Virus record (IMG/VR): IMGVR_UViG_3300030397_000629
Source of the DNA: a virus
Length of the DNA stretch: 64,000 nt
Direction: 5' to 3' (one strand)
Both the position numbers and the translations under genes were made by a program. Every line of letters starts with the position of its first letter. Position 1 is the first letter of the stretch. The notes beneath the pieces are model-generated. The model worked only from the letters and a program-made list of their open reading frames with translations. It was not told where the DNA came from and made no database searches. Below, piece after piece: positions 1 through 64,000 of this stretch.

Positions 1-314
1 CTGCCGGTCTGTTGAACCTCACCAAATTTGCATTTGTAAATCAACAACTCAAAGTCAGTGCCTCTGTTTTCAGGCATCCTTGAAAGTGCTTGCTCAAAGC
101 TCAAGCCGTTGGTCATGACTGAGAGTTTTTTGCTTTTCAATACATATACAAAGCCGTCACTCTTTTCTGACTCAATCAACTCATTTAGCCTGCGCTCAAG
201 CTCTTTCTTTTCAATGATGCCATAAAAGAAAGCCTCAATCATTGTTTTAACTTTGTTCCAACGTCTCAGCCTTTCTTTCAAGTTTTTAGGCAAGTCCTGC
301 AATGTGTTTTTCAT
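1..314 (-). CDS. hypothetical early protein (runs off the window edge)
   Basis: ATG at 314 preceded by TTAACCGTTAA; open frame MKNTLQDLPKNLKERLRRW... to position 1. Confidence 0.7.
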   Translation of the reverse strand, partial: MKNTLQDLPKNLKERLRRWNKVKTMIEAFFYGIIEKKELERRLNELIESEKSDGFVYVLKSKKLSVMTNGLSFEQALSRMPENRGTDFELLIYKCKFGEVQQTG

Positions 315-329
315 GATTAACGGTTAAAT

Positions 330-788
330 TTAAGTTATTTCAATACCTGTTGCACCCTCAATGTAAAAGGGCAGCAGGTGTTTAGGTATATCCTTAAAAG
401 CAACGTCAGGCGTTTCACCGTCCACAACAAAAGTCAGGTCAAACCTCAGGCCGCCAACTGAGTCAACAATCATAAACCTTGAGCCTGTTTTATTTGGCCT
501 TATCCTGCAAGATAGGTGTGACATGCTTGTTACAAAATGCAGTGCATTTGTTGCCAATTTTGTCCAAGCATCATGCCCGCCAATAGCGTTAAAAATTATA
601 TTTGCTTGGTGTTTTTCCGAGATGTTACTCATGATTGCTTTTTTATATTGTCTTTTGACTGTGTGGTTTTTAACATCAGCCTTTGTGATGAATAGAAAGT
701 CACAACTCTTGCTAAGTGTCTTGAATGCACGAGGGTTGGCTTTCAGGTAATTCAAGTAAATAAGTCTTAACCTTTTAATCTTGTCCAT
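330..788 (-). CDS. hypothetical phage early protein
   Basis: 152-aa ORF, co-oriented in early cluster, AAATCCTTTTCA leader like neighbours. Confidence 0.75.
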   Translation of the reverse strand: MDKIKRLRLIYLNYLKANPRAFKTLSKSCDFLFITKADVKNHTVKRQYKKAIMSNISEKHQANIIFNAIGGHDAWTKLATNALHFVTSMSHLSCRIRPNKTGSRFMIVDSVGGLRFDLTFVVDGETPDVAFKDIPKHLLPFYIEGATGIEIT

Positions 789-827
789 TGAAAAGGATTT
801 GTGCCCGGCTGAGTGCCGGGCCTATTA

Positions 828-1187
828 TTAAGCGGCTTTGAGCCTTTTCTCAATTATATTCGTTTTTACAGCACTCCTGACTGCATACTTGTCAACTGCA
901 ATGTATTGCAAATCAACATGCACAAAAAGTGTCGGTTTGGCAGCGCCGCCTTTCGGTTGTATATACTTTGTCCAATTGGCGGTAACAACGCGAGTTGTGA
1001 CGGTCGGCTCTTGCCCTTTCTTGCCTTTCTTGATGTACTTAATAACAAAAGCGTCAGCGTTTTCTTTGATCGTTGCATGAGCAAGCTTTAATGCCTTAGA
1101 CCATGACAACCCCATTGCATAATGCAGGTTGTTTGCGAGTGTTCTGACTAAGCTGCAATATCTTTTGTAATTAATTTTTTGAGTCAT
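828..1187 (-). CDS. small phage protein, possibly DUF2693/WYL-like SH3 fold
   Basis: N-terminal helical LSWSKALKLAH segment followed by FVIKYIKK...TRVVT, resembling Bacteroidota phage DUF2693 proteins; directly downstream of repeated promoter. Confidence 0.4.
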   Translation of the reverse strand: MTQKINYKRYCSLVRTLANNLHYAMGLSWSKALKLAHATIKENADAFVIKYIKKGKKGQEPTVTTRVVTANWTKYIQPKGGAAKPTLFVHVDLQYIAVDKYAVRSAVKTNIIEKRLKAA

Positions 1188-1201
1188 CGCTCTGTGTGTT
1201 T

Positions 1202-1275
1202 TTAATCGTTAACTAATACAATACAAATATACTAACAAAAATGTTACCATGCAACAGGTAAAGTGTTAAAGTTTT
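1202..1275 (-). promoter_or_regulatory. repeated early promoter unit (Bacteroidota sigma70 -7/-33) with operator
   Basis: minus strand TATATTTG (1224-1231), TTG 20 nt upstream (1252-1254), CTAACA-AAAA-TGTTAC in the spacer (1232-1247). Confidence 0.8.
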
Positions 1276-1331
1276 GAAACAAAAAAGGCAGCCTAAAAAA
1301 GACCGCCCTTTATTAATTACCAGACTAGCGA

Positions 1332-1751
1332 CTAATAAATCGTAATGTCATTTGCAGCGCCCTCTTTGCCGTTTGGCCCATAGATGTACCGCTCTTTCTC
1401 TTCGCCCTCAGGACAACCAGCGTCTTGCCACTGTTGCCAACCTTGAGAAAACCAATAATTGTGCCCGTATCCCTTATAGCAATTGTTCGCGTGCAATATG
1501 CTTGTGCACATAACTCTGACGCCTGCCTTATAGCTCTGAGAGTGAGAAAGACTTTTCAGCGCCTCATTTGCTACTGAAACATAAAGGTCTCTGTCAACCG
1601 TCTTTCTGCCGGTGCGTGCAACAATAGCTGCAATTCTGCTGAAATAATCATTCACGCCTTTGAAAAAGTCGTCATTTACAAAACTGCCAGTGCGTTGCAC
1701 CTGCTCGTCTCTCTTTGAAATTACTGACTGAAAGCTAATTCTCTTTGCCAT
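1332..1751 (-). CDS. hypothetical early protein
   Basis: 139-aa ORF downstream of repeated promoter. Confidence 0.75.
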   Translation of the reverse strand: MAKRISFQSVISKRDEQVQRTGSFVNDDFFKGVNDYFSRIAAIVARTGRKTVDRDLYVSVANEALKSLSHSQSYKAGVRVMCTSILHANNCYKGYGHNYWFSQGWQQWQDAGCPEGEEKERYIYGPNGKEGAANDITIY

Positions 1752-1762
1752 TGAAAAGGATT

Positions 1763-1850
1763 TTAACCGTTAACTAATAATTACAATACAAATATACTAA
1801 CAAAAATGTTACTGCGCAAGTACTAAAGTGTTAAGGAAATGTTAAAGCTT
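1763..1850 (-). promoter_or_regulatory. repeated early promoter unit with operator
   Basis: near copy of 1202-1275 and 3924-4010; operator 1797-1812; TGTTAAGGAAATGTTAA upstream element. Confidence 0.8.
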
Positions 1851-1924
1851 TTAATCAAAAGCGGGCAATGCCCTACTTTCAGAGCAATGCCCGCCTCACA
1901 CATTCTGCTTGTTTACATACTTCT

Positions 1925-2275
1925 TTAAAAGGCAATCTGCCAGCTATACCCGGCTTTACTTACTGCGTCATTTACAACGGCTTGGTAAAATGCAAAAGCT
2001 TTCGCCTCATAAATGCCTTTGTATTTGTCGTTGTCTCCTGCAATCTTTAGTATTTCGGCTTTCAGTGCCTCTGTTGCTGTTATCTCTGTAAACCGCTGCC
2101 TTGTGCTCATGATGCGCTTGCAAATCCTCTTGAGGCTGCTTAAAAAGCGCCGCCTGCCCTCAATTGTCGGCATTGGTATCTGTTCAATAGTAGGGTAAGA
2201 AAATTGCACCTGCTCATCTTTTAATGCAGAGGGTTGCAAATCAATCCTTGATAGTACGCCTTTAAGTGTCAGCAT
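1925..2275 (-). CDS. hypothetical protein
   Basis: ORF 1925-2332; likely start MLTLKG at 2275, coupled to the upstream stop. Confidence 0.65.
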   Translation of the reverse strand: MLTLKGVLSRIDLQPSALKDEQVQFSYPTIEQIPMPTIEGRRRFLSSLKRICKRIMSTRQRFTEITATEALKAEILKIAGDNDKYKGIYEAKAFAFYQAVVNDAVSKAGYSWQIAF

Positions 2276-2888
2276 GTTCTTTGTTTTTATTGGCTCGCAA
2301 ATCTGCTCTTTGCAGGTTGTTGAGGGCATCACAGCATGTTACGCCAACAAATGACTCAGGCCCAAGCTTTATATCAGCAGCAAAGATACCTGCCGCCTCA
2401 ACGAGGTCAAGCTCATAGTCTTTTGTTATTCCCTCAATGATGTTGCCAAGGTTGGTAATTTTAAAGTCTGTTCTATAAATCCAAAGTGTAAAGCCGGTTG
2501 AGTATTCTGCTTTGTTGCTGTTGATGTTGATTGCAACGGAATTGTAGTCATAAATCCTTACACCAACAGAAATGTCAGTCAATTCAAAGCTGATGTGATT
2601 GAGTAAAAAGCCAAGCATCTCACCCCTAACAGAGTCCTCAATATTGACGTGATTGTTGCTAATTACTTGCACATCTTGATAGTATGCAAATGTTTGAGGC
2701 ATTTTTTTTGCGCCTGAAAACTCACCGCTGATAAAGTCACAGGTTACCACAATTGGCGGCTTTCTCTGTGTTATTTTTTGCTCAGGCTCGAACTCTCTGT
2801 ATTCAATGCCTTTAATAACTGCATCGCCTTTTAACAGCCTCATTATTTGATTGACCTCAAGCTCATGAGCTTTTATCTTGCTTTTCAT
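2262..2888 (-). CDS. hypothetical protein
   Basis: 208-aa ORF, TTAACCGTTAA immediately before ATG. Confidence 0.8.
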   Translation of the reverse strand: MKSKIKAHELEVNQIMRLLKGDAVIKGIEYREFEPEQKITQRKPPIVVTCDFISGEFSGAKKMPQTFAYYQDVQVISNNHVNIEDSVRGEMLGFLLNHISFELTDISVGVRIYDYNSVAININSNKAEYSTGFTLWIYRTDFKITNLGNIIEGITKDYELDLVEAAGIFAADIKLGPESFVGVTCCDALNNLQRADLRANKNKEHADT

Positions 2889-2941
2889 TTAACGGTTAAT
2901 TTTGCCGGGCTGATTAAGGCCCGGCTGATGATCAAAATAAT

Positions 2942-3199
2942 TTACTTTTTATCTCTGTCTCTGTTCATGAAATATTGCGCATTGTCGCTTGTGTGTTGCT
3001 TATTGACAGTCCTGCCGTCAACCTTTTCAATTCTTGATGTAGTGCCTTTAAAGTAGTGCGTTTGCCCGTTGGTCATTGACTTTAAAGACTCATCTGAGGG
3101 CAGTGTCAAGTGTGATGCTGTTCTCAAGATGTGTGTTTTTAAGTCTTTCCAATTGTTAAACCGCTGAGCCAGTTTTTGACCGTCATTAAATAAATACAT
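2942..3199 (-). CDS. hypothetical protein
   Basis: 85-aa ORF flanked by GCCGGG hairpins. Confidence 0.7.
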   Translation of the reverse strand: MYLFNDGQKLAQRFNNWKDLKTHILRTASHLTLPSDESLKSMTNGQTHYFKGTTSRIEKVDGRTVNKQHTSDNAQYFMNRDRDKK

Positions 3200-3260
3200 G
3201 CTTTAAAAGGTTTTATTGATAAAATAAAAGCGTGCCGGGCATGACACCCGGCTTTATTTT

Positions 3261-3545
3261 TTATGCAATTACCTTGTCAAAGGTATCTGCTTTAATTACG
3301 CTGATTTCGTTGCACACAACCTGCCTGATGCCACTGAGTTGCAAATTTACGCCTGTGCAATGTATATCAGACTCAAGAGCAACAGCCTCTTTGCCGTCAT
3401 GTCTGAAATGAATTTCAGTAACACCATTGTAACGGGTTGCATTGTCATCACAATCAAGTACAAGCACCTGAAAGCCTTGTCTGCTTTTAAACTCATGCTC
3501 TGTGTTGCTGTCAAGTACTGCTGAGAAGAAAGTGAAATTTGCCAT
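3261..3545 (-). CDS. hypothetical protein
   Basis: likely start MANFTFF at 3545, with AACCGTTAA-type motif upstream. Confidence 0.65.
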   Translation of the reverse strand: MANFTFFSAVLDSNTEHEFKSRQGFQVLVLDCDDNATRYNGVTEIHFRHDGKEAVALESDIHCTGVNLQLSGIRQVVCNEISVIKADTFDKVIA

Positions 3546-3609
3546 GAAAAAGATTTTAAAACCGTTAACAAATAAAGGCGTGCCCGGCACTCTGCCGGGC
3601 TGCTATTTC

Positions 3610-3912
3610 TTACTTTAGTTTTTGCCGCTCTGTCATCATTTCAATGTACTCATCTTTTGACAACTCACCGCACATTGAATCAATTTGCCAAAGCAAATAG
3701 GCGTCATCAACAAGACCCGCTGCAAACATTCTTTCTTGCATTCTGCTAAGCTTGCAAGAAAGGTCATTGTCGTCACCGCAAAAGCTTGAGCAATCAACTG
3801 CAACCGCCCAATTGCGCCGCATGTTAAACTCTTGAACCTCTTTCTGAGTCTGCTTAACTCTTGCCGGGTACTGCTCTTTTTGTAGTTGTATTGCTTCTTG
3901 AAATGTCATCAC
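3610..3912 (-). CDS. hypothetical protein
   Basis: 100-aa ORF downstream of repeated promoter. Confidence 0.7.
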   Translation of the reverse strand: MMTFQEAIQLQKEQYPARVKQTQKEVQEFNMRRNWAVAVDCSSFCGDDNDLSCKLSRMQERMFAAGLVDDAYLLWQIDSMCGELSKDEYIEMMTERQKLK

Positions 3913-3923
3913 TTTATTTGCTT

Positions 3924-4010
3924 TTAATCGTTAACTAATAATTACAATACAAATATAGTTACAAATTTGTTACTGCGCAAGTACTAAAGTGTTAAGGAAA
4001 TGTTAAGGTT
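3924..4010 (-). promoter_or_regulatory. repeated early promoter unit with operator
   Basis: CAAATATA on + strand (TATATTTG on -), GTTACA-AATT-TGTTAC 3958-3973, almost identical to 1763-1850. Confidence 0.8.
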
Positions 4011-4011
4011 T

Positions 4012-4458
4012 TCACTTGCTCGCTTGCTGCTCTTTCCAAGCTTTCAAGCACTCTCTTATCTGTTGCAGTCTCATTGAATAAAATTGACCTTGCCCAATAA
4101 TGTCAACCCTGTACTCATCATCTGTAAACTCGCAAACGATGTCTTTGCATGCAATGATGCTTGGGTATTTTAAAGGCTCATCAACGTGCTCAAGAATCAC
4201 ATGACCGTCAAATTTATCTCTGTTGAGTGTGTCGCCGGTCTCGTTGTCATAGCACACAAAATAAACACCCTCACTTGACACCTCTTGCAATCTTCTCTCA
4301 AGGTACTTTTCTCTTGCTTTTAATGCGTCGCCAAAAGTCATAACAGGCTGCTCTTTCTCTGCCTGCCTGCCAAGCCCAATGACCTCTTTTTGCTGCTCAA
4401 GACTTGCACCAAGTCCAAACACTTTTGTTTTTTTGATTAACTCATGCATCTTACTCAC
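4012..4458 (-). CDS. hypothetical protein
   Basis: 148-aa ORF in early cluster. Confidence 0.7.
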   Translation of the reverse strand: MSKMHELIKKTKVFGLGASLEQQKEVIGLGRQAEKEQPVMTFGDALKAREKYLERRLQEVSSEGVYFVCYDNETGDTLNRDKFDGHVILEHVDEPLKYPSIIACKDIVCEFTDDEYRVDIIGQGQFYSMRLQQIRECLKAWKEQQASK

Positions 4459-4504
4459 TGTATTGAAAGTTTGTGCCCGGCATCTCTGCCGGGCGGGTTA
4501 AAAT

Positions 4505-4786
4505 TTAATTTCCGTAATACTCTAAAAACGCCTTTTTCACGTTCTCAATGGTCAGGAATTTGACCGCCGTGCCCGTCAGGTACTTTTTAAAAGCGCCTGC
4601 TTGAAAGGCAGCAAGAAACATGTAATAAAGGTACTCAGGCAAAAGCACGTCAGTATCAATGACAGTGATTTCAAAGCAGTTAGCAATTGCCTCTTTTAAA
4701 GGCTTGCCTGCGTTCTCACCGTGAGACTGCACAAAGAAATGAGCCTTTGTTGCTTTCCCTGAGTAAGTTTTGATTGTAAACGGCAT
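4505..4786 (-). CDS. DUF6943-like small protein (resembles a fragment of a type I R-M specificity domain)
   Basis: NAGKPLKEAIANCF and PEYLYYMF...YLTGTAVKFLTI motifs match my recollection of Bacteroidota DUF6943. Confidence 0.6.
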   Translation of the reverse strand: MPFTIKTYSGKATKAHFFVQSHGENAGKPLKEAIANCFEITVIDTDVLLPEYLYYMFLAAFQAGAFKKYLTGTAVKFLTIENVKKAFLEYYGN

Positions 4787-4800
4787 GAATAAAAGGTTTG

Positions 4801-4915
4801 AATCGTTAACTAATTAATACATTACAAAGATAGTAACAAAACCGTTATCATGCAATAGTGTAAATGTTAAGGAAATGTTAAAGCTTTGATGCAACAAAAA
4901 AGTTATCTTTGCGCA
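4801..4915. promoter_or_regulatory. divergent promoter pair: early unit (-) and sulfotransferase promoter (+)
   Basis: minus TATCTTTG (CAAAGATA on +) with operator 4833-4848; plus TATCTTTG at 4904-4911 overlapped by GCAACA-AAAA-AGTTAT. Confidence 0.7.
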
Positions 4916-5533
4916 ATGCAAAATAAGTCAATACTAATTAGCGGGACATTCAGAGGCGGCACAACTGCTGTTACAAACATTATAAAGGCTCTTGGTGTGC
5001 CTCTTGCCGGTCAGGTCACTCAGAAAACGCTTGAGGACATTAAAGTAAGGCGGCTAATGCACAGCAATCTCAACGTTGATTCATACGCCTTGATTCGCCT
5101 TGCAAAAAAATACACAACTGAGCACGGCACCTTTGCAATTAAATACCCTCATCTATTTAAACACATGAGCACCTGCTTGCAGGCTTTCTTGCGCCCTTAC
5201 TTTGTAATTGTTACCCGTGACCCGTTGGCAGTTGCTTACTCTGAGGCAAGGCACAAAGACGGCAGCCCTGACTTTATTGATAATTTTATGCGGGCATCAT
5301 ACGATGCGCAGCACGCCTTGAGATGTACTTTAAATCACCCTGATGCTAAAATAAAGCTCATCAGCTTTGAGTACTTAATTTCCCCGTCAAGAAACAAGCA
5401 GGAAATAAAAAAGCTCGCTGAGTGGCTTGAATTAAAGCCAAGCGCCGCAACAATCAGTGAGATTGCGGCGGCGCTTGTGGTGCCCGAAATAGAAGAGGGT
5501 AAAAAGGTAAAAACAAACTACCCTATTTTTTAA
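4916..5533 (+). CDS. sulfotransferase family protein (PAPS-dependent, P-loop)
   Basis: 5'-PSB loop ILISGTFRGGTTAV, 3'-PB motif IVTRDPLAVAYS, C-terminal ISFEYL...EIKKLAEWL; start taken at MQNKS after the -7 box. Confidence 0.8.
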   Translation: MQNKSILISGTFRGGTTAVTNIIKALGVPLAGQVTQKTLEDIKVRRLMHSNLNVDSYALIRLAKKYTTEHGTFAIKYPHLFKHMSTCLQAFLRPYFVIVTRDPLAVAYSEARHKDGSPDFIDNFMRASYDAQHALRCTLNHPDAKIKLISFEYLISPSRNKQEIKKLAEWLELKPSAATISEIAAALVVPEIEEGKKVKTNYPIF

Positions 5534-5741
5534 CGTCTGTAAACACATTTTGCTTTAATTCCCTCACCGCTTCTGTTACTGTGTTTTCATGTACTTGTGA
5601 GGTCTCACCGTCCCAAAGAAAGCCGTCTTTTAAGTATATCCAAATCCCGTTGCCAAGGCTGCGCTCATCAGATACGCTTTCAATTTTTTTCTTGTGAATT
5701 TTTGGCAGTCTGTCAATTGTTCTTATGCCTGTGTTTTCCAT
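5523..5741 (-). CDS. hypothetical protein
   Basis: 72-aa ORF convergent with the sulfotransferase. Confidence 0.65.
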   Translation of the reverse strand: MENTGIRTIDRLPKIHKKKIESVSDERSLGNGIWIYLKDGFLWDGETSQVHENTVTEAVRELKQNVFTDVKK

Positions 5742-5745
5742 GCTG

Positions 5746-6420
5746 TTAAAGGTTTAAAAATCCAAGAATAGTATTGAGGTCTTTGTGTGCGGTCTCAAAG
5801 AACAACCTGCCTCTAAAGAGGGTTTTTTCTTTTGCGCTGAGTGTATTCTCACCGTTTTCTTTCTTTGAAATAAACTCACGCTTTTTCACAGATATTCCAA
5901 AATGATTAATGTATTCGTTTCCAGTATATGCCGTTGGCAGTTCTATGTTAATTATTGAGTAATGAGATGCAAGTGACATTGTTTTTACCGTGCCGTCAGA
6001 CATTTGATCGAACACGTTAAAACCGTGATGCTGAGCAACAATTTTCATCAGTTGAGTCAAGTCTTTCCAAGCACCCTGATTTTCGTACTCATAAGGCCAA
6101 CAGTCGTCATTTACGTACTCTTCATTGTGCGTAAAAGGAATTTTAAGCTCAAGGTCAAATATTGGCAATTCAACGGGCAGCATTGAAAACGGCAGCCTGA
6201 AAGGCACCCCATACAGTACGGTGTTCTTGTTGATAAAATTGTTGCATTCCGAGAACGTGTCAAAATAAACAATGCCGTTAGTTGCGTTGCCGTTAAAGTC
6301 ATTAACAGCGCTTGAAATTTCATCTTTATTTTCTGTCTTGTAAAGTATTGAGTTTTGATTTATTACAAAGACGTCTTTGTTATTTGAGTTCATAACAGTT
6401 AATTTTGTTGTGTTAAGCAA
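5746..6420 (-). CDS. hypothetical protein
   Basis: 224-aa ORF (ATG start probably 6393). Confidence 0.65.
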   Translation of the reverse strand: MLNTTKLTVMNSNNKDVFVINQNSILYKTENKDEISSAVNDFNGNATNGIVYFDTFSECNNFINKNTVLYGVPFRLPFSMLPVELPIFDLELKIPFTHNEEYVNDDCWPYEYENQGAWKDLTQLMKIVAQHHGFNVFDQMSDGTVKTMSLASHYSIINIELPTAYTGNEYINHFGISVKKREFISKKENGENTLSAKEKTLFRGRLFFETAHKDLNTILGFLNL

Positions 6421-6521
6421 TATTTAAAAGAGGTAGTAATGCAGAAAGGCTTGCAGTTTATGCGGGCCTTTCGTATTTTTAAGACCTCAATTAGTGTTTA
6501 ATTTCATAGTATTGTTACGAG

Positions 6522-6562
6522 GCGGCTGCTGTGTAAGAGTCACAGCAGCCGCTTTTACTTTT
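6522..6562. terminator. intrinsic terminator-like hairpin
   Basis: perfect 12-bp stem GCGGCTGCTGTG/CACAGCAGCCGC followed by T-rich tail. Confidence 0.75.
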
Positions 6563-7521
6563 TAGCTCATTGAGGCAGCAAGCTCAGCAAAGACTTTGTT
6601 TTCATCACGGTGCAGATGACCGGCAAACTTTTCTTTATCTCTGTTCTTTGCATTGTCGCCTGCATACATGTGAGTTGTATAATAGGTAACACCATTCCAA
6701 AGACCCCAAAGAGTTGAGCCTTTTTGTCCAATTTCATGGTCAAGGCATTCCTTTACAAGGTCAACTTTGATTCTTGTGCGGGCATTCATACTTTTAACCT
6801 CTTCTGATGCGTTTGGCAACAACTGCTCAGCTTTCACTTTGGTCAGCATTTCAACAACTCTGTTATATGCCTTTGTGCTCAATTTAACCTCACTCATTTT
6901 ACCGTAAATCTCAAGAGCTTTCTTTGTGGTCTTTTTAACCTCTTCTGAAAGCTTGAGCAGTTCTTTCAATTTCTTGCTCATTCCCTCACTATGTCTGATT
7001 GAGTTTTGTTTGCCAAGCATGCGGTTGTTTGCCCTGAAAGTATTTGAGCAGGAAATTACAAGGTCAGAGTAGCCAAAACGCAGTGCAAATTTCAGGTCAT
7101 GTGATGTTGTCACTGTTGCATACTGCTTGACGGTATCATTGTTTTGACCAATGCCGTCAATACTGCCTGTATTGATTTGAACGTAAGGCCAAGCACCCTC
7201 ACAAAGTGCACCTGCGCTTGCTATGTCAAAATCAAGATGACGAGCAACCAACAACGCAAGCATGACTGCACTGTGATTTTGAAAAGGCACATAGTCCTCA
7301 CCAACCGGGCCAAACCAAGAGCCGTCATCTGTGCGGCGTGTGGCAAAGATGCCTGTGTTTTCACCTTGGAATTGCAGAGGGTGTTTCTCAACTCCAAAAT
7401 CAAGACCGTACTTTTTACAAATGCTATCTGCTTTTTTAGTCAGGTCATTAGTGTTAACATGAGGCATAACCTCATTTGCTGATTCAATAATAATTTCAGA
7501 GAATTGATCTTTTAAATTCAT
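6562..7521 (-). CDS. DUF932 / TIGR03299 phage-plasmid family protein
   Basis: GLDFGVEKHPL, GPVGEDYVPFQN, TTSHD, ISCSNTF, IRHSEG and TLWGLWNGVTYYTTH motifs. Confidence 0.85.
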   Translation of the reverse strand: MNLKDQFSEIIIESANEVMPHVNTNDLTKKADSICKKYGLDFGVEKHPLQFQGENTGIFATRRTDDGSWFGPVGEDYVPFQNHSAVMLALLVARHLDFDIASAGALCEGAWPYVQINTGSIDGIGQNNDTVKQYATVTTSHDLKFALRFGYSDLVISCSNTFRANNRMLGKQNSIRHSEGMSKKLKELLKLSEEVKKTTKKALEIYGKMSEVKLSTKAYNRVVEMLTKVKAEQLLPNASEEVKSMNARTRIKVDLVKECLDHEIGQKGSTLWGLWNGVTYYTTHMYAGDNAKNRDKEKFAGHLHRDENKVFAELAASMS

Positions 7522-7555
7522 GACTTAATATTTGAAAGGTTTAACAAAAATGTTA

Positions 7556-7795
7556 CTATCTACGGTACTTTAAAAGGTCAGAAAGAAGCATTCTTTTCTG
7601 CCCAAAGTCATAACCTGTTTTAGTGTTGAATTTTGTGTAAACAAAATCGGCATGAGCGCCAACGGTATCAATAAAATCAAACAAGCTGCTTATGCTTTGA
7701 AACATGCCTATCATTTTAGGCTGCCTGTTTTCTCTAAGCTGCTCAAGAGTGTAACCGACTTTGGAAACTGACTTGTTATTTGATGTGTCTTTCAC
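7556..7795 (-). CDS. hypothetical protein
   Basis: 79-aa ORF, first gene of the leftward early unit. Confidence 0.65.
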   Translation of the reverse strand: MKDTSNNKSVSKVGYTLEQLRENRQPKMIGMFQSISSLFDFIDTVGAHADFVYTKFNTKTGYDFGQKRMLLSDLLKYRR

Positions 7796-7809
7796 TGCTT
7801 ATTGTGTTT

Positions 7810-7862
7810 TTAACCGTTAACTACAATACAAATGTAATGACCTTTTTGTTACCATGCAAGTT
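7810..7862 (-). promoter_or_regulatory. early promoter unit (degenerate operator)
   Basis: CAAATGTA on + strand (TACATTTG on -), half operator TGTTAC 7847-7852, TGCAA -33. Confidence 0.7.
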
Positions 7863-8051
7863 TTTAACCGTTAATTATGTGTAATTATTGCAAATAGTTT
7901 TATGAGCAAAGTGCAAAGTGATGCTTTTCAATTAGTAATAATTACGAATGATGCACACAATTATCAAATAACACTGCCGTCACTTTACATTATCCCTTTT
8001 AACTAGTTAACTTTACCGTTAAGAACTTACCAAAAAAATCAAGCTCATCAG

Positions 8052-11000
8052 ATGGCAACAGAAAAGGTTGCAATACAGCTAAGAATTTCCAGCCCTGACG
8101 CAAGAGGCACTGCAAAAGAACTTGCAGCAGTTGAGTTGCAGATTGAGCAGATAACAAAGCAGTTAAAAGAAGCAAAGAAACAAGCAGACGGTGACACATA
8201 CGCACGCCTGAGAGATGAGCAAATAAAACTGCAAAGTGAGGGTGTAAAGCTGCGCAAGGAAATAAGAGACCAACAGCGAGCTTTTAGAGAGCAAGAATTT
8301 CCAAGTGACTCTATAATTGGACTGAGGCGGCAATACAGATTGCTCAAGCGTGAGATTGACGGCATTGGTGAGTCAGACCCGAAATTCGACCGGCTTGCTG
8401 ATGAGGCAGCAAGAGTTGCTGACCGCATCAATGAACTCAACAAGCAAAGCGGCTCATTCAAGGATAACATTGGCCGATATGAGGAAAGCATTGGCTCAGC
8501 ACTTGACGCAACAAGCGGCTTTTTCTCAGGCGGCGGCATCAGTGCACTTGCAGGCGGTCTTGCAGGCTCAGTGCTTGGCGGCGGCTTTCTCAAGGCTGCT
8601 GAGCTTGCCATTGATATGGGTGTAGCGGTTGCAGAGACCGTTGACGAGGTGCGAACGCTCAACAGGACTGTCAGACAGCTTGCAGACGTCACAGAGGGCG
8701 CTGAGGGCGCGATTACAGCACGGGCGCTTGCAATCGGCAGAACGTTTGACAAAGATGTAAACGAAGTATTAAAACAAGCTGACAAGCTCACAAAGGACTT
8801 TGGCATTTCTTTTGAAAGGTCATTCAACCTTATACAGACCGGCTTACTTGCGGGCGCTGATTTAAATGGTAACTTTTTAGATCAATTAAGAGAGTACCCG
8901 GCTTTGTTTGCAGAAATTGGCGGCAACGCTGACCAATTTGTTTCAATACTTACTCAGGCAGAAATTGAGGGCGTTTTTGCTGATAAGGCAATTGATGCTG
9001 TTAAGGAATTTGGTTTGAGCGTCAGAGAAATGACAGACGCAACGGCTGAGGCATTTACATCAATCGGTATTAGTCAAGATCAAGTTGCACAAGATATTGA
9101 GGACGGCGGTATTATCAAGGTGCTTGAGCGCACACAAATGCAGTTGAATCAATTTCGTGATGACTCGCCTGAGGTCGGCAAAGCTCTTGCTGATATATTC
9201 AGAGGCGCAGGTGAGGACGCTGGCATTAAGTTCTTGCGCACGGTTGACCTTTCTGCTGAGGGACTTGAAAACCTCATTGACCTTTCTGATAAGACGGTGC
9301 AGAGACAGCTTGCTCAGATTGAGGCAAATGAAATGCTTGCTGAGAGTCAGACAAGATTTAATGCAGCACTTGGTGAAACAACTTTCTTTGTTGGCTTCTT
9401 TGAGAAATTAAAGGCAATTGGCTTTGAGGTTTTAACCGGCATTATTCAGCGTTTCAAAGTTATCAGAAATATTGTGCTCACTCTCTTTGGCGCTGAGGAC
9501 TTACCTGTTACTATTTGGGAAGTAATCGCAGAGGATGCGGCAACAGCGGCAAAAGCTCAGTCTGAGCTTGAGAAAGAGCGCAAAGAGCAAGAGAATGAAG
9601 AGCAGAAAAGAGCAAGTGCAGAGCAGGCAAGAATTAAAGCAAGGGAAGAGGCGAAGAAAAGAGAGCGTGAGGGTGAAATTGGCTCAATTAATGAACTTGA
9701 GGCAAGGTTGCAAAAACTCAATGAGACGCTGAGTAAAACAGCAGACATTGACACAAGGGTAAAGCTCAGCTTGGAAATAGAAGATGTTGAGGCACAAATC
9801 AGAGAGCAGCAGGCAGTGCTTAGGAATGCCCTTGACAATCTTGACGGCGGTGCTGCTGTTGGTTTAGAGAGTATTGGCAACCAAGAAACTGAGCTTTTTG
9901 GTAAAATAGCGGCAGAGCAATTTGTCAAAGGTGCTGTTGCAGGCATAGAAGAGGATGACAGCTTTATTGAGGCTGTTGGCAATCAATTTATACAGGCTCT
10001 TGGTTTAGAGTCAGCGGCAAGAGAGGAAGCTTTGAGAAAAGAGGAAGAGCTTTTAAAAGAGCTAAGAGAGAAAGGTGACGAAGAGTTTAAAAAGGCGCAA
10101 GAGATAAGAAAAGAGCGGCGGCAGCAAGACCTTGAAGAGCAGCAAGAGTTTGAAGAGAAACGGCTTGCGATTGTATCAACAGGTTTTGAGCAGGCAGGCA
10201 AGCTTTTAGGCCAGTTTCTTGTTGAGGGGCAAAAGGGATTTGATAAATTTTTCCAAGGCTTTGTGTTGACGCTATTGGGAGTTATCGAAAAAACAGTCTT
10301 GTTATACACTGCTCAGATTGTTGCAAGAGAGATTGCAGAAAAATCTTTTGCGGGTATTGCAACAAGTGCCCTGCTTACGGGCCTTGTCAAGGGTTTCTTT
10401 TCAGCGATAAAAGCACAGGTGCGGAACTTATACGAGGGCGGGCAGGTCATGCCGGTCAATCAAGAGCAGTTGCAGCTTGTTCAGGCTCAGTTAATGGGTG
10501 CGGGCAAGGTTAGAGGCTCGGCAAAGAATAAAGTGCAGCCAACGAGCAGAGGCGGTGACAACGTTCTTGTCAGGCTCAAGGTTGGTGAGGTTGTAATGAA
10601 TGAGCGGCAACAGGCAAGGCTTGAGCAAGTTGCAGGCGGCGGCATTTGGAAATATTTAGGTATACCCGGCTTTAATACAGGCGGCAGAGTAACTGACCCC
10701 AAAAGCGGGCATGTAGCTGACCCCAAAAGCGGGCATGCCTCAACTCAAAGTAACACGAATGTCAGCAATGTGACCACATACAAAAGAGGTGTGTCAATAT
10801 CAAAGGTGACAAGCATGTTACCCGGCTTTAACACAGGCGGCATAATTGGCGGCGTGCCCTCAACCGTGAGCGGCAACATACCCCAAATAATTAACCCGTC
10901 AACATTTGAGACTCAGGCAGCCGCTCTTGACACTGAGGTTACACTCAGCAATGAGCAAATAATGATGTTTGCAAGTGTGGTTGCAAGCGAGACTGCAACA

Positions 11001-11078
11001 GCAATCAGAGAAGAGATTGAGATTGAAAACAGAAGAGCAGAAAATCAAAAGATTTTGCAAGAAAGTTTATCTAAATAA
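8052..11078 (+). CDS. tail tape measure protein
   Basis: 1008 aa, Ala/Glu/Leu-rich helical, N-terminal coiled coil, C-terminal YEGG...GGDNVLVRLKVGEVVMN and GFNTGG motifs; precedes tail-tip genes. Confidence 0.9.
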   Translation: MATEKVAIQLRISSPDARGTAKELAAVELQIEQITKQLKEAKKQADGDTYARLRDEQIKLQSEGVKLRKEIRDQQRAFREQEFPSDSIIGLRRQYRLLKREIDGIGESDPKFDRLADEAARVADRINELNKQSGSFKDNIGRYEESIGSALDATSGFFSGGGISALAGGLAGSVLGGGFLKAAELAIDMGVAVAETVDEVRTLNRTVRQLADVTEGAEGAITARALAIGRTFDKDVNEVLKQADKLTKDFGISFERSFNLIQTGLLAGADLNGNFLDQLREYPALFAEIGGNADQFVSILTQAEIEGVFADKAIDAVKEFGLSVREMTDATAEAFTSIGISQDQVAQDIEDGGIIKVLERTQMQLNQFRDDSPEVGKALADIFRGAGEDAGIKFLRTVDLSAEGLENLIDLSDKTVQRQLAQIEANEMLAESQTRFNAALGETTFFVGFFEKLKAIGFEVLTGIIQRFKVIRNIVLTLFGAEDLPVTIWEVIAEDAATAAKAQSELEKERKEQENEEQKRASAEQARIKAREEAKKREREGEIGSINELEARLQKLNETLSKTADIDTRVKLSLEIEDVEAQIREQQAVLRNALDNLDGGAAVGLESIGNQETELFGKIAAEQFVKGAVAGIEEDDSFIEAVGNQFIQALGLESAAREEALRKEEELLKELREKGDEEFKKAQEIRKERRQQDLEEQQEFEEKRLAIVSTGFEQAGKLLGQFLVEGQKGFDKFFQGFVLTLLGVIEKTVLLYTAQIVAREIAEKSFAGIATSALLTGLVKGFFSAIKAQVRNLYEGGQVMPVNQEQLQLVQAQLMGAGKVRGSAKNKVQPTSRGGDNVLVRLKVGEVVMNERQQARLEQVAGGGIWKYLGIPGFNTGGRVTDPKSGHVADPKSGHASTQSNTNVSNVTTYKRGVSISKVTSMLPGFNTGGIIGGVPSTVSGNIPQIINPSTFETQAAALDTEVTLSNEQIMMFASVVASETATAIREEIEIENRRAENQKILQESLSK
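10693..10737 (+). repeat. 21-bp direct repeat with 24-bp period in TMP (DPKSGH x2)
   Basis: CTGACCCCAAAAGCGGGCATG at 10693 and 10717. Confidence 0.9.
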
Positions 11079-11092
11079 TTAACCGTTAAGCA

Positions 11093-12235
11093 ATGGCAGT
11101 ATCATTGACAATACAACCGCCTCAAGTAAACGGTCTTGATGAGTGCCTAAACTTTGGCCTTTTCTTAGATGATCCGGGCAGCGGAACAATAAAAAAGTCA
11201 GTTGCATACAGGCTGACGGGTGACGGGCAAGAACTAACTGAAATTGAGTTCATGCCGTACACAGGGCAAACAGAAGAGTTTGAGGCTGCCGGTGAGCTAA
11301 GAAAAATTGTATCAACAACTATACCAACACCCGGCTCAAATGTAATTGTGCAAGATTCAAATATATTGAAAGTGTACTCTCTTGCATACGGTGAGCGAAC
11401 ACTTGACACTGAAACTTGCGACGTTGTAACCAACCTGAGCAGCAACTCACCAAGCTTTAGAGTTATAAACTCGCGTTTGCAGTATCACAACTACATTGAT
11501 TTTTCAGCTAACTCACCCGTTGTTTTATCCGACAAACCTGAGCGTTTGCCTATGTCATTTGATCAAGATGACTGGCTTTATATTTACGGCAACGGCAACA
11601 TTGATGTCAGAGTTACGGTCTATGACTCAGCAGGCAATTTGCTGCTAAACCAAATAGAGACAGTAAGCGCAGGGCAGCAGGTTTTTATTTTTCCTGTTGG
11701 CGGCAATAACTCATTTTGGGCAATGCCAACAAATGCGTCATATTATGATATATCTGTTGGCTCAGGCGCAATGCGTGTTTACGCAGTCAGATACATAATG
11801 GGCGCAGGTTGCACAGAGGAAAATGAATACACGGATATAATTTTTCAAGAACCGGCAGGCGGTTACTCTTCTTTGAGATTTGCAACACCTGTTACATTCT
11901 CACAGGTTGAAAGCAGTATCTTTGAGCAGAGACGAGCAAACTGCCCAACAAGCGGGCCTGAGCTTGCACAAAATTGGTATAACACAAGGTATGATATAAA
12001 AGCAGCTAAACTTTGGACGCTGCAAGGCAGTATACCTTGGGCGGTAAATATTGACAGATACCTTGATGCTTTTGTGCAGGCACCTCACCACTACATAAAA
12101 GCAAGGGTGAGAGCATCAGGTCAGACCGTTTACCATAAAGTCAACATACAAAACGGAAGTTATCAAACGCTAAACGGCACACAAGATGTGCAAGTTAATG
12201 CAAGTTTTAGAAGTCATCACGGAATGAAGGCATGA
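11093..12235 (+). CDS. tail-tip (distal tail-like) structural protein
   Basis: 380 aa beta-rich, directly after TMP; assignment by synteny. Confidence 0.6.
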   Translation: MAVSLTIQPPQVNGLDECLNFGLFLDDPGSGTIKKSVAYRLTGDGQELTEIEFMPYTGQTEEFEAAGELRKIVSTTIPTPGSNVIVQDSNILKVYSLAYGERTLDTETCDVVTNLSSNSPSFRVINSRLQYHNYIDFSANSPVVLSDKPERLPMSFDQDDWLYIYGNGNIDVRVTVYDSAGNLLLNQIETVSAGQQVFIFPVGGNNSFWAMPTNASYYDISVGSGAMRVYAVRYIMGAGCTEENEYTDIIFQEPAGGYSSLRFATPVTFSQVESSIFEQRRANCPTSGPELAQNWYNTRYDIKAAKLWTLQGSIPWAVNIDRYLDAFVQAPHHYIKARVRASGQTVYHKVNIQNGSYQTLNGTQDVQVNASFRSHHGMKA

Positions 12236-15216
12236 GTTGTTGTAATTGCTTAAAAATAAAGGTATTATCTGATGTAACAGTTTTGTTACCTCAATGGGAT
12301 TCAGGCAACGGTGCTTATGTTGACGTTGACGGTGACACAGGCATTGAGTTTTCAAAAGCTCTTGCTGAGCTTAACGACACAGGCAGGATAAATGACGAGG
12401 CAGCACTCAGGGTTTCTGTGCCCGCAACAGATAAAAACCTTGTGCTCTTCAAGGCAATACATAATCACAACCTTGTTGAACCTGACTTTAACCCGCTGCA
12501 AGTACTTGTGCATGAGGGCAGCGTCACGCACAACCTTGACTCATTGCAGGCAACAGGTTACACTGATGCCGGGCAGCGCATTGAGTGCGAGCTTAAAAGG
12601 TCAGTCAGGCATTGGCTTGAGTTTGCAGGCAACACTTTCCTCAATCAGATACCTATTGCAAGCGTTGAGTTTACAAAGGAAAACCTTGAGAATATTTGGG
12701 CAAACAATTTTGTTTACAATGACGGTGACGATGGTGTTTATTTTCCTCTTGTGAATTACGGCGGTTGGCTCAAGCCTAATGAGGTTGTTGTTGAGGATTT
12801 CAGACCTTGGATAAATCCTTTAAAAATACTGCAAGAGGGTTTTTGCTTGGGTGAGTGGAAATTTATTTGTCCTTGGCTTGAAACAACGGCAGGGCGGCAA
12901 TTGTCGGTTTATCCTTATGGTGCAGGGTACGGGCAGCAAGATTTTTTAATTGATGAAAAGCGATTCAGGGCACATGTTGGCGCTGAGGACTTTGACCCGC
13001 TGCTCTTTTTCTTTCCCGTAATACTGCCCTTTGGCACTGAGGACTATGACCCTAATGACGTATATGACAACAGTAGTTACAAATATATTGGCAGTTATGT
13101 CATTGCAACTTTCCGGTCAACATTTACAATTGCCTTTGCGTCAACATCAGGCAGTTACTCTGTCAACTGGCTTGCCGCAATTGTGCGTGAAAACGCTGAC
13201 GGCACTGTTACTGTTCTTGACGAGGAAACGGGCACAATAACTGACCCCAATATACAAACCTTAACCGTCAACCTTGAGGCAAGAGATGTGACCGTTTACG
13301 GCGGCCAAAAGATTTATGTGTATTGGTCAAGCAACGGCGCTCACACTGTAACTGCATTGACTGGCTTTTTTGAGAACGCACCAACAAGGCGCATATTTGA
13401 GGCAGGTGAAACAATTGACGTTGGTGCCTTAATGGATGCACAGACAACTTTGCTTGACTTTTACAAGGCTTTTGTGCACATGTGCAACGGCAAAACTCAC
13501 ACTGATTGGCTTAACAAAACTGTCACCTTATACACCCCATACGAAGAGCAGTATTTTGACGAAACTGTTGAGGGTTTTTATCTTGATGAAATTGAGGTTA
13601 TAACCGATATAATCAGCCAAGACAGTGAGCGTGTGACCCTTGACCGTATAAGTCAAAACAGGTACATCAGATTGCAGTTTAAAGAGTCATCTGATGAGTT
13701 CATAAAGATAAGAGGACTTGAAGAGGTTGAGCCTCTGTTTTCAAAGCTCATTGACTTTGGCGAAGATGCACCAATTAAGGAAATAAAGAAAGAAGAAAAC
13801 CCGCTCTTTGAGCCAACGGTCACAGCTATCATTGACAAGTTTCCTGCCCTTATTCCTGAGATAACAACGTATAACGTTGACATACCTCACTTATGGGATA
13901 ATGACGAGAAAAAAGTGAGTTATGATTTAGGGTTTAGAATTGTCAGGCTTGAGGGATTGGTGCGACAAATAGAAAGCGACACAGGCAACAACACCTCAAG
14001 GCGGTGGCGCTTTGAGGGCGAGACAAAGCAAGAGGTGCCATATTCCTACCAAGTGCCCGGCGTGCAATTAGGCGAGGGATTCCCAACAACACCAATTGAC
14101 CTTGACACCTCTGTTGTTTACGGTGAGGATGAGAATGACAACGATTTTTACAATTTGGGTTATAGGAAAGAATACAACCGGCGCTCAGTGTTTGCAAAGT
14201 CAAGCTTTGACGGGCAAATTACAGCAAGGTTGTACAAGCAGTTTGACTTTAGGCGGGCCTTTATAATAAAGTACAACGGGCGCACATTCTCAGCACGTAT
14301 GCTGAGCATTAGCAACAGAACTGCTTGCAGTGACAGACCGGCAACAATGCTTTTCAGACCTGAGATATTTGGCGAAATTGATTGTAATGACAAGCTCACT
14401 ATATCTGACCCTTGTATAAACTTTGCAAGCATAAAGGGCGGCGTCAATGCCGCAAACAACACTGCAAGCGCAACTGCAAGCAATGATGATTTCAACAGCG
14501 TTGTTGATTCTGAAACTTGGGAGTACACAACAGACGGCTCAACATTTACACCTTACACACCCGGCGCTGACGTTTCTTTTGGCTCTTCAAACATCATTGT
14601 TTTCTGCCGCACAATAAACTTTGCAGATGCATGCCCGCCTTTGCGTGTGTGCCGCACGTTTAACATTGAGGACTTTTGCGATGACACAAGCGATATAAAA
14701 GCAGACTTTGTGCAAGTCATTGGTCAGCCGGGTGAGGTCTCTGCTATTGCTGACCCTGACGATGACATAACAACACCAATTGCCTCTGATGTGTGGCAGG
14801 TGTCAATTGACGGCGGCGCACTTCAAGCGTACACACCCGGCACCACAATAACAGGGTTTTCAGAGAGCGTGCTTTTTATCAGGACGATAACATTTCAAAA
14901 CGCATGCCTGCCTCTTGTTACACAAAGACTTGTGACCGCTGACCCGCCTGTTACTGAGAATTGTGACAACTCATTGATTGAGATTGTAATGACAGAGACC
15001 GCACCAAGCTCTTGCTTTTGGGTGCCCTCAATTGGCGGCGTGACAGACTCAGTGCCTTGCTTTGTGAATTGGCAAGTATCAACTGACGGCGGTGTTACTT
15101 TTTCAGATTGGGACAAGCACCCTATTGCGGGCACAGAGAACACAGTCGTAAAAGCCTTTGTGCAGTTCTGTGATGATTGCCCGCCTATAACCGTTGTAAA
15201 GCCTTGCCCGTTTTAG
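12232..15216 (+). CDS. tail hub/central tail protein with C-terminal Cys-containing repeats
   Basis: 994 aa; YFPLVNYG, DFRPWINPL and LLDFYKAFVHM hub-like motifs; three W..S.DG repeats with Cys pairs. Confidence 0.65.
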   Translation: MSCCNCLKIKVLSDVTVLLPQWDSGNGAYVDVDGDTGIEFSKALAELNDTGRINDEAALRVSVPATDKNLVLFKAIHNHNLVEPDFNPLQVLVHEGSVTHNLDSLQATGYTDAGQRIECELKRSVRHWLEFAGNTFLNQIPIASVEFTKENLENIWANNFVYNDGDDGVYFPLVNYGGWLKPNEVVVEDFRPWINPLKILQEGFCLGEWKFICPWLETTAGRQLSVYPYGAGYGQQDFLIDEKRFRAHVGAEDFDPLLFFFPVILPFGTEDYDPNDVYDNSSYKYIGSYVIATFRSTFTIAFASTSGSYSVNWLAAIVRENADGTVTVLDEETGTITDPNIQTLTVNLEARDVTVYGGQKIYVYWSSNGAHTVTALTGFFENAPTRRIFEAGETIDVGALMDAQTTLLDFYKAFVHMCNGKTHTDWLNKTVTLYTPYEEQYFDETVEGFYLDEIEVITDIISQDSERVTLDRISQNRYIRLQFKESSDEFIKIRGLEEVEPLFSKLIDFGEDAPIKEIKKEENPLFEPTVTAIIDKFPALIPEITTYNVDIPHLWDNDEKKVSYDLGFRIVRLEGLVRQIESDTGNNTSRRWRFEGETKQEVPYSYQVPGVQLGEGFPTTPIDLDTSVVYGEDENDNDFYNLGYRKEYNRRSVFAKSSFDGQITARLYKQFDFRRAFIIKYNGRTFSARMLSISNRTACSDRPATMLFRPEIFGEIDCNDKLTISDPCINFASIKGGVNAANNTASATASNDDFNSVVDSETWEYTTDGSTFTPYTPGADVSFGSSNIIVFCRTINFADACPPLRVCRTFNIEDFCDDTSDIKADFVQVIGQPGEVSAIADPDDDITTPIASDVWQVSIDGGALQAYTPGTTITGFSESVLFIRTITFQNACLPLVTQRLVTADPPVTENCDNSLIEIVMTETAPSSCFWVPSIGGVTDSVPCFVNWQVSTDGGVTFSDWDKHPIAGTENTVVKAFVQFCDDCPPITVVKPCPF

Positions 15217-15260
15217 TTCGTAAGTCGTCTTATTTTTCTATAACTGAGATTATTTAAAAA

Positions 15261-15300
15261 GGGCGCTCATTCATTACGATTGAGCGCCCTTGTTTACTTT
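15261..15300 (+). terminator. terminator ending the tail operon
   Basis: GGGCGCTCA/TGAGCGCCC stem with T-rich tail and A-run upstream. Confidence 0.7.
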
Positions 15301-15397
15301 GTTTTTAACGGTTAACTAATTGATAAGTGGCATCCAATTAACCAAAGTAATACTGAGGTTATTATTAATACCCGCATCAGTTCAAATAAATGAGGTT

Positions 15398-15583
15398 TTA
15401 TTTCTTGCATTTCAATAGTTGCTTTATTTTGTTTACACCTGCTCTGGCTTTTATTCTGAGCACAACAAGCTTGACGGTTAAAACTACCATGAGCAAACCC
15501 CAATAAAAAGAAAGGGTGCCGTAAATCCAAAGTTGCAGGTTTATGAAAATCCTAATGATTGCATCAATTACCGGCTTTCTCAT
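15398..15583 (-). CDS. small membrane protein
   Basis: 61 aa with one long hydrophobic segment and basic C-terminus; overlaps upstream stop. Confidence 0.5.
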   Translation of the reverse strand: MRKPVIDAIIRIFINLQLWIYGTLSFYWGLLMVVLTVKLVVLRIKARAGVNKIKQLLKCKK

Positions 15584-16145
15584 TGGCTGCTTTTAGTTTT
15601 GGTAAATAATCATTGTGATAGTCACGGCAAGTTTCCAGCAAAAACCCTTCATCAATCCTTATGCGAGCGCCTGAGCAGACTTTTGCAAGGCAATCGTCAG
15701 AGTTTAGCACTTTGCAGCGAAACAAGAACAGAAAGCATGTGAGCATGATGTCAGCCTTGTTGTAGCTTCTCATTAGCTCTTGGTAATTCAAGTCATTAGA
15801 CTCATTGAGCATTGGCGGTGCAGGCATTCTTTTTGGACGCTCTTGAATTGGCATGCCCGGCATAATGCCTTTTATTTGTAAAAATGCAACTGTGTCAACG
15901 AGGTCATTGATGTCAATGCATGCAGCAACAATGCTGAGCGTTTGCCGGTCAACTTGATCATTGGGCACGCTGTAAAGAAATAGCTGCTCAAGGGCACGCT
16001 CTTTGATAATCTCTCTTTCTCTTTTCTCTGCCTCTTCTTTGGTTAGATGCAAAGAGCCGTCAGATGCCTCAAAGCTGTCAACTTTCCTTATTTGCAAGGT
16101 TGGCGAGACCTCAATTAATTCTGCCTTTAAAGTTTTCTTTTTCAT
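15564..16145 (-). CDS. hypothetical protein
   Basis: 193-aa ORF; FEASDGSLHLTKEEAEK motif common in small phage proteins. Confidence 0.7.
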   Translation of the reverse strand: MKKKTLKAELIEVSPTLQIRKVDSFEASDGSLHLTKEEAEKREREIIKERALEQLFLYSVPNDQVDRQTLSIVAACIDINDLVDTVAFLQIKGIMPGMPIQERPKRMPAPPMLNESNDLNYQELMRSYNKADIMLTCFLFLFRCKVLNSDDCLAKVCSGARIRIDEGFLLETCRDYHNDYLPKLKAANEKAGN

Positions 16146-16147
16146 GA

Positions 16148-16630
16148 TTACTTTTCTTTTAATTTTACGTAATAATCAATTGAGTCAACAAGTTTGTCAC
16201 GTATTACTTGCTTACCCTCTTTTGAGCATGCAACTGTGTCGCCGTAATACCAACTGAAAGTCTCATCAAAAAACATTTCTTTCACTTGCTCAGGACGCCA
16301 ATTGTGAAGGATTGTTCTAGCCATCACGTAAACGGTTTGCTGAGCAAGATTATCTTTTCTAAAGTGCAGAGTCAGGTGCTCTTTTTTAGACTTTTTAATA
16401 TCAGCCGCATTGTGCTCAACAATCCAAGCTAAAAAGTCATGAGGTATTGTATTAGCCTTTATTAAATCAATACACTTTGACCAAAAGACAATGTTGTTAA
16501 TCTTGAAATTTTCTTTTATCCAAGTCTCAGCCTCTTGCATTTTAGGGCATGTCTCAATGTTTTTTTGGTCAACTTCTTCAAGCTTTTTTACCATGTAAAG
16601 CCAAAGTTTAAGGTTTGAATTTTCTTGCAT
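16148..16630 (-). CDS. hypothetical protein
   Basis: 160-aa ORF, CAACCGTTAA motif upstream. Confidence 0.7.
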   Translation of the reverse strand: MQENSNLKLWLYMVKKLEEVDQKNIETCPKMQEAETWIKENFKINNIVFWSKCIDLIKANTIPHDFLAWIVEHNAADIKKSKKEHLTLHFRKDNLAQQTVYVMARTILHNWRPEQVKEMFFDETFSWYYGDTVACSKEGKQVIRDKLVDSIDYYVKLKEK

Positions 16631-16668
16631 CGCGTTTGAATTTTTAACGGTTGTTTAATTGATTTTTA

Positions 16669-16749
16669 GCGGTCAGAGGCGGCGCACAGTCCTCTTTGAT
16701 ATTATGCACCCGTTTTGATCATTGTGGCCTTGGTGCAATCAATAACCGC
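16669..16749 (-). ncRNA. putative structured RNA element
   Basis: minus-strand pairings GCGGTTA/TGACCGC, TTGAT/ATCAA, TGCACC/GGTGCA, AGAGG/CCTCT in an intergenic gap. Confidence 0.4.
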
Positions 16750-16753
16750 CGTT

Positions 16754-16865
16754 GAGCAGGGAAAGGTTTTGAACCTCAATTGTCACAGTGCAAAGCACCT
16801 TTTCTTTCTTACTCTTGGCGGCACTTAGGCCCGCCCTCATTGCCTGAAAAGGCAACTCACCTGCT
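16754..16865 (-). ncRNA. tRNA-like (non-canonical cloverleaf) RNA
   Basis: acceptor AGCAGG/CCTGCT, D-like stem TTGCCT/AGGCAA, anticodon-like stem GGCGG/CCGCC, T-loop GAGG-TTCAAAA-CCTT; oversize variable region, no CCA. Confidence 0.5.
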
Positions 16866-16896
16866 GATTCCTTAAAATATAGTTAGTTAACGATAA

Positions 16897-17280
16897 TTAA
16901 TAAAAGTAGGCATGAGCACAAACCAACCCGGTTGCTTGATCTTTTGCAACGTTTCTCACCCTCACTTTCTCGCCGCTCGTCAATACAAACTGCTCTGTGC
17001 CTATCTTCTCAAGTTGCTCTGTGTAGTCTCTTTTTAAAAAGTAAGTAGAATCGTAGGCAATCTTGCCGCCAGTGTACTCGTCTCCATACCAAACATGCTT
17101 TTGATAAAGTGAAGGCGTTGGACTTGTGTCGAAAATTTTTATCACAGGAATCCTATCGTAAAGCTCAGTAAAAGCCTTTATTTTCCTTTTCAGGTTTGGA
17201 ATGTCTGTCAATGGGAAAGAAAAAAGAGAGTTGTCAACTATAAAATGTTGCGCTGATTTAAAATGAGTTCCGTTTTTCAT
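16897..17280 (-). CDS. hypothetical protein
   Basis: 127-aa ORF directly below the repeated promoter at 17292. Confidence 0.7.
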   Translation of the reverse strand: MKNGTHFKSAQHFIVDNSLFSFPLTDIPNLKRKIKAFTELYDRIPVIKIFDTSPTPSLYQKHVWYGDEYTGGKIAYDSTYFLKRDYTEQLEKIGTEQFVLTSGEKVRVRNVAKDQATGLVCAHAYFY

Positions 17281-17291
17281 TACTTATGTTT

Positions 17292-17350
17292 TTAATCGTT
17301 AACTATCAATTACAATACAAACATACTAACAAAAATGTTACCGTGCAAGT
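17292..17350 (-). promoter_or_regulatory. repeated early promoter unit with operator
   Basis: CAAACATA on + strand (TATGTTTG on -), CTAACA-AAAA-TGTTAC 17326-17341, TGCAA -33. Confidence 0.8.
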
Positions 17351-17370
17351 TTTTGACGAAAAAGTTGAAA

Positions 17371-17400
17371 ATAAAAAAGGCTGCTCTCTTTGGCAGCCTT
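17371..17400 (-). terminator. terminator insulating the leftward promoter
   Basis: AAGGCTGC/GCAGCCTT stem with T-run on the minus strand. Confidence 0.55.
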
Positions 17401-17615
17401 CAAGTAAACGCGACTTTTTAATGCAGGATAGAAAAAATGAGTGGGTTGAAGAACGAAGACAAAAAACAATCTTATGTAAAAACGACCAGTACAAATATAA
17501 CAATTTTTGTAATTATTACCAATATGGCGGCATAAATATGAAAAAATTACAATTACACTCATTTATTTTTTAACGGTTAAGTGACTTGAGTTACTTCTTT
17601 CTATATTTTTGAAAT

Positions 17616-18881
17616 ATGGAAGAAATTGCAGATTTTATAAAAGTCCAAAGTAACAGAGTTGTTGCAGAGGTCAATGAAATTACAATATCAATAACAGGGC
17701 ACATTGGCTGGGATTTCGACGGCGGGCAACTCATTTCATTCCTTAGAAACTACACGGGCGAGAATGACAAAATTATTTTTGACATTTTCAGCTTTGGCGG
17801 CTCAGCTATGCACGCACTTGCTGTTTATGATTTTATCAAAATAAACGGCATTAAAGCTGACGCCAATATTTTTGGCATGTGTGCCAGTGCTGCAAGCATC
17901 ATCTCATCAGCTTGTGAAAAGGTCGGCATTGGCTCAAATTCTTTCATGCTTATACACTCACCTTATGAGGCATCAACAGGCGATGAGTCAGAGGCAAGCC
18001 AACAGGTAAAAGAGAGACTCATTGATATTTACAAGTCAAAGACGGGCTTGGGAAAGCGGGCGCTTGTCAAGCTTATGGATGAGGGTGACGGCGGCGCAAT
18101 CATAGGCGCAAAAGAGGCGGTGAGGCTTGGCTTTGCTGATATGGTACTCAAAGAGCAGAAAAGTGTTGCTGCAAGGGCGTTTGAGTTTAACACTCAAAAA
18201 CCGGCAGCCTTTGATATTTCAAATTTAAATAATTCAAAAATGAGTAAATCAAAATTCAACTTTGTGCAGTGGGCAAAAGATACTTTTGGCGTCTCTGGCA
18301 CACAGGAAGAAATTGAGGCTGCACTCTTGGAAATAGACTTGAGCAGCAACAACGGTGACACCGGCAACAACGGTGACAACAAAAACGGCGGTGACAAGAA
18401 TACCGGGCAAGGTGTTAATGCAAAAACAGATGAGCCGGGCAACAACGGTGACAACAAAAATAGCGGCGGCGATGACGCTTTAAAAGCTATCCTTGCCAAG
18501 CTTGATGTTGTTGAAAAAACATCTGAAAGGGTTGACGGTCTTGAGGCCAAATTGAACACCCTTAGTGAGAACATGGTAAGAATGACTGAGACGCTTGAGG
18601 GCGTTGCCAATAACAAGCAGGAAGAGAAGAAAGAACAGCAGAGTATTTTTGATCAAAACCTTGCAGCCATTAACGCCAAGCTCGCCAATATCAAAACAAT
18701 GGGCAGTGGCACCGTTGTTGGCAATAAGACCGGAAACACCGGGCAGGGCAATGCAATTGTCAACCTCAACACCGGGCAGCAAGAAAAGAAGAAAGCCGGG
18801 CAAGTTGTTGCATCAGATACGCTTGAGCAAGCCGTTTGGTCTCAGATCGGCGTTGATGTAAGTGCCATGAAAAGCAACTAA
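17616..18881 (+). CDS. ClpP-like prohead protease fused to scaffold-like C-terminal region
   Basis: DIFSFGGS, GMCASAASII and FMLIHSP catalytic motifs; low-complexity GNNGDNKN repeats and coiled coil; precedes capsid gene. Confidence 0.9.
   Translation: MEEIADFIKVQSNRVVAEVNEITISITGHIGWDFDGGQLISFLRNYTGENDKIIFDIFSFGGSAMHALAVYDFIKINGIKADANIFGMCASAASIISSACEKVGIGSNSFMLIHSPYEASTGDESEASQQVKERLIDIYKSKTGLGKRALVKLMDEGDGGAIIGAKEAVRLGFADMVLKEQKSVAARAFEFNTQKPAAFDISNLNNSKMSKSKFNFVQWAKDTFGVSGTQEEIEAALLEIDLSSNNGDTGNNGDNKNGGDKNTGQGVNAKTDEPGNNGDNKNSGGDDALKAILAKLDVVEKTSERVDGLEAKLNTLSENMVRMTETLEGVANNKQEEKKEQQSIFDQNLAAINAKLANIKTMGSGTVVGNKTGNTGQGNAIVNLNTGQQEKKKAGQVVASDTLEQAVWSQIGVDVSAMKSN
18363..18460 (+). repeat. 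23-bp direct repeat in the scaffold linker
   Basis: GGCAACAACGGTGACAACAAAAA at 18363 and 18438. Confidence 0.85.
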
Positions 18882-18973
18882 GCTTTTCAACAGGTTTACA
18901 ACAAAAGCTGCAACAAAAAATCAACAGGTAAACAACGGTGCCAACAATTTGAATAACAACTAAATTTTTTATA

Positions 18974-20158
18974 ATGGCTGAAATAGTCGGGACTTTTGGA
19001 AACTTTGCGCTCATTGCGGGTGACCGTCCAATTTTTGACATGAATCTTGAGGCGTCAGTTGCTTTTTTTAGAGAACTGACCGTCAAAAAATCAGATATTA
19101 CACTCAATCAATTGGGTGTTTATTCCTTCCTTAACGTGGGCAGATACGGCAAGGCGCTCATGAATAGGCTGAGTGTACCGAGGCACCTTTTGCAGTCTCG
19201 CAAAAACTGCTTGACTTGGACACCAAAAGGCATCATGTATTTGACGCCAAACGAGGTCAACACCTTCCCCATTGAATTGATGGCTGAGCAATGCACTGAC
19301 TTTATGCTTGGTGACTGCCTTGAGGCAATTCTTGGGCCTCAAAACGGCAAGCGTGACTTTGGCAGTACTGCTGAGGCACAGGCTCTTTTTGGGCAGGCTC
19401 TTGCAAACATTTTTCTTGGCTTGGGCAACTCTTTTTATGACCTTGTGCACTACGGCGGTGACCCGCTAATTACCTCATCAGATGACGGTGATTGGTGGAA
19501 TACCGGCACCACTACCAATAAACAGTGGGATGACTTTAAAGACCAACAACTCAACACGGGCGTCACCGGGCTGATACCTCTGATTGAGAAAGCAAAGGCT
19601 GACGGCTTAACCAATTTTAACGTTGATATTCCAGCGGGTGACGTAAGCGGGCCTGAGTACGTTGGTACTGATGTCAGGGGTTTGCTTGATAGCTGCATTG
19701 CAGCCGCGCCGACTGAGTTTGGAATTATTGTAAAAAGGCGGCAGCAAATTCAGTCTGCTTTTCTGTGTACCCGTGGTATTTATGACGCTTATTACAATTT
19801 CCTCATTGACAATTACACAAGTATTCCTATCTCATTTCAGATGCTTGTTGAGGGTGAGCCTGTGCCGGGCGTGCTGATGTATAAGGGCATCCCTCTTGTG
19901 TGTGTTGACGAGTGGACACTCATGGATGACTTACTTGGCGTAAACACTCACCGTGTTGTTTTGACGGCATTGGGTAACATGGCAATTGCTCATGATATGC
20001 AGCCGCTTGATCAATTCAACGGCATGGGTATGCGCATTGAACGCTCGCCGCTGTTGCGGGACAAAGGGCGCACTTACATGAATATGACTTTCAGAGTTGG
20101 TTGCGCAATCCCTGACGTTAAATTCATGGTCAATGCATCACGGATTTTGACGCCTTAA
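18974..20158 (+). CDS. major capsid protein (HK97 fold expected)
   Basis: 394 aa directly after protease/scaffold; size and position. Confidence 0.75.
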   Translation: MAEIVGTFGNFALIAGDRPIFDMNLEASVAFFRELTVKKSDITLNQLGVYSFLNVGRYGKALMNRLSVPRHLLQSRKNCLTWTPKGIMYLTPNEVNTFPIELMAEQCTDFMLGDCLEAILGPQNGKRDFGSTAEAQALFGQALANIFLGLGNSFYDLVHYGGDPLITSSDDGDWWNTGTTTNKQWDDFKDQQLNTGVTGLIPLIEKAKADGLTNFNVDIPAGDVSGPEYVGTDVRGLLDSCIAAAPTEFGIIVKRRQQIQSAFLCTRGIYDAYYNFLIDNYTSIPISFQMLVEGEPVPGVLMYKGIPLVCVDEWTLMDDLLGVNTHRVVLTALGNMAIAHDMQPLDQFNGMGMRIERSPLLRDKGRTYMNMTFRVGCAIPDVKFMVNASRILTP

Positions 20159-20362
20159 ACAGGGCGCAAAGTCTGTTGACAACAGGGTTTCAGCCGTTTC
20201 TTAACCGTTGAGTAATTTGTTGACAACCCTGTTGCAGAAAATCTGTTGATTGAGTGAATGTTTTTGCAAATCAAGTGCCCTTGTTGATAATCTTGTTGGA
20301 GCCTGAAACGTGAACCCGCTTGCAACAATTTTTGATGCAAGGGCAAACAAAATTAAATCACA

Positions 20363-20902
20363 ATGAGTGAAATTATTTCCATATTGGCAAACTCTGACTG
20401 CTCGCAAATAGGCGGTCAAGAAAAAGCTTATGCGGTAGGCTTTGACAAAATTGATACCGTTGCAATTACCAACGGAGTTATAACCGGCTTTACAATGACA
20501 GAGGCGGGCCTTTGGGGTCAACTCACCTTTGATGATAACGACAATGTTGCCTTTTTTAATGAGACCGGCGAAGAGGTAGGGCAGCAGGTTCGCTTTAATG
20601 GTGAGGGTTTAATGAAGTTCTCAGGCATCACGCAAAACAAGATAACAGCAGCCAACAAAGCAAAGGATTGCTGCGGCGTTGTTGTTGTTTGGTTTTCCAA
20701 CGATGGCACCAAGAGAGTGCAGGGCATTGATGTTGCACCTGATGACACTTGGAGCTTTTCACAGAAAAAAGCCAGAATTGTGCCAAACGTCATCAGTGAC
20801 ACAGGTGACAATGAGGCACGGGTTGAGTATGGTGTCACTCATGTTGGCCGGTACGCATCTGCAACCACAAGCTTGAGTGCAGAGGACATTGAGGCGCTTT
20901 AA
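20363..20902 (+). CDS. major tail (tube) protein candidate
   Basis: 179 aa; CSQIGGQEKAYAV start, F.ETGE and VVVWFSNDG beta pattern typical of Bacteroidota siphovirus tail tubes. Confidence 0.55.
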   Translation: MSEIISILANSDCSQIGGQEKAYAVGFDKIDTVAITNGVITGFTMTEAGLWGQLTFDDNDNVAFFNETGEEVGQQVRFNGEGLMKFSGITQNKITAANKAKDCCGVVVVWFSNDGTKRVQGIDVAPDDTWSFSQKKARIVPNVISDTGDNEARVEYGVTHVGRYASATTSLSAEDIEAL

Positions 20903-20931
20903 TATTTAACCGTTGAATAAACATTTTAAAG

Positions 20932-21222
20932 ATGGCTAGTAAAATAGTATACGAGGTACACCCAAGAAAGCTCAAGAATGTAAAAGCAGTTGCAAGGGTG
21001 CCTGACGGCAAAGGCGGTTATAAAACCGTTGGATTGATTGCAAAGGTAACAAGGAATTACCCGGCGAACCCTTTCACCGGCTCAGCCGCTTGGTCTGAGA
21101 CCTACCCAAAAGCAACACAGGGTGACTTGCAATATTTGTCTGAAATGGGTTTCAGAGACCGTGACCAATTCCCTTTGGTTATTGCAAAGAGTGACAAAGT
21201 TGCTGCTGTCTCAAATTCATAA
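20932..21222 (+). CDS. hypothetical structural-module protein
   Basis: 96-aa ORF with motif upstream. Confidence 0.65.
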   Translation: MASKIVYEVHPRKLKNVKAVARVPDGKGGYKTVGLIAKVTRNYPANPFTGSAAWSETYPKATQGDLQYLSEMGFRDRDQFPLVIAKSDKVAAVSNS

Positions 21223-21247
21223 ACTCAACCGTTAAACATAAGAGCAA

Positions 21248-22726
21248 ATGAGTGAGTCAATTGCAACATTTTTAGACTGTCCACCAAGTGAGCCAACCAA
21301 CCCAAAAGAGGCGCTGCGTGCAAATCGGCGGGTTGGCTCAGTGAGGTTTGACATGCCTGAAAATCCTATACCTGCACAAATAACAGACGCGGGCGAGATA
21401 AAGAAATTTTTCTCAACGTTCAAAGATGTATTTGTGCCCTATGCAGGTACAGAGCAATCAAGCTCACACTCATTGCTTGCCTTTCTTGTTTCTCTAAAAG
21501 AGGTGTCAACAACAGAGGGCGCTGTAATTGAGGACATGAAAAGGCACATGTTTTCTGGCAAGGTTGTAATTGAGCGCAGCACTGACCCGGTATTTGAGAC
21601 CGGCGAAGAGCGGCAGCCGGTCAGTCCTGCTGAGGCTCAGGCTTTTGTTGAGTTTGTAAAGCTCATTGAGTTTAATGGCACAGACGGGCAGCAAATAAAT
21701 GACGTCAGGCAGTTTGCAAAAGGTCTCAAAGAGGATGAAAAAACGAGCGGCAACTTTTATGTTGAGCTTGTGCGCTCTCAGGTTGGCGGGCAGCCTATCT
21801 TTAGAGTCTTTCATCACAGTGTATTGCACTGCCTTTATGTTGCAACGGCAGATGAAGAAAACAGGATTATTGCCGTTTCTAAAAGATGGAATGAGCAGTA
21901 TTTGAGAGAAAACCCGCCTGACGTTCTGCCATTGTACCCGCTTTGGAAAGTTGACGAGGACGGCACGCAGCGAACAATGTACCATTTTAAAAATGGCAAT
22001 TATCCTTGGTATGGCCGCCCTGACTCAATTGCAGCTACAATGCCAAAGTTTTACGAATTTCAGTCAAACGACTACAAGAACAAGACAACGGCAAATATGT
22101 TCATGGGTCACTCTTTGATTGAAATTGAGGATGAGGATTTGCCGCACGGCATCAGTGAGCAGGACGCGAGGCAGGCAGGCTTTGACGGCGTTGTTGATGA
22201 GATTGAGCAGAACTTTACAAACAAGTCAACAGACCCTCAGAGTGTTGTTGTTTTCACAAGGCCAAAAGGCGCAAGTGAGGCTTTTGTTTTCCAGTTTCAA
22301 CCAAATACCTCAGAGAGTTGGTTTACAGCAACAGAGGGCAAGGCTGAGAATGACATAATAAAAGCGCACAGTTGGTCAAGGCGTATTTTGGGCCTTGATG
22401 TTGCAAGCGGTCTGTCAAACAACGTTTATCTTGATGAGTATGAAATACTTTCTGCAACTGTAATAAAAGACGGGCAAGATACATTGAACGCTGTTATGAA
22501 TAATATAATACTTTCAGCGGCGGCTGATTGGTTTGGCGTTGATCAAGTGAGCGATTACTCAATGAAATTTACGTCACCATTTTACGAGATAATGAGAGCG
22601 AGAAAAGAGGCAGACGAGCAAAGCCAAGGCCAAGCTCAGGGCGGCAACGATCCTGAGCCGAGCACAGGCGAGCAGCAAGAGCAGCAGACTCAGAGCGGAA
22701 GCAAGATACCTTTTTCATTCTTATAA
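21248..22726 (+). CDS. portal protein
   Basis: 492 aa; TSGNFYVELVR, YPWYGRPDSIA, DIIKAHSW..RILG motifs; acidic/Gln-rich tail. Confidence 0.8.
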   Translation: MSESIATFLDCPPSEPTNPKEALRANRRVGSVRFDMPENPIPAQITDAGEIKKFFSTFKDVFVPYAGTEQSSSHSLLAFLVSLKEVSTTEGAVIEDMKRHMFSGKVVIERSTDPVFETGEERQPVSPAEAQAFVEFVKLIEFNGTDGQQINDVRQFAKGLKEDEKTSGNFYVELVRSQVGGQPIFRVFHHSVLHCLYVATADEENRIIAVSKRWNEQYLRENPPDVLPLYPLWKVDEDGTQRTMYHFKNGNYPWYGRPDSIAATMPKFYEFQSNDYKNKTTANMFMGHSLIEIEDEDLPHGISEQDARQAGFDGVVDEIEQNFTNKSTDPQSVVVFTRPKGASEAFVFQFQPNTSESWFTATEGKAENDIIKAHSWSRRILGLDVASGLSNNVYLDEYEILSATVIKDGQDTLNAVMNNIILSAAADWFGVDQVSDYSMKFTSPFYEIMRARKEADEQSQGQAQGGNDPEPSTGEQQEQQTQSGSKIPFSFL

Positions 22727-22740
22727 TTAACCGTTAAATA

Positions 22741-23454
22741 ATGCAGCAGAAAACGCTTTTGCAAGAGGGTGAGGCATTGCGCTTTAGTCAAGAGAGTCAT
22801 AACTTTCCAATGGCTCAAGCAAGAAATGTGATTTTCCAAAGAGAGCAGAATGTCAGGCGCACGCTTTTAGGTCATGACTTTTGGGCCTTGCTTGAGGCAT
22901 CCCTTGTTGAGTACACAAACATTGAAACTTGGAGTGCTCAAAAGACTTACTCACTTGATGATTATGTTGATTATTTCGGTTTGGTGTTAAGGTCAACAAC
23001 AGATAACAACACTGTTAACCCTTGCGAGGACAACCCTGACCCTGAGGCGGCTGCTTGGGTTAATGCAAGAAAATTTGACAATGATTGTTATGAGGCTCTT
23101 TGGCATAATTATTTAGGCCCGTTTTTAACCGGCATGGTCATGCCTGACTTGCTGATTTCTCAAACATACAGAGCGGGTGCAAATGGTGTTACAGTTTCCT
23201 CAAACGATGCAACCGGCACCTCATCTGCATCACTGAAAGTTGTTGACGCAAAACGCACATCAACTTATAATTTGGGCATGGATGCACTTGAGAACATGAA
23301 AGCCTATATGATGAGGGTGAATGCTCTTGAGTCAACAGATGCAGAGTATTGTGATTTTAGCAAAGTGAAATTTGTCAAGAGTTGTGACTTGCACCCGGTT
23401 GAGCGCAGAGGGCGGCGCATGATCACAAGAGGGCGGCGCTCAATACCCTTGTAA
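22741..23454 (+). CDS. head-tail connector/adaptor candidate
   Basis: 237 aa after portal; EQNVRRTLLGHDFW motif similar to Bacteroidota phage adaptors. Confidence 0.5.
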   Translation: MQQKTLLQEGEALRFSQESHNFPMAQARNVIFQREQNVRRTLLGHDFWALLEASLVEYTNIETWSAQKTYSLDDYVDYFGLVLRSTTDNNTVNPCEDNPDPEAAAWVNARKFDNDCYEALWHNYLGPFLTGMVMPDLLISQTYRAGANGVTVSSNDATGTSSASLKVVDAKRTSTYNLGMDALENMKAYMMRVNALESTDAEYCDFSKVKFVKSCDLHPVERRGRRMITRGRRSIPL

Positions 23455-23473
23455 ACAAAAACAGGTAACATAA

Positions 23474-23803
23474 ATGATTGCAAACACATTTAAAAAGTTT
23501 TTAGGCCAAAAGGCATCAGTCAATCTTGCTGACCTTGTATTTGGCGTTGAGGATTTAAACAACCCTGACCTTGAGACTTTCAGGCTTGATACATGCAAGG
23601 CTTGCCCTTTTATTGATCCTGACGGCTTGATTTGCAAAAAGTGCGGGTGCTTTATGGAAGCAAAGACAAAGCTCTTTACTTTCTCAAACCATGAGCAAGG
23701 CGGTGCAATTGAGTTCGTTTGCTGCCCTGAGAGCAAATGGAATGATGCACACGTTTTAATGATAAACCAATTATTGAGAGAGCAGCGCAAAGTGCTGCCC
23801 TGA
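23474..23803 (+). CDS. Cys-rich DUF6171-like protein
   Basis: RLDTCKACP...CKKCGCFMEAKTKL...CPESKW. Confidence 0.7.
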   Translation: MIANTFKKFLGQKASVNLADLVFGVEDLNNPDLETFRLDTCKACPFIDPDGLICKKCGCFMEAKTKLFTFSNHEQGGAIEFVCCPESKWNDAHVLMINQLLREQRKVLP

Positions 23804-23835
23804 GTTATATTTTTCAATATTTAAAATTTAAGCAA

Positions 23836-24285
23836 ATGGCTTTTTATCCAAGCGCCAACCAAGGCGACTCAACAACCGGGCCAAACCCTGCGTCAATTAT
23901 GCAAGCAATTCAGGGCGGTCACAACTGCTGCGGCGGCAAAAATTCTGCTGCTGCAACAGGAATACAAGAGAACACGCTTCCTGACGTAACCGGGTACGCA
24001 ACTGCTGCTGTTGACCTCACTGCCAACGATGTAACCGGCATTGTTGTCAATCCTGACGGCAATGGCGACCAAACTTACACCTTTGCAACACCTGCTGACG
24101 ATGCCGACAAGCTAAAAGCGGGAATACTTGAGGCAATGGCTGCTCTTAAGTTTATTGAGGCTGAGGGTGCGGGCGTTGTAATTACCGGCGCTGATAACGC
24201 TGCTGTCACTACAATCACAATTGCTGTTGGCGTGCCGGTCAACCTTGTGAATGGTGCAGGTGACCCGGCTTTCTCTGCTGTGTAA
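23836..24285 (+). CDS. hypothetical virion protein (decoration-like)
   Basis: 149 aa Ala/Gly/Thr-rich beta pattern in structural operon. Confidence 0.5.
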   Translation: MAFYPSANQGDSTTGPNPASIMQAIQGGHNCCGGKNSAAATGIQENTLPDVTGYATAAVDLTANDVTGIVVNPDGNGDQTYTFATPADDADKLKAGILEAMAALKFIEAEGAGVVITGADNAAVTTITIAVGVPVNLVNGAGDPAFSAV

Positions 24286-24330
24286 GCTTTTGACATTACT
24301 GTATATTTTTAACGGTTAAAATAAGGTGCG

Positions 24331-25320
24331 TTGCCTTTATCGCTGGATTGCAAAAACGGTGAGGTTATAAGTTTTCCCTGTTGTGGCGGTAGCGGCACAG
24401 GTAGCTTTGTTTTCACTGGCATTGAGGTCACAGATGATTCAGGCAACGCAACTTTTTTGCATGCACCTTATGAGGTGCAGGTTACAAGCACGGGTGTTTT
24501 TATATCCGACTACAAACGAAATAACTTTTTTATACCTCTTTCTGAGGTTGCTTTTGACAACATTGATGACCTAATTGAGTACGTTACTGAGTGCCGCAAT
24601 TGCAACTGCCAAGCTGACCCTGCTGACGGCGAAGATTCAAACGGCGGTGCAATTTGCTTTTACAGGCAGACCTTTCAAGATGTTAACACAAATGTTATTG
24701 AGGTAACTGCCAACCAAGGCGAAATGCCACAAGGTGACAAAACAAGAGTTTACTTTAATGGCAGGTTGCTCAGAAACGGCGTTGACTATCAAATACAGGG
24801 TGCCTTTATAACTTTCAATTTTGATGTTGTCAGGTCTAACATTGAGGTTATATTTCTGACACCTTGCTCACTTGCTGCTCAAGAGTTTTGTCAGTTCTTT
24901 GTTGGCGTAAACACAAGCACTGTAACTGTAACCGTAAACGGCGGGATGCCTCAAGATAAATCTGAGGTTGAGGTTTATTTCAATGGGCGGCTGATGACTG
25001 AGGGGCAAGATTTTAATTTCAGCGGCAATGATATTGTTTTCTTGTTTGACGTTGTTGACTCAACAATTTCTGTTATTTGGCTCGACCGTCAGCAAAGCAT
25101 GTTTGATGCCAAGTACATTCAGACTGAGCTTTCACATAGCTCTCAAACACTCACTATAACTGCCAACGGTGGCAGCATGCCTGACAATAGTAATCAGGTG
25201 CTTGTAATGCACAACGGCAGGCTCATGATTGAAAATCTTGACTATTCACTTTCTGGCAATGTAATAACTTTCAATTTCACTATAAATGAGGCAAGAATAC
25301 AAGTTATATTATTTGTTTAG
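24331..25320 (+). CDS. virion structural protein with three beta-sandwich repeats
   Basis: TTG start; V(Y/M)(F/H)NGRL..G/NxD(Y/F).. repeated three times; no signal peptide. Confidence 0.65.
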   Translation: MPLSLDCKNGEVISFPCCGGSGTGSFVFTGIEVTDDSGNATFLHAPYEVQVTSTGVFISDYKRNNFFIPLSEVAFDNIDDLIEYVTECRNCNCQADPADGEDSNGGAICFYRQTFQDVNTNVIEVTANQGEMPQGDKTRVYFNGRLLRNGVDYQIQGAFITFNFDVVRSNIEVIFLTPCSLAAQEFCQFFVGVNTSTVTVTVNGGMPQDKSEVEVYFNGRLMTEGQDFNFSGNDIVFLFDVVDSTISVIWLDRQQSMFDAKYIQTELSHSSQTLTITANGGSMPDNSNQVLVMHNGRLMIENLDYSLSGNVITFNFTINEARIQVILFV

Positions 25321-28300
25321 GGCGGCAATTGTCTTGCTTGGCTTGACGTGCTTGCCTCTGAGCGCATTTTCTCAGCTTAATGACCCTAATGAAGGCCCAA
25401 GCACCCGCACGCGCCTCTATGAGATTGAGAAAGCCGACACAGCAGGCATTTTGATTTGGTCAAACATGTTAAAAAATGCTCAATGGGATTCTCAAAACTA
25501 TGTCATCATTTGGGCTGAGGACACAATTAGTCACAGATTGCACACCCGTCTTGAGACAGTCAACGAGAATCAAAGCAATACAAAGTTTTTAACGGTTAAT
25601 CAAAACGGCGTTGTTGAGTGGCGAAGCGGCGCAGGCGGCGGCACCATGAACACATGGTTAATTGCAGGCGACACAGGCAGCCCTGAGATTGTTGCAGACG
25701 GTGAAACTGCAACCATTGCAGGCGGTACAAATATCTCAACCGTTGTGAGTCCTACAAGGACACTCACAGTGAATTGGTCAGCGGTTTTAAATGACCTTAC
25801 TGACGTAAACACAACATCTTTAACGGTTAATGATGTGCTCACTTGGAACGGCTCGCAATGGGTCAATCAAGCAGGCGGCGGCGGCTTGGCTGACGGCAAC
25901 GGCATCTTTGATGTGAACAATGACGGTAATTTTGTGCCGGGTGACTTTCAGGCAAACGTTGATACTGTGTTGCAGTTTGGAGACATGGACAACAACAGCG
26001 GGCGCAAAGTATTAGAAATAAATAATGTTGGCACGGGCGGCGTTGGTGAGATTTTAATGTATGATACTGACCCGCTCATTGACATGGGTTTTTCATTTGG
26101 CAACCTTGGTCAAAACAGGATTTATTTAGGCAACCTGATAAACTCAGACCCGTCAATATCCATTGATGATCAAACCCCCAACTCACCGGGTGACGGCTCA
26201 ATTGTATTGGATGCCGCAACAATTATGTTTTCGGACGGGCCAAACGTTAGGCTCATAATGCCGTCAGAAGCAGAGGGCACACCGTCACAAAACCCGGCAG
26301 ATACAATGCTCATTGTTTTTCCCGGCTCTTTGCCGCCTCACCAAGGTTACATGTTTACCTTTGACCAATTAGCTGAGTCAATTGGTGACATTACAGGCAA
26401 GCCGGGCAGTGATGTTGTCATTAGGTCAACGTTTGAGTCAAGCGTCTCACCGGCACCTGCAACCGGCGCTTTCAGGCTCAACTCAGCGCCCGCATCTGCA
26501 AACTCAATATACATTGACAAGACAAGTGAGAACAGTGTGAGCATCGCATCAGTTATGAGCAGCTTGTTGGTTGGTGACAAAATTTACATTCAGGATGAGT
26601 TTACCAAGCTTACAGCATACCTTTATGAGGTGACAAGCTCACCCTCAGATAATGGCTCTTATATCTCAATTCCGGTCTCAAATATATCAAGCAACGGCGG
26701 CACAATGACTGCCTCAAACGTTTACGGGTTTTTAATAATAAGCCAAGGTGCAACTGCTGCTCAAACATTAAGTTATGCGGGCCTTGGTGACCTTAGCATT
26801 TCAGGCGGCAACTCTGTTGACCTGAGTGACCTGCTTGACAATACTGACTCACAAACCCTGAGCTTTGTGAGTCCAAACATCAGTATTTCAGGCGGCAACT
26901 CTGTTGATATATCAGGCATCAATACTGACAACCAAGCGCTTTCATGGATTGAGGGCACAAGCACCTTGAGCATTACGGGCGGTAACAGTGTTGTTTTATC
27001 AGGATTTATGAGCAGCTTTTTCTTTGGTGATGAGTCAGCAACAATTGAGGTGAGTGACGGCAACACAATCAGAGTTGAGGGCGGCATTGCTGCACTTGCT
27101 GATATATCAGGCGGCTCAGTCATTGTTGATGTTTGGCCCGCAAAGCAGACGGTTGACGCAAACCCTGACCTTGCAGGCTGGCTTTTATATCAAGATGCAT
27201 CAACTTTTGAGGTTAACCGGGTAACTATCAATAGCCTGCCTGTTGGAAAGTTTGACTCATTTGATTGGGGTGACGGCTCACTCATTACAACAATAACAGA
27301 CGGCGAAGCAATAAGAGTGACGGGCGGCACCAATATCACAACAACATTGTCATCAAATGACATCACAGTTGATTGGTCGGCAGTATTAAACGACCTCAGT
27401 GACGTGAGTGCAGGCTCACCAAGTAACAATGATGTTTTAACTTGGAACGGCTCAGCATGGGTGCCTCAGTCAGCAGGCTCAGGCTCTTTTAATAATTTCA
27501 CTATTGATGCAGACACAGGCACACCTGAGCTTGTCAGTGACGGCGAAACGGTAACATACACAGGCGGCACAGGCATCAGCACAACCGTATCAGCAACAAG
27601 AGTGATAACAATAAACCTTGACGCTGTTATTTCTGACTTGAATGACGTTTCAAACACAGCACCAACCTCAGGGCAGGTGCTCAAGTGGAATGGCTCAGCA
27701 TGGGTGCCTGACACTGACCTTGTTGGCGGCGGCGGCGGCATTGCCTCATTTAATGTTGCAGGCTCAAGCGGGCCTGCTGAGACAGTGACAGACGGCGAAA
27801 CAATAACCATTGCACAAGGCACAGGCATCACAACTGTTACCTCATCGCCAAACACAGTGACAGTGAGCTTGAGCGCAGCAATCAGTGACCTCACTGACGT
27901 AAATGTGACAGCACCCTCACAAGGTGAGGCTCTTATCTTTGACGGTTCAGAATGGATAAACCAAACCCAAAGAGACTCACAAACACTTGTTTACAGCGGT
28001 GCGGGTGTTCTGCAAATCTCAAACGGCAACAGCGTCAACATGAATGACCTGTTAGATAACACCGACAACCAAATACTAAGCTTTGCAGACCCAAATTTGA
28101 GCATTTCAGGCGGCAACAGCGTTGATATATCAGGCATCAACACTGACAACCAAACTCTCAGCTTTGCCAACCCAAACCTCAGCATTTCAGGCGGCAACAG
28201 CGTTGACCTCACCGGCTTGAATACTGACAACCAAATGATTGAGAAATTTGTCATTGAGAGTGACACCTTGAAAATATCAATTGAGCGAGATGCGCAGCCT

Positions 28301-31300
28301 GACCAATTCGTTGTATTAACACCTTACCTTGACAATACTGACAATCAACAGGCTGACCTTTTTGACCTCAGTGTAAACACATTGAGGCTGAGCTTGGAAA
28401 ATGACGGCGTTGGGCCTTATACTGTTGATTTAAGCCAATTCCTTGATAATACTGATAGTCAGCAGCTTAGCTTTACCTTTCCAAACCTTAGCATTACGGG
28501 CGGCAATTCTGTTGATTTATCCATATTGCAGGACGGCAACGGCATTATTTCTGCTCTGCCTGTTGGTGATGTAACCATTGACGCAACTGACAACACATTC
28601 AGGATTGACAATCTCAAAGAGGTCAGGCTTTCAGACAGCGACAGCAAGGCAGGTCTGTTTATTTGGGAGACCGGCACAACTAATGTGCAGGATTTTGCAG
28701 GCATGGCATCAGATTACTCAATTACTCATGCAGGCTTATTTGTCAGAGGAAACACGGCAAGCAGTGTATTGACTCATTATGATATTACAGGAGTTGTGCG
28801 TGACATCAATGACGCCAATGATTATGTTTCTTATCAGGTATACAAAGATTCTTTCAACATCAATGTTTTTTCTCAGCAAGAGCTTGACGCAGCTTTTAAG
28901 ATAAACCTCAATGAGGCTTTTATTAGTGGCAACAACGAGGCTAAAATGCTTTCAATATCTCTTGCAGACGAGAACGCTGACGGCTTGCGGTTTTACGACA
29001 AGTACAACTTTCCAAATGCAACACCCTCAGCAGCGGCAGGTGACACAAGTGTTATTATATGGCAGGGCGGCACTCAGCAGTTTATTGATATTGATGCAAT
29101 AAGAGGTGAGTCAGGTCTCACCGGGTTGACGGCTCAGGGTGACAAATACATTGACCTTTCACTTGATGGCAGTGACCTCACGGCGTCATTCCTTTATGAC
29201 CTTTCACCTTTAAAAGATACGATTTTTCAAGCCGGGCACGGGTTTACAACAGGGCAATTGCCTGCTGCTGTCTATATTGACGGCAGCGGCAACTTAGTTG
29301 CATCTGACAACATTCTTGAGCAGCGATTGCATGACTTGCATGTTGTTGAGGTTTTGCACACTGACACCATTGTTGTGCAAACAGAGGGGTTTTATCAAAA
29401 AGACGGGCATGGTTACCTTGTTGGATATGACTATTTTTTGACATCAACACCTCTTGTATATGACACGCTTGTTGCAGAGGGACAACTCAATGATTGGGTT
29501 TTCACCGTCAAGGATGCAAATAGGCTGATATTAAAGGCAACAAGACCTTATGACCCCAATGCTGAGGTCAGCGGCTCAGTGAATTGGGGTGACGGCTCAA
29601 ATTATGTGCCTATCTCTGCAAGTGATACACTTGAATTTTTAGGCGGTGAGGGCATTGCAACCTCTTTGAATATTGCCAATAATGAAATGACAATATCACT
29701 TGACTATCTTAATGACCCAAGTGACGCCTCACCTGACTCTCTTGATATTGTCAGCTTTTATGACATCTCAGCAGGTAGTTACAAACATACTGAGATAAGA
29801 AACCTTGGCGTTGGCTCAAGCAGCGGCGGCGGCGGCGGCTCAATAAGCATGGAAAGCCGCTGGTTGACAACTATTTTGCCGCCGCCCGGCACAAGGCGAG
29901 TAAACGGAAATAATTTAACTCAAAGCGCAATAACTGAGATTTACATTGACAAGACAAGTTTAAACAATGTGCAGATTGGTACAATACTTTTGAGCGCAGT
30001 TGCAGGTGATCAATTTTACATACAAGAAAAGGCTGATGACGGCAGCGCAATTTTATTTGAACTAACGGCTGACCCATCAGATAATGTTGCTTATGTGACG
30101 TATACCGGCACAGTTGTTGACATACTTGGTGACCTTGGAAACAACCAAGATGTTGTGATGATATTGTTTTATTCAGGTGGCATGAATGATTGGTCAATTG
30201 CTGCTGATGTTGGCGGCAGCCAAGTTGTTGCAGACGGTGAAACTGTGACTATATTGGGCGGCACAGGATTTGAAACAAATTTGTCAGCAGGTAGAAACGT
30301 AACGGTTAACGCAAAATTTGAGGACTTTGCAACGGCACCTGCTTTGACAAATGACCATGAATTTATCTTAGTCAATTCAACAACGGGCATTGAGAACAGA
30401 ATAACGGTTGCAAACGTTGAGAGCAGTTTGTCAATACCTATTGGCAACCTTTCTGATGTAAACATTACCTCACCCTCAAACGGTCAGGTTTTAACGTACA
30501 ACGGCAGTGCTTGGGTCAATCAGGCAGCAGCAGGCGGCGGCACAATGTCCTCATTTTTTATTGACTCAGAAGATAACACACCTGAGGAAATAACTGACGG
30601 CGAAACAATTGATATTGTTGGCGGCACGGGAATTGGCACAACTCAAACAGGTAGCATAATAAGCGTTGTACCAAGGTTTGAAGAGTTTTCGACGGGCGGC
30701 ACAATCTCAGCACTTGACTTTGTTTTTATTGAGACCGGCGCAAACTTAGAAAGAAGGAAAACGGCAGCAGATGTGCAAGAATGGACTGAGGACTTTCTTG
30801 GCACATCAACACTTGTTGCAGGCACCAATATGACAATAACATACAATGATGTTGCTGGTACAATAACTTTTGACGCAGCAGGCGGCGGCGGCACAATGTC
30901 ATCGTTTGAGTTTGGTGACGGCACCGGAACATCAACGGTGAGTGACGGGCAAACAATCAGCGTAACGGGCGGCTATGGTTTAGTTGCTCAGTTATCAGGC
31001 TCAAACCCTTATGAGGTTGACCTTGACCTTGATTTCTTTGAACTTAACACCACAAGCTCAATAACAGCCTCAAGCAATTTCATATTATGGAATGACGGCG
31101 GGCCTGAGCAGAGAATAACAAGCGCAAATGTTGAAACTTGGGTTGAGGGAATAATTGATACAAGAACACCTGCTGTGACAACTCAGACGAGCGGCACCAT
31201 TGACTTGCAAAGCCTGCAAAGCTTTGCAATCATTGTAAACATGGCGTCATCAGGCGGCTCAATAACAATGGTGTTAAACAACCCAAATGCTCAAGCCGGG

Positions 31301-31486
31301 TTTTACACAATACTCTTTATAAATGCAAATGACGGTGACTCTGTAAATTGGCCCAACAACGTTTATGACGAGGGTGTTAATTTGCTTGGTACAGATGCGC
31401 TGAGCAACGGCAGGCGGCTTTTTACATTCCTTTACACAGGTAGCACAGATGACAGATATTTTACTCACTCAGAAATAAGCAACTAA
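25286..31486 (+). CDS. giant tail-fibre/adhesin-like protein with N-terminal Sec signal peptide
   Basis: 2066 aa; signal ...IVLLGLTCLPLSAFS/Q; repeats LNDLTDV...NGQVL.WNGS.W, I.DGET.T..GGTGI and ISGGNSVD...NTDNQ; fibre-type C-terminal domain (VNWP...). Confidence 0.8.
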   Translation: MRQEYKLYYLFRAAIVLLGLTCLPLSAFSQLNDPNEGPSTRTRLYEIEKADTAGILIWSNMLKNAQWDSQNYVIIWAEDTISHRLHTRLETVNENQSNTKFLTVNQNGVVEWRSGAGGGTMNTWLIAGDTGSPEIVADGETATIAGGTNISTVVSPTRTLTVNWSAVLNDLTDVNTTSLTVNDVLTWNGSQWVNQAGGGGLADGNGIFDVNNDGNFVPGDFQANVDTVLQFGDMDNNSGRKVLEINNVGTGGVGEILMYDTDPLIDMGFSFGNLGQNRIYLGNLINSDPSISIDDQTPNSPGDGSIVLDAATIMFSDGPNVRLIMPSEAEGTPSQNPADTMLIVFPGSLPPHQGYMFTFDQLAESIGDITGKPGSDVVIRSTFESSVSPAPATGAFRLNSAPASANSIYIDKTSENSVSIASVMSSLLVGDKIYIQDEFTKLTAYLYEVTSSPSDNGSYISIPVSNISSNGGTMTASNVYGFLIISQGATAAQTLSYAGLGDLSISGGNSVDLSDLLDNTDSQTLSFVSPNISISGGNSVDISGINTDNQALSWIEGTSTLSITGGNSVVLSGFMSSFFFGDESATIEVSDGNTIRVEGGIAALADISGGSVIVDVWPAKQTVDANPDLAGWLLYQDASTFEVNRVTINSLPVGKFDSFDWGDGSLITTITDGEAIRVTGGTNITTTLSSNDITVDWSAVLNDLSDVSAGSPSNNDVLTWNGSAWVPQSAGSGSFNNFTIDADTGTPELVSDGETVTYTGGTGISTTVSATRVITINLDAVISDLNDVSNTAPTSGQVLKWNGSAWVPDTDLVGGGGGIASFNVAGSSGPAETVTDGETITIAQGTGITTVTSSPNTVTVSLSAAISDLTDVNVTAPSQGEALIFDGSEWINQTQRDSQTLVYSGAGVLQISNGNSVNMNDLLDNTDNQILSFADPNLSISGGNSVDISGINTDNQTLSFANPNLSISGGNSVDLTGLNTDNQMIEKFVIESDTLKISIERDAQPDQFVVLTPYLDNTDNQQADLFDLSVNTLRLSLENDGVGPYTVDLSQFLDNTDSQQLSFTFPNLSITGGNSVDLSILQDGNGIISALPVGDVTIDATDNTFRIDNLKEVRLSDSDSKAGLFIWETGTTNVQDFAGMASDYSITHAGLFVRGNTASSVLTHYDITGVVRDINDANDYVSYQVYKDSFNINVFSQQELDAAFKINLNEAFISGNNEAKMLSISLADENADGLRFYDKYNFPNATPSAAAGDTSVIIWQGGTQQFIDIDAIRGESGLTGLTAQGDKYIDLSLDGSDLTASFLYDLSPLKDTIFQAGHGFTTGQLPAAVYIDGSGNLVASDNILEQRLHDLHVVEVLHTDTIVVQTEGFYQKDGHGYLVGYDYFLTSTPLVYDTLVAEGQLNDWVFTVKDANRLILKATRPYDPNAEVSGSVNWGDGSNYVPISASDTLEFLGGEGIATSLNIANNEMTISLDYLNDPSDASPDSLDIVSFYDISAGSYKHTEIRNLGVGSSSGGGGGSISMESRWLTTILPPPGTRRVNGNNLTQSAITEIYIDKTSLNNVQIGTILLSAVAGDQFYIQEKADDGSAILFELTADPSDNVAYVTYTGTVVDILGDLGNNQDVVMILFYSGGMNDWSIAADVGGSQVVADGETVTILGGTGFETNLSAGRNVTVNAKFEDFATAPALTNDHEFILVNSTTGIENRITVANVESSLSIPIGNLSDVNITSPSNGQVLTYNGSAWVNQAAAGGGTMSSFFIDSEDNTPEEITDGETIDIVGGTGIGTTQTGSIISVVPRFEEFSTGGTISALDFVFIETGANLERRKTAADVQEWTEDFLGTSTLVAGTNMTITYNDVAGTITFDAAGGGGTMSSFEFGDGTGTSTVSDGQTISVTGGYGLVAQLSGSNPYEVDLDLDFFELNTTSSITASSNFILWNDGGPEQRITSANVETWVEGIIDTRTPAVTTQTSGTIDLQSLQSFAIIVNMASSGGSITMVLNNPNAQAGFYTILFINANDGDSVNWPNNVYDEGVNLLGTDALSNGRRLFTFLYTGSTDDRYFTHSEISN

Positions 31487-32160
31487 TGAGGACTTTAACC
31501 GTACATATAATTATGATGTTTTTAACGGTTAACTTGTTTGCACAGGGCGCTCACGGCATGCTCTCAGATAGGACTAGATTTCTTGGCGGTGGCGGCGTGC
31601 CAACAACAATAACCATAAAGATAAACGACGGTGACGATGATTGCGAACAAGATTCACCTGACGGCTCAACAAGTTTTACCTCATCAGATTTAGAAAAGAC
31701 CTATGACGGAAATGAGCAAATAATTGGCCTTAGATTTAACGGCATAACAGTGCCGCAAGGCGCAACGATAACTGAGGCGTTTGTGCAATTCACCTCAAGG
31801 TTTAATGACACCAATGCCTGCACATTGCGTGTTGTGATGGAATTTGCAGATAATGCAGCGCCAATGACGAGCGGAAATGCGCCATCTGATAGGACTTGGA
31901 CAACTGCATTTACAGACTGGATTCCACCCTCATGGACGGGCGGCTCAGACCAAAAGGATGACGACACAAAAACACCTAACTTTGCAAGCGTCATGCAGAC
32001 TGTTGTGAATAGGTCAAATTGGGCATCAGGCAACTCAATGTGCGTTTTTGTAATAGCCGAGCCTTTTAATTCAGGTGTTAATCAAAGAAGAAACTCACGC
32101 TCTTTTAATACATCAGGCGGCTCAAAAGCGCCTGAGCTTATTATAACTTATTTACAATAA
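31486..32160 (+). CDS. secreted beta-sandwich (CBM/DNRLRE-like) protein
   Basis: signal ...MMFLTVNLFA/Q; GLRFNGITVPQGATITEAFVQFT and APELIITY motifs seen in secreted bacterial proteins. Confidence 0.7.
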   Translation: MRTLTVHIIMMFLTVNLFAQGAHGMLSDRTRFLGGGGVPTTITIKINDGDDDCEQDSPDGSTSFTSSDLEKTYDGNEQIIGLRFNGITVPQGATITEAFVQFTSRFNDTNACTLRVVMEFADNAAPMTSGNAPSDRTWTTAFTDWIPPSWTGGSDQKDDDTKTPNFASVMQTVVNRSNWASGNSMCVFVIAEPFNSGVNQRRNSRSFNTSGGSKAPELIITYLQ

Positions 32161-32161
32161 A

Positions 32162-32845
32162 ATGAAAATGAAACAAATTAAACAGGTAACATTTTTGTTG
32201 TTCTTTCTGTTGACGGTTTTGTTGCAGGCTCAACCGCCTACTTATATTTATGAGACAACATCAGAGGCAGATTTATTTGATATTAATTTCATTGACAACA
32301 GAGCATACGGCAACCCTAAACCGGCAAAGCTTTACAATGACCTTGACTCTGCTGAGGCAATAAATTATTACCTCAGAGAGAAAGAGAGGGCGCAAGACTA
32401 TTCTGCCTCACTTGCTGTTGAGTCAATTGTTACTGAGCGACAAATTAAAGACGTTGAAAAGGAATTGAGGCAGGTATTTGACATCAACAAAAAAGATTAT
32501 TTAGATTGGGCAAATAACCGCAATAGCAGACGATTGAACGGGCGTTTTAGATACAGAATACAAGGCGTTGAAAGTATCAGTATATTCATTGACAGCTTAA
32601 GTATTTACAGGCGCTCTGATTCACTCAATATAGGCAAAATGACTTGGTATTCTCCAAGGCGTGTTGAGGTAATTTTATTTCAAACAAATGACACTCTTTT
32701 CTTGAATAAGTCACTGACCAATAATTTTTGGTTTGGAAAAGACCAAAACGAGGATTTACACATTTTAAAGCAGAGAGACACGCCCGACGATGACGACACA
32801 CAGGGCAACTTATTTTTTGATCCAAATGTATTTATGCGATTATGA
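32162..32845 (+). CDS. secreted hypothetical protein
   Basis: signal ...FLLFFLLTVLLQA/Q; central helical segment then beta domain. Confidence 0.75.
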   Translation: MKMKQIKQVTFLLFFLLTVLLQAQPPTYIYETTSEADLFDINFIDNRAYGNPKPAKLYNDLDSAEAINYYLREKERAQDYSASLAVESIVTERQIKDVEKELRQVFDINKKDYLDWANNRNSRRLNGRFRYRIQGVESISIFIDSLSIYRRSDSLNIGKMTWYSPRRVEVILFQTNDTLFLNKSLTNNFWFGKDQNEDLHILKQRDTPDDDDTQGNLFFDPNVFMRL

Positions 32846-33189
32846 AAAAGCTGCTTGTATTATTATTTATCATAATCCAAATTGGGGCATGCCACAATGA
32901 TAACTTAACGGTTAATGATTACAGCGGCGTTTGGTTCGGTGTTGATCCCTTTGGCAGGTATTTTGAATTTGACAACGGCAATTACTTTGAGGTCTTGCCA
33001 ACGGGCGGCGATGCTTTTGGCATGTTGATTGGCGGCAACTCAGGCACATACAAAGAGATTGAGCCGGGCCTTATTGAGATAACCGGATTTTACCAAACAC
33101 CAAGTCAATGGAAACTTATTCAAACTGAGCCAAGGTTTATAATAAAGCACACAGTGTCAAGCACGCAATTTGCAAGGATTCAACAGTAA
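32842..33189 (+). CDS. lipoprotein
   Basis: MKKLLVLLFIIIQIGA/C lipobox; YSGVW lipocalin-like start. Confidence 0.75.
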   Translation: MKKLLVLLFIIIQIGACHNDNLTVNDYSGVWFGVDPFGRYFEFDNGNYFEVLPTGGDAFGMLIGGNSGTYKEIEPGLIEITGFYQTPSQWKLIQTEPRFIIKHTVSSTQFARIQQ

Positions 33190-33211
33190 TTTTTTAATAA
33201 AATCTTTTACG

Positions 33212-33937
33212 ATGTTCAAACAGGTAACAAGCAAGTTATTAACACACTTATCAACAATGTTGATAATTCTTTTTTGCATCCAATTACACGCACAACAACC
33301 TGCTCAGCCGGTTGAGGTATTGCCTGAAAAGTACAGAGTTGAAATGACTGCCGTTAATGATTCCCTTTACAACTTATTTGTTGTTGATGAAGAGGTGCCG
33401 CAACAAGCAGGCTCTTTGACCGGCAAGGCTTTCAACGGACTCAATGCACAGCAGACAGAATTGATTTTGTACAGACTTTACAATGAGCAGCTTGACCGTG
33501 AGGCAAAAGCCAAGTTTGACCTGCTCACGCAAATGCAGGCAAGCACAAGACTGAGCAACGGTTTAGATATGATCAAGGCAAGCCGCTTTGATGAGTACAG
33601 GGCTGCTTTAAAAGGGCGCTTTGTTGGCTCTTGGCTTTTGTCATACGGTACAGGTGAGGGCGCTGAGGCGGTGCTCACTGTCTCTGATGATAAAGGAAAG
33701 TTAACGGTTAAAGATGAGAGCGGGCAAAAGATTGGCTCTTTGTCAATCAAGTCAACCCTTTCTTTAACAGTTAAGTTTTTTGACTCAGATGTTGTTGACC
33801 TGCCTGTTGAGCTTTCAGGCAAGTCAATTGACCTTGTTGGCACTGACGTCAAAATTATGTTTTACGCAAGCTTTGTTGACAACGTTGCATACATCATGAA
33901 ACAACAGCCCAATGAAGCGGCTGAAAATAAAGAGTAA
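33212..33937 (+). CDS. secreted hypothetical protein
   Basis: ATG at 33212; signal ...MLIILFCIQLHA/Q; helical segment then FVGSW beta domain. Confidence 0.75.
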   Translation: MFKQVTSKLLTHLSTMLIILFCIQLHAQQPAQPVEVLPEKYRVEMTAVNDSLYNLFVVDEEVPQQAGSLTGKAFNGLNAQQTELILYRLYNEQLDREAKAKFDLLTQMQASTRLSNGLDMIKASRFDEYRAALKGRFVGSWLLSYGTGEGAEAVLTVSDDKGKLTVKDESGQKIGSLSIKSTLSLTVKFFDSDVVDLPVELSGKSIDLVGTDVKIMFYASFVDNVAYIMKQQPNEAAENKE

Positions 33938-36091
33938 ATGAAAAGGTTTTTATTCCTGTTTTTGGTTTTTCATACAACTTTGGTTTTTTCTCAGTCGGGC
34001 GAAAGTGGCGCACTGATTGTGCAGGGTGCCGGGCTGAGAAACTTTTTTATCAATGCTGATGCCGGGCCAATACTCCAAATAAACGGCGGTGATACATTGC
34101 AGGCTCAGGGCGGCACAGGTGTCACAACTGAGGTTATTGGCTCAGTATTACAGATTGACTTTTCAGCCGCTCTTGATGACCTGACTGACGTGAGTGCAGG
34201 CTCACCAATTGCAGGGCAGGTGCTCAAGTGGAATGGCTCAGCATGGGTGCCTGATACTGACAACACAGGTGCGGGCGGCATGGCAAGCTTTAACCTTGCA
34301 GGCACAAGCGGCTCACCTCAAGTTGTAAATGACGGTGAAACGGTATTGATTGAGGCGGGCACAGGAATAACAACCACGGGTGCGGCAACAGACAAGGTGA
34401 CAATTGACCTGAGTGCCGCACTCAACCTGCTCACTGATGTAAATGCGCCAACACCCTCAAATGGTCAGGTTTTAAAATATGACGGTGCAGAATGGATTGC
34501 AGGCACAGACGAGACCGGCACGGATGCACAAACCCTGAGCATTAGCTCAACAACAAGGGTGTTATCAATAACGGGCGGCAACTCTGTTGACATGAGCGAA
34601 AGCATTATGGAAGAGGTTGCAGCTTTTGCAACCGCTGGCACTGGCATTGCAATTGCTCATGATGACGGCGGCAACACACTGACATTCTCGCTTGACGCAG
34701 TGCTTAATGACTTAAATGACGTCAATGACGGCAGCCCTGCAAACAATCAGGTTTTGAAATGGGATGCAGGCAACGGTTGGGCTGAGTGGTCAATTGATCA
34801 GGCAGGAATTACAAATATAAATATTGACTCAGATGATAATGACCCTTTTGGCTACATCAACGGTCAAGAGTTTGGATTTCTTGGCGGCACAGGCATAACA
34901 ACAACACACACTAACAGCGTTGTTACATTCAACTTGACGGCAAGCCTTGATGACTTGACTGACGTGAGCATTACCTCACCCTCAAACGGTCAGGTTTTAA
35001 CGTACAACGGAAGTGCTTGGGTCAACTCAGGCTCAGGCGGTCTGTCATGGACAGCAGCAGGCGACACAGGCAGCCAAACGATTGAGAACGGCAACACGCT
35101 CAACTTTATAGGCGGCACAGGAATGAGCACCGCCGCAACTGCAACAGATAACCTGACAATCAATTTAAATGCAGGCTTAAACGATTTAAACAGCGTGACA
35201 GTTTCCTCACCTGCAAGTCAAGACATATTGCTGCATAACGGCTCAATATGGCAGAATACAGAACTATTTTTCAGGGTTGCAGATGATGCAGCAACTTTTT
35301 TCAAGCTCAGCAACGGCTTTACACTGCCCTTGCTTGGCGGTGACGGCATCAGCACTGAGACAGACGGCTCAACATATTTCTCAGTAATACTTGACGCCAA
35401 CATTGGTGACCTCAACAACGTCAGTAATAATGCAGCTATCAACGGCGCTTACCTGACGTACAGCACAACGGCGGGTGAATGGCAGCCAACTATTGTGCCG
35501 CCTATGACCTCATTCGATATTACAGGCGACTCAGGCACGCAACAAACAGTCACCAACGGTGAGCTTGTAAGCTTTAGAGGTGGAACAAATACAGGGATTT
35601 CAACAACAATCTCAAGCGGCAACTTTCTTGATATTAACCTTAATATTGCAAATATATTCCTTGACAATGCAATTGCTGACCTTGACAGACTTGTTTATTA
35701 TGACATCTCTGCATCAGGTCACAGGACTATTGAGAAAAACGCACTTATCAGCGGCGGGTGTCCTACTCATTACCAATACATTTTAGGATGGAAGCAAACA
35801 GTAGGTCTTACGTCAACGCTTTCAAGTGACGAGTATTGGGTTGTTCCGCCTGAGCTTGGCGGCAGATGTGTTGATGCTATAACAGCAAGAACAGGCTCAG
35901 GCTCAGCAACGGTGACTGTCAAAGTAAACAGCGCAAGCCAAGACACAGTGAGCGCAACAAGCTCAGGCGCAACAGTAAATACAGATTTTACAATACCTAC
36001 TCACGGCAGGATTCAAGCGCACGTAATAACAAACACGAATGCAACCGGCTTATCAATTACGCTGACAATCAAATGCGATTGCAGCGGGTAA
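33938..36091 (+). CDS. second tail-fibre-like protein with Sec signal peptide
   Basis: 717 aa; signal MKRFLFLFLVFHTTLVFS/Q; same LDDLTDV..GQVL.WNG and GDSG..QTV..GE repeats as the 2066-aa protein. Confidence 0.8.
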   Translation: MKRFLFLFLVFHTTLVFSQSGESGALIVQGAGLRNFFINADAGPILQINGGDTLQAQGGTGVTTEVIGSVLQIDFSAALDDLTDVSAGSPIAGQVLKWNGSAWVPDTDNTGAGGMASFNLAGTSGSPQVVNDGETVLIEAGTGITTTGAATDKVTIDLSAALNLLTDVNAPTPSNGQVLKYDGAEWIAGTDETGTDAQTLSISSTTRVLSITGGNSVDMSESIMEEVAAFATAGTGIAIAHDDGGNTLTFSLDAVLNDLNDVNDGSPANNQVLKWDAGNGWAEWSIDQAGITNINIDSDDNDPFGYINGQEFGFLGGTGITTTHTNSVVTFNLTASLDDLTDVSITSPSNGQVLTYNGSAWVNSGSGGLSWTAAGDTGSQTIENGNTLNFIGGTGMSTAATATDNLTINLNAGLNDLNSVTVSSPASQDILLHNGSIWQNTELFFRVADDAATFFKLSNGFTLPLLGGDGISTETDGSTYFSVILDANIGDLNNVSNNAAINGAYLTYSTTAGEWQPTIVPPMTSFDITGDSGTQQTVTNGELVSFRGGTNTGISTTISSGNFLDINLNIANIFLDNAIADLDRLVYYDISASGHRTIEKNALISGGCPTHYQYILGWKQTVGLTSTLSSDEYWVVPPELGGRCVDAITARTGSGSATVTVKVNSASQDTVSATSSGATVNTDFTIPTHGRIQAHVITNTNATGLSITLTIKCDCSG

Positions 36092-36127
36092 CCCTATTGA
36101 TTAATTAATTATAATCCAATATGAAAC

Positions 36128-36376
36128 ATGAACAGCACCAAAGAAACAAAAGCTCTTGCAGGCATGCGGGACGCAGTGCAGCTTTACCTTTACCCGGTAT
36201 TATTGGCAATCGTTGGCTTTTTCCTTGTCAATCAATTTGATGACATCGAAAGGCTAAAAGATGATTTACATGACGCTGAAATGAAAATCACGCGACAAGA
36301 GACAGAGTTGAGAATAATGAAGGAGACACAAGAGCAAACTGTGAAAGAATTAATTGAAATACAAAAATGTAACTAA
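36128..36376 (+). CDS. holin/spanin-like small membrane protein
   Basis: one TM helix plus C-terminal coiled coil at end of late operon. Confidence 0.5.
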   Translation: MNSTKETKALAGMRDAVQLYLYPVLLAIVGFFLVNQFDDIERLKDDLHDAEMKITRQETELRIMKETQEQTVKELIEIQKCN

Positions 36377-36422
36377 GCACTCATTTATAAACTGAAATTT
36401 GAATAATTAAAAATTAACCGTT

Positions 36423-36878
36423 ATGAAACAAACACTCATCAAAGTTGCTGCGCTCACAGCACTTTGCGTTTTTATGACAACTGCATTGCCTGTTGACTCA
36501 TTAGCTCAGTCAACAGACTCACTGACAATTGATTCTCTTATAAGTGTAATTGAAAAGATTGACCTTGAGAAAGGTGCGGCAGATTTATTTGACGCTGAAA
36601 ACCCTGACCTGATAAACTGGTTTAACCTCATTCATGGTTTTCTTGTTGTCCTGTTTGGGTTTTTGGCCTCAGCATTTGGGCTGAAAAAGTGGGCAGGTCA
36701 GAATTTTGTTTTGATTGTGGTGGCATTTGGCCTTGTCGCAATTGGTGCCTTTGTTGCTCTTGGGTTTGGCAAGGCTTTGCCTCTTGTAATTACCCTGTTT
36801 GCAACACTTGGGCTGTTTGATACTATATTCAAACCAAAGACACCGCTCAATACACTGGCAAAGAAAATTGAAAAATAA
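36423..36878 (+). CDS. holin-like membrane protein with cleavable signal peptide
   Basis: signal ...PVDSLA/Q, then three hydrophobic helices and basic C-terminus. Confidence 0.5.
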   Translation: MKQTLIKVAALTALCVFMTTALPVDSLAQSTDSLTIDSLISVIEKIDLEKGAADLFDAENPDLINWFNLIHGFLVVLFGFLASAFGLKKWAGQNFVLIVVAFGLVAIGAFVALGFGKALPLVITLFATLGLFDTIFKPKTPLNTLAKKIEK

Positions 36879-36929
36879 TGGTTTTGCGAGTGTTTCGCTC
36901 GCTCACCGTTGTTACCTGTTGGCGGCATC

Positions 36930-37316
36930 TTAATTGGTGCCGTCTTTTTTTATTGATGCCTCAAGCAACTCAATCCTTTTATCTTGAGTGCTGAGCTTAT
37001 TCTCAAGCAATTCAATTTGCTTTTCAATCGGCAACTCTGTTTGCAGCAGGCTTGCCGGTTTTGATACTGCAAAATGCTCATTTATTATGTCATAAACATT
37101 ATTGTTACCAAAGTGTTGCAAAAGCTTTTGTGCAATTTCATCTGTTGGTGTTGATGCGCCTCTTTTGATATTATAAAACAAGGTAGGTGTTTGACTGTCG
37201 CCAATTCTCTCAGCAATCTCTTTCATCGTCGAAACATCAAAGGCGGTTAATATTGAGTCAATTGCCTGCAAAAAGGCATTTCTTTTTTGCTCTTTTTCTT
37301 CATTTCTTTTATTCAT
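36930..37316 (-). CDS. XRE-family HTH repressor (CI-like)
   Basis: STMKEIAERIG...FYNIKRGASTPT HTH, C-terminal coiled coil, divergently transcribed. Confidence 0.75.
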   Translation of the reverse strand: MNKRNEEKEQKRNAFLQAIDSILTAFDVSTMKEIAERIGDSQTPTLFYNIKRGASTPTDEIAQKLLQHFGNNNVYDIINEHFAVSKPASLLQTELPIEKQIELLENKLSTQDKRIELLEASIKKDGTN

Positions 37317-37374
37317 AACAAGCTTGTTATTTGTAATTATTACAAATTTAGCTTAATATTGCAATAATCACAAA
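37315..37374. promoter_or_regulatory. divergent genetic-switch region
   Basis: minus promoter TAAATTTG (37343-37350) with TTTG 20 nt upstream; plus promoter TTG(37331)...TAATATTG; palindromes ATAACA-AGCT-TGTTAT (37315-37330) and ATTTGTAAT-T-ATTACAAAT (37329-37347). Confidence 0.75.
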
Positions 37375-37392
37375 CCTTTTAAATTTTAGGCA

Positions 37393-37794
37393 ATGGATAA
37401 TGTTGTTATTAAAATAGGCTCAATAGAAGAGGATTCAATTGGATGCATGAATGCATACAAGAATATTGAACAAAAATACGAGCTTGAAAGCAAGCTTATA
37501 AAATTCATTAACGACAAAGGCGAGTTTGAGCCAAATGTCAAAAGTTGTTTTCAAAGTGAGGAAAGTGTAACAGTGATACTTGACCTTGAGGACGGGAATG
37601 AAAACGGTCAAGGCTTTACTTTAGACAGTCACACAATATTGCCTGCTCTTGCTTTCTTGGGAATTGATCACATTGAGCAAACAGCGGATGCAATTTCTTA
37701 TGCGCCTTTTATAATTGGGGCATGTTGCATTGAGTGCTTGATTCCGTCAAAGTCAATGATTGAGAGAATTAAGTTTCATGAAAACAGCGTTTAA
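37393..37794 (+). CDS. hypothetical protein
   Basis: 133-aa first rightward ORF. Confidence 0.7.
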   Translation: MDNVVIKIGSIEEDSIGCMNAYKNIEQKYELESKLIKFINDKGEFEPNVKSCFQSEESVTVILDLEDGNENGQGFTLDSHTILPALAFLGIDHIEQTADAISYAPFIIGACCIECLIPSKSMIERIKFHENSV

Positions 37795-37833
37795 AATGGT
37801 TTTACAGTAGCTCTTAAATATAGATGTCATTTG

Positions 37834-37868
37834 AGGCTTGCATTAAAACCGCAAGCCTTTTCTTTTTT
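37834..37868 (+). terminator. intrinsic terminator
   Basis: AGGCTTGC/GCAAGCCT stem plus T-run. Confidence 0.7.
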
Positions 37869-37897
37869 TATTATCCTGATTCAATAACCGTTAACTC

Positions 37898-39622
37898 ATG
37901 AAATTATTACTGAGAAATTACAGCGAGCCGGGAAACAAAGAGGTATTTGAGCAAGAGGCACCTGCTGCATACAAGTTTGCACGCTTTGCAATTATGTGTC
38001 ATTTAGTGAGCGCAGCATCAGAGGCAATTGGTGTTTACAATTTCTTTTATTCAATTATACCGATTTGGCCTGTTTTCAGGTTTTTGGTATCTGTGCTTGT
38101 AACATTCCTGTTAGTAAGGCTGATTGAGATTTTGGTGTTTAAGGGTATTGAGTACGGCGTGCTCAAATATTTCAGACTATTTGCACCCGCTGGAATAAAG
38201 GTCATGAGGGACAGACACAGAGAGCTTGTTGATGCTGGCAAGATGGATGAGGCAGAGGCTCAGCTTTTAAAGATAAAAGCAGCCTCAAGGAAAAACACAC
38301 CCGCCTCAGCAGTTCTTTCTTACTGCATCGTTGTATGCATGACTTTCGCGGTTGTTGCCTGCTCTTTCTTTGTATCAAAGAAGCTTTCAAAAGAGACGTT
38401 TGACACTTGGACTTACATCTACATGCAAAAGACCTCAAAAAAAGATGTGTCTGATTTTGTTGGCGATTTCGACAAGCTAAAAGATGAGCTTGAAACTGAC
38501 AGGGATAATGAGGCAAAGGCAATAAATTCAGAGTTAACCGTTAAGCTTGCAGCGATTGACACAGCAGCAGAGGCCAAGATAAAGGCGCATGAGAAAGGTA
38601 TAACTTACTGGAAAGAAAGGGAAGAAAGAACGGGCACAGTATATGCGTATCAGAGGCAGTTGCTTGAGGATAAAATTGCAGAGGAAAAGGCAAAAGCACT
38701 GAGGGACAAAAACAAGCTCAGGACTGAGGCAAGCCTTGCTGTTGCCAGTGAAAACAAGAATGAGAAAGAGCTTGAAAACACATACCTTGCATTGCAAGAC
38801 ACCTTGCTCAAGATCAACTTTGAGGGGTACGCTGAGGGCAGGACAAAGCAAATATCTTGGTCAAAGGGTTTTAGCAAATATCTCTCTTGGGTTGCAGGCT
38901 TTGCAGTTCTTGGTGCGTGCTTTTCTTGGGTGTTCTTTTTTACATTCTTGGTGCGTGCTGAGATTGAGCCAAAAGTGTCAGTGTCTAAAGAGTTTTTTCT
39001 TGCGGCACCTATGGCAGAGGGCATGTACCTTTTACGGTTAAAATTCAGCAGAGCACTCAGGAATTCTATCAGGCGCAACTTTGGCAATATAGCTGACTTG
39101 CAAACCCTTGAAAGTGGATTGCTCACACCTATTACTGAAAGGCAGAAAAGGCAGCCGGTAAAAGCTGAGATTAACCAAAGAGATATAAAGCACATTGAGG
39201 CTCTTTTGAGAGAGAAGATTGAAAGAGAGCACAGGGAAGGAAAGAAAGAAGCGCCTGAGCAGCCTGAGCAGCCTGAGGCAAAGAAAAATGAAGGAATGAC
39301 AAGGCGCTCAAGCAGCGGCATAGATGTAACCATTGTTGAGGGCAACAAAGTCGAGCACAGTATCTTTGACTCAAAAAGAAAGAGTGTTAAAAATTTAAGC
39401 TCATGCAAAAGAGAGCTTGCCATGTTTGAGCCGAGGCTTGAAGAAACAAAAAAGGCGCTCTCAAAAGCTCAAAAGAAATACAGCAAAGAAAAGACTGTCA
39501 AAAATCAAAACTCTGTTAACTCAAAACTCAAGAGTTATAACAGGGCTGTTTACAATGTCAATCAGTTTAGAGCATATATTGAGGTATTGACGGCAATAGA
39601 AATTGAAAGCCAAGGTGTGTAA
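37898..39622 (+). CDS. membrane protein with long coiled coils
   Basis: 574 aa, several TM segments, large charged helical domains. Confidence 0.7.
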   Translation: MKLLLRNYSEPGNKEVFEQEAPAAYKFARFAIMCHLVSAASEAIGVYNFFYSIIPIWPVFRFLVSVLVTFLLVRLIEILVFKGIEYGVLKYFRLFAPAGIKVMRDRHRELVDAGKMDEAEAQLLKIKAASRKNTPASAVLSYCIVVCMTFAVVACSFFVSKKLSKETFDTWTYIYMQKTSKKDVSDFVGDFDKLKDELETDRDNEAKAINSELTVKLAAIDTAAEAKIKAHEKGITYWKEREERTGTVYAYQRQLLEDKIAEEKAKALRDKNKLRTEASLAVASENKNEKELENTYLALQDTLLKINFEGYAEGRTKQISWSKGFSKYLSWVAGFAVLGACFSWVFFFTFLVRAEIEPKVSVSKEFFLAAPMAEGMYLLRLKFSRALRNSIRRNFGNIADLQTLESGLLTPITERQKRQPVKAEINQRDIKHIEALLREKIEREHREGKKEAPEQPEQPEAKKNEGMTRRSSSGIDVTIVEGNKVEHSIFDSKRKSVKNLSSCKRELAMFEPRLEETKKALSKAQKKYSKEKTVKNQNSVNSKLKSYNRAVYNVNQFRAYIEVLTAIEIESQGV

Positions 39623-39780
39623 CTATGTGAGATATTTATTAAATTGCACCTGCTAAAACAATCGGCTCTTATTACACCAACTATGTCATCATTCGCCTCT
39701 ATTGGTTTTTTCTCTTTTTGGTAGTATCCAAAAGCCGGGCCTTAATCAGCCCGGCTTTCTGATTTTAATGGCACACCTAT

Positions 39781-39836
39781 TGCATGGTAACAAAAAAGTT
39801 ATTATATTGCACCTGTATTTATTAGTTAACGGTTAA
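39781..39836 (+). promoter_or_regulatory. rightward promoter with operator
   Basis: TTGCA, GTAACA-AAAA-AGTTAT (39787-39802), TATATTGC -7 box, then TTAACGGTTAA. Confidence 0.7.
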
Positions 39837-39845
39837 AAACAATAA

Positions 39846-40085
39846 GTGATGACATTTTCAATTTCAAGAGCGAATACAAGAATATCAAGCCGGGCATTGC
39901 TAACAGCGGGCGTGCAATACTCATCAATGACCGGCACAAGAAAAGGCGGCAGTTGGCAACAATTGTTTTCATTTAAGGCGATTGTGAAAGGATTTGAGTT
40001 AAACATTGTGGTCAATTTCCCTTTTTGGGTTCCTAACAAATACAATAAGTTTCAAATTTTGAAACAAAAAAGATTAGGGTTTTAA
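39846..40085 (+). CDS. hypothetical protein
   Basis: 79-aa ORF between promoter and terminator. Confidence 0.5.
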   Translation: MMTFSISRANTRISSRALLTAGVQYSSMTGTRKGGSWQQLFSFKAIVKGFELNIVVNFPFWVPNKYNKFQILKQKRLGF

Positions 40086-40111
40086 CCCTTTCTTTGTGTT
40101 GCTGCGTAATT

Positions 40112-40147
40112 GCCGGTTAACCGTTAAACATGGTAACCGGCTTTTTT
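40112..40147 (+). terminator. intrinsic terminator
   Basis: GCCGGTTA/TAACCGGC stem plus T6. Confidence 0.65.
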
Positions 40148-40266
40148 CGTTAAAGTTTTATTTATATTTTGATAATACAACAAAATTGTTATACATTAGT
40201 AAAACGGCTTGACCTCCCAACGACCGCAAGCCGGGACTTTTAAAACCTTTTAAAGCACATAACGCG

Positions 40267-41631
40267 ATGACAGATTTTTGCAATCTCAGGATTACAGGCA
40301 ATACAGTGCACCCGTCTTGGTACAAGACAATGACATTTAAAAATGACAGAGGTGTTTACTCTCATTGGCTTGCAATCAACATTCTCTCAGATTTAATTTA
40401 CTGGTATACACCCTTTGAAATTCGTGACCAAATGAGCGGTCAGGTAAGCGGGTACAAAAGCAAATTTGAGGGCGCTTTTTTATACCGATCAATTGAGGAA
40501 ACTGGCAACTTGTTCAATGCCTCTGAAAGGCTGACAAGAGACGCTGTTGAGTTTCTTGAGGCAAGGGGTTTGGTATTTAGGACTTACAAGAACGAGGCCA
40601 AAAAAACAGGCGTTGCAATAGTGCCCTGCCTGCCTTTCATTTTGCTACACACATTCCCTGATGCGGGCCAAATACCGGAAACAATAAACTTTACGGTTAA
40701 GAGTGGCAGCAAGTACACAAACGGCGTTGAATCAAAACAATTTATTGAGAACCAAGTAAATACAAGACTTAACTCAATTAACATTGTAGGTTACCGAGTT
40801 CGTAAGGCTAATGAGGTAGGTCTACCAATTGGTGACCCTGAAATTACGAGCACAACCTCAAATATTTTTCAAATCGGTGAAAAAATGCAAATGCTGCTTT
40901 CTCTTAATAGCAGTGATATGCTCTTAAATAATACCGTTAGGGGTGTTATAGGGTATAACTACGTTATACCTACTATAACCCCTAACGTATTAGATGATTT
41001 TTCTATTGAAAGAAAAATCAGTATAAGGGATTTTAAAAATGAAAATTTTGAAAAAGAAAGTGAGGCATGCCTTGACAATGATGTAACAAATTCGTTACCT
41101 TTGCAAGAGGATTTTGAAAAAGAAAAAAATTGCGGCAAAAAAGAAAAGTCTGAGCCGGTCAGTTTTTCAAATCCAACTTTTACAGATGAGCAGTATTTTG
41201 TGCTTGCAGAAAAGCAATTGCTCATCAGGTCATTTTTGAAAATCAGGTATCAATACTTGTTTGAGCAGAAAGGCGAGGCACCCGGCAGAGATGAGGTTTA
41301 TTTTGACATCAAAACTGAGTTAGGGAAACTGTTTGCACTCAGGAATGCGTTACTGAGCAAAGTGAGGCTTGCCAATGTTGAGCATGCACTCTTGAATGAC
41401 AAACGATATTTCATTGAGTCAGTCTTTCTGCCCTTCCTGCAATCATGCAAGGATATTGATGACCAATTTTTGAAAAAGTATTTTGTACCCTCATGGATTT
41501 ACAGTCAATTTGAGCGGTTTTATTCTCACGCAAAAGGTAACAACAGCAATGCAAAAAAATCTAATTCAGCAATCACAGCAGCCAAGCAAAGGCTTAAAGC
41601 AACTAATATTGCGGGCGCGTTTTCCGGTTGA
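40267..41631 (+). CDS. phage replication initiator / replisome organiser (N-terminal wHTH, DnaD-associated type)
   Basis: ITGNTVHPSWY...AINILSDLIYWY.P.EIRDQ.SG...KF.G..L.RS motif of phage replication initiators. Confidence 0.75.
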   Translation: MTDFCNLRITGNTVHPSWYKTMTFKNDRGVYSHWLAINILSDLIYWYTPFEIRDQMSGQVSGYKSKFEGAFLYRSIEETGNLFNASERLTRDAVEFLEARGLVFRTYKNEAKKTGVAIVPCLPFILLHTFPDAGQIPETINFTVKSGSKYTNGVESKQFIENQVNTRLNSINIVGYRVRKANEVGLPIGDPEITSTTSNIFQIGEKMQMLLSLNSSDMLLNNTVRGVIGYNYVIPTITPNVLDDFSIERKISIRDFKNENFEKESEACLDNDVTNSLPLQEDFEKEKNCGKKEKSEPVSFSNPTFTDEQYFVLAEKQLLIRSFLKIRYQYLFEQKGEAPGRDEVYFDIKTELGKLFALRNALLSKVRLANVEHALLNDKRYFIESVFLPFLQSCKDIDDQFLKKYFVPSWIYSQFERFYSHAKGNNSNAKKSNSAITAAKQRLKATNIAGAFSG

Positions 41632-42661
41632 GTATAATGCCGACCAAAAAAACGCAGTTTATCAGCTTGTGCAAAAAAATGAGCATTGGCAAACCTTGCT
41701 CAAGTCAGGCAAGTTTGAACCTCACAAAGCTGTCATATCAATGGCACACTCAGTTGAGATAATTGAAAGCATGACCTTTGACACAGCAAGAGGCGCTTTA
41801 GTTTGCACGGCACCAAGTCTTGCAGACATCAGAAAATACCACGGCAAGCAAACGGCCAATGATGTGCTTGCTGTTATTCTGTCAATAATCAATGAGGCGC
41901 TTGGCAGCAAGAAAGCTCTCACCTCAACACAACTTGCTCTTTTCTCAAGGTCAATATTTAACCGTTATTATTACTATAAAATATCAGAGGTCAAGACTGT
42001 ACTGATGAAAGGCTTAACGGGTGAGCTTTATGAAAACGGGCAAGTCATCAGGTTTTACGGTGAGCCTGACCTTGAGACCGTCATGAGTTGGTTTTCTGCA
42101 TACGATCAAGAGCGCACTGACGCTGCAAGAGAGTTTGCAGGTATGGAACAAAACCCGCTTGATGTCATTCTTGAGCCTGAGCCTCAGAAATTGCTTGAGA
42201 GGCCCGTTATTGACTTAAATGACATACCTGAGGATGAAAGGCCCAAAGATCAAGAGACGGGCCTTGAGTACTTGCTCAGGATGATTGACAAGAAAAGCAG
42301 AGAGCGTGAGGCATCAGTCAGGGCTGAGCGGCTTAAAATGGGTATGCAGTTTAAGAGCGTGCAGTACTTCTTTTTGTACACAGCAGGTGAGGAAAAAGGC
42401 AAAGAGCTTTTTGAAAAGGTTTTCAGTCAATGGCAAGAGGCGGTTGAGGGTGCTTGCGATGAAACCGGGTTGTTGGCTGACATGTATTTACTGATGGCAG
42501 AAAACAAGGCGCTTGTTTACATCAACGACAAGAGAACGGCAGAAGAGTTTGAAAACCCTGAGCTAATTGTTGAAAAACTTTATATTGAAAAATTCACTGA
42601 CTTTGCATTTAGAGTTAGTAACATGGACAAATACAAAACCGATGAGACGTTGCAAGGGTGA
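41549..42661 (+). CDS. DUF6633-like protein (putative helicase-loader partner)
   Basis: APSLADI...YG-type, YYYYKISEV, FYGEPD..VMSWF..YD.ER motifs; follows initiator; ATG start chosen at 41549. Confidence 0.6.
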   Translation: MQKNLIQQSQQPSKGLKQLILRARFPVEYNADQKNAVYQLVQKNEHWQTLLKSGKFEPHKAVISMAHSVEIIESMTFDTARGALVCTAPSLADIRKYHGKQTANDVLAVILSIINEALGSKKALTSTQLALFSRSIFNRYYYYKISEVKTVLMKGLTGELYENGQVIRFYGEPDLETVMSWFSAYDQERTDAAREFAGMEQNPLDVILEPEPQKLLERPVIDLNDIPEDERPKDQETGLEYLLRMIDKKSREREASVRAERLKMGMQFKSVQYFFLYTAGEEKGKELFEKVFSQWQEAVEGACDETGLLADMYLLMAENKALVYINDKRTAEEFENPELIVEKLYIEKFTDFAFRVSNMDKYKTDETLQG

Positions 42662-43136
42662 AAATAAAAACGGCGGCAAATGCAGGAAAGAGGCAAAACA
42701 AGGGCATTACTGTTGGTCATGCCAAAAACGTGCCTATGCAAAAAGACACCCTGAGAAATATGCATTTCAAACCCTCAAGAACAACGTCAAGAGGCGAAAC
42801 AAGAAAAGGATTGCATTAGGTAAAAAACCAATACCGTTCAACATCACCCTTGATGACTTCATTGAGTTTGCAGTTGCAGTTGATTACATGAATAAGAGAG
42901 GCACATCAAAAACCTCTTATCATATTGACCGCATTGCTGATGACGGCAGTGACGACCCTATTGGGTACACAAAAGGCAACCTGCAAGCACTTACAAACTC
43001 TCAGAACGTCAAGAAATATTATGCTTGCATCAATGGCTCTTATAATTGGACAACCGGGCAGATGGAATTTACAACAACAAAGCAGGCTTTCTTTGGGATT
43101 CCTGACAGTGAAATTGACCCTGAATGCGGTTTTTAA
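42642..43136 (+). CDS. HNH-type (His-Me finger) endonuclease with N-terminal Cys cluster
   Basis: IPFNITLDDF, YHIDRI...GYTKGNLQALTNSQN. Confidence 0.65.
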   Translation: MRRCKGENKNGGKCRKEAKQGHYCWSCQKRAYAKRHPEKYAFQTLKNNVKRRNKKRIALGKKPIPFNITLDDFIEFAVAVDYMNKRGTSKTSYHIDRIADDGSDDPIGYTKGNLQALTNSQNVKKYYACINGSYNWTTGQMEFTTTKQAFFGIPDSEIDPECGF

Positions 43137-43176
43137 CCGTTATTTTTTTATAACTAAATTAGTAATTATTACCATT

Positions 43177-43581
43177 ATGGAAAACAAAAATTTACTTGAG
43201 ATAACAGATAATTACGGCAAGGCGATGGCAATGGTTGCTGCTGAAATTATCAGAGGCGAGTTAAAAATATTTGCAGTTGAGGGCGGCGGTGCAAGGTGGC
43301 TCAGTGTTGATGACTGTATTTTTTCAAGGACTTACAAAGATGAGGGTGAGCTTTTAAATTCGCTCATTCAGTCAAGGATTATGAGGCTTGGAGCAAACGC
43401 AATTGATGAGCACCTTTTTGACGATATTGGGAGAATCGAATTAAAGCTATCAGGCGGCAAGTCATTCACGTTTATCAAAAGCCTTGACAAGCTAATAGTG
43501 AAAAAGAGGTCAGGAAAACCTGAGGCTGAGCCGGTCAATATAATGCCCTCAGGTCACAAAAACATTATCATAATATCTTAA
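43177..43581 (+). CDS. hypothetical protein
   Basis: ATG MENKNLL inside track ORF 42925-43581, after upstream stop. Confidence 0.65.
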   Translation: MENKNLLEITDNYGKAMAMVAAEIIRGELKIFAVEGGGARWLSVDDCIFSRTYKDEGELLNSLIQSRIMRLGANAIDEHLFDDIGRIELKLSGGKSFTFIKSLDKLIVKKRSGKPEAEPVNIMPSGHKNIIIIS

Positions 43582-43591
43582 CCATTAAACA

Positions 43592-43981
43592 ATGAAAAAA
43601 GAAAAGGAATTACACCCTCTTGCAATACAGCTCATGCCATTCTTTAAGGATGAAAACTTTGGCAAAAGAGAACTTGCAGTCATGGTGTCAGATGCAATTG
43701 AGTCTGCCGTGAAAGAGGAAAGGGAAAAGCCTATAAGCTTAACCGTTAACAGCAAAGTCAGCACGCATGACCCTGAGGTTACATTGCTTGACAAATTTGC
43801 AATGCAAGCGTTGAACGGTTTAATTCAGGGTTTTGAGCGCAGGCAGTTGCAGCACGTAGCCCAATACGGTCAGGGCATTGCCTCACTTGCATACTCATTG
43901 GCGCAATACATGTTGAAACAAAAGTCTGCCATTGAATTAATGGAGCGCGCATACTCAGAGGAAAATTTTGATAAAGATTGA
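43592..43981 (+). CDS. hypothetical phage protein
   Basis: TLLDKFAMQALNGLI motif common in small phage proteins. Confidence 0.7.
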   Translation: MKKEKELHPLAIQLMPFFKDENFGKRELAVMVSDAIESAVKEEREKPISLTVNSKVSTHDPEVTLLDKFAMQALNGLIQGFERRQLQHVAQYGQGIASLAYSLAQYMLKQKSAIELMERAYSEENFDKD

Positions 43982-44000
43982 GGCATGCCCTTGTTTGTGA

Positions 44001-44058
44001 GTGACAAAAATGTTACATTTGCAGTTATACAGTGATTTCATTTAAAATTAACCGTTAA
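44001..44058 (+). promoter_or_regulatory. promoter with operator
   Basis: GTGACA-AAAA-TGTTAC (44001-44016) overlapping TACATTTG -7 box; TTG ~20 nt upstream. Confidence 0.75.
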
Positions 44059-44069
44059 AAGCATTTGAT

Positions 44070-45218
44070 ATGAAACAACAGTTTAAGCAGGTGAGCTTTA
44101 CCAAAAAGACACTTGAGCATTTAAGAATCGCAAACAGCATAATTGAAGATTATCAAGATCAGGGTTACACCCTTACCCTCAGGCAGCTATATTACCAAAT
44201 GGTTGCAAAAGACCTGATACCAAACAAGCAAAGGGAATATGACAAGCTTGGCAGGAATCTTGCAAACGCCCGCCTTTGTGGTTTAATTGATTGGGATGCC
44301 ATTGAGGACAGATTGCGCCGGGTGAGACGCTTGCCGCATTGGGATGAGCCAAAAGATGTGCTTGAGTCTGCTGCTTGGCAGTTCCGATTTGACAAGAACC
44401 AAGAGCAAAACACCTATGTTGAGGTATGGGTTGAAAAGGATGCACTTAGCTCAGTTGTTGAGCGGTCAGCAAACAAGTATCAGGTGCCGGTTATGGTTAA
44501 CCGTGGTTATGGATCAATAACAATGATGTATGACGCATACAACCGGCTGAAAGCAAGGCACAGGCAAGGTGCAGAGGACTTTGTTATTTTGTACTTAGGT
44601 GACCATGACCCAAGCGGCTTGGACATGGTTAATGATATTCGCAACAGAGTAGGTGACTTAATGCTTGGCGCTGACTACATGCAAGACCTGCTCACAGTCA
44701 AACACATTGCATTGACAAAAGAACAGATTGCCGAGTACAACCCGCCGCCAAACCCGGCTAAAATGTCAGATAGTAGAGCACCAAAATATGTGCAAGAACA
44801 CGGTTATGAGTCTTGGGAAGTTGACGCACTGCCGCCTGATGTGCTTGACGCTATTATTACAGAGGGTATTGAGCAGAGCATCAACGTTGACCTTTTCAAT
44901 AAGTGGAAAGTCAAAGAAGAGAAAGAAAAGATTTACCTCAAAGCATACGCCAAAAGCTATGAATTAAACAAGGGCAAAGGCAGTGTGCCTTTATCTGCAT
45001 TAAAGGACATAACTGACTCAAGTGTTATAATGTCAGTGCTTGAGGATGAAACTGAGCATGAATTTAATGAAAATCCAAGCTCTTGGAGTGATGAGCAGAA
45101 AAACCTTTTTGACGTCGCAGCAGGTGTTGAGGAAAGGATTTACAGAAAGATAAATGACTCTATTTCTGCATTTGAAATAGATGAGGAAGAGATTGACGGC
45201 AGCGATGAGGAAGAGTAA
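44070..45218 (+). CDS. Topo VI-A/Spo11-like TOPRIM-domain protein
   Basis: TLRQLYYQ (catalytic Tyr-like), EVWVEKDAL, RGY, ILYLGDHDPSGLDM, WEVDAL. Confidence 0.8.
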   Translation: MKQQFKQVSFTKKTLEHLRIANSIIEDYQDQGYTLTLRQLYYQMVAKDLIPNKQREYDKLGRNLANARLCGLIDWDAIEDRLRRVRRLPHWDEPKDVLESAAWQFRFDKNQEQNTYVEVWVEKDALSSVVERSANKYQVPVMVNRGYGSITMMYDAYNRLKARHRQGAEDFVILYLGDHDPSGLDMVNDIRNRVGDLMLGADYMQDLLTVKHIALTKEQIAEYNPPPNPAKMSDSRAPKYVQEHGYESWEVDALPPDVLDAIITEGIEQSINVDLFNKWKVKEEKEKIYLKAYAKSYELNKGKGSVPLSALKDITDSSVIMSVLEDETEHEFNENPSSWSDEQKNLFDVAAGVEERIYRKINDSISAFEIDEEEIDGSDEEE

Positions 45219-45504
45219 TTTTTTGCCTCACAGAGTCAGCCCTTGCAAGCAATGCCCTTTCAGAAAGGATTGCTTAAAGGGTTGGCTTGGTGATCAGCGA
45301 ATGAAAGAGATTTTGACCGGCACAAACTTTGTGTGTCACAAAAACAAAAGCCTGCAATGTGCTGGCTTTATGATACTGAAAGGCGATGAGGGCGCTTTTG
45401 CAACTATCGCAAAGCGCCTCTTTGATATTGATGTAACATTGAACGGCAAAGACCTCATTTTTGACTCAAAAGAGGATTGCATAAAGCACCACAAAAATGA
45501 TTGA
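45205..45504 (+). CDS. Cys-rich DUF6283-like protein
   Basis: PCKQCPFRKD..GWLG...FVCH...CAG. Confidence 0.65.
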   Translation: MRKSNFLPHRVSPCKQCPFRKDCLKGWLGDQRMKEILTGTNFVCHKNKSLQCAGFMILKGDEGAFATIAKRLFDIDVTLNGKDLIFDSKEDCIKHHKND

Positions 45505-45811
45505 ACACAAGTGCAATGATGACGGTTTAGGCGTATATTATAACAACAGTGTTATGTTTAGAGAGGTTTATGCGTCAGGCGGTCAGTTATTTTACAAAGT
45601 AATGCCTGACGGCTCTTTTGAGGTTAATCATTTATTTGGACTCAATAAGGTTTATAACCGGCAGCAGGTGCAGCATGAGCTTGAGCTTGGAAAGGGCGGC
45701 GTCACCTGTTCTTGCACTTGCTCAGTGTGTGGCTCAATCGCTGCAATCAGATTTGCTGCTCAAGCGAGGTCTGAGGATTGGCTTGAGTATTTAAAATGGT
45801 CTAAAAATTAA
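45497..45811 (+). CDS. hypothetical protein
   Basis: 104-aa ORF overlapping upstream stop. Confidence 0.65.
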   Translation: MIEHKCNDDGLGVYYNNSVMFREVYASGGQLFYKVMPDGSFEVNHLFGLNKVYNRQQVQHELELGKGGVTCSCTCSVCGSIAAIRFAAQARSEDWLEYLKWSKN

Positions 45812-45820
45812 CCGTTAAAG

Positions 45821-46366
45821 ATGACGATCAAAAGGTATATTGAATTGAAAGGCTTGCCTGATAATGTTGAGGCAAGGCTCATTGATGAATTGGTAAACGC
45901 TCAAGCCGCTGGCATAAATCCTTTTGACTTTGCTGATGAGGTTGCAGCGGTTTATTTGAGTATGATAAATATTAAAAAAGTCATAATTGATTTAAATTTT
46001 GAATTGATGAAACAAGCTTCAAATAATTTTACACCAAAAAGAAAGTGTGATTACATTGGTTTAACGGTTAAGTCAACAAGGCCAATGAGAAACGGGCACA
46101 CACACTTTGCTGAGGGTACAGTATTTTTAATTCAGGGCAATAGCCGGGTTGGATTCTCAATGCAATCAAAGCCTTGTGAAAGCTGTGGCGTATCTGCTTA
46201 CATTAGTGCGGTGCAGCCTGATAGCTTTGTTGTGTTGCAAAATGAGTCAAACGCTGAGAGGATTAGGCTCAACGGCATGGCAACTGCAAAGGCGGTAAAG
46301 AGGCACGCATACCTTTTCAATAAGTGGGATAATTATAAAAGTCACCTAAAAGATTGCAACTTTTAA
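45821..46366 (+). CDS. hypothetical protein
   Basis: 181-aa ORF, motif before ATG, CESC pair. Confidence 0.7.
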   Translation: MTIKRYIELKGLPDNVEARLIDELVNAQAAGINPFDFADEVAAVYLSMINIKKVIIDLNFELMKQASNNFTPKRKCDYIGLTVKSTRPMRNGHTHFAEGTVFLIQGNSRVGFSMQSKPCESCGVSAYISAVQPDSFVVLQNESNAERIRLNGMATAKAVKRHAYLFNKWDNYKSHLKDCNF

Positions 46367-46467
46367 ATTAAATGGTTACATTTGTGTTATCCTACCAATG
46401 AATCTTACCTATTTGAGTTTGATTTCATTGCTTTTAAAAGGTTTTTAAATCGTTAACAATTAAGAAT

Positions 46468-46497
46468 GCCGCAATGTAAAAAGTTGCGGCTTTTTTG
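46468..46497 (+). terminator. intrinsic terminator
   Basis: GCCGCAA/TTGCGGC stem plus T6. Confidence 0.65.
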
Positions 46498-46513
46498 TAT
46501 CAGGTTATTAGTA

Positions 46514-46987
46514 ATGATTACTAAAAATAAATACCGAAAGAGAAAAAGGAAAGTCAAGAAAGGAAAGTCAGAGGTCAGCCCTTTGGCATGGTTGCTTTTT
46601 CACATGTTTGGTTATGGGTATCAGTATCTAATTGGCACAACTGCGAAAAAGAACCGGGTAAAGATCGGCTTTACTTGGAAGCTTGTAAGGCGAGTTGAGG
46701 ACATTGACAAGAGCATAAAAGGCTCAAAAGAGTATTTAATTTGTGCGGTGCGCATATTCAATGCAGAGAGCTTTGAGCGCAAGTTTATGCACAGGAAATA
46801 CAAGCATTTACGCATCACTTGGCTTGGATCAGGTAAAACAGAGTGGTTTGAGGCAAAGCAGAGTGACGTGAGCAACATGAAAGGCACAATGAAGCTTGAA
46901 GAGACAAAGCAGCAACTCTTGCTGTTGATGGCATTCGTTGCCTTTCTGTTGCTCACTGGAATGGTAAATATAATATTTTTCAAATGA
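46514..46987 (+). CDS. GIY-YIG (T5orf172-like) protein with C-terminal TM helix
   Basis: YQYLIG...VKIGFT..LVRRV...E..MH.KY...GKTEWF; hydrophobic C-terminus. Confidence 0.7.
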   Translation: MITKNKYRKRKRKVKKGKSEVSPLAWLLFHMFGYGYQYLIGTTAKKNRVKIGFTWKLVRRVEDIDKSIKGSKEYLICAVRIFNAESFERKFMHRKYKHLRITWLGSGKTEWFEAKQSDVSNMKGTMKLEETKQQLLLLMAFVAFLLLTGMVNIIFFK

Positions 46988-47010
46988 GGCTTTGATCTTA
47001 TTTTATAACC

Positions 47011-47730
47011 GTGGAAAAGAAGAAAATGAAAGTAATTCAACTTATCAAGGACGTCAGGACATGCAAGAGACTTGGCAGGCAGCCTGTAAAAACAAGGTCA
47101 TCAGGCTCAAGGGTTACACTTGGTGAGTCGGGCGGCATTTTTAATAATGATTACTCCCAAGCAAGGCAAAGAGTGCCTGACTGGATTTACAACACCCTTG
47201 TTGAATTTGGGTATTTTGATAGCCTATACGGTGACAGAATTGTTACCAAGATAAAAAGGTTTATACTTAGCTTGAGGGTGAAAGGTGTTCTTGCTTGGTA
47301 TGACTTTTGGGCTGGCATATATTTTGATCAGAAAAAGGGCAGGCTTTATTTCATGATCCCTTTTATTGGCTTTTACATATACCGAAAGCAAAAAAGTCAT
47401 TCTGATATTGTAAGTAGTTTTTTAAAAAACATAGGCATGAATGAAAAGCAATCATTTTCAGTAATGTCTAAGATTGTCGAGCAAGGGAAGTCATCAGGCA
47501 AACCAATTGTATTTGGTGACAACAATGGTGAGGGTTTTGCTGTTGTGCTGCTGCCTCAGGGATTTCAGGCACATGTTGAGCGTTTTAGCAAATATGGATC
47601 AGATGGCACTGATGAGGTCACAATGTCTTTTGAGGGTGTCAGCATGCACCGTCTTGGTGAGATTAACAAAGACGAGGCAGATCAGTTGACGGGTAATATT
47701 GGCGAAGTAACAAATAAAAAATCTGATTGA
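47011..47730 (+). CDS. hypothetical protein
   Basis: 239-aa ORF. Confidence 0.65.
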   Translation: MEKKKMKVIQLIKDVRTCKRLGRQPVKTRSSGSRVTLGESGGIFNNDYSQARQRVPDWIYNTLVEFGYFDSLYGDRIVTKIKRFILSLRVKGVLAWYDFWAGIYFDQKKGRLYFMIPFIGFYIYRKQKSHSDIVSSFLKNIGMNEKQSFSVMSKIVEQGKSSGKPIVFGDNNGEGFAVVLLPQGFQAHVERFSKYGSDGTDEVTMSFEGVSMHRLGEINKDEADQLTGNIGEVTNKKSD

Positions 47731-47731
47731 G

Positions 47732-48301
47732 ATGAAAGCACAACCAACGGATTACAGAGGCATAACATTCAGGTCAAAAAGTGAGGCAATACTTGCAAGG
47801 TGCTTTGACCTCATCACATCAGCACCCGGCACCCGGCTGCACATTTGGGAATATGAGCCTGCAATGCTTTACCTCAATGCAGACAAGTACACACCTGACT
47901 TTTTCCTCAATGACATTTATGCTTGCTCAAATGTAAATAACAGAATTGTTATTGAATACAAACCAAGCAAGCCGTCAAAGTCTTACATGCAAAAACTCTC
48001 AAGGCATGCAAATGACATATACAAGATTGCAAATCCTTTTGAGATTGACTTTATTCTGTTGACATTTAACCCTTTCAGCAAGAGTGTTGAGCGCACTGCA
48101 ACTGTGTTCATGAAAAGCGTAAACAAAGAAAATTATGTCATGCCTTTGAGTGACTTTGGCATTACAGATGAGATAATAAGCGAGGCGGCAAAATTCAGGT
48201 TTGACCTCAGCGATGAGGAAAGGCAAGAATTGTTTGAGCATCAAATGCAAGAGACAATGAAGAAAAACGAATTTTTACAATATCAGTCAATAAATAATTA
48301 A
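47732..48301 (+). CDS. PD-(D/E)XK restriction-endonuclease-like nuclease
   Basis: TDYRGITFRSKSEA...WEYEP...YTPDF...IEYKP. Confidence 0.8.
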   Translation: MKAQPTDYRGITFRSKSEAILARCFDLITSAPGTRLHIWEYEPAMLYLNADKYTPDFFLNDIYACSNVNNRIVIEYKPSKPSKSYMQKLSRHANDIYKIANPFEIDFILLTFNPFSKSVERTATVFMKSVNKENYVMPLSDFGITDEIISEAAKFRFDLSDEERQELFEHQMQETMKKNEFLQYQSINN

Positions 48302-48306
48302 CCGTT

Positions 48307-48885
48307 ATGAATGCTATCACAGAGGAAAGACTTGCTCAATTAATGGATCAAAAGACCGAAATAACCAAAGAGGTCATTGATGAAATTTTGCGCTCATTTA
48401 AGCACGGCGAACAAAACCACAATGTTTTTGTTTGGCTCGCAATCATAGGCGAGGAAAAAGGCGAGGCTGACCAAGCTGCATTGCAGGCTTATTTTGAGCA
48501 CAGCAAAGGCGTCACATTGTTTGACCTGAGAAAAGAATTGATACAGGTTGCATGCACCTCAATAAAGGCAATTGCAAGCCTTGACCGCAATGAGTTGCAA
48601 GGTTTATCTGAAACTGATTTTGCTGACCCTGAGCCGCTGAAAAATGAGAAACTACCAAATGCATTGATTAGAAGCGCAAAGCTGTTTGACCAACAGGCAG
48701 TTGACCAAACATTTGAAAACTTATTGAATCCTACTAACGAGGCTATTTATGACCGCCTCACGGTCTTTAAGCTATTAAATAGCTTTGCGCATTGGGTTGG
48801 CGAAAAATACAGCATTCAAGACACTTACTCAATAAATGCTGATGACATTCTTGAATACATAGAATCTGAAACAAATGAGGGTTAA
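48307..48885 (+). CDS. MazG-like nucleotide pyrophosphohydrolase domain protein
   Basis: WLAIIGEEKGEA...LRKELIQVAC motif. Confidence 0.65.
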   Translation: MNAITEERLAQLMDQKTEITKEVIDEILRSFKHGEQNHNVFVWLAIIGEEKGEADQAALQAYFEHSKGVTLFDLRKELIQVACTSIKAIASLDRNELQGLSETDFADPEPLKNEKLPNALIRSAKLFDQQAVDQTFENLLNPTNEAIYDRLTVFKLLNSFAHWVGEKYSIQDTYSINADDILEYIESETNEG

Positions 48886-49525
48886 AAAGGTGTCTTTATA
48901 CGATAAATACAAGCATTACTGCACACCTGACTCAAAAGAGATTGCACGGTGCCTTGAGCGGGTGAGGCGTGAAATGCTCACGGGTGAGCCTGAAACTGAG
49001 TTGAGGCTTGCCTTGACTCTTTCCGGTTACATGAAAAACAATTACCCTAACCTTGAATTTAGGTTTGATTATGCCGGTTTGAGCACAGCGAAAAAAGGCA
49101 GAAACGGTTTGATTGCAGAGAGCGTGCAAAGCAAGATAATGAAAACCCTAAACAAGCGTAAAGGTTGGCCTGACTTTGAGTTGTTTCTCTCAAACTCATC
49201 TTATACAGGTTTGGTGCTTGAGCTTAAAAGAGACGGTGAGAAAATAAGGCGATCACAGGACGCTAAGCAGGGTTTAATTACTCACTACAATTACATAGGA
49301 AAGAATAAGAATAGGACAAGGGTGCCTGTTAGAGAGGTCAGAATTAGAAAGGCGGGCGATTACAAAGATTTGCACATAGAAGAGCAGGCAGAGTGCCTGA
49401 TGATTCACTCAGGTACATCAGGAAAGGCGGCAGGCTTTACAGTTGGCCTTGAGCGCACGCTTGTTGCTCTTGAGGCTTATATCAATGGACAGTTTCAGTT
49501 ATTAAATCACGTTATTGAAATTTAA
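48875..49525 (+). CDS. VRR-NUC family nuclease (resolvase-like)
   Basis: KGWPDFELF...GLVLELK...EQAE..., GFTVG. Confidence 0.75.
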   Translation: MRVKKVSLYDKYKHYCTPDSKEIARCLERVRREMLTGEPETELRLALTLSGYMKNNYPNLEFRFDYAGLSTAKKGRNGLIAESVQSKIMKTLNKRKGWPDFELFLSNSSYTGLVLELKRDGEKIRRSQDAKQGLITHYNYIGKNKNRTRVPVREVRIRKAGDYKDLHIEEQAECLMIHSGTSGKAAGFTVGLERTLVALEAYINGQFQLLNHVIEI

Positions 49526-49530
49526 CGGTT

Positions 49531-49917
49531 ATGTTTCTTTTAATGGCTCTTTTAAAGATTGGCATTGTTTTCTGCATTGCTTACACCTTTGCAAATTTAC
49601 TTGAGAAAGTATTGCCATTTAAAACCAGTTATTCAACCGATCAAAACCCGGCAAAGTCTCATCAATTGTTTCTTGACAACCGTGACAAGGGTTGGCATGA
49701 TTCCTTTACGGTTAAGGAAATAGAAGAGTTTAAATTTTCTTATCCAACAAATGCTGATTTCAAGGAATGGCAAAAGTTGCAGAAATTAGGTAACTTGCAA
49801 GGCGTTAGCAATGAGAGTTTTATTATTTGGTACAGATTGAAAAAAGGTTACCCTATCAATGAAAGAGTCATCAACTCAGAAAGACAAAAAGGCAAGACAA
49901 TTGAGTTTGAAACTTAG
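49531..49917 (+). CDS. hypothetical protein with N-terminal TM helix
   Basis: 128-aa ORF, motif abutting ATG. Confidence 0.65.
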   Translation: MFLLMALLKIGIVFCIAYTFANLLEKVLPFKTSYSTDQNPAKSHQLFLDNRDKGWHDSFTVKEIEEFKFSYPTNADFKEWQKLQKLGNLQGVSNESFIIWYRLKKGYPINERVINSERQKGKTIEFET

Positions 49918-49986
49918 CTATCTTCAAAAGCAAGCTCTTGCGAATGATGCAAAAATAAAATTGCTCATCCACAAAAAGAGCAGCAG

Positions 49987-50040
49987 GTAACAAAATTGTT
50001 TTATTTTTGTTGCTATTATTAGTAATTATTACTAAATTGC
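49987..50040 (+). promoter_or_regulatory. promoter of recombination operon with both operator types
   Basis: GTAACA-AAAT-TGTTTT (49987-50002), TTG(50010) 20 nt before TAAATTGC, GTAAT-T-ATTAC (50022-50032) in spacer. Confidence 0.7.
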
Positions 50041-50223
50041 AATTGAAACACTAAAGAAGTGGCTCAAAGCTTTTAATATCCGGTTGAATTTCAATGAGCC
50101 TGCCGGTAAGCCCGGCAAAGTTGCGCACTTTAAACAAAAGAAAAATACCGGACGCGTAGTTAATGCCGGGCATCGCAATTGGCCCGGCATTGGCAATTTT
50201 CAAACAAACCTTTTAAAAGAACG

Positions 50224-51009
50224 ATGAAAGAGAATCAATTTCAAGCAATGACCGCTGACCTTGAGAGCGGGCAATTTAACCTACCTGTTGCACTTGAGCA
50301 GTTCAATAACCTGCTAAATGAGAAGCCGCCAAAAGAAGTGATACAAACAAGAGAGGTCGGCAACGGGCGAAACAAAAGAGTTATTCAATACCTACCAATT
50401 GACTATGTGCAAAAGCGGCTCATTACAATCTTTGGCGGTTATCAGACTCTAAACTTTCGTACTCAAACAATAATGAATGAGGTTGTTGGCGCTGTTGACC
50501 TTGTGGTTTTTCATCCTGTTTTTAAAAAATTTATGACTCATCAAGGCGCTGCTGCTGTAATGATACAACAATGGTCAGGCGCAAAGCCTGATGAGGTTGA
50601 AAAGAAGTACCACAACGCTTTAGAGGGCGGTTACCCGCATTTGCTATCAGACTGCATTGTTAATGCTGCTAAAAAATGGGGTGACACTTTCGGCGGATAT
50701 TTCAACAGAAAGCATGCTTTTGAATATCAGCCGGTTTACCTAAACAGTGCGGCACAATTATCTGAGGCGAAAGAGGCAATTTCAATGCTTGAAAAAAGTG
50801 CTCATGCGCTCAAGGTTTACAAAAAGCAGGTTGACGGCATGACCTTTTTGAAATTAAAAAATGACGGCACCAAGTTCTTTGATGCCATTGTCAAAGAGGC
50901 GGTGCTTGTTCAGGGTGACATGATTGACCTGAAAAATTACACCCGCTCAAGATATGATGCGCTCAACCCGTCAAGAGCTATTGACTCACCTGAAAAAAAC
51001 AGCAAATGA
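50224..51009 (+). CDS. single-strand annealing protein, Rad52/Sak-like
   Basis: LNEKPP...YLPIDYVQ.RL..IFG, DCIVNAAKKWG..FG..FNRK; adjacent to exonuclease. Confidence 0.7.
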   Translation: MKENQFQAMTADLESGQFNLPVALEQFNNLLNEKPPKEVIQTREVGNGRNKRVIQYLPIDYVQKRLITIFGGYQTLNFRTQTIMNEVVGAVDLVVFHPVFKKFMTHQGAAAVMIQQWSGAKPDEVEKKYHNALEGGYPHLLSDCIVNAAKKWGDTFGGYFNRKHAFEYQPVYLNSAAQLSEAKEAISMLEKSAHALKVYKKQVDGMTFLKLKNDGTKFFDAIVKEAVLVQGDMIDLKNYTRSRYDALNPSRAIDSPEKNSK

Positions 51010-51905
51010 AAAAGCGCATTCACTCAGACAAGGGACTTGTAAAGCCGTCTTACAGTCCCTCAAGGCTCACCAACTTTTTCAGGTGCCCTTATTCCTTTTA
51101 CTTGTCTCAGCATTGGCAGCCTGAGTTTGGAGCAAGCACAATGAAAAACATGAGGCTTGGCAGACTCTTTGAGGGTTACGTTTTTGGATTCAAAAAGGAC
51201 ACTGAAAAGGCGCTCATTGGCAGGATGAAAAAGCCAACAATTGACATCATAAAAAGGCAAGCGAGTCCTGTTAAACAGGTTTTCAGAGCGCCAATGCGCA
51301 ACAGTTATGTTTGGTTGCAGCATGAGTTTGACAGTTTTGTTGTGCGCGGTGAGGCTGACTTTATTGGCTCACTGAGGCTTGACCTGCTCACTGAGTTGAT
51401 ACTTGAAACTGACAGAGATGTTATTGACAAGATACCGACCGGAAAAATAATAACAGATTTAAAATACACTGCTGATATTGGCAGAGTTTGGGATTATAAA
51501 GGCAGTAACAAAGAGGATTATTTGCAGGCATCCTTTTACCCTTGGTTATACTGGAAAGAGTACGGTAAAATATTGCCTTTCGTTTACATGGTTGTTGAAT
51601 CGAATTATGAAAGGCCAATTGTTAGGTTTATTCATGTTGAGGTCAATGAGGCTGTTTTTGAGTGGCTTGAGGACATGTTGTACCATATTGACAGCACCAT
51701 TTACTTTGAGCCTCATGCGAGCAAGGAAAACTGTCTTTCTGGCTTTAATCAAGCAAGGTGTGCTTTCATGGATAAGTGCGAGCACGGCAGGGCTATTGTT
51801 GGCGGTTACAGGCATATTGATCTTGAGACCCTGACAACTCAGATAACCGTGAGGTTAGACAAAAAGAAAGTTGAGGAAATTGAGGATGCTATTTTAATAA
51901 AATAA
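51006..51905 (+). CDS. PD-(D/E)XK exonuclease (Cas4/RecE-like)
   Basis: YSPSRL..F.RCP, GEAD, TDLK, LQASFY, C-terminal Cys cluster. Confidence 0.75.
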   Translation: MKKRIHSDKGLVKPSYSPSRLTNFFRCPYSFYLSQHWQPEFGASTMKNMRLGRLFEGYVFGFKKDTEKALIGRMKKPTIDIIKRQASPVKQVFRAPMRNSYVWLQHEFDSFVVRGEADFIGSLRLDLLTELILETDRDVIDKIPTGKIITDLKYTADIGRVWDYKGSNKEDYLQASFYPWLYWKEYGKILPFVYMVVESNYERPIVRFIHVEVNEAVFEWLEDMLYHIDSTIYFEPHASKENCLSGFNQARCAFMDKCEHGRAIVGGYRHIDLETLTTQITVRLDKKKVEEIEDAILIK

Positions 51906-51960
51906 CCTGAGGCGGTGGCACTGCCCTTTGGTGCTGCCGCCAATAAATAACCGTTAAACA

Positions 51961-52323
51961 ATGGCAAGAGTAACATGGAATAATACAATGAAAAACCCGT
52001 GCAAGGCATGTCCTTTCAAAAAGGACTCAGCACCCGGTTGGCTTGGCGGCGTTTGGACGGCTCAAGGGTTGCACATATATATCATGCAAGAGAATCCTTT
52101 TGCATGTCATAAGACAATACCAGAAAACCAAGAGGATGACCATGAGCTTGAGCACTGTGTTGGCTCAATACTGTATATGAATAAAAACGCAAAGCGTTGC
52201 AGTCATAACGAAAAGCTTGCAGACTTGCAGCTTGCCTTTAAGGACTATGAAAACATTGACGATATACTTGGCTTGAAAGAGTTTTTTGAAAGGCATAAGA
52301 ATGCCGAAATAATGAAATTTTAA
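51961..52323 (+). CDS. Cys-rich DUF6283-like protein (paralog of 45205-45504)
   Basis: PCKACPFKKD..GWLG...FACHKT...HCVG. Confidence 0.65.
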   Translation: MARVTWNNTMKNPCKACPFKKDSAPGWLGGVWTAQGLHIYIMQENPFACHKTIPENQEDDHELEHCVGSILYMNKNAKRCSHNEKLADLQLAFKDYENIDDILGLKEFFERHKNAEIMKF

Positions 52324-52327
52324 TATA

Positions 52328-52711
52328 ATGGCACAATTGCATTTACTCAACACTGTTGGTTGTGGTCTTGAGCTTGAGCCGCCAAGACCTCATTTTCATT
52401 ATCCAAACAAGCAAAACCTTAGCGCATCAGGTGCTCTTGACGAGCTTGAGAAAATGCTCAATTTGTACGTTGATGACCTTGTTGACTATGAGCTTGGTAT
52501 TTATTCGCATACAAGGTCATTTAACAGAATTTATGCGCGTGGGATAATGAGAATGAGTTGCACGCTTGGTGAGCCTCTTGCGGTTGTTCTTGCAAATATC
52601 GTTTTGTCGGGTGATCATTTAGAGGTGCAGCAATACTTTGATATTGATTTTGGCAGATTGGGCAGAGGCAGAACGATGACAACAGATATTAAAATAATAA
52701 GAAATTACTGA
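52328..52711 (+). CDS. hypothetical protein
   Basis: 127-aa ORF. Confidence 0.6.
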   Translation: MAQLHLLNTVGCGLELEPPRPHFHYPNKQNLSASGALDELEKMLNLYVDDLVDYELGIYSHTRSFNRIYARGIMRMSCTLGEPLAVVLANIVLSGDHLEVQQYFDIDFGRLGRGRTMTTDIKIIRNY

Positions 52712-53232
52712 TGAAAAAGATTGAGTTTTCTTTCAATAGAAATGAGTTGATTAACCTAATAGATGTACTTGACCCTGACACAATTGAATTTCAACACGGC
52801 AAGATAATACTGCACAATGCCTTGCATTCTCAAAAGGCAGAGGTTGTTGCGGTGACAAATGTTTCACCTGATAGCAATGAGGGTGCTTTCTTATTTGGCA
52901 GGACTCATTTAGGTGCATTGAAAGTGCAAGGTGCAAGCTTTTCAAAGAATCAGATTTTACAGGGCTTTATGAGTGACAGAAATGTTACAGTGAGAGGCTT
53001 TTTAAATTCAAACTTTTCACCAACACTTGCAGCGCCGCCCGTTAATCCTTACTTAAAGGCAGGTGAAAAAGTAACATACACACCTGACAGAGGTGAGAGC
53101 GCAAAGGGAATAATTAAAGAAATAATAGGCATCAAGGCTGTTGTTGTTTTCAACTGTCCTGATTGGTCGAAATACCAAGATCATGAGGGCGAAGAGGTAA
53201 ACACTTACTGCCTTTCATCAGGTTGGCAATAA
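52711..53232 (+). CDS. hypothetical protein
   Basis: 173-aa ORF, SH3-like C-terminus. Confidence 0.65.
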   Translation: MKKIEFSFNRNELINLIDVLDPDTIEFQHGKIILHNALHSQKAEVVAVTNVSPDSNEGAFLFGRTHLGALKVQGASFSKNQILQGFMSDRNVTVRGFLNSNFSPTLAAPPVNPYLKAGEKVTYTPDRGESAKGIIKEIIGIKAVVVFNCPDWSKYQDHEGEEVNTYCLSSGWQ

Positions 53233-53410
53233 AGATGTAACTGTTTAGATGCCGGTTTGCTGGCACTGTGCTGGCAGACCGGAATTTTAAACACCAAGCT
53301 TTTAAGTTTTAGACATGAATTTTTCAGAGGCAGGTGTCCAATGTTGTAGCACTGGCACCTGCATTTTTTAACATTTAATTTTACTCATTCATAATTTAAC
53401 GGTTAAGAAA

Positions 53411-53557
53411 ATGAGCACAAAGAAAATACTCAAAGAAGCATTTACAAGAGGCTTTATAATAAAGTTGTCAATAATAACAATACTGACATTTGTGTTAGCT
53501 TTTTGGTTTTTTGGTTACACTGACCTTGGCAGGTCTCTTGTCAGAATGACTATTTGA
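53411..53557 (+). CDS. small membrane protein (48 aa)
   Basis: read manually: MSTKKILKEAFTRGFIIKLSIITILTFVLAFWFFG...; motif upstream. Confidence 0.55.
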   Translation: MSTKKILKEAFTRGFIIKLSIITILTFVLAFWFFGYTDLGRSLVRMTI

Positions 53558-53633
53558 CTTTGTGCGCTCTTTTTTAGTAACTTTGTTGTTATACAACGCT
53601 TTTCAGTATAGCATTTAAAATTGATCCTTTACA

Positions 53634-53957
53634 ATGGCAAAAAATACAAGCGCACTTGCTCAGTCATATCAACTGCAATACTTGAGAGAGCAGTCAGAAA
53701 GAGAAAGTGAGGCATGCCCTGACTCAGAGGTGACAATGATGTTATCAGGCACAGTGTTTGAGCAGATGGTTGCAAGGGCAGAAAAATCGAAAGCTTGGAA
53801 AAGATTTTTATGGATGAGTGAGCCGACCTTTCACAGGGTTTGCAGAGAGCAAGGCGTTTACACTGGCACATACCTTGCAAGGTGCGAGCACGCGAGAAAC
53901 AGCCCTCACGCATTTCTTGGCAGAATAAATGGAATAAAGATTATATTATTTAAATAA
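53634..53957 (+). CDS. hypothetical protein
   Basis: 107-aa ORF. Confidence 0.6.
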   Translation: MAKNTSALAQSYQLQYLREQSERESEACPDSEVTMMLSGTVFEQMVARAEKSKAWKRFLWMSEPTFHRVCREQGVYTGTYLARCEHARNSPHAFLGRINGIKIILFK

Positions 53958-53962
53958 CCGTT

Positions 53963-54109
53963 ATGAATAAAACAGCAAATTACATTCTATCACTTTTATT
54001 TTACATCGTTGTTGCCTTGCTCGCGGTTCACTTTGCTCAAGAGCGTAAGAAACAAAACGCTGAGCCGGTGAAAATTGAGTCAGGCAAAATTGATTTACTT
54101 AACCGTTAA
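53963..54109 (+). CDS. small membrane protein (48 aa)
   Basis: read manually: MNKTANYILSLLFYIVVALLAVHFAQ...; motif abuts ATG. Confidence 0.55.
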   Translation: MNKTANYILSLLFYIVVALLAVHFAQERKKQNAEPVKIESGKIDLLNR

Positions 54110-54123
54110 ACCATCCATTTATT

Positions 54124-54609
54124 ATGCATGTACTCAGGTATTTAATACTGACATTTTTCTCTCTTTCCTGCCTGCTCTTTTGGTCTGCATTTCTCACGGC
54201 AGGTTACTATGCTTTAAAGCAGGCGCAAAAGACAGAGGTTATTTACTACGACGATTCAGGCAGCGGCATCTTTGATGCTGACAACAATTCCTTTGAAATA
54301 CAAACTGCTGATTTTTCAATTGATGACTTTGAGCAGGGTGTTGATAAGGGAATTATGGATCATGTTGCAGACGGCGAAACAATAACATTTATTGATGACT
54401 ACATTGAGATTAATGACGGCAGCACTGTTGAGCTTGACCTTGATGACATTTATTTTGAACTTCCTGACATGCCTGCTGCCGAGCCTGCTGACGGTCAAAT
54501 ATTATTTTGGAATGGCACAAGCTGGCAATATTCAGAGGTGATTGTGATTGAGAAAGGTGAGTCATTCACTTTTGAGAGCGGTGAAACTATTTCAAATCAA
54601 AACCCTTAG
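54124..54609 (+). CDS. membrane-anchored acidic protein with fibre-type repeat
   Basis: N-terminal TM, Asp/Glu-rich body, PADGQILFWNGTSW motif. Confidence 0.6.
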   Translation: MHVLRYLILTFFSLSCLLFWSAFLTAGYYALKQAQKTEVIYYDDSGSGIFDADNNSFEIQTADFSIDDFEQGVDKGIMDHVADGETITFIDDYIEINDGSTVELDLDDIYFELPDMPAAEPADGQILFWNGTSWQYSEVIVIEKGESFTFESGETISNQNP

Positions 54610-54611
54610 TC

Positions 54612-55094
54612 ATGATACCCGGCTTTACTGAGCACACTGCCAAGCTAAATGATGAAGAGAAAAGGCTTGCAGAGCGTCTTGCCTTAACCCTCAACACAAG
54701 GGTTGGCAAGGACATGGCAATAACAAATGCCAGAATAAGAAAGCTCATCTTGGAAAAGGCTGACAAAAAAGTTGATGACTCAAGAGTGCGTAAAATGATC
54801 AACTATATTCGATGGCAAAACCTATGTGACGGCATATTGATTGGCAGCAATAAAGGGTATTATGTCACTCAAAACCTTGAAGAGGCAAAAGAGGGATTGC
54901 ACGCGCTCAGAGAGCGGCACCTTGCAATGATAGCTACATACGGAACAATGAAAGAGCTTTTTAGGCATTACTTTGGGTCAGACCCCTACCCTGAGGACAA
55001 TTTAAAGGTTTACATAAAAGGAAAATGTGCCTCAATTGGCTCAGATTATACGTACAATAATAACATCGTTAGGATATTAACCAAAACAAAGTAA
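54612..55094 (+). CDS. winged-helix DNA-binding protein
   Basis: DSRVRKMINYIR...IGSNKGYY..QN.EE wHTH pattern of Bacteroidota phages. Confidence 0.6.
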   Translation: MIPGFTEHTAKLNDEEKRLAERLALTLNTRVGKDMAITNARIRKLILEKADKKVDDSRVRKMINYIRWQNLCDGILIGSNKGYYVTQNLEEAKEGLHALRERHLAMIATYGTMKELFRHYFGSDPYPEDNLKVYIKGKCASIGSDYTYNNNIVRILTKTK

Positions 55095-55097
55095 CAA

Positions 55098-55238
55098 ATG
55101 CAATTAGCATTCACTTTATTACAGGTTGCACTTGTTCTGCTTGGTGCGGTTGTTGCGCTCAAGTTTTTCAACGGGTTTCTCAACAAATACGGCACCAAGA
55201 AAAACAAGAATTGTTGCGGGCCTTGCCCTCCTATTTAA
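55098..55238 (+). CDS. small membrane protein with Cys-rich tail (46 aa)
   Basis: read manually: TM helix then KKNKNCCGPCPPI. Confidence 0.55.
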   Translation: MQLAFTLLQVALVLLGAVVALKFFNGFLNKYGTKKNKNCCGPCPPI

Positions 55239-55334
55239 CCGTTAAAAATGCCGCCCGCTCATTACAAGCATGCTGGCCTCATGCGGTCTTGAGAACAACG
55301 GGCGGCAATAAAAACAAGCACTAAACAAACACTC

Positions 55335-55922
55335 ATGAGCAAAAAAATTACCTACACTCACAGACCTTTTACTCAGTACGCATTGCCCCCAAGAGTACTT
55401 TTTAACAACTCTGAGAAAGACGTCTTTATTTCCTTTTCTCTTTCGCCTGCATTGATCTTGCTAAACAGCACACCTGACAGAGCAGATTGGTTGAAACTTT
55501 ACGGTTATTCATTTCACATGTTCACAAATCACAAGAACAGTTTTATGATTGCATTTCGATGGAATCAAGACAGAGAGCTTTTTGACATCACTGCTTACTT
55601 TCACAGAAACGGCATTGTCATCAAGGGATTTGAGAACAAGGAAAGCCTGAGTAATTTAGACACCATTTACAACCCGGCTGAGGTCATGGGTTGGGTTGGC
55701 TACGGCAAAGAGTGTGTTGTCAGATTTGTACAGGACTATGACGGCGGCAATTTTGGCATAAAGCTCATTGAAGGATTTGACGAAATAAGGCAGCCTGAGA
55801 GCGTCATAAAATTTGACGAGTACAGGAAGCTCAAAAGAATAATAAACCCGCACCACGGCGGCAGCATCAAGCCTGAGAGGTATGCAAAGCACAGGTTTAA
55901 ATGTTGGCGCTCGCTTAATTAG
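55335..55922 (+). CDS. hypothetical protein
   Basis: 195-aa ORF. Confidence 0.7.
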   Translation: MSKKITYTHRPFTQYALPPRVLFNNSEKDVFISFSLSPALILLNSTPDRADWLKLYGYSFHMFTNHKNSFMIAFRWNQDRELFDITAYFHRNGIVIKGFENKESLSNLDTIYNPAEVMGWVGYGKECVVRFVQDYDGGNFGIKLIEGFDEIRQPESVIKFDEYRKLKRIINPHHGGSIKPERYAKHRFKCWRSLN

Positions 55923-56041
55923 CACTTAATTCTCAATTAAATCACAGTTAAATACCTGAAACCAGTTATTTTCACTTGATAGTTTCCGGGCAATTACTTA
56001 CTTTCATATCAGTTTTCATTTGGTTTTTTGGGGTTATACAG

Positions 56042-56068
56042 GCAGTCAGCGCAAGTTGACTGCTTTTT
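56042..56068 (+). terminator. intrinsic terminator with GCAA tetraloop
   Basis: GCAGTCAGC-GCAA-GTTGACTGC-TTTTT. Confidence 0.7.
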
Positions 56069-56151
56069 ATTTTCTGTTATATCACAATTGGGCATGCCTC
56101 ACTATTAAAGGCGATTTGCAACAACTACAAATGAAGCTTATCTTTGTTACT

Positions 56152-56248
56152 GACCGGCTGCGCATCAGTAAGTGTTTGCTTTTCATTGTCGGGAATTTTC
56201 CCAAGTCATGAGAATCATTGCGAGGTTTCACATGCAGCCGGTTTTTTT
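56152..56248 (+). ncRNA. candidate small RNA
   Basis: TTTG(56115) and TATCTTTG(56139) promoter; 9-bp closing stem ACCGGCTGC/GCAGCCGGT; T7 tail. Confidence 0.45.
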
Positions 56249-56320
56249 AACCGTTAATAATAACAGCGTTGTTATAATCCTCATGAAATAGACGGGAAAG
56301 CAACGGGAAATAAAAAGCTC

Positions 56321-56770
56321 ATGCCGGAACAAGCACAACAAAAGGGCGAAAGTTACGAGGTAGGGTATAAAAAGCCGCCCAAGGCCAACCAATTTTCAAG
56401 CACAAACCAACCCAAGGAAAGAGCAACAGGCACAACATTAAAGGGTGCACTCAGAAAGGAATTGCAAAGGGTTGCTGAGGACAAAGGTTTTGAGTTTGGT
56501 GAGGACGTTCTTGCATTCATGCTTGTTGAGATGACCACAAGCAGAACTTTCAACGGCGAAACTGTAACGTTTGAAAAGCGCCTCAAGGCATTGAATATGG
56601 TTTTTGACCGCATTGAGGGCAAGCCTGAGCAAGCTGTGACTGTTGCAGGTGACAAGGTAATTGCAAATTTATCATGGATAGGCAACCTGAGACCCGCCTC
56701 AATTGATGGTTTTGAAGAGGCAGACGCAGAAGTTATTGAGACTGACGGCAAGCCTGAAAATCCTGAGTAA
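56321..56770 (+). CDS. terS: terminase small subunit
   Basis: EVGYKKPPKANQF (DUF5681-like) N-terminus; DRIEGKP; immediately upstream of large subunit. Confidence 0.8.
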   Translation: MPEQAQQKGESYEVGYKKPPKANQFSSTNQPKERATGTTLKGALRKELQRVAEDKGFEFGEDVLAFMLVEMTTSRTFNGETVTFEKRLKALNMVFDRIEGKPEQAVTVAGDKVIANLSWIGNLRPASIDGFEEADAEVIETDGKPENPE

Positions 56771-58150
56771 ATGGTTGAGCCATCAGCAAAGCAAAAGCTT
56801 GCTCTTAATTACCTGACAGACCAAAAAACAAATTTTGTCGGTTATGGTGGCGCTGCATTTGGCGGCAAGTCATTCCTGCTTTGCTGTTGGATAGTTACAA
56901 TGTGCTTAGCTTTTCCCGGTACAGGTTGGGGCATTGGCAGGCGGCAATTGACAACCTTATACAAGACAACTGTTATCACCTTGCACAAGGTGTTTGCAAT
57001 GATGGGATTGAAAGCCGGTGAACACTACAAGCATGACGGCAGATTGCACACCTATACTTTCACTAATGGCTCACAGATATTTTTGATTGATATGGCATAT
57101 AAGCCAAGCGATAAAGAATACACAAGATTTGGCGGTTATGAGCTTACAGGTGCGGCAGTTGATGAGAGTGTTGAGGTTGAAAAGATGGCAATTGAAATTC
57201 TGTTCACACGTCTTGGCAGGCGTCTCAACCATGAGTATGGATTGAAAAAGAAATTACTTGAGACATTCAACCCTGCCAAAAATCACGTTTATTCAAGGTA
57301 TTACAGAAGATTCAAAGAGGGCAGGATGCCTGAGCAATACGCATTCATACCTGCACTGCCTGCTGATAATCCAAGCCCTGAGGTTGAGGATTACATTAAA
57401 GACATTATTGCTAATGCAAGCAGGGTGACGATTGAGCGCCTTATTTACGGCAATTTTGACTATGAGGATGACCCTAATATTTTAATGGATTACTCAGCGA
57501 GGCTTGACTTATTCAGCAATAACTTTGTAGTGCCAAAGAGTGAGTTGTTTAACCGTTACATTACGGCAGACATAGCAATGCAGGGCAGTGACAAGTTTGT
57601 TATATTGGTTTGGTATGGTTGGGTAATTGTTGACGTTGTTGTTGTGCCAAAGTCAGGCGGTCTTGATGTTGTGCAAACGATTAAGGCGACAATGAAAAAG
57701 CACAGAGTGCCTGCAAGTCAAGTGTGTTATGATCATGACGGCGTTGGCGCTTTCATAGGCGGCAATCGTGGAATGATACCGGGCGCAGTTGGGTTTGTTG
57801 CAAACTCATCGCCAATAAAAAGAGTGAGCACAGACAAGGAAGAGAAAAACCAATACAAAAACCTCAAGGCTCAATGCGGTTATGAAATAGCCAAAAAGGT
57901 AAATGCCCGTGAGATATGGTGGCAAAAACAAGTTGACAATGAGGCACAGGATGAAATTGCTGAGGACATTGGGCAGATAATGAAAGACGGCAAGCTTGAC
58001 GGTAAGCTTGGACTCAAACCAAAGTCTTTAATTATTAGAGACATCAGCCGCTCAAATGACTTTGGTGACGCATTTCTCATGAGGTATTTATTTGAGTTGA
58101 GGCCAAAAAGATCGGGCAGAAAAGTCAGGACAATAAAAGTTAACCGTTAA
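56771..58150 (+). CDS. terL: terminase large subunit
   Basis: Walker A YGGAAFGGKS, Walker B GAAVDE, TFNP coupling motif, RNase H-like DIA..GSD and D..DA. Confidence 0.95.
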   Translation: MVEPSAKQKLALNYLTDQKTNFVGYGGAAFGGKSFLLCCWIVTMCLAFPGTGWGIGRRQLTTLYKTTVITLHKVFAMMGLKAGEHYKHDGRLHTYTFTNGSQIFLIDMAYKPSDKEYTRFGGYELTGAAVDESVEVEKMAIEILFTRLGRRLNHEYGLKKKLLETFNPAKNHVYSRYYRRFKEGRMPEQYAFIPALPADNPSPEVEDYIKDIIANASRVTIERLIYGNFDYEDDPNILMDYSARLDLFSNNFVVPKSELFNRYITADIAMQGSDKFVILVWYGWVIVDVVVVPKSGGLDVVQTIKATMKKHRVPASQVCYDHDGVGAFIGGNRGMIPGAVGFVANSSPIKRVSTDKEEKNQYKNLKAQCGYEIAKKVNAREIWWQKQVDNEAQDEIAEDIGQIMKDGKLDGKLGLKPKSLIIRDISRSNDFGDAFLMRYLFELRPKRSGRKVRTIKVNR

Positions 58151-58160
58151 ATAATAATCA

Positions 58161-59195
58161 ATGAATTTACTTGCCGCATTAACAACAGGGCATCAAGCGA
58201 TTGAATTTTATCGCTCTTGGGGCGCATTTAAGACGCTCATGCCGCTTTTTAAGTATTCGACGGGCGAAGAGTTGGAAATAATGTATTTGCCGCACACAAA
58301 GGATGACAACGGGCATATAAAGCAAAATATGCTTTATTGGGCAGATGTTCTTTTCATGGACAGAGCGCACACAACAGAGCAGGTTAAATTTCTGAGGCAC
58401 TGCAAGGAAAACATGCGCCTTAAAATTTGGCTTGACTATGATGACAACATATTGCAGCTTGACAGAGGCAACCCTGCTTATGAGACATACATGACAAACA
58501 CCAACCTTGCAAATGATCTTGTAGAGGCGCTGAGGCTTGCAGACGTGGTGACGGTATCAACGCAAGAATTGCAAAAGGTTTATTCAACATATAACGAAAA
58601 TGTTATTGTTGTGCCAAATGCATTTGACTCAAAAAAGTTTCCATGCTTGCCGCCTGTAAAGCTCAGAGAGAAAGGGCAGCAGCCCTGTGTTGCTTGGCGA
58701 GGCAGTAACGCACACCTCATTGACCTCATCAGTATTCAAGACCCAATAAATAAATTGCTTGGTGAGAAAAACATCAGAGTTGTTTTCTTTGGTTGGTGCC
58801 CGCCTTTCCTGAGAGGCGGCTTTGCTTATGTGACCAAAAAAGAAATGTTTGCATATTTCAATCAGTACAGGACAATGAGACCTGAGTTTTTAATTGTGCC
58901 GCTTGCGCTCACACCTTTCAATTTATCAAAGTCAAACATTGCATACATTGAGGGTGCAACAGCAGGCTCAACAGTTATTGCGCCTGACTACATGCCAGAA
59001 TTTAAAAGGCCCGGCGTGATGCATTACTCAAAACCTGATGAAATACTTGACATAATTTACAAGACAACATACGATGAGAGGCGGGAAAACGTAAAGGCTG
59101 CACAGGCGTACATTCGCAATGAATTAAGTATTGAAAATGTTAACATAAAAAGAGTAACTTTGTTAAGTAATTTATTTCAAATCAAAAACTTTTAA
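58161..59195 (+). CDS. GT-B glycosyltransferase (GT4-like)
   Basis: WLDYDDNI, ADVVTVST..L, VVPNAFD, VAWRGS..H..DL, PL...PFN.SKSNIAYIE. Confidence 0.85.
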   Translation: MNLLAALTTGHQAIEFYRSWGAFKTLMPLFKYSTGEELEIMYLPHTKDDNGHIKQNMLYWADVLFMDRAHTTEQVKFLRHCKENMRLKIWLDYDDNILQLDRGNPAYETYMTNTNLANDLVEALRLADVVTVSTQELQKVYSTYNENVIVVPNAFDSKKFPCLPPVKLREKGQQPCVAWRGSNAHLIDLISIQDPINKLLGEKNIRVVFFGWCPPFLRGGFAYVTKKEMFAYFNQYRTMRPEFLIVPLALTPFNLSKSNIAYIEGATAGSTVIAPDYMPEFKRPGVMHYSKPDEILDIIYKTTYDERRENVKAAQAYIRNELSIENVNIKRVTLLSNLFQIKNF

Positions 59196-59206
59196 CGGTT
59201 AACAAC

Positions 59207-59821
59207 ATGGAAACAAAAGAGAGTTTACCAAAAGAAGAAAGTCAAGACTTACCTGTTACTGAAAACACATTTCAGTCATTACTTGAAAACATCAAAAAAG
59301 AGGCGGCAGGGATGACCGGCGAGGAAATAAACGAAAGAACTTATGAGACAATTTCCGTTGCATTGACTCTTATCAGGGCAGCAGGTGCGCCAAAGTCAAG
59401 TTATTACACTGAGTTGATGGCTATTGCAAAAAGACGGCATCCAAACAAGCGCCTTGAGCTTGCTGCAATCGGTAAGTCAACAACGGCAGATGTGCCGCAA
59501 AACTCAGCCCTTGCTGAGCATAACGAGTCAAAAACCTATGTTTACGGGCAGAGTGCGGTTGAGAATCAGGCGGCGGCAAAAAAAGCTGTTGCGGCAACAT
59601 CTGATGACTCTGAGGAAATTTTGCCTGATGCTGCCGCCAAAGACAACGAGGCAAGCAGTGAAATTGACATCACACCTGACATGAGCACTGAGGATGTTGT
59701 TGCTCAGTTTGGCGAGTTAAAGAAGCTGAAAGAATGGCTGAGGGAAGAGGGGCAGACAGTGCCGGGCAACATGAAAGCTGACGCTGCTGTTAAATTACTC
59801 AAGAGGGTTTTATTTGATTAA
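59207..59821 (+). CDS. hypothetical acidic protein
   Basis: 204 aa, low-complexity Ala/Glu linker, short helical C-terminal domain. Confidence 0.65.
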   Translation: METKESLPKEESQDLPVTENTFQSLLENIKKEAAGMTGEEINERTYETISVALTLIRAAGAPKSSYYTELMAIAKRRHPNKRLELAAIGKSTTADVPQNSALAEHNESKTYVYGQSAVENQAAAKKAVAATSDDSEEILPDAAAKDNEASSEIDITPDMSTEDVVAQFGELKKLKEWLREEGQTVPGNMKADAAVKLLKRVLFD

Positions 59822-59837
59822 TGTTTAACGGTTAAAT

Positions 59838-60686
59838 ATGCGCACAGTTGAACTTTTCACCACAACAGGCAAAGAGCTTGGTGCACTTGACTTTCCAACC
59901 TCAGCACATGAGGTCACTTATTCACAATTCATAAAGTTTGAAAGAGCCTTTGCAAAAAAAGAGGCTTGGCTCAAAAAGATGGAAGAGCAAGAGGTTGACC
60001 CGCTTAAACTCAGGTTTAAAGTTGGGTACATAAAACACATTGCTCAAGTGCTCAAGGAGTTTACCCAAGATGACAGAGTTTTCAGCATTGCAGGCGGCAA
60101 TTACATTGAAAGCCTGCGTGAGTTCTTTGGGGTGAGTGATTTGAATGACATTGATTTTGAGCAGAGTGAGGCAACGCTCTTTGTGCTATACCGGCAAATT
60201 TGGGAAACATTGGGCAACTATGACAAATTTGTTTTTGAAGTGCAGCCCAATGCGTATGCATTCAAATACAAGGGTGAAAAGTTCACATTGCCGGGCACAT
60301 ACCGTGACGCAGTAACAAACCTGTTGCGCTTTGATAGTGTCAGCACCGCACAGGCTGTTGAGGCTTATGATGCGGCAAGGATTTACAACGAGTACAAAAA
60401 CAAGGATGACAAAGGGCAGTTTCTCTTTACAACCGTTTTGCATCTCATTGCATGCCTTGCTCAGGGTGATAAAAAACCTTTTCCAAAAAGTGAGAGCGAA
60501 ATAAATAGGTTTATATCAGAGAGGGTGCGACACTTTCAGGAAATTAACATGGAAATTGCATTAAACGTGAGAGATTTTTTTTTGCTTTCTGTAATTCCCT
60601 TGAAAAAAACAGCGCATTTAAATTCTTTTTTAAGCCACCTCAAAGGCGAGTTAATAAAGACAATTCAAAGCATGAGGAAGAGTTAA
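59838..60686 (+). CDS. tail assembly chaperone candidate (short form)
   Basis: 282 aa; T9 slippery run at 60575-60583 with an open -1 frame. Confidence 0.55.
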   Translation: MRTVELFTTTGKELGALDFPTSAHEVTYSQFIKFERAFAKKEAWLKKMEEQEVDPLKLRFKVGYIKHIAQVLKEFTQDDRVFSIAGGNYIESLREFFGVSDLNDIDFEQSEATLFVLYRQIWETLGNYDKFVFEVQPNAYAFKYKGEKFTLPGTYRDAVTNLLRFDSVSTAQAVEAYDAARIYNEYKNKDDKGQFLFTTVLHLIACLAQGDKKPFPKSESEINRFISERVRHFQEINMEIALNVRDFFLLSVIPLKKTAHLNSFLSHLKGELIKTIQSMRKS

Positions 60687-60859
60687 GAAGAGCAAACGCT
60701 CAAGCTTTCAAACGTATTGGATATAGATATATTTACGGCAGGCTGATTGAGTCAGGTGATTTTAACGGTTATGAAAAAACACCTGCTGAGAGCGTCAGGT
60801 CAATACCAATACATGACGCACTTTCTGCACTGTCAAATCAAAACGGCACAAGAACATGA
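60575..60859 (+). other. predicted -1 frameshift site and extension ORF (about 340-aa long form)
   Basis: T TTT TTT heptamer; -1 frame open 60584-60859, TGA overlaps ATG of next gene. Confidence 0.6.
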
Positions 60860-61590
60860 CAGCAAAAGACCTTTACAGGATTATCAGAGAGGCAGCAGAG
60901 GTGATGCCTGAGGCAGAATTAAAAATAAACCGGCTCAACTGCTTTGCTGTTGTTAGGAATGCGTCAGAACTAAACGCTGAGAACCTTAACAAAAATGTTG
61001 TATACAAAGATAAAGAGTTTTTCTTTTCCCGCCGTTGGGCTGCAAGGGGTTACCCTTCAAACAAAATTGAGTTTGACTTTCCTGCCGTAATTGCCATTGA
61101 GTTGCCGGGCGCAATATCAATGCCGTTTACTAAGCAGAGAAAGAACAGAACCCGCTTGCAACTGTCTGCCGTTTTTCCCAATGAGGAAATACTTGGCTCA
61201 ACACAGTTCACAAGGCCAAAGACACCACAGCTTGAAGAGATTTACAAAGCAATGCTTGACAACATCAGTTTTGTTTTAGAGTACATCAGCGGCGCTGTAA
61301 ATGCTTCAATTGACGGCGGTGCATACGAATGGCACAACAAAGAAAAGCTTGAATACCTGAAAACTCAGTCAATAATTACAAGCTATCAAATAAACCAAGG
61401 CGCAACTGCAACATTTCTCAAGCAACTTAATAACGCAAATCAGCAGGCAAATACAGACTATCTTGATGACGTCACAGCATTTAAATTGGTCGGCAGGTCA
61501 ATTGTGATAAACCTCACAGAAAGTTGCTCATCTGTTGCCTCACCCTCTTTTGTTACGGCAGATTGTTGCAAGCAGATTGAACTTGCATAA
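60856..61590 (+). CDS. tail completion/terminator-like structural protein
   Basis: 244 aa in neck/tail block; assignment by context. Confidence 0.4.
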   Translation: MTAKDLYRIIREAAEVMPEAELKINRLNCFAVVRNASELNAENLNKNVVYKDKEFFFSRRWAARGYPSNKIEFDFPAVIAIELPGAISMPFTKQRKNRTRLQLSAVFPNEEILGSTQFTRPKTPQLEEIYKAMLDNISFVLEYISGAVNASIDGGAYEWHNKEKLEYLKTQSIITSYQINQGATATFLKQLNNANQQANTDYLDDVTAFKLVGRSIVINLTESCSSVASPSFVTADCCKQIELA

Positions 61591-61611
61591 TTTAACCGTT
61601 AACTTTGCAAC

Positions 61612-62118
61612 ATGAAAAGAATTTTACTTGTTGTTGCAATGTTGCTCACAACTCTTGCTCTCATCGCTCAAAGCAAAGGCAAGTCTTTTGTATTTGCAGA
61701 GAATAACACGCTTTTTAATATCTCAGCAGATTTCAAAGGCACCGCTCTTGGCATTGGTGACATGGCACAGCTTGGAATAATTTGGCCCGGCAAGATAACA
61801 GCCGCAATTGCAATTCAAGGCTTTACATTTGGCTCAGAGAAAGGATTTAAAGCAGGTGTGTCATTGGGGCGGGTAATGATCGAAAGGCAAAGAAAGTTTT
61901 ACCCGGTCTCATTAATCGCATCCTATCATGCGGCTAATGACATGGGTGTTAGTTATGAAAACCTTGAGATTTCTATTTATGCAGCAATGCTTGTGAGCCT
62001 TGGCGGTGATGTATCTGTTGGGCCTTGCCTCATTCTTGGAAATGGATTCAAGCCGGGCGGTCATGAGTTAAACATCAGCATTGGCATAACTGCAAGGTAT
62101 TCTGAAATGACAAACTAA
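61612..62118 (+). CDS. small outer-membrane beta-barrel-like protein
   Basis: signal MKRILLVVAMLLTTLALIA/Q; amphipathic Gly-rich strands; terminal ISIGITARY. Confidence 0.6.
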   Translation: MKRILLVVAMLLTTLALIAQSKGKSFVFAENNTLFNISADFKGTALGIGDMAQLGIIWPGKITAAIAIQGFTFGSEKGFKAGVSLGRVMIERQRKFYPVSLIASYHAANDMGVSYENLEISIYAAMLVSLGGDVSVGPCLILGNGFKPGGHELNISIGITARYSEMTN

Positions 62119-62135
62119 TTAATTAACGGTTAACA

Positions 62136-62705
62136 ATGGAGTTAATAAGCAAAAAAGAGTCTGAGAGGATTATGAAAGACCTGCTGCTTGTGTTGATCGC
62201 AGGTATTAGAAAGAGGATGAAAGCACAAGGTCACTATCATACCGGCAAGCTCTTCAAGTCTCTTGCTTTTACTATTGACACAAGGACTGATACAATAATT
62301 GGCGAGATAACATTTCTTGCATACGGTCAATATGTTGAGACCGGCGTGCCTGCTGCAAGCATTCCTTTCTCAGGCAGAAGAGGCAAAGGCGGCGTGAGTA
62401 AGTACATACAAGCACTGAGGCGGTATTTCCAAGAGAAAGGTTTTCAAGGCGCTGAGGCGCTGAGGATAGCATTTGCAACAGCTAATGTGCACAGGCGCGA
62501 GGGCATGCCAACAAGAGCCTCAAGGCGTTTCTCAAGTGATGAGGGCAAGGCAAGAACCGGCTTTGTGGGCAGAGAGGTTGAGGAAAAAGGCCCGTTAATA
62601 TCTGCAACCGTTGGCCGGGAAATGTCAGAGGCATTGATAAATGAAGTAACGGCAAACTTTGATTTTAAGATTGGCAATCAATTTGTGAGAGACATAACAA
62701 TTTAG
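62136..62705 (+). CDS. neck/tail-completion protein (HK97 gp10-like)
   Basis: TGKLFKSL, YGQYVETG, basic middle segment, AFATA. Confidence 0.6.
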   Translation: MELISKKESERIMKDLLLVLIAGIRKRMKAQGHYHTGKLFKSLAFTIDTRTDTIIGEITFLAYGQYVETGVPAASIPFSGRRGKGGVSKYIQALRRYFQEKGFQGAEALRIAFATANVHRREGMPTRASRRFSSDEGKARTGFVGREVEEKGPLISATVGREMSEALINEVTANFDFKIGNQFVRDITI

Positions 62706-62847
62706 TATATTTGCAATGTTTCTTTTAGTACCTTTTTTGGATTGTGTTATATTACTCAATTTGGGAAAGTCAAAGAAGGGGTTTATTTATTATTTTCATT
62801 GCATGTAAAAGGGATGCCTGTATAACCGGGCACAAGCTGAAAACAGA

Positions 62848-62890
62848 AAGGCTGCAAAGATTGGGGAATCGTTGCAGCCTTTATTTTTTT
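62848..62890. terminator. terminator between late and convergent early block
   Basis: AAGGCTGCAA/TTGCAGCCTT stem plus T-run. Confidence 0.75.
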
Positions 62891-63164
62891 ATACAATGCA
62901 TCTTTTGCCTAATTTCAGCGTGAGGTTGCTGCCCATCTCAGTGAGCACCGCACGTATATCCTCTTTTACATAGTAGGTGACAAACATAGGGTTGTAATTG
63001 CTTTCTTTGCCCTCTTGAGAAAAACCAAGCTCAGAGAGCTTTTCAACAACATCTTCTTTGTAAAATGTAGAAGTGTTAAGGTCATCAATGCCCGTTGGTG
63101 CATTCTCAACGGTTATCTCAAAATCTGAACTTACAAGCTCTTGCTGAATTTCGTAAATAGTCAT
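62889..63164 (-). CDS. hypothetical early protein
   Basis: 91-aa ORF below repeated promoter. Confidence 0.7.
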   Translation of the reverse strand: MTIYEIQQELVSSDFEITVENAPTGIDDLNTSTFYKEDVVEKLSELGFSQEGKESNYNPMFVTYYVKEDIRAVLTEMGSNLTLKLGKRCIV

Positions 63165-63177
63165 AATGTCAAAGTTT

Positions 63178-63262
63178 TTAATCGTTAACTAATTGCTTTC
63201 AATTATACTGCAATATAGTAACAATTATGTTATCATGCAAGTGTAAAAGTGTTAAAGTTTTG
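63178..63262 (-). promoter_or_regulatory. repeated early promoter unit with operator
   Basis: GCAATATA on + strand, GTAACA-ATTA-TGTTAT 63218-63233, TGCAA, AAGTGTTAAAGTTTTGAAA as at 1261-1279. Confidence 0.8.
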
Positions 63263-63608
63263 AAATTATGACTCTTTGATAAATGGCATTGTTTACAGAT
63301 AGGCTTGCTTTGCTGTGATTGTCGCAAAACTCTCTCAGCTTGCTCACAACCATATTTAAGTCATTGCCGAGTAAAGCCGATTGCATAACCTCTGTGTCAT
63401 TGCAATAGATGTAAAGCATAGCTGACTTGTCAAAGAACAGTCTATCAATAAAGTTACCCTTGAATTGTTCCAATACAACAGAAACGATTGAGCCTGCACC
63501 AACAAGGCGGTCAATTTTTATTGATGTCTCTGAGTGGAAAACTTGGAAGCTGTCAACAAGGTCGTTGTCATTGTAGCTGTTTAAAATTTCACATAATGCA
63601 TCAAACAT
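63252..63608 (-). CDS. hypothetical early protein
   Basis: 118-aa ORF, motif upstream. Confidence 0.7.
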   Translation of the reverse strand: MFDALCEILNSYNDNDLVDSFQVFHSETSIKIDRLVGAGSIVSVVLEQFKGNFIDRLFFDKSAMLYIYCNDTEVMQSALLGNDLNMVVSKLREFCDNHSKASLSVNNAIYQRVIISKL

Positions 63609-63672
63609 GATCTTTTATTTTTAACGGTTAATAAAGTATTATAAAGGCCCGGCTAAGTGCCGGGGCTGCAAG

Positions 63673-63894
63673 CTAAACCTCTGCCTCAATGCCAAGCTCA
63701 GCATACTTGTTGTAAACATAATCACTAAGCTCTTGCGTCTCACTCTCTGTTGCATAGCGGTCAGCAAGCCAAGAGTCAATAAAATCCTCTTCAAGGCCAA
63801 TGCTGTCAATCTCATGACCGCCAATTGATTGCCAAGACTCAGCAAATGAAGTGAGGGCAGAGTCAGAGGGCAGTTTGAAAGGTTTGAATAACAT
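63673..63894 (-). CDS. hypothetical acidic early protein
   Basis: 73-aa ORF with shared leader. Confidence 0.65.
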   Translation of the reverse strand: MLFKPFKLPSDSALTSFAESWQSIGGHEIDSIGLEEDFIDSWLADRYATESETQELSDYVYNKYAELGIEAEV

Positions 63895-63950
63895 GCTAAA
63901 AGGTTTTTAATCGTTAAGAGTTTGGCGGGCGCAATGCCCGCCTGATGTAT

Positions 63951-64000
63951 TTATGCTTTGTTTATCTTCGCCCTTATTTCATTGATTTTATCTAATATTT
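63951..64000 (-). CDS. C-terminal fragment of an ORF starting outside the window
   Basis: reads ...ILDKINEIRAKINKA* and is followed by a GGCGGGC/GCCCGCC hairpin. Confidence 0.5.
   Translation of the reverse strand, partial: ILDKINEIRAKINKA

Follow-up and report, generated by a model that had tools for sequence, protein, structure and literature searches.

What does a phage gain by repeating one short palindrome across its genome, mostly next to start codons? The window, the whole 64,000-nucleotide stretch of DNA analysed here, comes from an uncultivated aquatic phage and carries about 58 copies of TTAACSGTTAA (32 exact and 26 with one mismatch), a perfect 11-bp palindrome whose centre is always C or G. 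The preliminary description had listed all 32 exact copies correctly, and the variants that it named, TTAATCGTTAA (1202, 3924, 17292, 63178, and 63907) and TTAACSGTTAT(G) (36414, 48298, and 49522), were present as well. Its rough estimate, made for ∼60% AT, that chance would give less than one copy also held (the AT content of the window is ∼58%): dinucleotide shuffles yielded 0.01 exact copies and Markov models of orders 0 to 4 yielded 0.03 to 0.4, and TTAACSGTTAA ranks first by frequency among all 11-mers of the window. The genome-wide repetition is thus confirmed. The copies, to which no strand is assigned, are placed as follows.

317..327, exact, 2 nt upstream of ATG of minus-strand ORF 3-314
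1202..1212, one mismatch, reads TTAACGATTAA in the sense of the gene, 14 nt ahead of minus gene 828-1187, in an early promoter unit
1763..1773, exact, 11 nt ahead of minus gene 1332-1751, in an early promoter unit
2889..2899, exact, adjoins ATG of minus gene 2262-2888
3924..3934, one mismatch, 11 nt ahead of minus gene 3610-3912, in an early promoter unit
7810..7820, exact, 14 nt ahead of minus gene 7556-7795, in an early promoter unit
7864..7874, exact, within divergent region 7796-8051, no start within 15 nt
8012..8022, one mismatch, 29 nt upstream of tape-measure gene 8052-11078
11079..11089, exact, immediately 3' of the stop of 8052-11078, 3 nt ahead of ATG 11093
15305..15315, exact, convergent gap, overlaps the stop of minus ORF 15312-15530, no start association
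17292..17302, one mismatch, 11 nt ahead of minus gene 16897-17280, in an early promoter unit
17570..17580, exact, includes the stop of ORF 17286-17573, 35 nt ahead of prohead protease gene 17616
20906..20916, one mismatch, 15 nt ahead of ATG 20932
21225..21235, one mismatch, 12 nt ahead of ATG 21248
22727..22737, exact, immediately 3' of the stop of 21248-22726, 3 nt ahead of ATG 22741
24309..24319, exact, 11 nt ahead of TTG 24331
25589..25599, exact, in the 2066-aa fibre gene, codons 102-105 (LTVN)
25820..25830, exact, in the 2066-aa fibre gene, codons 179-182 (LTVN)
31522..31532, exact, in gene 31486-32160, codons 13-16, 36 nt past ATG; this gene has no upstream gap because it overlaps the preceding gene
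32905..32915, exact, in gene 32842-33189, codons 22-25
33701..33711, exact, in gene 33170-33937, codons 178-181
33764, variant with A at the centre, near the exact copy 33701..33711
36414..36424, one mismatch, final bases merge into ATG 36423 (TTAACCGTTATG)
37884..37894, one mismatch, 3 nt ahead of ATG 37898, distal end of a 103-nt gap
38534..38544, exact, in gene 37898-39622, codons 213-216
39826..39836, exact, 9 nt ahead of GTG 39846, in a plus-strand promoter unit of the early type
40117..40127, exact, 31 nt past the stop of 39846-40085, no start association; within a GCCGGTTA/TAACCGGC hairpin that precedes a T run (judged by eye)
43578..43588, one mismatch, includes the stop of 42925-43581, 3 nt ahead of ATG 43592
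43739..43749, exact, in gene 43592-43981, codons 50-53
44048..44058, exact, 11 nt ahead of ATG of Mini-A-like gene 44070-45218, with TACATTTG 26 nt upstream of the copy
45808..45818, exact, includes the stop of 45497-45811, 2 nt ahead of ATG 45821
46061..46071, exact, in gene 45821-46366, codons 81-84
48298..48308, one mismatch, includes the stop of 47732-48301, merges into ATG 48307
49522..49532, one mismatch, includes the stop of 48875-49525, merges into ATG 49531
51947..51957, one mismatch, 55-nt gap, 3' of a hairpin, 3 nt ahead of ATG 51961
53396..53406, exact, 4 nt ahead of ATG 53411 (unlisted 48-aa ORF)
54099..54109, exact, 14 nt ahead of ATG 54124, distal end of a 166-nt gap
55235..55245, exact, 240-nt gap, 89 nt ahead of 55335, no following ORF of at least 25 aa
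56247..56257, exact, 109-nt gap, 63 nt ahead of small-terminase-like gene 56321
58140..58150, exact, makes up the 3' end of the large terminase gene (final codons plus stop), 10 nt ahead of ATG 58161
59192..59202, exact, includes the stop of 58161-59195, 4 nt ahead of ATG 59207, junction also occupied in relative L187
59825..59835, exact, 2 nt ahead of ATG 59838, junction also occupied in L187, there with the opposite centre base
60762..60772, one mismatch, merges into ATG of a 46-aa ORF
61592..61602, exact, 9 nt ahead of ATG 61612 (window-only gene between two copies)
62123..62133, exact, 2 nt ahead of ATG 62136, junction also occupied in L187
63178..63188, one mismatch, 13 nt ahead of minus gene 62889-63164, in an early promoter unit
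63621..63631, exact, 12 nt upstream of minus gene 63252-63608, 3' of a hairpin
63907..63917, one mismatch, 12 nt upstream of minus gene 63673-63894

This distribution ties TTAACSGTTAA to gene starts. Of the 36 intergenic copies, 27 have a start codon at a distance of −2 to 15 nt (7.3 expected from random non-coding placement), so the earlier statement that most copies sit 0 to 20 nt before a start is right for intergenic copies but not for the whole set (31 of 58, about half). The spacing is bimodal within this range, ∼40% of gene starts have a copy, and early, middle, and late genes are preceded alike, as the early and late genes had been said to be. On the plus strand, 24 of 30 junctions whose gap is 9 nt or longer contain the motif and 2 of 18 overlapping-gene junctions do; where gaps reach at least 42 nt, it stays close to the start codon in 7 to 9 of 13. 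The copies at 7864, 15305, 40117, 55235, and 56247 lie away from any start. In eight paralogous early promoter units, the motif follows the −7 box (TAnnTTTG) by ∼15 nt; intergenic DNA of the window holds 18 such host-type boxes. Only 3 of 87 genes have a Shine-Dalgarno-like word ahead of them, and a search for a conserved element upstream of the motif found none.

Are the copies within genes a by-product of the encoded protein? Eight in-CDS copies were found, against 0.63 in synonymous-codon shuffles (maximum 4, n = 1000 shuffles). The peptide LTV[NK] occurs 14 times (0.85 expected), and 8 of the 14 are encoded by the motif codons, with a joint codon probability of 0.027. Every in-gene copy does read L-T-V-N/K, as first described, but no other reading is possible, since TAA interrupts the remaining two frames on either strand; the argument drawn from the frame is trivial, and the informative point is the excess of in-gene copies. 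Likewise, TTA and ACG had been called uncommon codons, which is somewhat true but only moderately so (TTA is 18.5% of Leu codons, ACG plus ACC 30% of Thr codons). The proposal that selection targets the nucleotide word itself is supported by its excess over the codon-shuffled null.

Does the motif belong to the host or to the phage? Across 301 Bacteroidota genomes, we counted 0 to 23 copies each, mostly below the control word, which supports the view that it is not a host-wide signal. The relative L187, whose TerL is 65% identical to that of the window, has nine copies of the core TAACSGTTA in 12.8 kb, and three window junctions carry the motif there too, although the flanking proteins are merely 27 to 46% identical. 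Four other relatives (L188, L193, L189, and L192) have the corresponding genes with no motif at those junctions, and another, L191, has its own asymmetric, single-orientation word, AAACTTCAGTAAC, 0 to 2 nt from ATG in 8 of 9 copies. Conservation in L187 and absence from other relatives mark the motif as a lineage-specific add-on rather than a generic ribosome-binding site. The same core, lengthened to an operator-sized 17-bp palindrome, recurs in G001, an unrelated podovirus-like contig, and in the relatives of G001; G001 uses Shine-Dalgarno sequences, and its core lies upstream of them, 17 to 28 nt before the start. No genes common to the window and G001 were found.

The motif is thus real, selected, phage-specific, start-proximal, symmetric, and conserved at orthologous junctions of one relative. 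Its centre base in gene sense is unbiased (16 C versus 15 G) and flips at orthologous sites when the window is compared with L187, as predicted for a homodimer on double-stranded DNA. We infer that a protein binds the motif, that its target would be DNA rather than RNA, and that its effect would be repression. In our judgment there is an even chance that TTAACSGTTAA is a stoperator- or operator-like site bound by a dimeric DNA-binding regulator that the phage encodes. A putative protein particular to this phage lineage would recognise the dispersed start-associated sites as a symmetric dimer. Those sites mark the 5' ends of cistrons: in early transcribed leaders, ∼15 nt past the −7 box of the eight repeated, Bacteroidota-type promoter units; in short intergenic gaps of middle and late operons; and embedded in codons where overlapping genes leave no gap. 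The bound protein may then regulate each gene individually, genome-wide, by operator-type control at early promoters and as a roadblock inside operons, like the L5 repressor at stoperators. The interpretation first offered is partly supported overall, and among its options a site for a transcription or other regulatory factor fits best. Searches of ∼70 window proteins against Pfam, PHROGs, and Atlas returned no candidate binder and no DNA-binding family other than a weak Xre-type HTH match in 36930-37316, whose adjoining intergenic region is free of the motif. Half-site centres 6 bp apart are tight for a classical HTH dimer, which counts against this reading. Neither an integrase nor any other indication of lysogeny was recognised in the window; what purpose genome-wide silencing would serve is thus not yet evident.

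The main rival is control of translation at the mRNA level, a tentative reading that we consider rather unlikely: the motif would be a start-associated signal in the ribosome-loading region, read by a phage RNA-binding protein or antisense RNA that toggles translation of ∼40% of cistrons in a host not using Shine-Dalgarno pairing. Start-hugging in long gaps is not required by a pure DNA roadblock and would suit an mRNA signal, and the presence of the motif at gapped but not overlapping plus-strand junctions could serve independent translation initiation. The scarcity of Shine-Dalgarno-like words, the one-way word of L191 beside ATG, and the translational role proposed for the Start-Associated Sequences of Cluster K mycobacteriophages (PMC3203893) point the same way, and C-form and G-form motif RNAs could pair at −11.4 kcal/mol. 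However, an orientation-free C/G-centred palindrome is meaningless for single-stranded RNA recognition, mid-gene copies are selected, and five copies lie far from starts. The motif forms no RNA hairpin (0 kcal/mol) and has no complementarity to three Bacteroidota 16S rRNAs; no RNA gene complementary to it was found, and an Rfam search was empty. The same genes are translated in relatives whose junctions lack the word, and the G001 core sits upstream of the Shine-Dalgarno sequence, so the translation element for a Shine-Dalgarno-poor host suggested earlier is unlikely.

Could the motif instead delimit gene cassettes, as a nuclease or recombinase site or a micro-homology for gain, loss, and exchange between ORFs? 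Gene 61612-62118 is found only in the window, bracketed by two copies, and its neighbours are adjacent in L187 and other relatives; from the large terminase gene to the w59207 homologue, the window and L187 have unrelated genes in a slot that is motif-bounded in both. The window also encodes a Mini-A (Topo VI-A/Spo11-like) protein, from a family that retains DNA-cleavage residues (PMC7671362), a statement about the family and not this protein, and an extra gene in phage Corndog likewise lies between two copies of the 17-bp repeat (PMC4351075). We nevertheless find this improbable: the indel pattern does not discriminate, since other models also expect each independently regulated gene to have its own copy; an 11-base match is short for homologous recombination; cutting at in-gene copies would do harm; the motif-bearing G001 shares no gene with the window; and evolvability is weakly selected. 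Less probable still is a phage-specific promoter or initiator giving each gene a short-leader or leaderless transcript. Its position just ahead of many early, middle, and late genes, the few host-type boxes, and the ATG-adjoining word of L191, matching leaderless starts, would agree, but a perfect palindrome would fire both ways, the bimodal spacing is unlike a fixed start-site distance, no conserved upstream element accompanies it, neither an RNA polymerase nor a sigma factor was recognised in the window, and early units have it downstream of a complete host-type promoter. Over-representation irrespective of strand, in genes as well, could also reflect a modification or restriction-protection target or a word spread by mutational or uptake-like drive, which we find barely credible. 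No methyltransferase was found in the window, and the earlier methylation or protection option is without support; phage modification targets are normally avoided or neutral rather than clustered at gene starts; and the Bacteroidota genomes show no enrichment. DNA uptake sequences and HIP1 are words spread host-genome-wide without start association, and the analogy drawn with them fails.

Is a repeat that would serve as a regulator site without precedent? The 17-bp palindrome of Cluster O mycobacteriophages, TGTTCGG-N3-CCGAACA, is similar in having >30 invariant dyad-symmetric copies in a ∼70-kb genome (PMC4351075), placed between ORFs, near their 5' ends, or within them, with a centre lacking orientation to transcription, and it too was described without an assigned function or binder. 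The site here differs in being 11 bp with a single C/G centre, in its tighter link to start codons (−2 to 15 nt), in its presence in leaders of repeated early promoter units, and in a Shine-Dalgarno-less host type with Bacteroidota-like promoters. The Cluster K sequences, GGGATAGGAGCCC (PMC3203893, PMC12699233), are also short conserved words a few nucleotides before the start codons of a gene subset, missing from host genomes and at times containing the upstream gene's stop, but they are asymmetric, occur in one orientation, contain a Shine-Dalgarno core, and precede only non-structural genes, whereas the window motif is palindromic, lacks rRNA complementarity, and precedes genes of every temporal class.

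The stoperators of L5 and Cluster A phages are 20 to 30 sites for one phage protein, genome-wide (PMC6550527), some in promoters and the majority between genes, with a sequence that varies among related phages; the working mode proposed here would be of this type. Unlike the window motif, they are 13 to 14 bp, without dyad symmetry, monomer-bound, and transcription-oriented, and in L5 binding and silencing were shown experimentally (PMC6550527), whereas the window motif is known from sequence. The KorB operators of plasmid RK2, TTTAGC(C/G)GCTAAA (PMC2680271, PMC11790492), are likewise short odd-length palindromes with a central C/G in multiple copies over a replicon (a dozen for KorB, with global repression), and their half-site is one transition away from that of the window. 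KorB, however, is a ParB-family CTPase clamp of a plasmid system, and the window proteins yielded no ParB or KorB domain. TTAACSGTTAA joins an already known, functionally unsolved kind of phage repeat and is probably a docking site for a phage regulator.

All 32 exact copies of the palindrome TTAACSGTTAA (S = C or G) that the preliminary description had located in the window were recovered at the same positions. Dinucleotide shuffles predict 0.01 copies and Markov models of order 0 to 4 predict 0.03 to 0.4; the motif is by a wide margin the commonest 11-mer of the window. A further 26 copies have one mismatch, versus roughly one expected by our own estimate. Within coding sequences we counted 8 copies, compared to 0.63 in synonymous-codon shuffles (n = 1000; maximum, 4), so that the proposed enrichment withstands a codon-aware null. 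It had also been stated that the in-gene copies read Leu-Thr-Val-Asn/Lys. This is true of all of them, but the frame is uninformative, being forced by stops: the two other frames contain TAA, and because the motif is a palindrome the same frame is forced on the opposite strand. The peptide LTV[NK] itself occurs 14 times versus 0.85 expected from composition, and 8 of these 14 sites are encoded by codons whose joint probability is 0.027. Since their flanks differ from copy to copy, the eight in-gene copies are independent. On the basis of this in-gene excess, selection or drive targets the nucleotide word and has shaped the protein sequence. The motif is real, strongly selected, and well characterized in its anatomy.

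Gene starts were called simply as the longest ORF, and the spacing between a given motif copy and its start may therefore be off; two small ORFs, 53411 and 60771, were included on the ground that each follows a motif copy. The reported association with gene starts was borne out. Among noncoding copies with at most one mismatch, 27 of 36 end −2 to 15 nt before a start codon, on either strand, versus 7.3 ± 2.4 (maximum, 15) for random placement in the same noncoding sequence (2000 trials). This spacing is found for 31 motif copies in all and is bimodal (−2 to 4 and 9 to 15 nt), and 35 of 87 gene starts have a copy with at most two mismatches in that position, versus about 2 expected. In gaps of at least 42 nt, the motif lies at the start-proximal end in 7 to 9 of 13 cases, including the following copies at the far end of the gap:

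Gap of 103 nt: motif 3 nt from the ATG
Gap of 166 nt: motif 14 nt from the start
Gap of 55 nt: motif 3 nt from the start

The motif occupies 24 of the 30 plus-strand junctions whose gap is 9 nt or longer, but only 2 of the 18 at which the gap is shorter or the genes overlap. The stop codon of several upstream genes is a TAA within the motif. In regions of overlapping genes, such as the fibre module, the copies are intragenic, and two in-gene copies occur shortly past a start, at 31522 (+36 nt) and 32905 (+63 nt). Operon-internal junctions hold most of the copies outside eight early promoter units. The following copies lie away from any start:

7864
15305: in a convergent gap
17570
40117: within a terminator-like hairpin, read by eye
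55235
56247

The eight early promoter units are paralogous and carry TTG...TAnnTTTG boxes, with the motif downstream of the −7 box. They are located as follows:

1190-1330
1755-1860
3915-4010
4790-4885
7796-7900
17281-17380
39740-39845
63165-63250

Their layout is cTTTAACAcTTT...cTTGCAtgGTAACAttttTGTTagTAtaTTTGtattGTAATTattAG-TTAACGRTTAA-aa..ATG, in which a Bacteroidota-type −33/−7 promoter is closely surrounded by three different dyads: GTAACA-N4/5-TGTTA, GTAAT-N-ATTAG, and the motif. A second leader word, AAACCTTTT(A), lies 3 to 12 nt 5' of the ATG in some genes, most of them without the palindrome (e.g., 3205, 4791, 37372, 40243, and 63898); overall it is weakly enriched, with 70 copies versus 54 expected when one mismatch is allowed. 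GC-rich hairpins (GCCCGGC/GCCGGGC) at 330-4460, 51905-51961, and 63609-63672 separate many small early genes and, read by eye, often stand immediately 5' of the motif or of the AAACCTTTT leader. A role in termination or in RNA stabilization is probable. A divergent gene pair at 36930-37794 resembles a switch of the CI/Cro type. Its CI-like minus-strand gene (36930-37316, 128 aa) has a weak match to an Xre-type helix-turn-helix (E = 0.023) followed by a coiled-coil tail, and the 76-nt region between the two genes has palindromes of its own, TTGTAATAATTACAA and GATTATTGCAATAATC, and no TTAACSGTTAA.

Read along the downstream gene, the motif is centred on C in 16 cases and on G in 15, and exact copies never have A or T at this position. 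The flanks are asymmetric, A-rich on both sides in the gene sense, and the recognized palindrome in the window is therefore limited to 11 bp. An RNA hairpin was ruled out, as the RNA form of the motif does not fold (0 kcal/mol). Pairing with rRNA was ruled out as well, the best 16S segments in three Bacteroidota rRNAs leaving 2 to 3 mismatches in 11. The motif has no Shine-Dalgarno core.

The window spans the greater part of an aquatic-metagenome contig of 65.6 kb. Its gene products include a tape-measure protein, a ClpP-type prohead protease, a portal-like protein, long fibre proteins, a large terminase (TerL), a PD-(D/E)XK nuclease, and a glycosyltransferase; almost all proteins other than those assigned are without a family. 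We recognized no integrase, no tRNA genes, and no Rfam matches in the window. Shine-Dalgarno-like words precede 3 of its 87 genes. We take the TTG...TAnnTTTG boxes to be the Bacteroidota promoter type, and a Bacteroidota host is therefore likely, the grounds being this promoter type and the scarcity of Shine-Dalgarno words. The gene at 44070-45218 (plus strand, 382 aa) matches PHROG 6247, "DNA topoisomerase" (E = 1e−93), and its Atlas feature and structure matches are TOP6A/Spo11 Toprim clusters. From these sequence and model matches, its product is, in our reading, a putative phage protein of the Mini-A (Topo VI-A-like) kind, as understood in PMC7671362. One of its structural neighbour clusters bears ParB_N; the Atlas match to that cluster is confined to the Mini-A part.

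Is the motif a signal of the host? Among 301 genomes sampled across Bacteroidota, we found 0 to 23 copies per 2- to 6-Mb genome, and in most of them the motif was rarer than the reversed control word. Its density is about 500 copies/Mb in the window versus roughly 0.5/Mb in these genomes. In the copy-richest genome, sought as a possible prophage carrier or host, the motif was scattered along the chromosome and not clustered. The host-wide signal that the preliminary description had considered was not found; unlike a host word of the DUS or HIP1 type, the motif shows no overrepresentation in these 301 genomes. These counts rule out a phylum-wide Bacteroidota signal and do not bear on one specific to the phage's own host.

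Viral, metagenome, and genome collections were also scanned with a pair pattern (motif, gap of 215 to 245 or 270 to 300 nt, motif). Most matches were irrelevant: 7-nt tandem arrays (TTAACCG)n, repeated beta-rich proteins encoding L-T-V-N, and iteron-like AACGG regions. Such arrays occur by the hundreds in an Acidobacteria MAG (CALMZP01; 548 motif matches, e.g., C7:8678-8730 and 17252-17487) and in a Prevotellaceae MAG (98 matches), and on many contigs they are often paired in inverted orientation, with a spacing of about 170 to 260 bp. They resemble a dispersed repeat element and have no relation to the phage motif. The only matches resembling the window were a podovirus-like contig, G001 (IMGVR_UViG_3300027900_000013; L010 and L011), its relatives L065 and L026, and L116/L051. 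G001 (26.5 kb, 59% GC) encodes an SU10-type portal, a T4-type terminase, a family A polymerase, and a DnaB-like helicase, and it has no protein or DNA similarity to the window. Its 13 isolated copies, at 7405-25625, are extended to (A/G)CG-TTAACSGTTAA-CGT, a 17-bp palindrome (A/G)CGTTAACSGTTAACGT. Five to seven of them lie 17 to 28 nt before a start, upstream of a Shine-Dalgarno sequence, and others lie inside genes, in the replication arm. The short contigs L065 and L026 (41 to 49% protein identity to G001) keep the core with other symmetric flanks (CC...GG), with a syntenic copy near the end of a 123-aa gene. The palindrome of the G001 lineage has the classical operator size, 17 bp, and is separate from the ribosome-binding site. 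The core common to the window and this lineage may be a coincidence, because there are only 1024 possible 5-bp half-sites, and we infer no common factor.

Searches of INPHARED and IMG/VR by DNA, portal, and capsid returned no close relatives of the window. TerL homologues were plentiful, and seven contigs carrying them were fetched (L187 to L193); protease relatives were on contigs without the motif that are too short to inform. In L187 (65% TerL identity, 43% GC), the shorter word TAACSGTTA occurs nine times in 12.8 kb versus about 0.1 expected by our own estimate, and six of the nine copies lie 3 to 15 nt before starts. At all three shared junctions at which the downstream gene is homologous (window genes w59207, w59838, and w62136, named by start coordinate), L187 has the motif, with only 27 to 46% identity between the proteins; in two of these cases the centre base is flipped. 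L188, L193, L189, L191, and L192 have the same genes with junctions that lack the motif and show plain A-rich upstream sequence or overlaps.

Some of these relatives have words of their own. In L191 (JGI 3300020049, Ga0206652_1000075; 56% TerL identity), an asymmetric 13-nt word, AAACTTCAGTAAC, occurs at L191:1718-20633 in repeated early units and at operon junctions. All nine copies have one orientation, eight of nine lie 0 to 2 nt before an ATG, and four are in early units (gatttgtTTCATCAATGATTCACAAAC...). In L189/L190, TTCTTAGCG abuts an ATG three times. A word similar to the second leader word of the window, TAACCTTTA, lies upstream of three genes in L187. Genes for PTPS (QueD) and GTP cyclohydrolase I occur in L189 (5684-8804), L190, and L191 (5157-6890), and L189 and L190 also have a Vut_1 gene, a set that we presume to suggest 7-deazaguanine DNA modification; none of the three genes was recognized in the window.

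From these comparisons, the motif is a lineage-specific layer on genes that are expressed without it elsewhere, an arrangement that favours a coevolving phage factor over a generic ribosome-binding signal. The translation-initiation element proposed in the preliminary description, taken as a ribosome-binding site, is made unlikely both by the lack of 16S complementarity and by the motif-free orthologous junctions of the five relatives. The lineage specificity also suggests that the putative binding protein is phage encoded. Pfam and PHROGs searches of about 70 window proteins and 20 G001 proteins, three Atlas searches, and BLAST among the window, G001, and the short contigs found no shared or recognizable DNA-binding protein, and no scanned window protein matched ParB_N or KorB. 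An early protein, 828-1187, is common to the window, L187, and L191. Its L191 homologue has that phage's own word directly 5' of the start, and its L187 homologue has the motif about 47 nt upstream (our own count), in a repeated unit. We do not put it forward as the binder on a low-confidence Sm/WYL-like structural hint. A literature search on the motif string returned primers and unrelated sites only.

Short repeats dispersed over the gene junctions of phages have been on record for more than a decade, including the Cluster O palindromes and the Start-Associated Sequences (SAS) of Cluster K mycobacteriophages; among them, only the L5 stoperators have a demonstrated mechanism. The window motif is best placed, by its sequence and position, in this known class of dispersed, start-associated phage repeats. 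Like the Cluster O type, it comprises tens of near-invariant palindromic copies, far above chance, mainly between ORFs or near their 5' ends and without orientation; it is also kept in a relative (L187) and not enriched in the 301 Bacteroidota genomes sampled. Like the SAS, it lies a few nucleotides 5' of start codons, but the SAS are asymmetric, in one orientation, and contain a Shine-Dalgarno core, whereas the motif is palindromic without such a core. L5 stoperators are asymmetric and monomer bound (PMC6550527), in contrast to the perfect 11-bp palindrome without orientation in the window; the operator-plus-stoperator layout of the L5 repressor (PMC6550527) nevertheless resembles the placement of the motif, with sites in promoters (the eight early units) and mostly elsewhere. 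The KorB operator (PMC2680271, PMC11790492) is similar in sequence design, but KorB/ParB systems encode a ParB-family protein on the same replicon, and none was detected among the window proteins scanned.

The orientation-free C/G centre, the perfect dyad, the selected mid-gene copies, and the copies distant from starts together point to a symmetric dimer on double-stranded DNA as the putative reader of the motif. Such a regulator would have its sites 3' of the −7 box in the early promoter units and at operon junctions, whatever the temporal class of the genes. The strongest point against a DNA-bound dimer is the tight proximity to start codons even in long gaps, which, combined with the plus-strand rule of "overlap or motif", speaks for an mRNA-level role in translation; we consider that role rather doubtful. 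An elaboration of it, which we hold to be improbable, is that the motif and the start-abutting words of the relatives (AAACTTCAGTAAC-ATG in L191, TTCTTAGCG-ATG in L189) would be lineage-"private" translation-start codes. A lineage-encoded factor would read its own word on mRNA and license or block initiation on Shine-Dalgarno-independent Bacteroidota ribosomes, so that about 40% of cistrons would be controlled singly, independent of transcription.

A role as a cassette boundary is also suggested by gene content. The window-only gene 61612-62118 (168 aa) lies between motif copies 61592 and 62123, its flanking genes are adjacent in L187, L188, L189, and L191, with one copy there in L187, and a gene between the terminase and w59207 is replaced. 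However, the same indel pattern is expected if each independent gene carries its own regulatory site. A promoter is unlikely, because the motif is a perfect palindrome with variable spacing, and a modification or uptake-like word would leave the start association unexplained. The putative DNA-bound dimer remains our preferred reader.

The case is unusually clean and dense, with a copy at about 40% of genes, written into codons and conserved at orthologous junctions. In a host type without Shine-Dalgarno pairing, DNA-level and translation-level control make clearly different predictions. Related phages that share these genes have either this motif, another, asymmetric word, or no such word, and phylogenetic profiling across this natural comparison set could nominate the binding factor. 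Should the factor prove to be a global silencer, it would offer a compact tool for controlling Bacteroidota genes one by one; should it instead act on mRNA, a new mode of translation control would come to light.

Follow-up and report, generated by a model that had tools for sequence, protein, structure and literature searches.

The locus raises the question whether a tRNA-shaped stretch of 112 nt in a non-coding gap of a phage genome is a tRNA, an RNA derived from a tRNA, or a set of ordinary hairpins that happens to take this shape. The window analyzed here (64,000 nt, IMG/VR record IMGVR_UViG_3300030397_000629) contains almost all of the genome of an uncultured tailed phage, 65.6 kb in size, that comes from an aquatic metagenome. 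Capsid relatives of the phage include Phaeodactylibacter and Saprospiraceae sequences, and its promoters are of the Bacteroidota -33/-7 type, for which a consensus has been described (PMC6847099). The element sits in a 266-nt gap of a leftward block inserted between the tail and head genes. Three ORFan genes, encoding 127, 160, and 193 aa, make up this block together with a possible ORF of 72 aa and a hairpin that resembles a terminator. Leftward inserts at the same place are frequent in related phages and have different content; no informative relatives of the proteins of this block were detected. The relevant features are, from upstream to downstream:

17318-17348, minus strand: TTG ... TATGTTTG, consensus early promoter from which the block starts; the promoter unit is a repeated one in this phage
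16897-17280, minus strand: upstream gene of 127 aa, no detectable relatives
16874-16881, minus strand: TATATTTT, 8 nt upstream of the element, which may be a degenerate -7 box of the Bacteroidota type (TAnnTTTG with one mismatch)
16754-16865, minus strand: tRNA-shaped element, 112 nt, five helices, in the gap between two ORFan genes
16857-16865, minus strand: acceptor-like stem, 5' strand, 6 pairs, U7 bulged or mismatched, G8 and A9 able to pair
16839-16856, minus strand: D-like hairpin, 7 bp, loop UUUC without GG, sequence unlike tRNA D arms
16817-16835, minus strand: anticodon-like arm, GGCGG/CCGCC, 5 G-C pairs, 9-nt loop with middle triplet TAA
16778-16816, minus strand: variable region, about 38 nt, purine-rich, small hairpin at 16787-16799
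16763-16777, minus strand: T-like arm, 4 bp, loop TTCAAAA, the sole T-arm motif in the window
16755-16762, minus strand: acceptor-like stem, 3' strand, CCCTGCT, then C-AAC
16739-16840, minus strand: overlapping ORF of 33 codons whose start codon falls within the D hairpin; its codon score is ambiguous
16148-16630, minus strand: downstream gene of 160 aa, no detectable relatives
15256-15291, minus strand: hairpin with a T run that resembles a terminator and ends the block

Transcription across the element would most likely come from the consensus early promoter, which lies about 450 nt upstream. The putative -7 box is weak, as the window contains 173 one-mismatch sites of this sort. At positions 17287-17350, where the repeated early promoter unit lies, contigs are interrupted and joined again, which points either to a repeat-caused assembly effect or to recombination between units. 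All early gaps of this phage are hairpin-rich. GCCCGGC hairpins come after many early stop codons, and an identical 23-nt hairpin sequence is found twice in opposite orientation (window positions 2904-2926 and 39733-39755). The near-palindrome TTAACCGTTAA has 32 copies window-wide compared with 0.09 expected (e.g., at 11079, 22727, 45808, 51948, and 58140). In most cases it precedes a start codon by 0-15 nt, and both orientations occur; it could be a site to which a phage protein binds or else a translation signal.

The anatomy given in the earlier note was recovered in every part: the AGCAGG/CCTGCT ends on the minus strand, the 6-bp D-like stem with its 4-nt loop, the GGCGG/CCGCC stem whose 9-nt loop is centered on TAA, the variable region with a GTGC/GCAC hairpin, the T-loop TTCAAAA and a length of 112 nt with no encoded CCA, the 3' end being C-AAC. 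To this description we add that the D-like hairpin consists of six Watson-Crick pairs plus a closing G-U, that the hairpin in the variable region has a 3-nt loop while the rest of this region is mostly unpaired, and that a linker of 3 nt, extra in comparison with canonical tRNA, separates the D and anticodon arms. The mismatches at the stem ends described in the note are a matter of register. They are present when the top of the molecule is read as 7/5, with two mismatches; alternatively the same letters form a complete 12-bp acceptor and T branch with a TTCRA loop in the 8/4 register with one bulge, and the minimum-energy fold indeed has eight acceptor pairs with U7 bulged and four T-stem pairs. 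The mean pairing probability of all five helices is about 0.9 when the element is folded alone and 0.64-0.91 in two longer contexts, and it falls to 0.43-0.82 in a third. Contigs from three DNA runs of one study, possibly the source study, contained no sequence variants of the element. A second folded stretch lies 3' of it (window 16670-16752, minus strand, GGCGG ... CCGCC and TGCACC/GGTGCA); its strands can pair with the anticodon-like and variable hairpins of the element, and alternative folds are possible.

The element is not a decoding tRNA. Neither ARAGORN, which the earlier note named as a check, nor the Rfam tRNA model matched it, which supports this statement. ARAGORN did not recover it even at -ps70, its relaxed thresholds and its intron, mitochondrial, and tmRNA modes yielding noise only, and no Rfam family matched at E<=10, including the tRNA-Sec family RF01852. 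In 60 real tRNAs of the loci studied here the D-loop GG, U8, U33, and the pyrimidine at position 60 are found in 100%, 97%, 98%, and 98%, respectively; the element lacks all four, having the loop UUUC, G8 (U in the shifted register), C33, and A60, and in addition C73. Instead of a canonical 7-nt anticodon loop one base after the D arm it has the 9-nt loop and the 3-nt linker. G18 and G19 make the elbow between D loop and T loop (PMC7609411), leucylation requires this elbow together with A73 (PMC9976931), and RNase P measures from it and CCA enzymes use it too (PMC4919913). The missing GG removes the elbow that is read by RNase P and other tRNA rulers. The triplet TAA is probably not a useful leucine anticodon either, because the stems are closer to initiator tRNA-fMet than to tRNA-Leu. 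With C3-G70 in place of G3-U70, no CCA and no hit in ARAGORN -m -ps70, the traits of a tmRNA are also absent. A reading with an intron (anticodon stem AGGGC with GCTTT) was discarded on account of G32, G33, and the lack of a tRNA score, and an attP remnant was rejected as the main reading as both ends are present and no close host tRNA match exists. An attP-like 3' half of a tRNA-Thr(TGT)-like sequence was seen in a complete related phage (L328 / L332, G166:52795-52861). The earlier inference had been of a tRNA mimic rather than a decoding tRNA; the second half is thus borne out, and of the first half the non-decoding character stands, whereas a functional mimic finds no homologue, no partner gene and no GG elbow in its favor.

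We then asked whether the layout exceeds what chance would provide. The folding energy gives a z-score of -1.2, and 21 of 200 shuffles fold as well. Real tRNAs often beat their shuffles no better; among 40 real tRNAs 15% score weaker than the element. Shuffles that fold equally well had been put forward as a refutation, and here the answer is divided: the energy does not rise above the shuffles, yet only 0.7% of them close into a multiloop with four hairpins. The four-arm layout is the better statistic. It occurs once in the window, and the number of descriptor matches per simulated 64-kb window is 0.0003 when the D arm must be Sec-like and 0.012 when any D arm is allowed, corresponding to 0.03% and 1.2% of simulated windows; another run of the simulation gave similar values. 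These rates are lower bounds as the descriptors were written after the element had been seen. At 150 real T-arm sites in other phage DNA the Sec-like layout was not found. The tRNA-like layout is thus probably, not certainly, more than chance.

Searches for homologues of the element were negative. Pattern scans of viral contigs gave chance matches only, blastn against annotated phages and all fetched loci returned nothing, and a structure model built from the single sequence (R1) found no homologue in the window, in 16 capsid-related records, in 151 Saprospiraceae genomes, or in 151 genomes of the order. The best R1 matches (L166, L326, L222, L229-L235) were rejected as antisense to genes, pattern-only matches or other folds. 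Likewise a 91-nt "family" of 17 contigs sharing both ends of the element turned out to lie antisense to a structural gene that varies synonymously. The scans also brought up tRNA-shaped RNAs of other phages that ARAGORN does not report (L169:6228-6333, L175:7320-7425, L188:1463-1578, L201:747-837, L210:1523-1617, and L212:6293-6411); their tops are normal and their anticodon domains enlarged or odd, and the RNA of L175 may be a tRNA-Met interrupted by an intron behind the anticodon. Some phage initiator tRNAs carry an additional hairpin in the D loop and a long variable region (L316:5696-5800, L317, L319, L324, and L325); they have CAU and CCA, yet are missed by ARAGORN, and long variable arms are found in L315, L318, L320, and L323.

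A scan match gave a lead to the possible origin of the element: the 3' part of a phage tRNA-Met(CAT) agrees with it at 21 of 23 letters. As this match had been selected with the element's own letters, the idea was tested on independent sets. Initiator tRNAs of the Saprospiraceae, the probable host family, were collected by a pattern on their anticodon side and compared over 48 positions of the acceptor, anticodon arm, and T arm. The element matches them at 27-31 of the 48 positions (26 for one variant) and matches 28 other isotypes, taken from one family member, at no more than 24. Compared with random cloverleaves of the same geometry this corresponds to p 0.001-0.006 for fMet alone and to p 0.03-0.14 when any isotype may win. 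That fMet could be named in advance follows from the related phages, in which all three lone tRNAs are of the initiator type, a reason that was found afterwards. On a profile of initiator tRNAs from the host family and related phages the element scores 2.1 bits, a level typical of real tRNAs of other isotypes (median -1.2) and far higher than the mean of -32 to -40 for random cloverleaves that share its geometry (p 0.0006-0.005). A genome-wide test of the initiator resemblance by sequence only was not significant, and a covariance model of host initiators (R2) did not list the element at E<=10, though it found other degenerate phage tRNA-like RNAs.

The lone tRNAs come from 3 of 15 capsid-related phage records (L327 in G160, L330 in G161, and L331 in G158) and are all Met(CAT), with 1:72 unpaired, G2-C71 and C3-G70. 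In these Bacteroidota-type phages just two G-C pairs stand beside the anticodon loop of this tRNA. The carriers are distant relatives (capsid identity 32-34%), and the closest complete relative (55%) is without a tRNA. The L331 tRNA has T7 and the T-stem strand CCTTT in common with the element, so the two junction defects of the element would be explicable as a few substitutions. Two of the three lone tRNAs are located 3 nt behind a perfect TAnnTTTG, and the one-mismatch copy of the element is 8 nt upstream of it. With initiator tRNA-fMet (RF00005; Saprospiraceae and the three phage tRNAs) the element shares G2-C71, C3-G70, G5-C68, C28-G42, G29-C41, G30-C40, G31, C32, A51-U63, G52-C62, A57, the 12-bp top and the preceding -7-like box; its CCCTGCT is identical to positions 66-72 of one host-family initiator variant. 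In the canonical register C28 G29 G30 G31 C32 and C40 C41 G42 of the anticodon-like arm match the host-family initiator, and C33 and G39 differ. Of the initiator stem pairs G2-C71, C3-G70, G29-C41, and G30-C40 are present and 31-39 is broken, a resemblance with p values of 0.005-0.14 that the model R2 did not pick up. The determinants of an initiator are a CAU anticodon, an unpaired 1:72 and A73 (PMC9976931); the element has UAA, a paired A1-U72, and C73. It further differs in C33, the unpaired G31-G39, A60, the missing CCA, the 7-bp hairpin without GG that replaces the D arm, and the 38-nt variable region.

These comparisons suggest, and we put this forward tentatively as the best explanation, that the element is a decayed and partly remodelled copy of the initiator tRNA gene that some related phages carry singly. 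In support, the four-arm layout is rare by chance and the Saprospiraceae initiator tRNA is the closest isotype, and the loss of universal features together with the absent homologues fits decay. Against it, the initiator idea arose only after a match had been found with the element's letters. The D hairpin is perfectly paired and yet resembles no initiator D arm, and no counterpart exists for the 38-nt variable region, so that simple decay leaves the hairpin and this region unexplained.

A chance cloverleaf, i.e., an untranslated spacer in which two ordinary intergenic hairpins lie between a T-loop-like word and short complementary ends, is a somewhat unlikely account. It draws on the energy that does not exceed that of shuffles, on the hairpins filling every early gap of the phage, and on the likeness of the GGGCCT-AA hairpin to others in the genome (I25) and to an intergenic hairpin of an unrelated phage (L222). 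The T-loop overlaps AAACCTT, a word common before start codons of this phage, tRNA-like ends can come about by chance as the antisense family of 17 contigs demonstrates, and a loose layout found in about 1% of windows implies many instances over a large scan. However, the strict layout is met with in 0.03% of windows only, the element lies wholly within a non-coding gap and its stem letters are more tRNA-like than those of random cloverleaves. Chance keeps part of its credibility because the descriptors are post hoc, the gaps are rich in hairpins and the same two ends arose by chance in one control. Very unlikely, in our estimate, is a protein gene of 33 codons (16840-16739) as the real feature, with lysine- and glutamate-rich codons explaining the purine-rich variable region. 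The frame is open and has an ATG, and just 5% of wrong-frame stop-free windows score as high; however, 90% of true gene windows score higher, no homologue was found, the ORF is not a called gene and its start codon lies inside the 7-bp hairpin rather than in one of the A-rich start regions usual for this phage, structure being unfavorable to initiation in Bacteroidota (PMC6847099).

Two further readings grant the element a role. It is unlikely to be a functional non-decoding mimic excised from the early transcript, acting as decoy or competitor for host enzymes on initiator tRNA or as RNase P/Z punctuation. The exact 12-bp branch, the well-defined helices, the early-operon position, and the retained CGGGC/CCG anticodon stem would be expected of such an RNA. 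A decoy is plausible in principle, since host VapC enzymes target tRNA-fMet by cutting it and a role against nucleases of this kind has been proposed for phage tRNAs (PMC10264068); other phages do have initiator tRNAs that are remodelled, as well as tRNA-shaped RNAs. However, the GG elbow used by RNase P and CCA enzymes is missing (PMC4919913), the 16 related phage records and searches of about 300 genomes of the host order revealed no conservation, and the proteins scanned include no tRNA-handling or defense-related partner. Moreover the anticodon loop differs from that of fMet at five of positions 33-38; no part is more changed than this loop, the one a nuclease would read. The more specific proposal, in which a Bacteroidota phage has made its initiator tRNA gene into an uncharged, elbow-less decoy whose D hairpin is Sec-like and whose top is 8/4, expressed early against host nucleases or factors aimed at tRNA-fMet, we consider slightly less probable again. 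Finally, a working unusual tRNA of the allo-tRNA kind, with a UAA anticodon decoding or miscoding UUA, is extremely improbable. It could appeal to the 8/4 branch, the long D stem with tetraloop, the long variable region, and the UAA anticodons of some allo-tRNAs (PMC5389517); C33, the 9-nt loop, the three extra nucleotides between the D and anticodon arms, the absent GG, C73, the unstructured variable region, and the lack of a score with the tRNA or tRNA-Sec models all speak against it.

To sum up, the tRNA-like shape is real and the element is not a decoding tRNA; a relic, and not an RNA selected as a decoy, is the probable reading. As such a relic it would be co-transcribed in the early leftward operon from the promoter at 17348, perhaps with some weak additional transcription from the degenerate box at 16881, and the transcript would fold into the five helices. 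Having lost CAU, the 1:72 mismatch, A73, CCA, and the D-loop GG, the RNA would receive neither an amino acid nor a formyl group (determinants in PMC9976931) and would have no use on the ribosome. At most it may be a folded mRNA spacer that affects the stability or processing of the operon mRNA. A relic would testify, on a modest scale, to the loss of a tRNA gene within a group of phages some of which keep a lone initiator tRNA, and this modest reading is the likelier one because a single sequence is at hand. If the element were a functional derivative of tRNA-fMet, it would mark a route from replacement tRNA to pure decoy and a class of RNAs that tRNA scanners miss.

Elements of the tRNA-like and pseudo-tRNA kind are already known in phages (PMC10690425, PMC5389517), and the element can be compared with several systems. 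The allo-tRNAs have 8/4 or 9/3 branches and include inactive forms with a five-stem junction (Mukai et al., PMC5389517); the 12-bp branch of the element can likewise be read as 8/4, and both have a long D stem with tetraloop, a long variable region, five stems, and defects that destabilize stems. Unlike the element, however, allo-tRNAs were found through their similarity to the tRNA-Sec model, have G73 or U73 and a variable arm that is paired, and are often located close to toxin-antitoxin genes; the element has C73 and no Rfam match at E<=10, and its long variable region is not a paired arm. The tRNA-Sec-like geometry proposed in the earlier note is real as far as the D arm is concerned (6-bp stem, 4-nt loop; PMC7609411), which is the only likeness to tRNA-Sec. 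The element carries no Sec features: it has no UCA, a branch of 12 rather than the 13 bp of common forms, no GG and no Rfam match.

With the phage and bacterial Y RNAs (YrlA; PMC4201824) and with further tRNA-like structures of phages (PMC10690425) the element shares a non-decoding tRNA shape of about 110 nt. It differs from Y RNA in having no GNCGAAG motif (GNCGAAN0-1G is absent from its sequence), no Rfam match and no homologues; the neighboring proteins give no TROVE match, and the Ro60 gene that would be expected within 4 kb of a Y RNA is not among the proteins scanned. The element is a singleton without evidence of selection. What sets it apart from the known phage tRNA-like RNAs is the missing D-loop core combined with a possible descent from an initiator tRNA.

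What the first reader, a model, noticed from the sequence alone, without database searches (positions are those of the whole stretch)
25286..36878. Exported tail-fibre module: fibre-like proteins and their neighbours all carry signal peptides
Seen: in the slot where a siphovirus keeps tail fibres, six consecutive genes start with export signals. They are the 2066-aa protein (AFS/Q), the 224-aa (LFA/Q), the 227-aa (LQA/Q), a lipoprotein (IGA/C), the 241-aa (LHA/Q) and the 717-aa (VFS/Q); the holin-like gene at 36423 also has SLA/Q. The two giants are otherwise typical fibre proteins (L.DL.DV...GQVL.WNG..W repeats, fibre-type C-termini) and show no recognisable T9SS CTD. Established: phage fibres normally fold in the cytoplasm and lack signal peptides; Gln at +1 is the Bacteroidota Q-rule (pyroglutamate formed in the periplasm). 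Inference: (a) fibres are Sec-exported, folded or modified in the periplasm with dedicated helpers and join the virion only at or after lysis, (b) they form a phage-encoded cell-surface appendage (lysogenic conversion, receptor masking), or (c) the virion acquires them from the envelope. Any of these would be an unusual morphogenesis or secretion system.
Basis: partly seen in the sequence, partly recalled or inferred. Interest (0 to 1): 0.92.

Follow-up and report, generated by a model that had tools for sequence, protein, structure and literature searches.

The report
Phage tail fibres carrying export signals
An uncultured aquatic phage of Bacteroidota puts its host's secretion signal on two giant fibre proteins and five neighbouring proteins, which suggests that this gear leaves the cytoplasm before it meets the virus particle.

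Summary
Seven of the eight genes between 25286 and 36878 begin with a Bacteroidota-type signal peptide: six have Gln at +1 and one has a lipobox. Only one other real gene in the window does (7/8 against 1/68, Fisher p = 3e-8).

The signals are conserved. In nine related phage lineages from metagenomes, the giant fibre starts with a signal peptide plus Gln. A conserved mature N-terminal motif (P.TR, then a hydrophobic strand ending S/A-D/N) follows within about ten residues of that Gln.

The upstream 329-aa gene belongs to a family that exists both without a signal and with one.

The block has no room for internal promoters. It ends at a strong terminator at 36921-36944, and I found no integrase, so a moron or lysogenic-conversion reading is unlikely. 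No T9SS C-terminal domain was detected.

In two cultured Cellulophaga phages (phi10:1 gp091-094, phi18:3 gp085-087), unrelated tail-end proteins with the same kind of signal are annotated as virion proteins from MS/MS.

Best reading (about 0.5): these are real virion fibres that are Sec-exported, mature in the periplasm and join particles at lysis.

This scan has noted the same phenomenon on other Bacteroidota phage DNA at least seven times. I found no paper describing it.

The parts
24331..25320 (+). 329-aa Cys-rich protein with three beta-sandwich repeats and no signal peptide. Its gene is always next to the giant fibre gene, so it is a candidate adaptor.
   Evidence: The family search finds two subtypes. 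Type A has no signal and starts at residue 1-2. Type B has a signal peptide plus Gln. The gene lies directly upstream of the giant in 8 of the 9 lineages; in L023 the signal-bearing fibre sits further downstream. The AF2 model is poor (pLDDT 50).
25286..31486 (+). 2066-aa giant fibre protein. The signal peptide is residues 1-29 (nt 25286-25372) with Gln30 at +1. The mature chain has no Cys.
   Evidence: PHROGs tail-fibre families phrog_9729 and phrog_677. Five fibre motifs. Conserved mature N-terminal motif (A5).
31486..32160 (+). 224-aa exported CBM96-like beta-sandwich protein. Signal peptide residues 1-19, Gln20 at +1.
   Evidence: Atlas features and structure. Homologues carry the acidic motif followed by SSDLE. 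The closest homologue, P0123 (46% identical), also has a signal peptide plus Gln. The orthologue in L001 is 33% identical. Pfam CBM96 itself was not reached.
32162..32845 (+). 227-aa exported orphan protein. Signal peptide residues 1-23, Gln24 at +1.
   Evidence: No family match and a poor Atlas model. The D[ST][AILVMT] motif occurs 4 times against 0.8 expected.
32842..33189 (+). 115-aa lipoprotein with lipobox IGA|C17.
   Evidence: No family match. Only one acidic residue follows the Cys, so it has no clear surface-export signal (inference).
33212..33937 (+). 241-aa exported orphan protein. Signal peptide residues 1-27, Gln28 at +1.
   Evidence: No family match and a poor Atlas model. Not similar to the 227-aa protein by BLASTP.
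33938..36091 (+). 717-aa second fibre protein. Signal peptide residues 1-18, Gln19 at +1. The fibre repeats begin right after the cleavage site.
   Evidence: PHROGs tail-fibre families. It is 45% identical to the giant over 235 aa and shares 59-67-nt blocks that are 93-94% identical.
36128..36376 (+). [quoted passage not shown] It is a weak Rz-like spanin candidate and has no cleavable signal.
   Evidence: PHROG phrog_739 at 1e-4 and Pfam SieB at 0.0016, both below cut-off. Homologue in L001.
36423..36878 (+). 151-aa membrane protein with signal peptide residues 1-28, Gln29 at +1, then 3 TM segments. 'Holin-like' by position only.
   Evidence: The L001 orthologue is 40% identical and also has a signal peptide. 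No holin family match.
36921..36944 (+). Intrinsic-terminator-like hairpin that closes the late operon.
   Evidence: It is the best terminator-like site in 23500-37600: 9 pairs, 6 of them G-C, followed by a T-run.

Best explanation
The block is the distal host-recognition module of a tailed phage of an aquatic Bacteroidota host; I found no integrase, so the phage is probably virulent.

The module encodes two fibre proteins, a sugar-binding module, a lipoprotein, two small orphans and a membrane protein. They are made late, from the same transcript as the head genes. Their N-terminal signals send them through the host Sec translocon. Signal peptidase I (peptidase II for the lipoprotein) removes the signal, and the exposed Gln is cyclised as in host proteins. 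The fibres therefore fold and trimerise in the periplasm, while heads and tails are built in the cytoplasm.

When the inner membrane is breached at lysis the two pools mix. The fibres then dock on finished particles through the conserved segment that starts within about ten residues of the cleavage site.

Shown here:
- the signals themselves;
- their clustering and their conservation across lineages;
- late-operon placement;
- absence of a T9SS tail;
- virion MS/MS annotation of analogous signal-bearing proteins in two cultured Cellulophaga phages.

Inferred:
- actual export and cleavage;
- periplasmic folding;
- docking at lysis;
- the docking partner.
For: Signals are present and clustered.

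Nine lineages keep signal plus Gln on the giant or fibre gene, followed by a conserved mature motif. The lineages are the window, L001/L008/L011, L002/L013, L018, L019, L020, L021, L022 and L023.

Within the L001 lineage the signal sequences diverge but keep hydrophobicity and the cleavage site.

The block is co-directional and tightly packed, and ends at a terminator. Its G+C content matches the neighbouring genes.

The fibre repeats match bona fide phage fibre families. More distant relatives (L006, L007) have a signal-less protein, taken to be the fibre, at the same position.

The 329-aa neighbour family occurs with and without a signal. This fits proteins that act only after the compartments mix.

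In cultured phage phi10:1, gp091-095 all start with a signal plus Gln and gp091-094 are MS/MS structural proteins. The same holds for phi18:3 gp085-087, while its other virion proteins lack signals.

The Q-rule is specific to Bacteroidetes signal-peptidase-I substrates (PMC5837995).
Against: There is no direct evidence that the window's own proteins are in virions. They share no significant similarity with the Cellulophaga proteins.

Virion MS/MS preparations can carry envelope debris.

Export of a 2066-aa trimeric fibre into a narrow periplasm is physically awkward.

Bacterial chromosomes encode signal-bearing fibre-like proteins as cell-surface proteins (L009), so a non-virion role has precedent.

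The tail tip (994-aa hub candidate and 380-aa neighbour) might suffice for adsorption.

SignalP was not run.
Confidence: 0.5

Rival explanations
1. The proteins are exported but never join the virion. They act in or on the envelope of the infected cell or after release. Possible roles are masking or binding surface glycans so that progeny are not lost on debris, excluding other phages, or acting as free adhesins or decoys.
For: Export separates them from cytoplasmic assembly. The set includes a stand-alone CBM96-like binder, a lipoprotein and orphans, which are not typical virion parts. Signal-bearing fibre-like proteins exist in bacterial chromosomes next to T9SS cargo (L009). Known phage envelope proteins lie near fibre genes, for example lambda Lom (PMC12309495). 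Q-rule proteins of unknown function occur in P. gingivalis prophages (PMC10367356).
Against: The block is late, co-transcribed with head genes and has no promoter of its own. No integrase was found. The mature N-terminal motif is conserved while the rest of the fibre varies, which is the pattern of a virion attachment domain. Analogous proteins are in virion MS/MS sets of cultured phages. No other long fibre is encoded in the window.
Confidence: 0.25
2. The leaders are not used for full export of the virion pool. Either most molecules fold in the cytoplasm and join particles there, with only a side fraction exported. Or the leader tethers the fibre to the inner membrane until lysis, in the manner of signal-anchor-release endolysins.
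For: A large, fast-folding trimer may escape Sec. Orthologues of the 329-aa neighbour work with or without a signal. Some phage assembly steps are known to be membrane-associated (my own knowledge of T4).
Against: The canonical -3/-1 sites and invariant Gln at +1 in more than 20 independent leaders point to selection for cleavage by signal peptidase I and cyclisation in the periplasm. The leaders are strongly hydrophobic and not Gly/Ala-rich like signal-anchor-release domains.
Confidence: 0.15
3. The signals are an annotation artefact: the true starts lie downstream, or the resemblance is due to chance.
For: SignalP was not run. Bacteroidota lack strong ribosome-binding sites that would fix the starts.
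Against: The clustering gives p = 3e-8. Gene junctions overlap or abut. The leaders are conserved in orthologues that are 21-35% identical.
Confidence: 0.03

Closest known systems
Signal-bearing tail-end structural proteins of Cellulophaga phages phi10:1 (gp091-gp095, NC_021802) and phi18:3 (gp085-gp087, NC_021794)
   Same: They are consecutive late genes next to the lysis genes. All start with a Bacteroidota-type signal peptide and Gln at +1, and they include fibre and polysaccharide-acting proteins. Most are annotated as virion proteins from MS/MS.
   Different: They show no significant sequence similarity to the window's proteins. They are much shorter (317-785 aa against 2066 aa). The signals are not remarked on in the records, and I found no paper that discusses them.
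Bacteroidetes Q-rule substrates of signal peptidase I (Bochtler et al. 2018, PMC5837995), and the five Q-rule genes of unknown function in P. gingivalis prophages (Matrishin et al. 2023, PMC10367356)
   Same: They have the same leader architecture with Gln at +1. The prophage case shows that phages of this phylum use the host pathway.
   Different: The prophage genes are of unknown function and were read as host-modifying. Here the leaders sit on fibre proteins of the late structural operon of a phage with no integrase found.
T4 long tail fibres (gp34-37), which are assembled on a separate pathway and added last to finished particles (my own knowledge)
   Same: Fibres are built independently and attached as the final step. 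The N-terminal end docks and the distal part varies.
   Different: T4 fibres have no signal peptide, and the whole pathway is cytoplasmic.
Phage envelope proteins encoded near fibre genes: lambda Lom and Bor, T5 Llp, and Cor (Lom per PMC12309495; the others from my own knowledge)
   Same: They are signal-peptide or lipoprotein genes inside or beside tail-fibre regions.
   Different: They are small, non-fibrous proteins, often expressed from their own promoters or in lysogens, and they are not virion parts.
PblA and PblB of Streptococcus mitis phage SM1 (my own knowledge)
   Same: They are fibre-like phage proteins that end up on the cell surface.
   Different: They have no signal peptide. They reach the surface after lysis and rebinding, and the host is Gram-positive.

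Membership tests
Sec/SPI signal peptide obeying the Bacteroidetes Q-rule | Positively charged n-region, an uncharged hydrophobic core of at least 9 residues, and small residues at -3 and -1 | tested here: met
   The home-made rule is met by six proteins in the block and by the 168-aa protein at 61612. SignalP was not available.
Sec/SPI signal peptide obeying the Bacteroidetes Q-rule | Gln at +1 | tested here: met
   All six SPI-type leaders in the block have Gln at +1, and so do the leaders of the orthologues. The rule is defined in PMC5837995.
Sec/SPI signal peptide obeying the Bacteroidetes Q-rule | Actual cleavage and pyroglutamate formation | not testable with these tools
   This needs N-terminal proteomics.
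SPII lipoprotein | Lipobox followed by an invariant Cys after a hydrophobic core | tested here: met
   The 115-aa protein has IGA|C17.
T9SS cargo | C-terminal sorting domain (Por_Secre_tail PF18962, or type B) | tested here: not met
   Pfam gives no hit on the whole proteins at E <= 0.01, nor on the C-terminal 160 aa at E <= 1. NCBIfam gives none.
Phage tail fibre | Sequence membership of phage fibre families and the repetitive fibre motif | tested here: met
   phrog_9729 and phrog_677. Five motif copies in each giant. Homologues are mostly phage fibres.
Phage tail fibre | Presence in the virion and a role in adsorption | not testable with these tools
   There is only evidence by analogy, from the Cellulophaga phage MS/MS annotation.
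Moron or lysogenic-conversion gene (Lom/Bor type) | Own promoter and terminator, deviant base composition, and carriage by a temperate phage | tested here: not met
   Gene junctions overlap or abut. The only strong terminator follows the block. G+C is 0.40-0.48, like the neighbouring genes. No integrase was found among the ORFs tested. The promoter scan covers sigma-70 sites only, so that part is weak.
CBM96 (224-aa protein) | Match to Pfam PF24517, or to the fold and its acidic motif followed by SSDLE | tested here: inconclusive
   Pfam gives no hit. Atlas feature and structure neighbours are CBM96-like, and homologues carry the motif.
Holin (151-aa protein) | Small membrane protein with 1-4 TM segments in a lysis cassette next to an endolysin | tested here: inconclusive
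   Three TM segments follow a cleavable-looking leader. No holin family was hit and no endolysin was identified in the window.

The most novel reading that the evidence does not exclude
A group of Bacteroidota phages runs a periplasmic branch of virion morphogenesis. Fibres and other host-recognition proteins are Sec-exported, receive a pyroglutamate N-terminus, fold outside the cytoplasm and are attached to cytoplasm-built particles only when lysis joins the two compartments. The conserved segment that starts within about ten residues of the cleavage site is the docking element.
Probability: 0.45. Interest if true: 0.85.

Novelty: new variant of a known kind. Interest (0 to 1): 0.7.

Why it matters
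Textbook assembly of tailed phages is wholly cytoplasmic. Fibres that pass through the host secretion pathway would add a new step to morphogenesis and tie fibre attachment to lysis.

It would also explain why many Bacteroidota phage 'structural' genes look like secreted bacterial proteins. That matters for annotation, for host prediction (Gln at +1 marks the host phylum) and for expressing such fibres or depolymerases in the laboratory.

The question is directly testable in the cultured Cellulophaga phages.

Tried and rejected
- **Complex prediction.** I tested the 329-aa neighbour against residues 30-90 of the giant. The result was no verdict (score 0.00, partner fold uncertain), so it is not evidence either way.
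- **AF2 model of the 329-aa protein.** The model was poor (pLDDT 50), so I ran no fold search.
- **Export for O-glycosylation.** The Bacteroidota motif D[ST][AILVMT] is not enriched in the two giants (11 seen against 14 expected, and 2 against 5).
- **Export for disulfide formation.** The mature giant has no Cys.
- **SGNH esterase domain in the 717-aa protein.** The PDB sequence hits (PatB, DUF459, E = 0.006) lie in an ordinary fibre repeat, so I treat them as chance.
- **Searches of GenBank phages.** The block as DNA, the 717-aa protein and the 492-aa protein gave no match. The giant hit only repeat motifs of cyanophage gp9-like proteins.
- **Similarity between the 227-aa and 241-aa proteins**, claimed in another note. 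BLASTP did not detect it.
- **Literature searches** for signal-bearing tail fibres found no description. The Holmfeldt 2013 paper was not found in the searchable library.
Full report
**What the window is.**
The window is 64 kb of a 65.6-kb metagenomic contig from an aquatic sample. It is a tailed phage. These genes are recognisable:
- a tape measure protein at 8052-11078 (Pfam PhageMin_Tail);
- a ClpP-type prohead protease at 17616-18881;
- a large terminase at 56771-58150;
- replication genes.

No integrase was found among the ORFs tested. No cultured relative exists in GenBank phages.

**The observation.**
From 24331 to 36878 all genes run on the + strand and overlap or abut. The N-termini read from the sequence are classical Bacteroidota leaders:

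| Protein | Predicted cleavage site |
|---|---|
| 2066 aa | AFS\|Q30 |
| 224 aa | LFA\|Q20 |
| 227 aa | LQA\|Q24 |
| 115 aa | lipobox IGA\|C17 |
| 241 aa (ATG at 33212) | LHA\|Q28 |
| 717 aa | VFS\|Q19 |
| 151 aa | SLA\|Q29, then three TM segments |

A strict rule of my own picks exactly these seven. It requires a net-positive n-region, an uncharged hydrophobic core of at least 9 residues, small residues at -3/-1, and Gln at +1 or a lipobox. Among real genes of 100 aa or more, it picks only one other, the 168-aa gene at 61612. That is 7/8 against 1/68, p = 3e-8. About 3% of short spurious ORFs also pass, so the rule is not perfect. SignalP could not be run.

**The two giants are fibre proteins.**
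- PHROGs places both in tail-fibre families.
- Each carries five copies of the L.DL.DV..GQVL.WNG motif.
- They share blocks that are 45% identical at protein level and 93-94% identical over 59-67 nt.
- Most homologues of the 717-aa protein are ordinary phage fibres without a leader.
- Neither giant has a T9SS C-terminal domain or an S74 chaperone domain.

**Conservation.**
Syntenic relatives were found through the fibre, through the 492-aa portal-like gene and through the 329-aa gene. They are L001/L008/L011, L002/L013, L018, L019, L020, L021, L022 and L023. With the window this makes nine lineages, whose orthologous proteins are 21-48% identical.

In every lineage the giant or fibre gene starts with a leader plus Gln. 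A conserved mature segment follows within about ten residues of that Gln: P.TR, then a hydrophobic strand ending in S/A-D/N. T40, R41, A50 and D79 are invariant in alignment A5. The rest of the protein varies freely. A conserved N-terminus with a variable distal part is what an attachment domain of a fibre looks like (inference).

Within the L001 lineage the leaders differ in sequence but keep hydrophobicity and the cleavage site. More distant relatives (L006, L007) have a leaderless protein, taken to be the fibre, at the same position.

**The upstream 329-aa gene.**
An exhaustive profile search found 193 relatives. Those that match from the family's N-terminal domain fall into two forms:
- One form has no leader and starts at residue 1-2 with C..GE...CCGG. 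There are about 25 representatives, including the window's gene.
- The other has a leader plus Gln, followed by C.EGDTL.NDP.C.FC.P. There are about 10 representatives, one with a lipobox and one fused to a 1899-aa protein.

L002, L020 and L021 carry the exported form next to exported giants. So one protein family works from either side of the inner membrane. That is easiest to understand if it acts after the compartments mix (inference).

**The small proteins.**
- The 224-aa protein is a stand-alone CBM96-like beta-sandwich. Its closest homologue (46% identical) and its L001 orthologue also have leaders.
- The 227-aa and 241-aa proteins and the lipoprotein match nothing.
- The 227-aa and 241-aa proteins are not detectably alike.
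- Calling them chaperones is a guess.

**Operon context.**
There is no room for promoters inside the block. The strongest terminator-like hairpin of the region lies at 36921-36944, just after the 151-aa gene. Base composition matches the neighbouring genes. This is a late structural transcript, not a moron.

**Evidence from cultured phages.**
Earlier notes of this scan pointed to two Cellulophaga phages, and I checked the records myself.
- In phi10:1 (NC_021802), gp091-gp095 all begin with a leader plus Gln. gp091-094 are annotated as structural from MS/MS.
- In phi18:3 (NC_021794), gp085-087 do the same, while the portal and the other MS/MS-detected virion proteins have no leader.
- In both phages these genes lie next to the lysis genes.
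- They are not homologous to the window's proteins, so this supports the explanation by analogy only.

**Published context.**
[quoted passage not shown] Matrishin et al. (PMC10367356) note five Q-rule genes of unknown function in P. gingivalis prophages. I found no paper that describes signal peptides on tail fibres.

**Verdict.**

The most likely mechanism (about 0.5) is Sec export, maturation in the periplasm and attachment to particles at lysis. The main rival (about 0.25) is an exported, non-virion envelope or glycan-binding function. A smaller share (about 0.15) goes to leaders that tether the fibre or that export only part of the pool.

Tests for glycosylation-motif enrichment and for Cys content gave no reason for export. 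A complex prediction gave no verdict.

The same phenomenon has been noted by this scan on other Bacteroidota phage DNA at least seven times. This window adds four things:
- the largest example (a 2066-aa fibre);
- a nine-lineage family;
- the conserved post-cleavage motif;
- the with-or-without-leader family next door.

Noticed in passing
window 61612-62118: A 168-aa protein with a leader (LIA|Q20) sits in the block between the terminase and the tape measure, just before a 189-aa gene. The distant relative L005 has two lipoprotein genes next to the 189-aa homologue.
   Followed up: partly
window 23474-23803 and 23836-24285: A 109-aa protein with CxxC...CxxCxC cysteines (weak DUF6171 hit) and a 149-aa protein with a CCG motif are conserved in the late operon of all relatives, just upstream of the 329-aa gene. 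Their function is unknown.
   Followed up: no
window 36423-36878 and 32162-32845: The Bacteroidota O-glycosylation motif D[ST][AILVMT] is over-represented in the 151-aa protein (4 seen, 0.5 expected) and the 227-aa protein (4 seen, 0.8 expected), but not in the fibres.
   Followed up: partly
L001 13057-14517; L008 5412-6872: The L001 lineage carries a 486-aa Peptidase_S8 without a leader, between the spanin-like and the holin-like genes. The window has no counterpart.
   Followed up: no
L023 13261-14943: A related phage contig carries a PAS histidine kinase and a response regulator between its fibre genes and an Amidase_3 endolysin. Its leader-bearing fibre lies after the endolysin.
   Followed up: no
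L007 9589-10248: In a distant relative with a leaderless fibre candidate, the next gene is a lipoprotein with a GDS(M)TSG motif typical of SGNH esterases.
   Followed up: no
window 12232-15216: The 994-aa tail-hub candidate has 21 cysteines and matches no Pfam or PHROG family.
   Followed up: no
P0268 (1899 aa): One representative fuses a leader and the exported form of the 329-aa family's N-terminal domain to a very long protein. This suggests that the domain can head a fibre directly.
   Followed up: no
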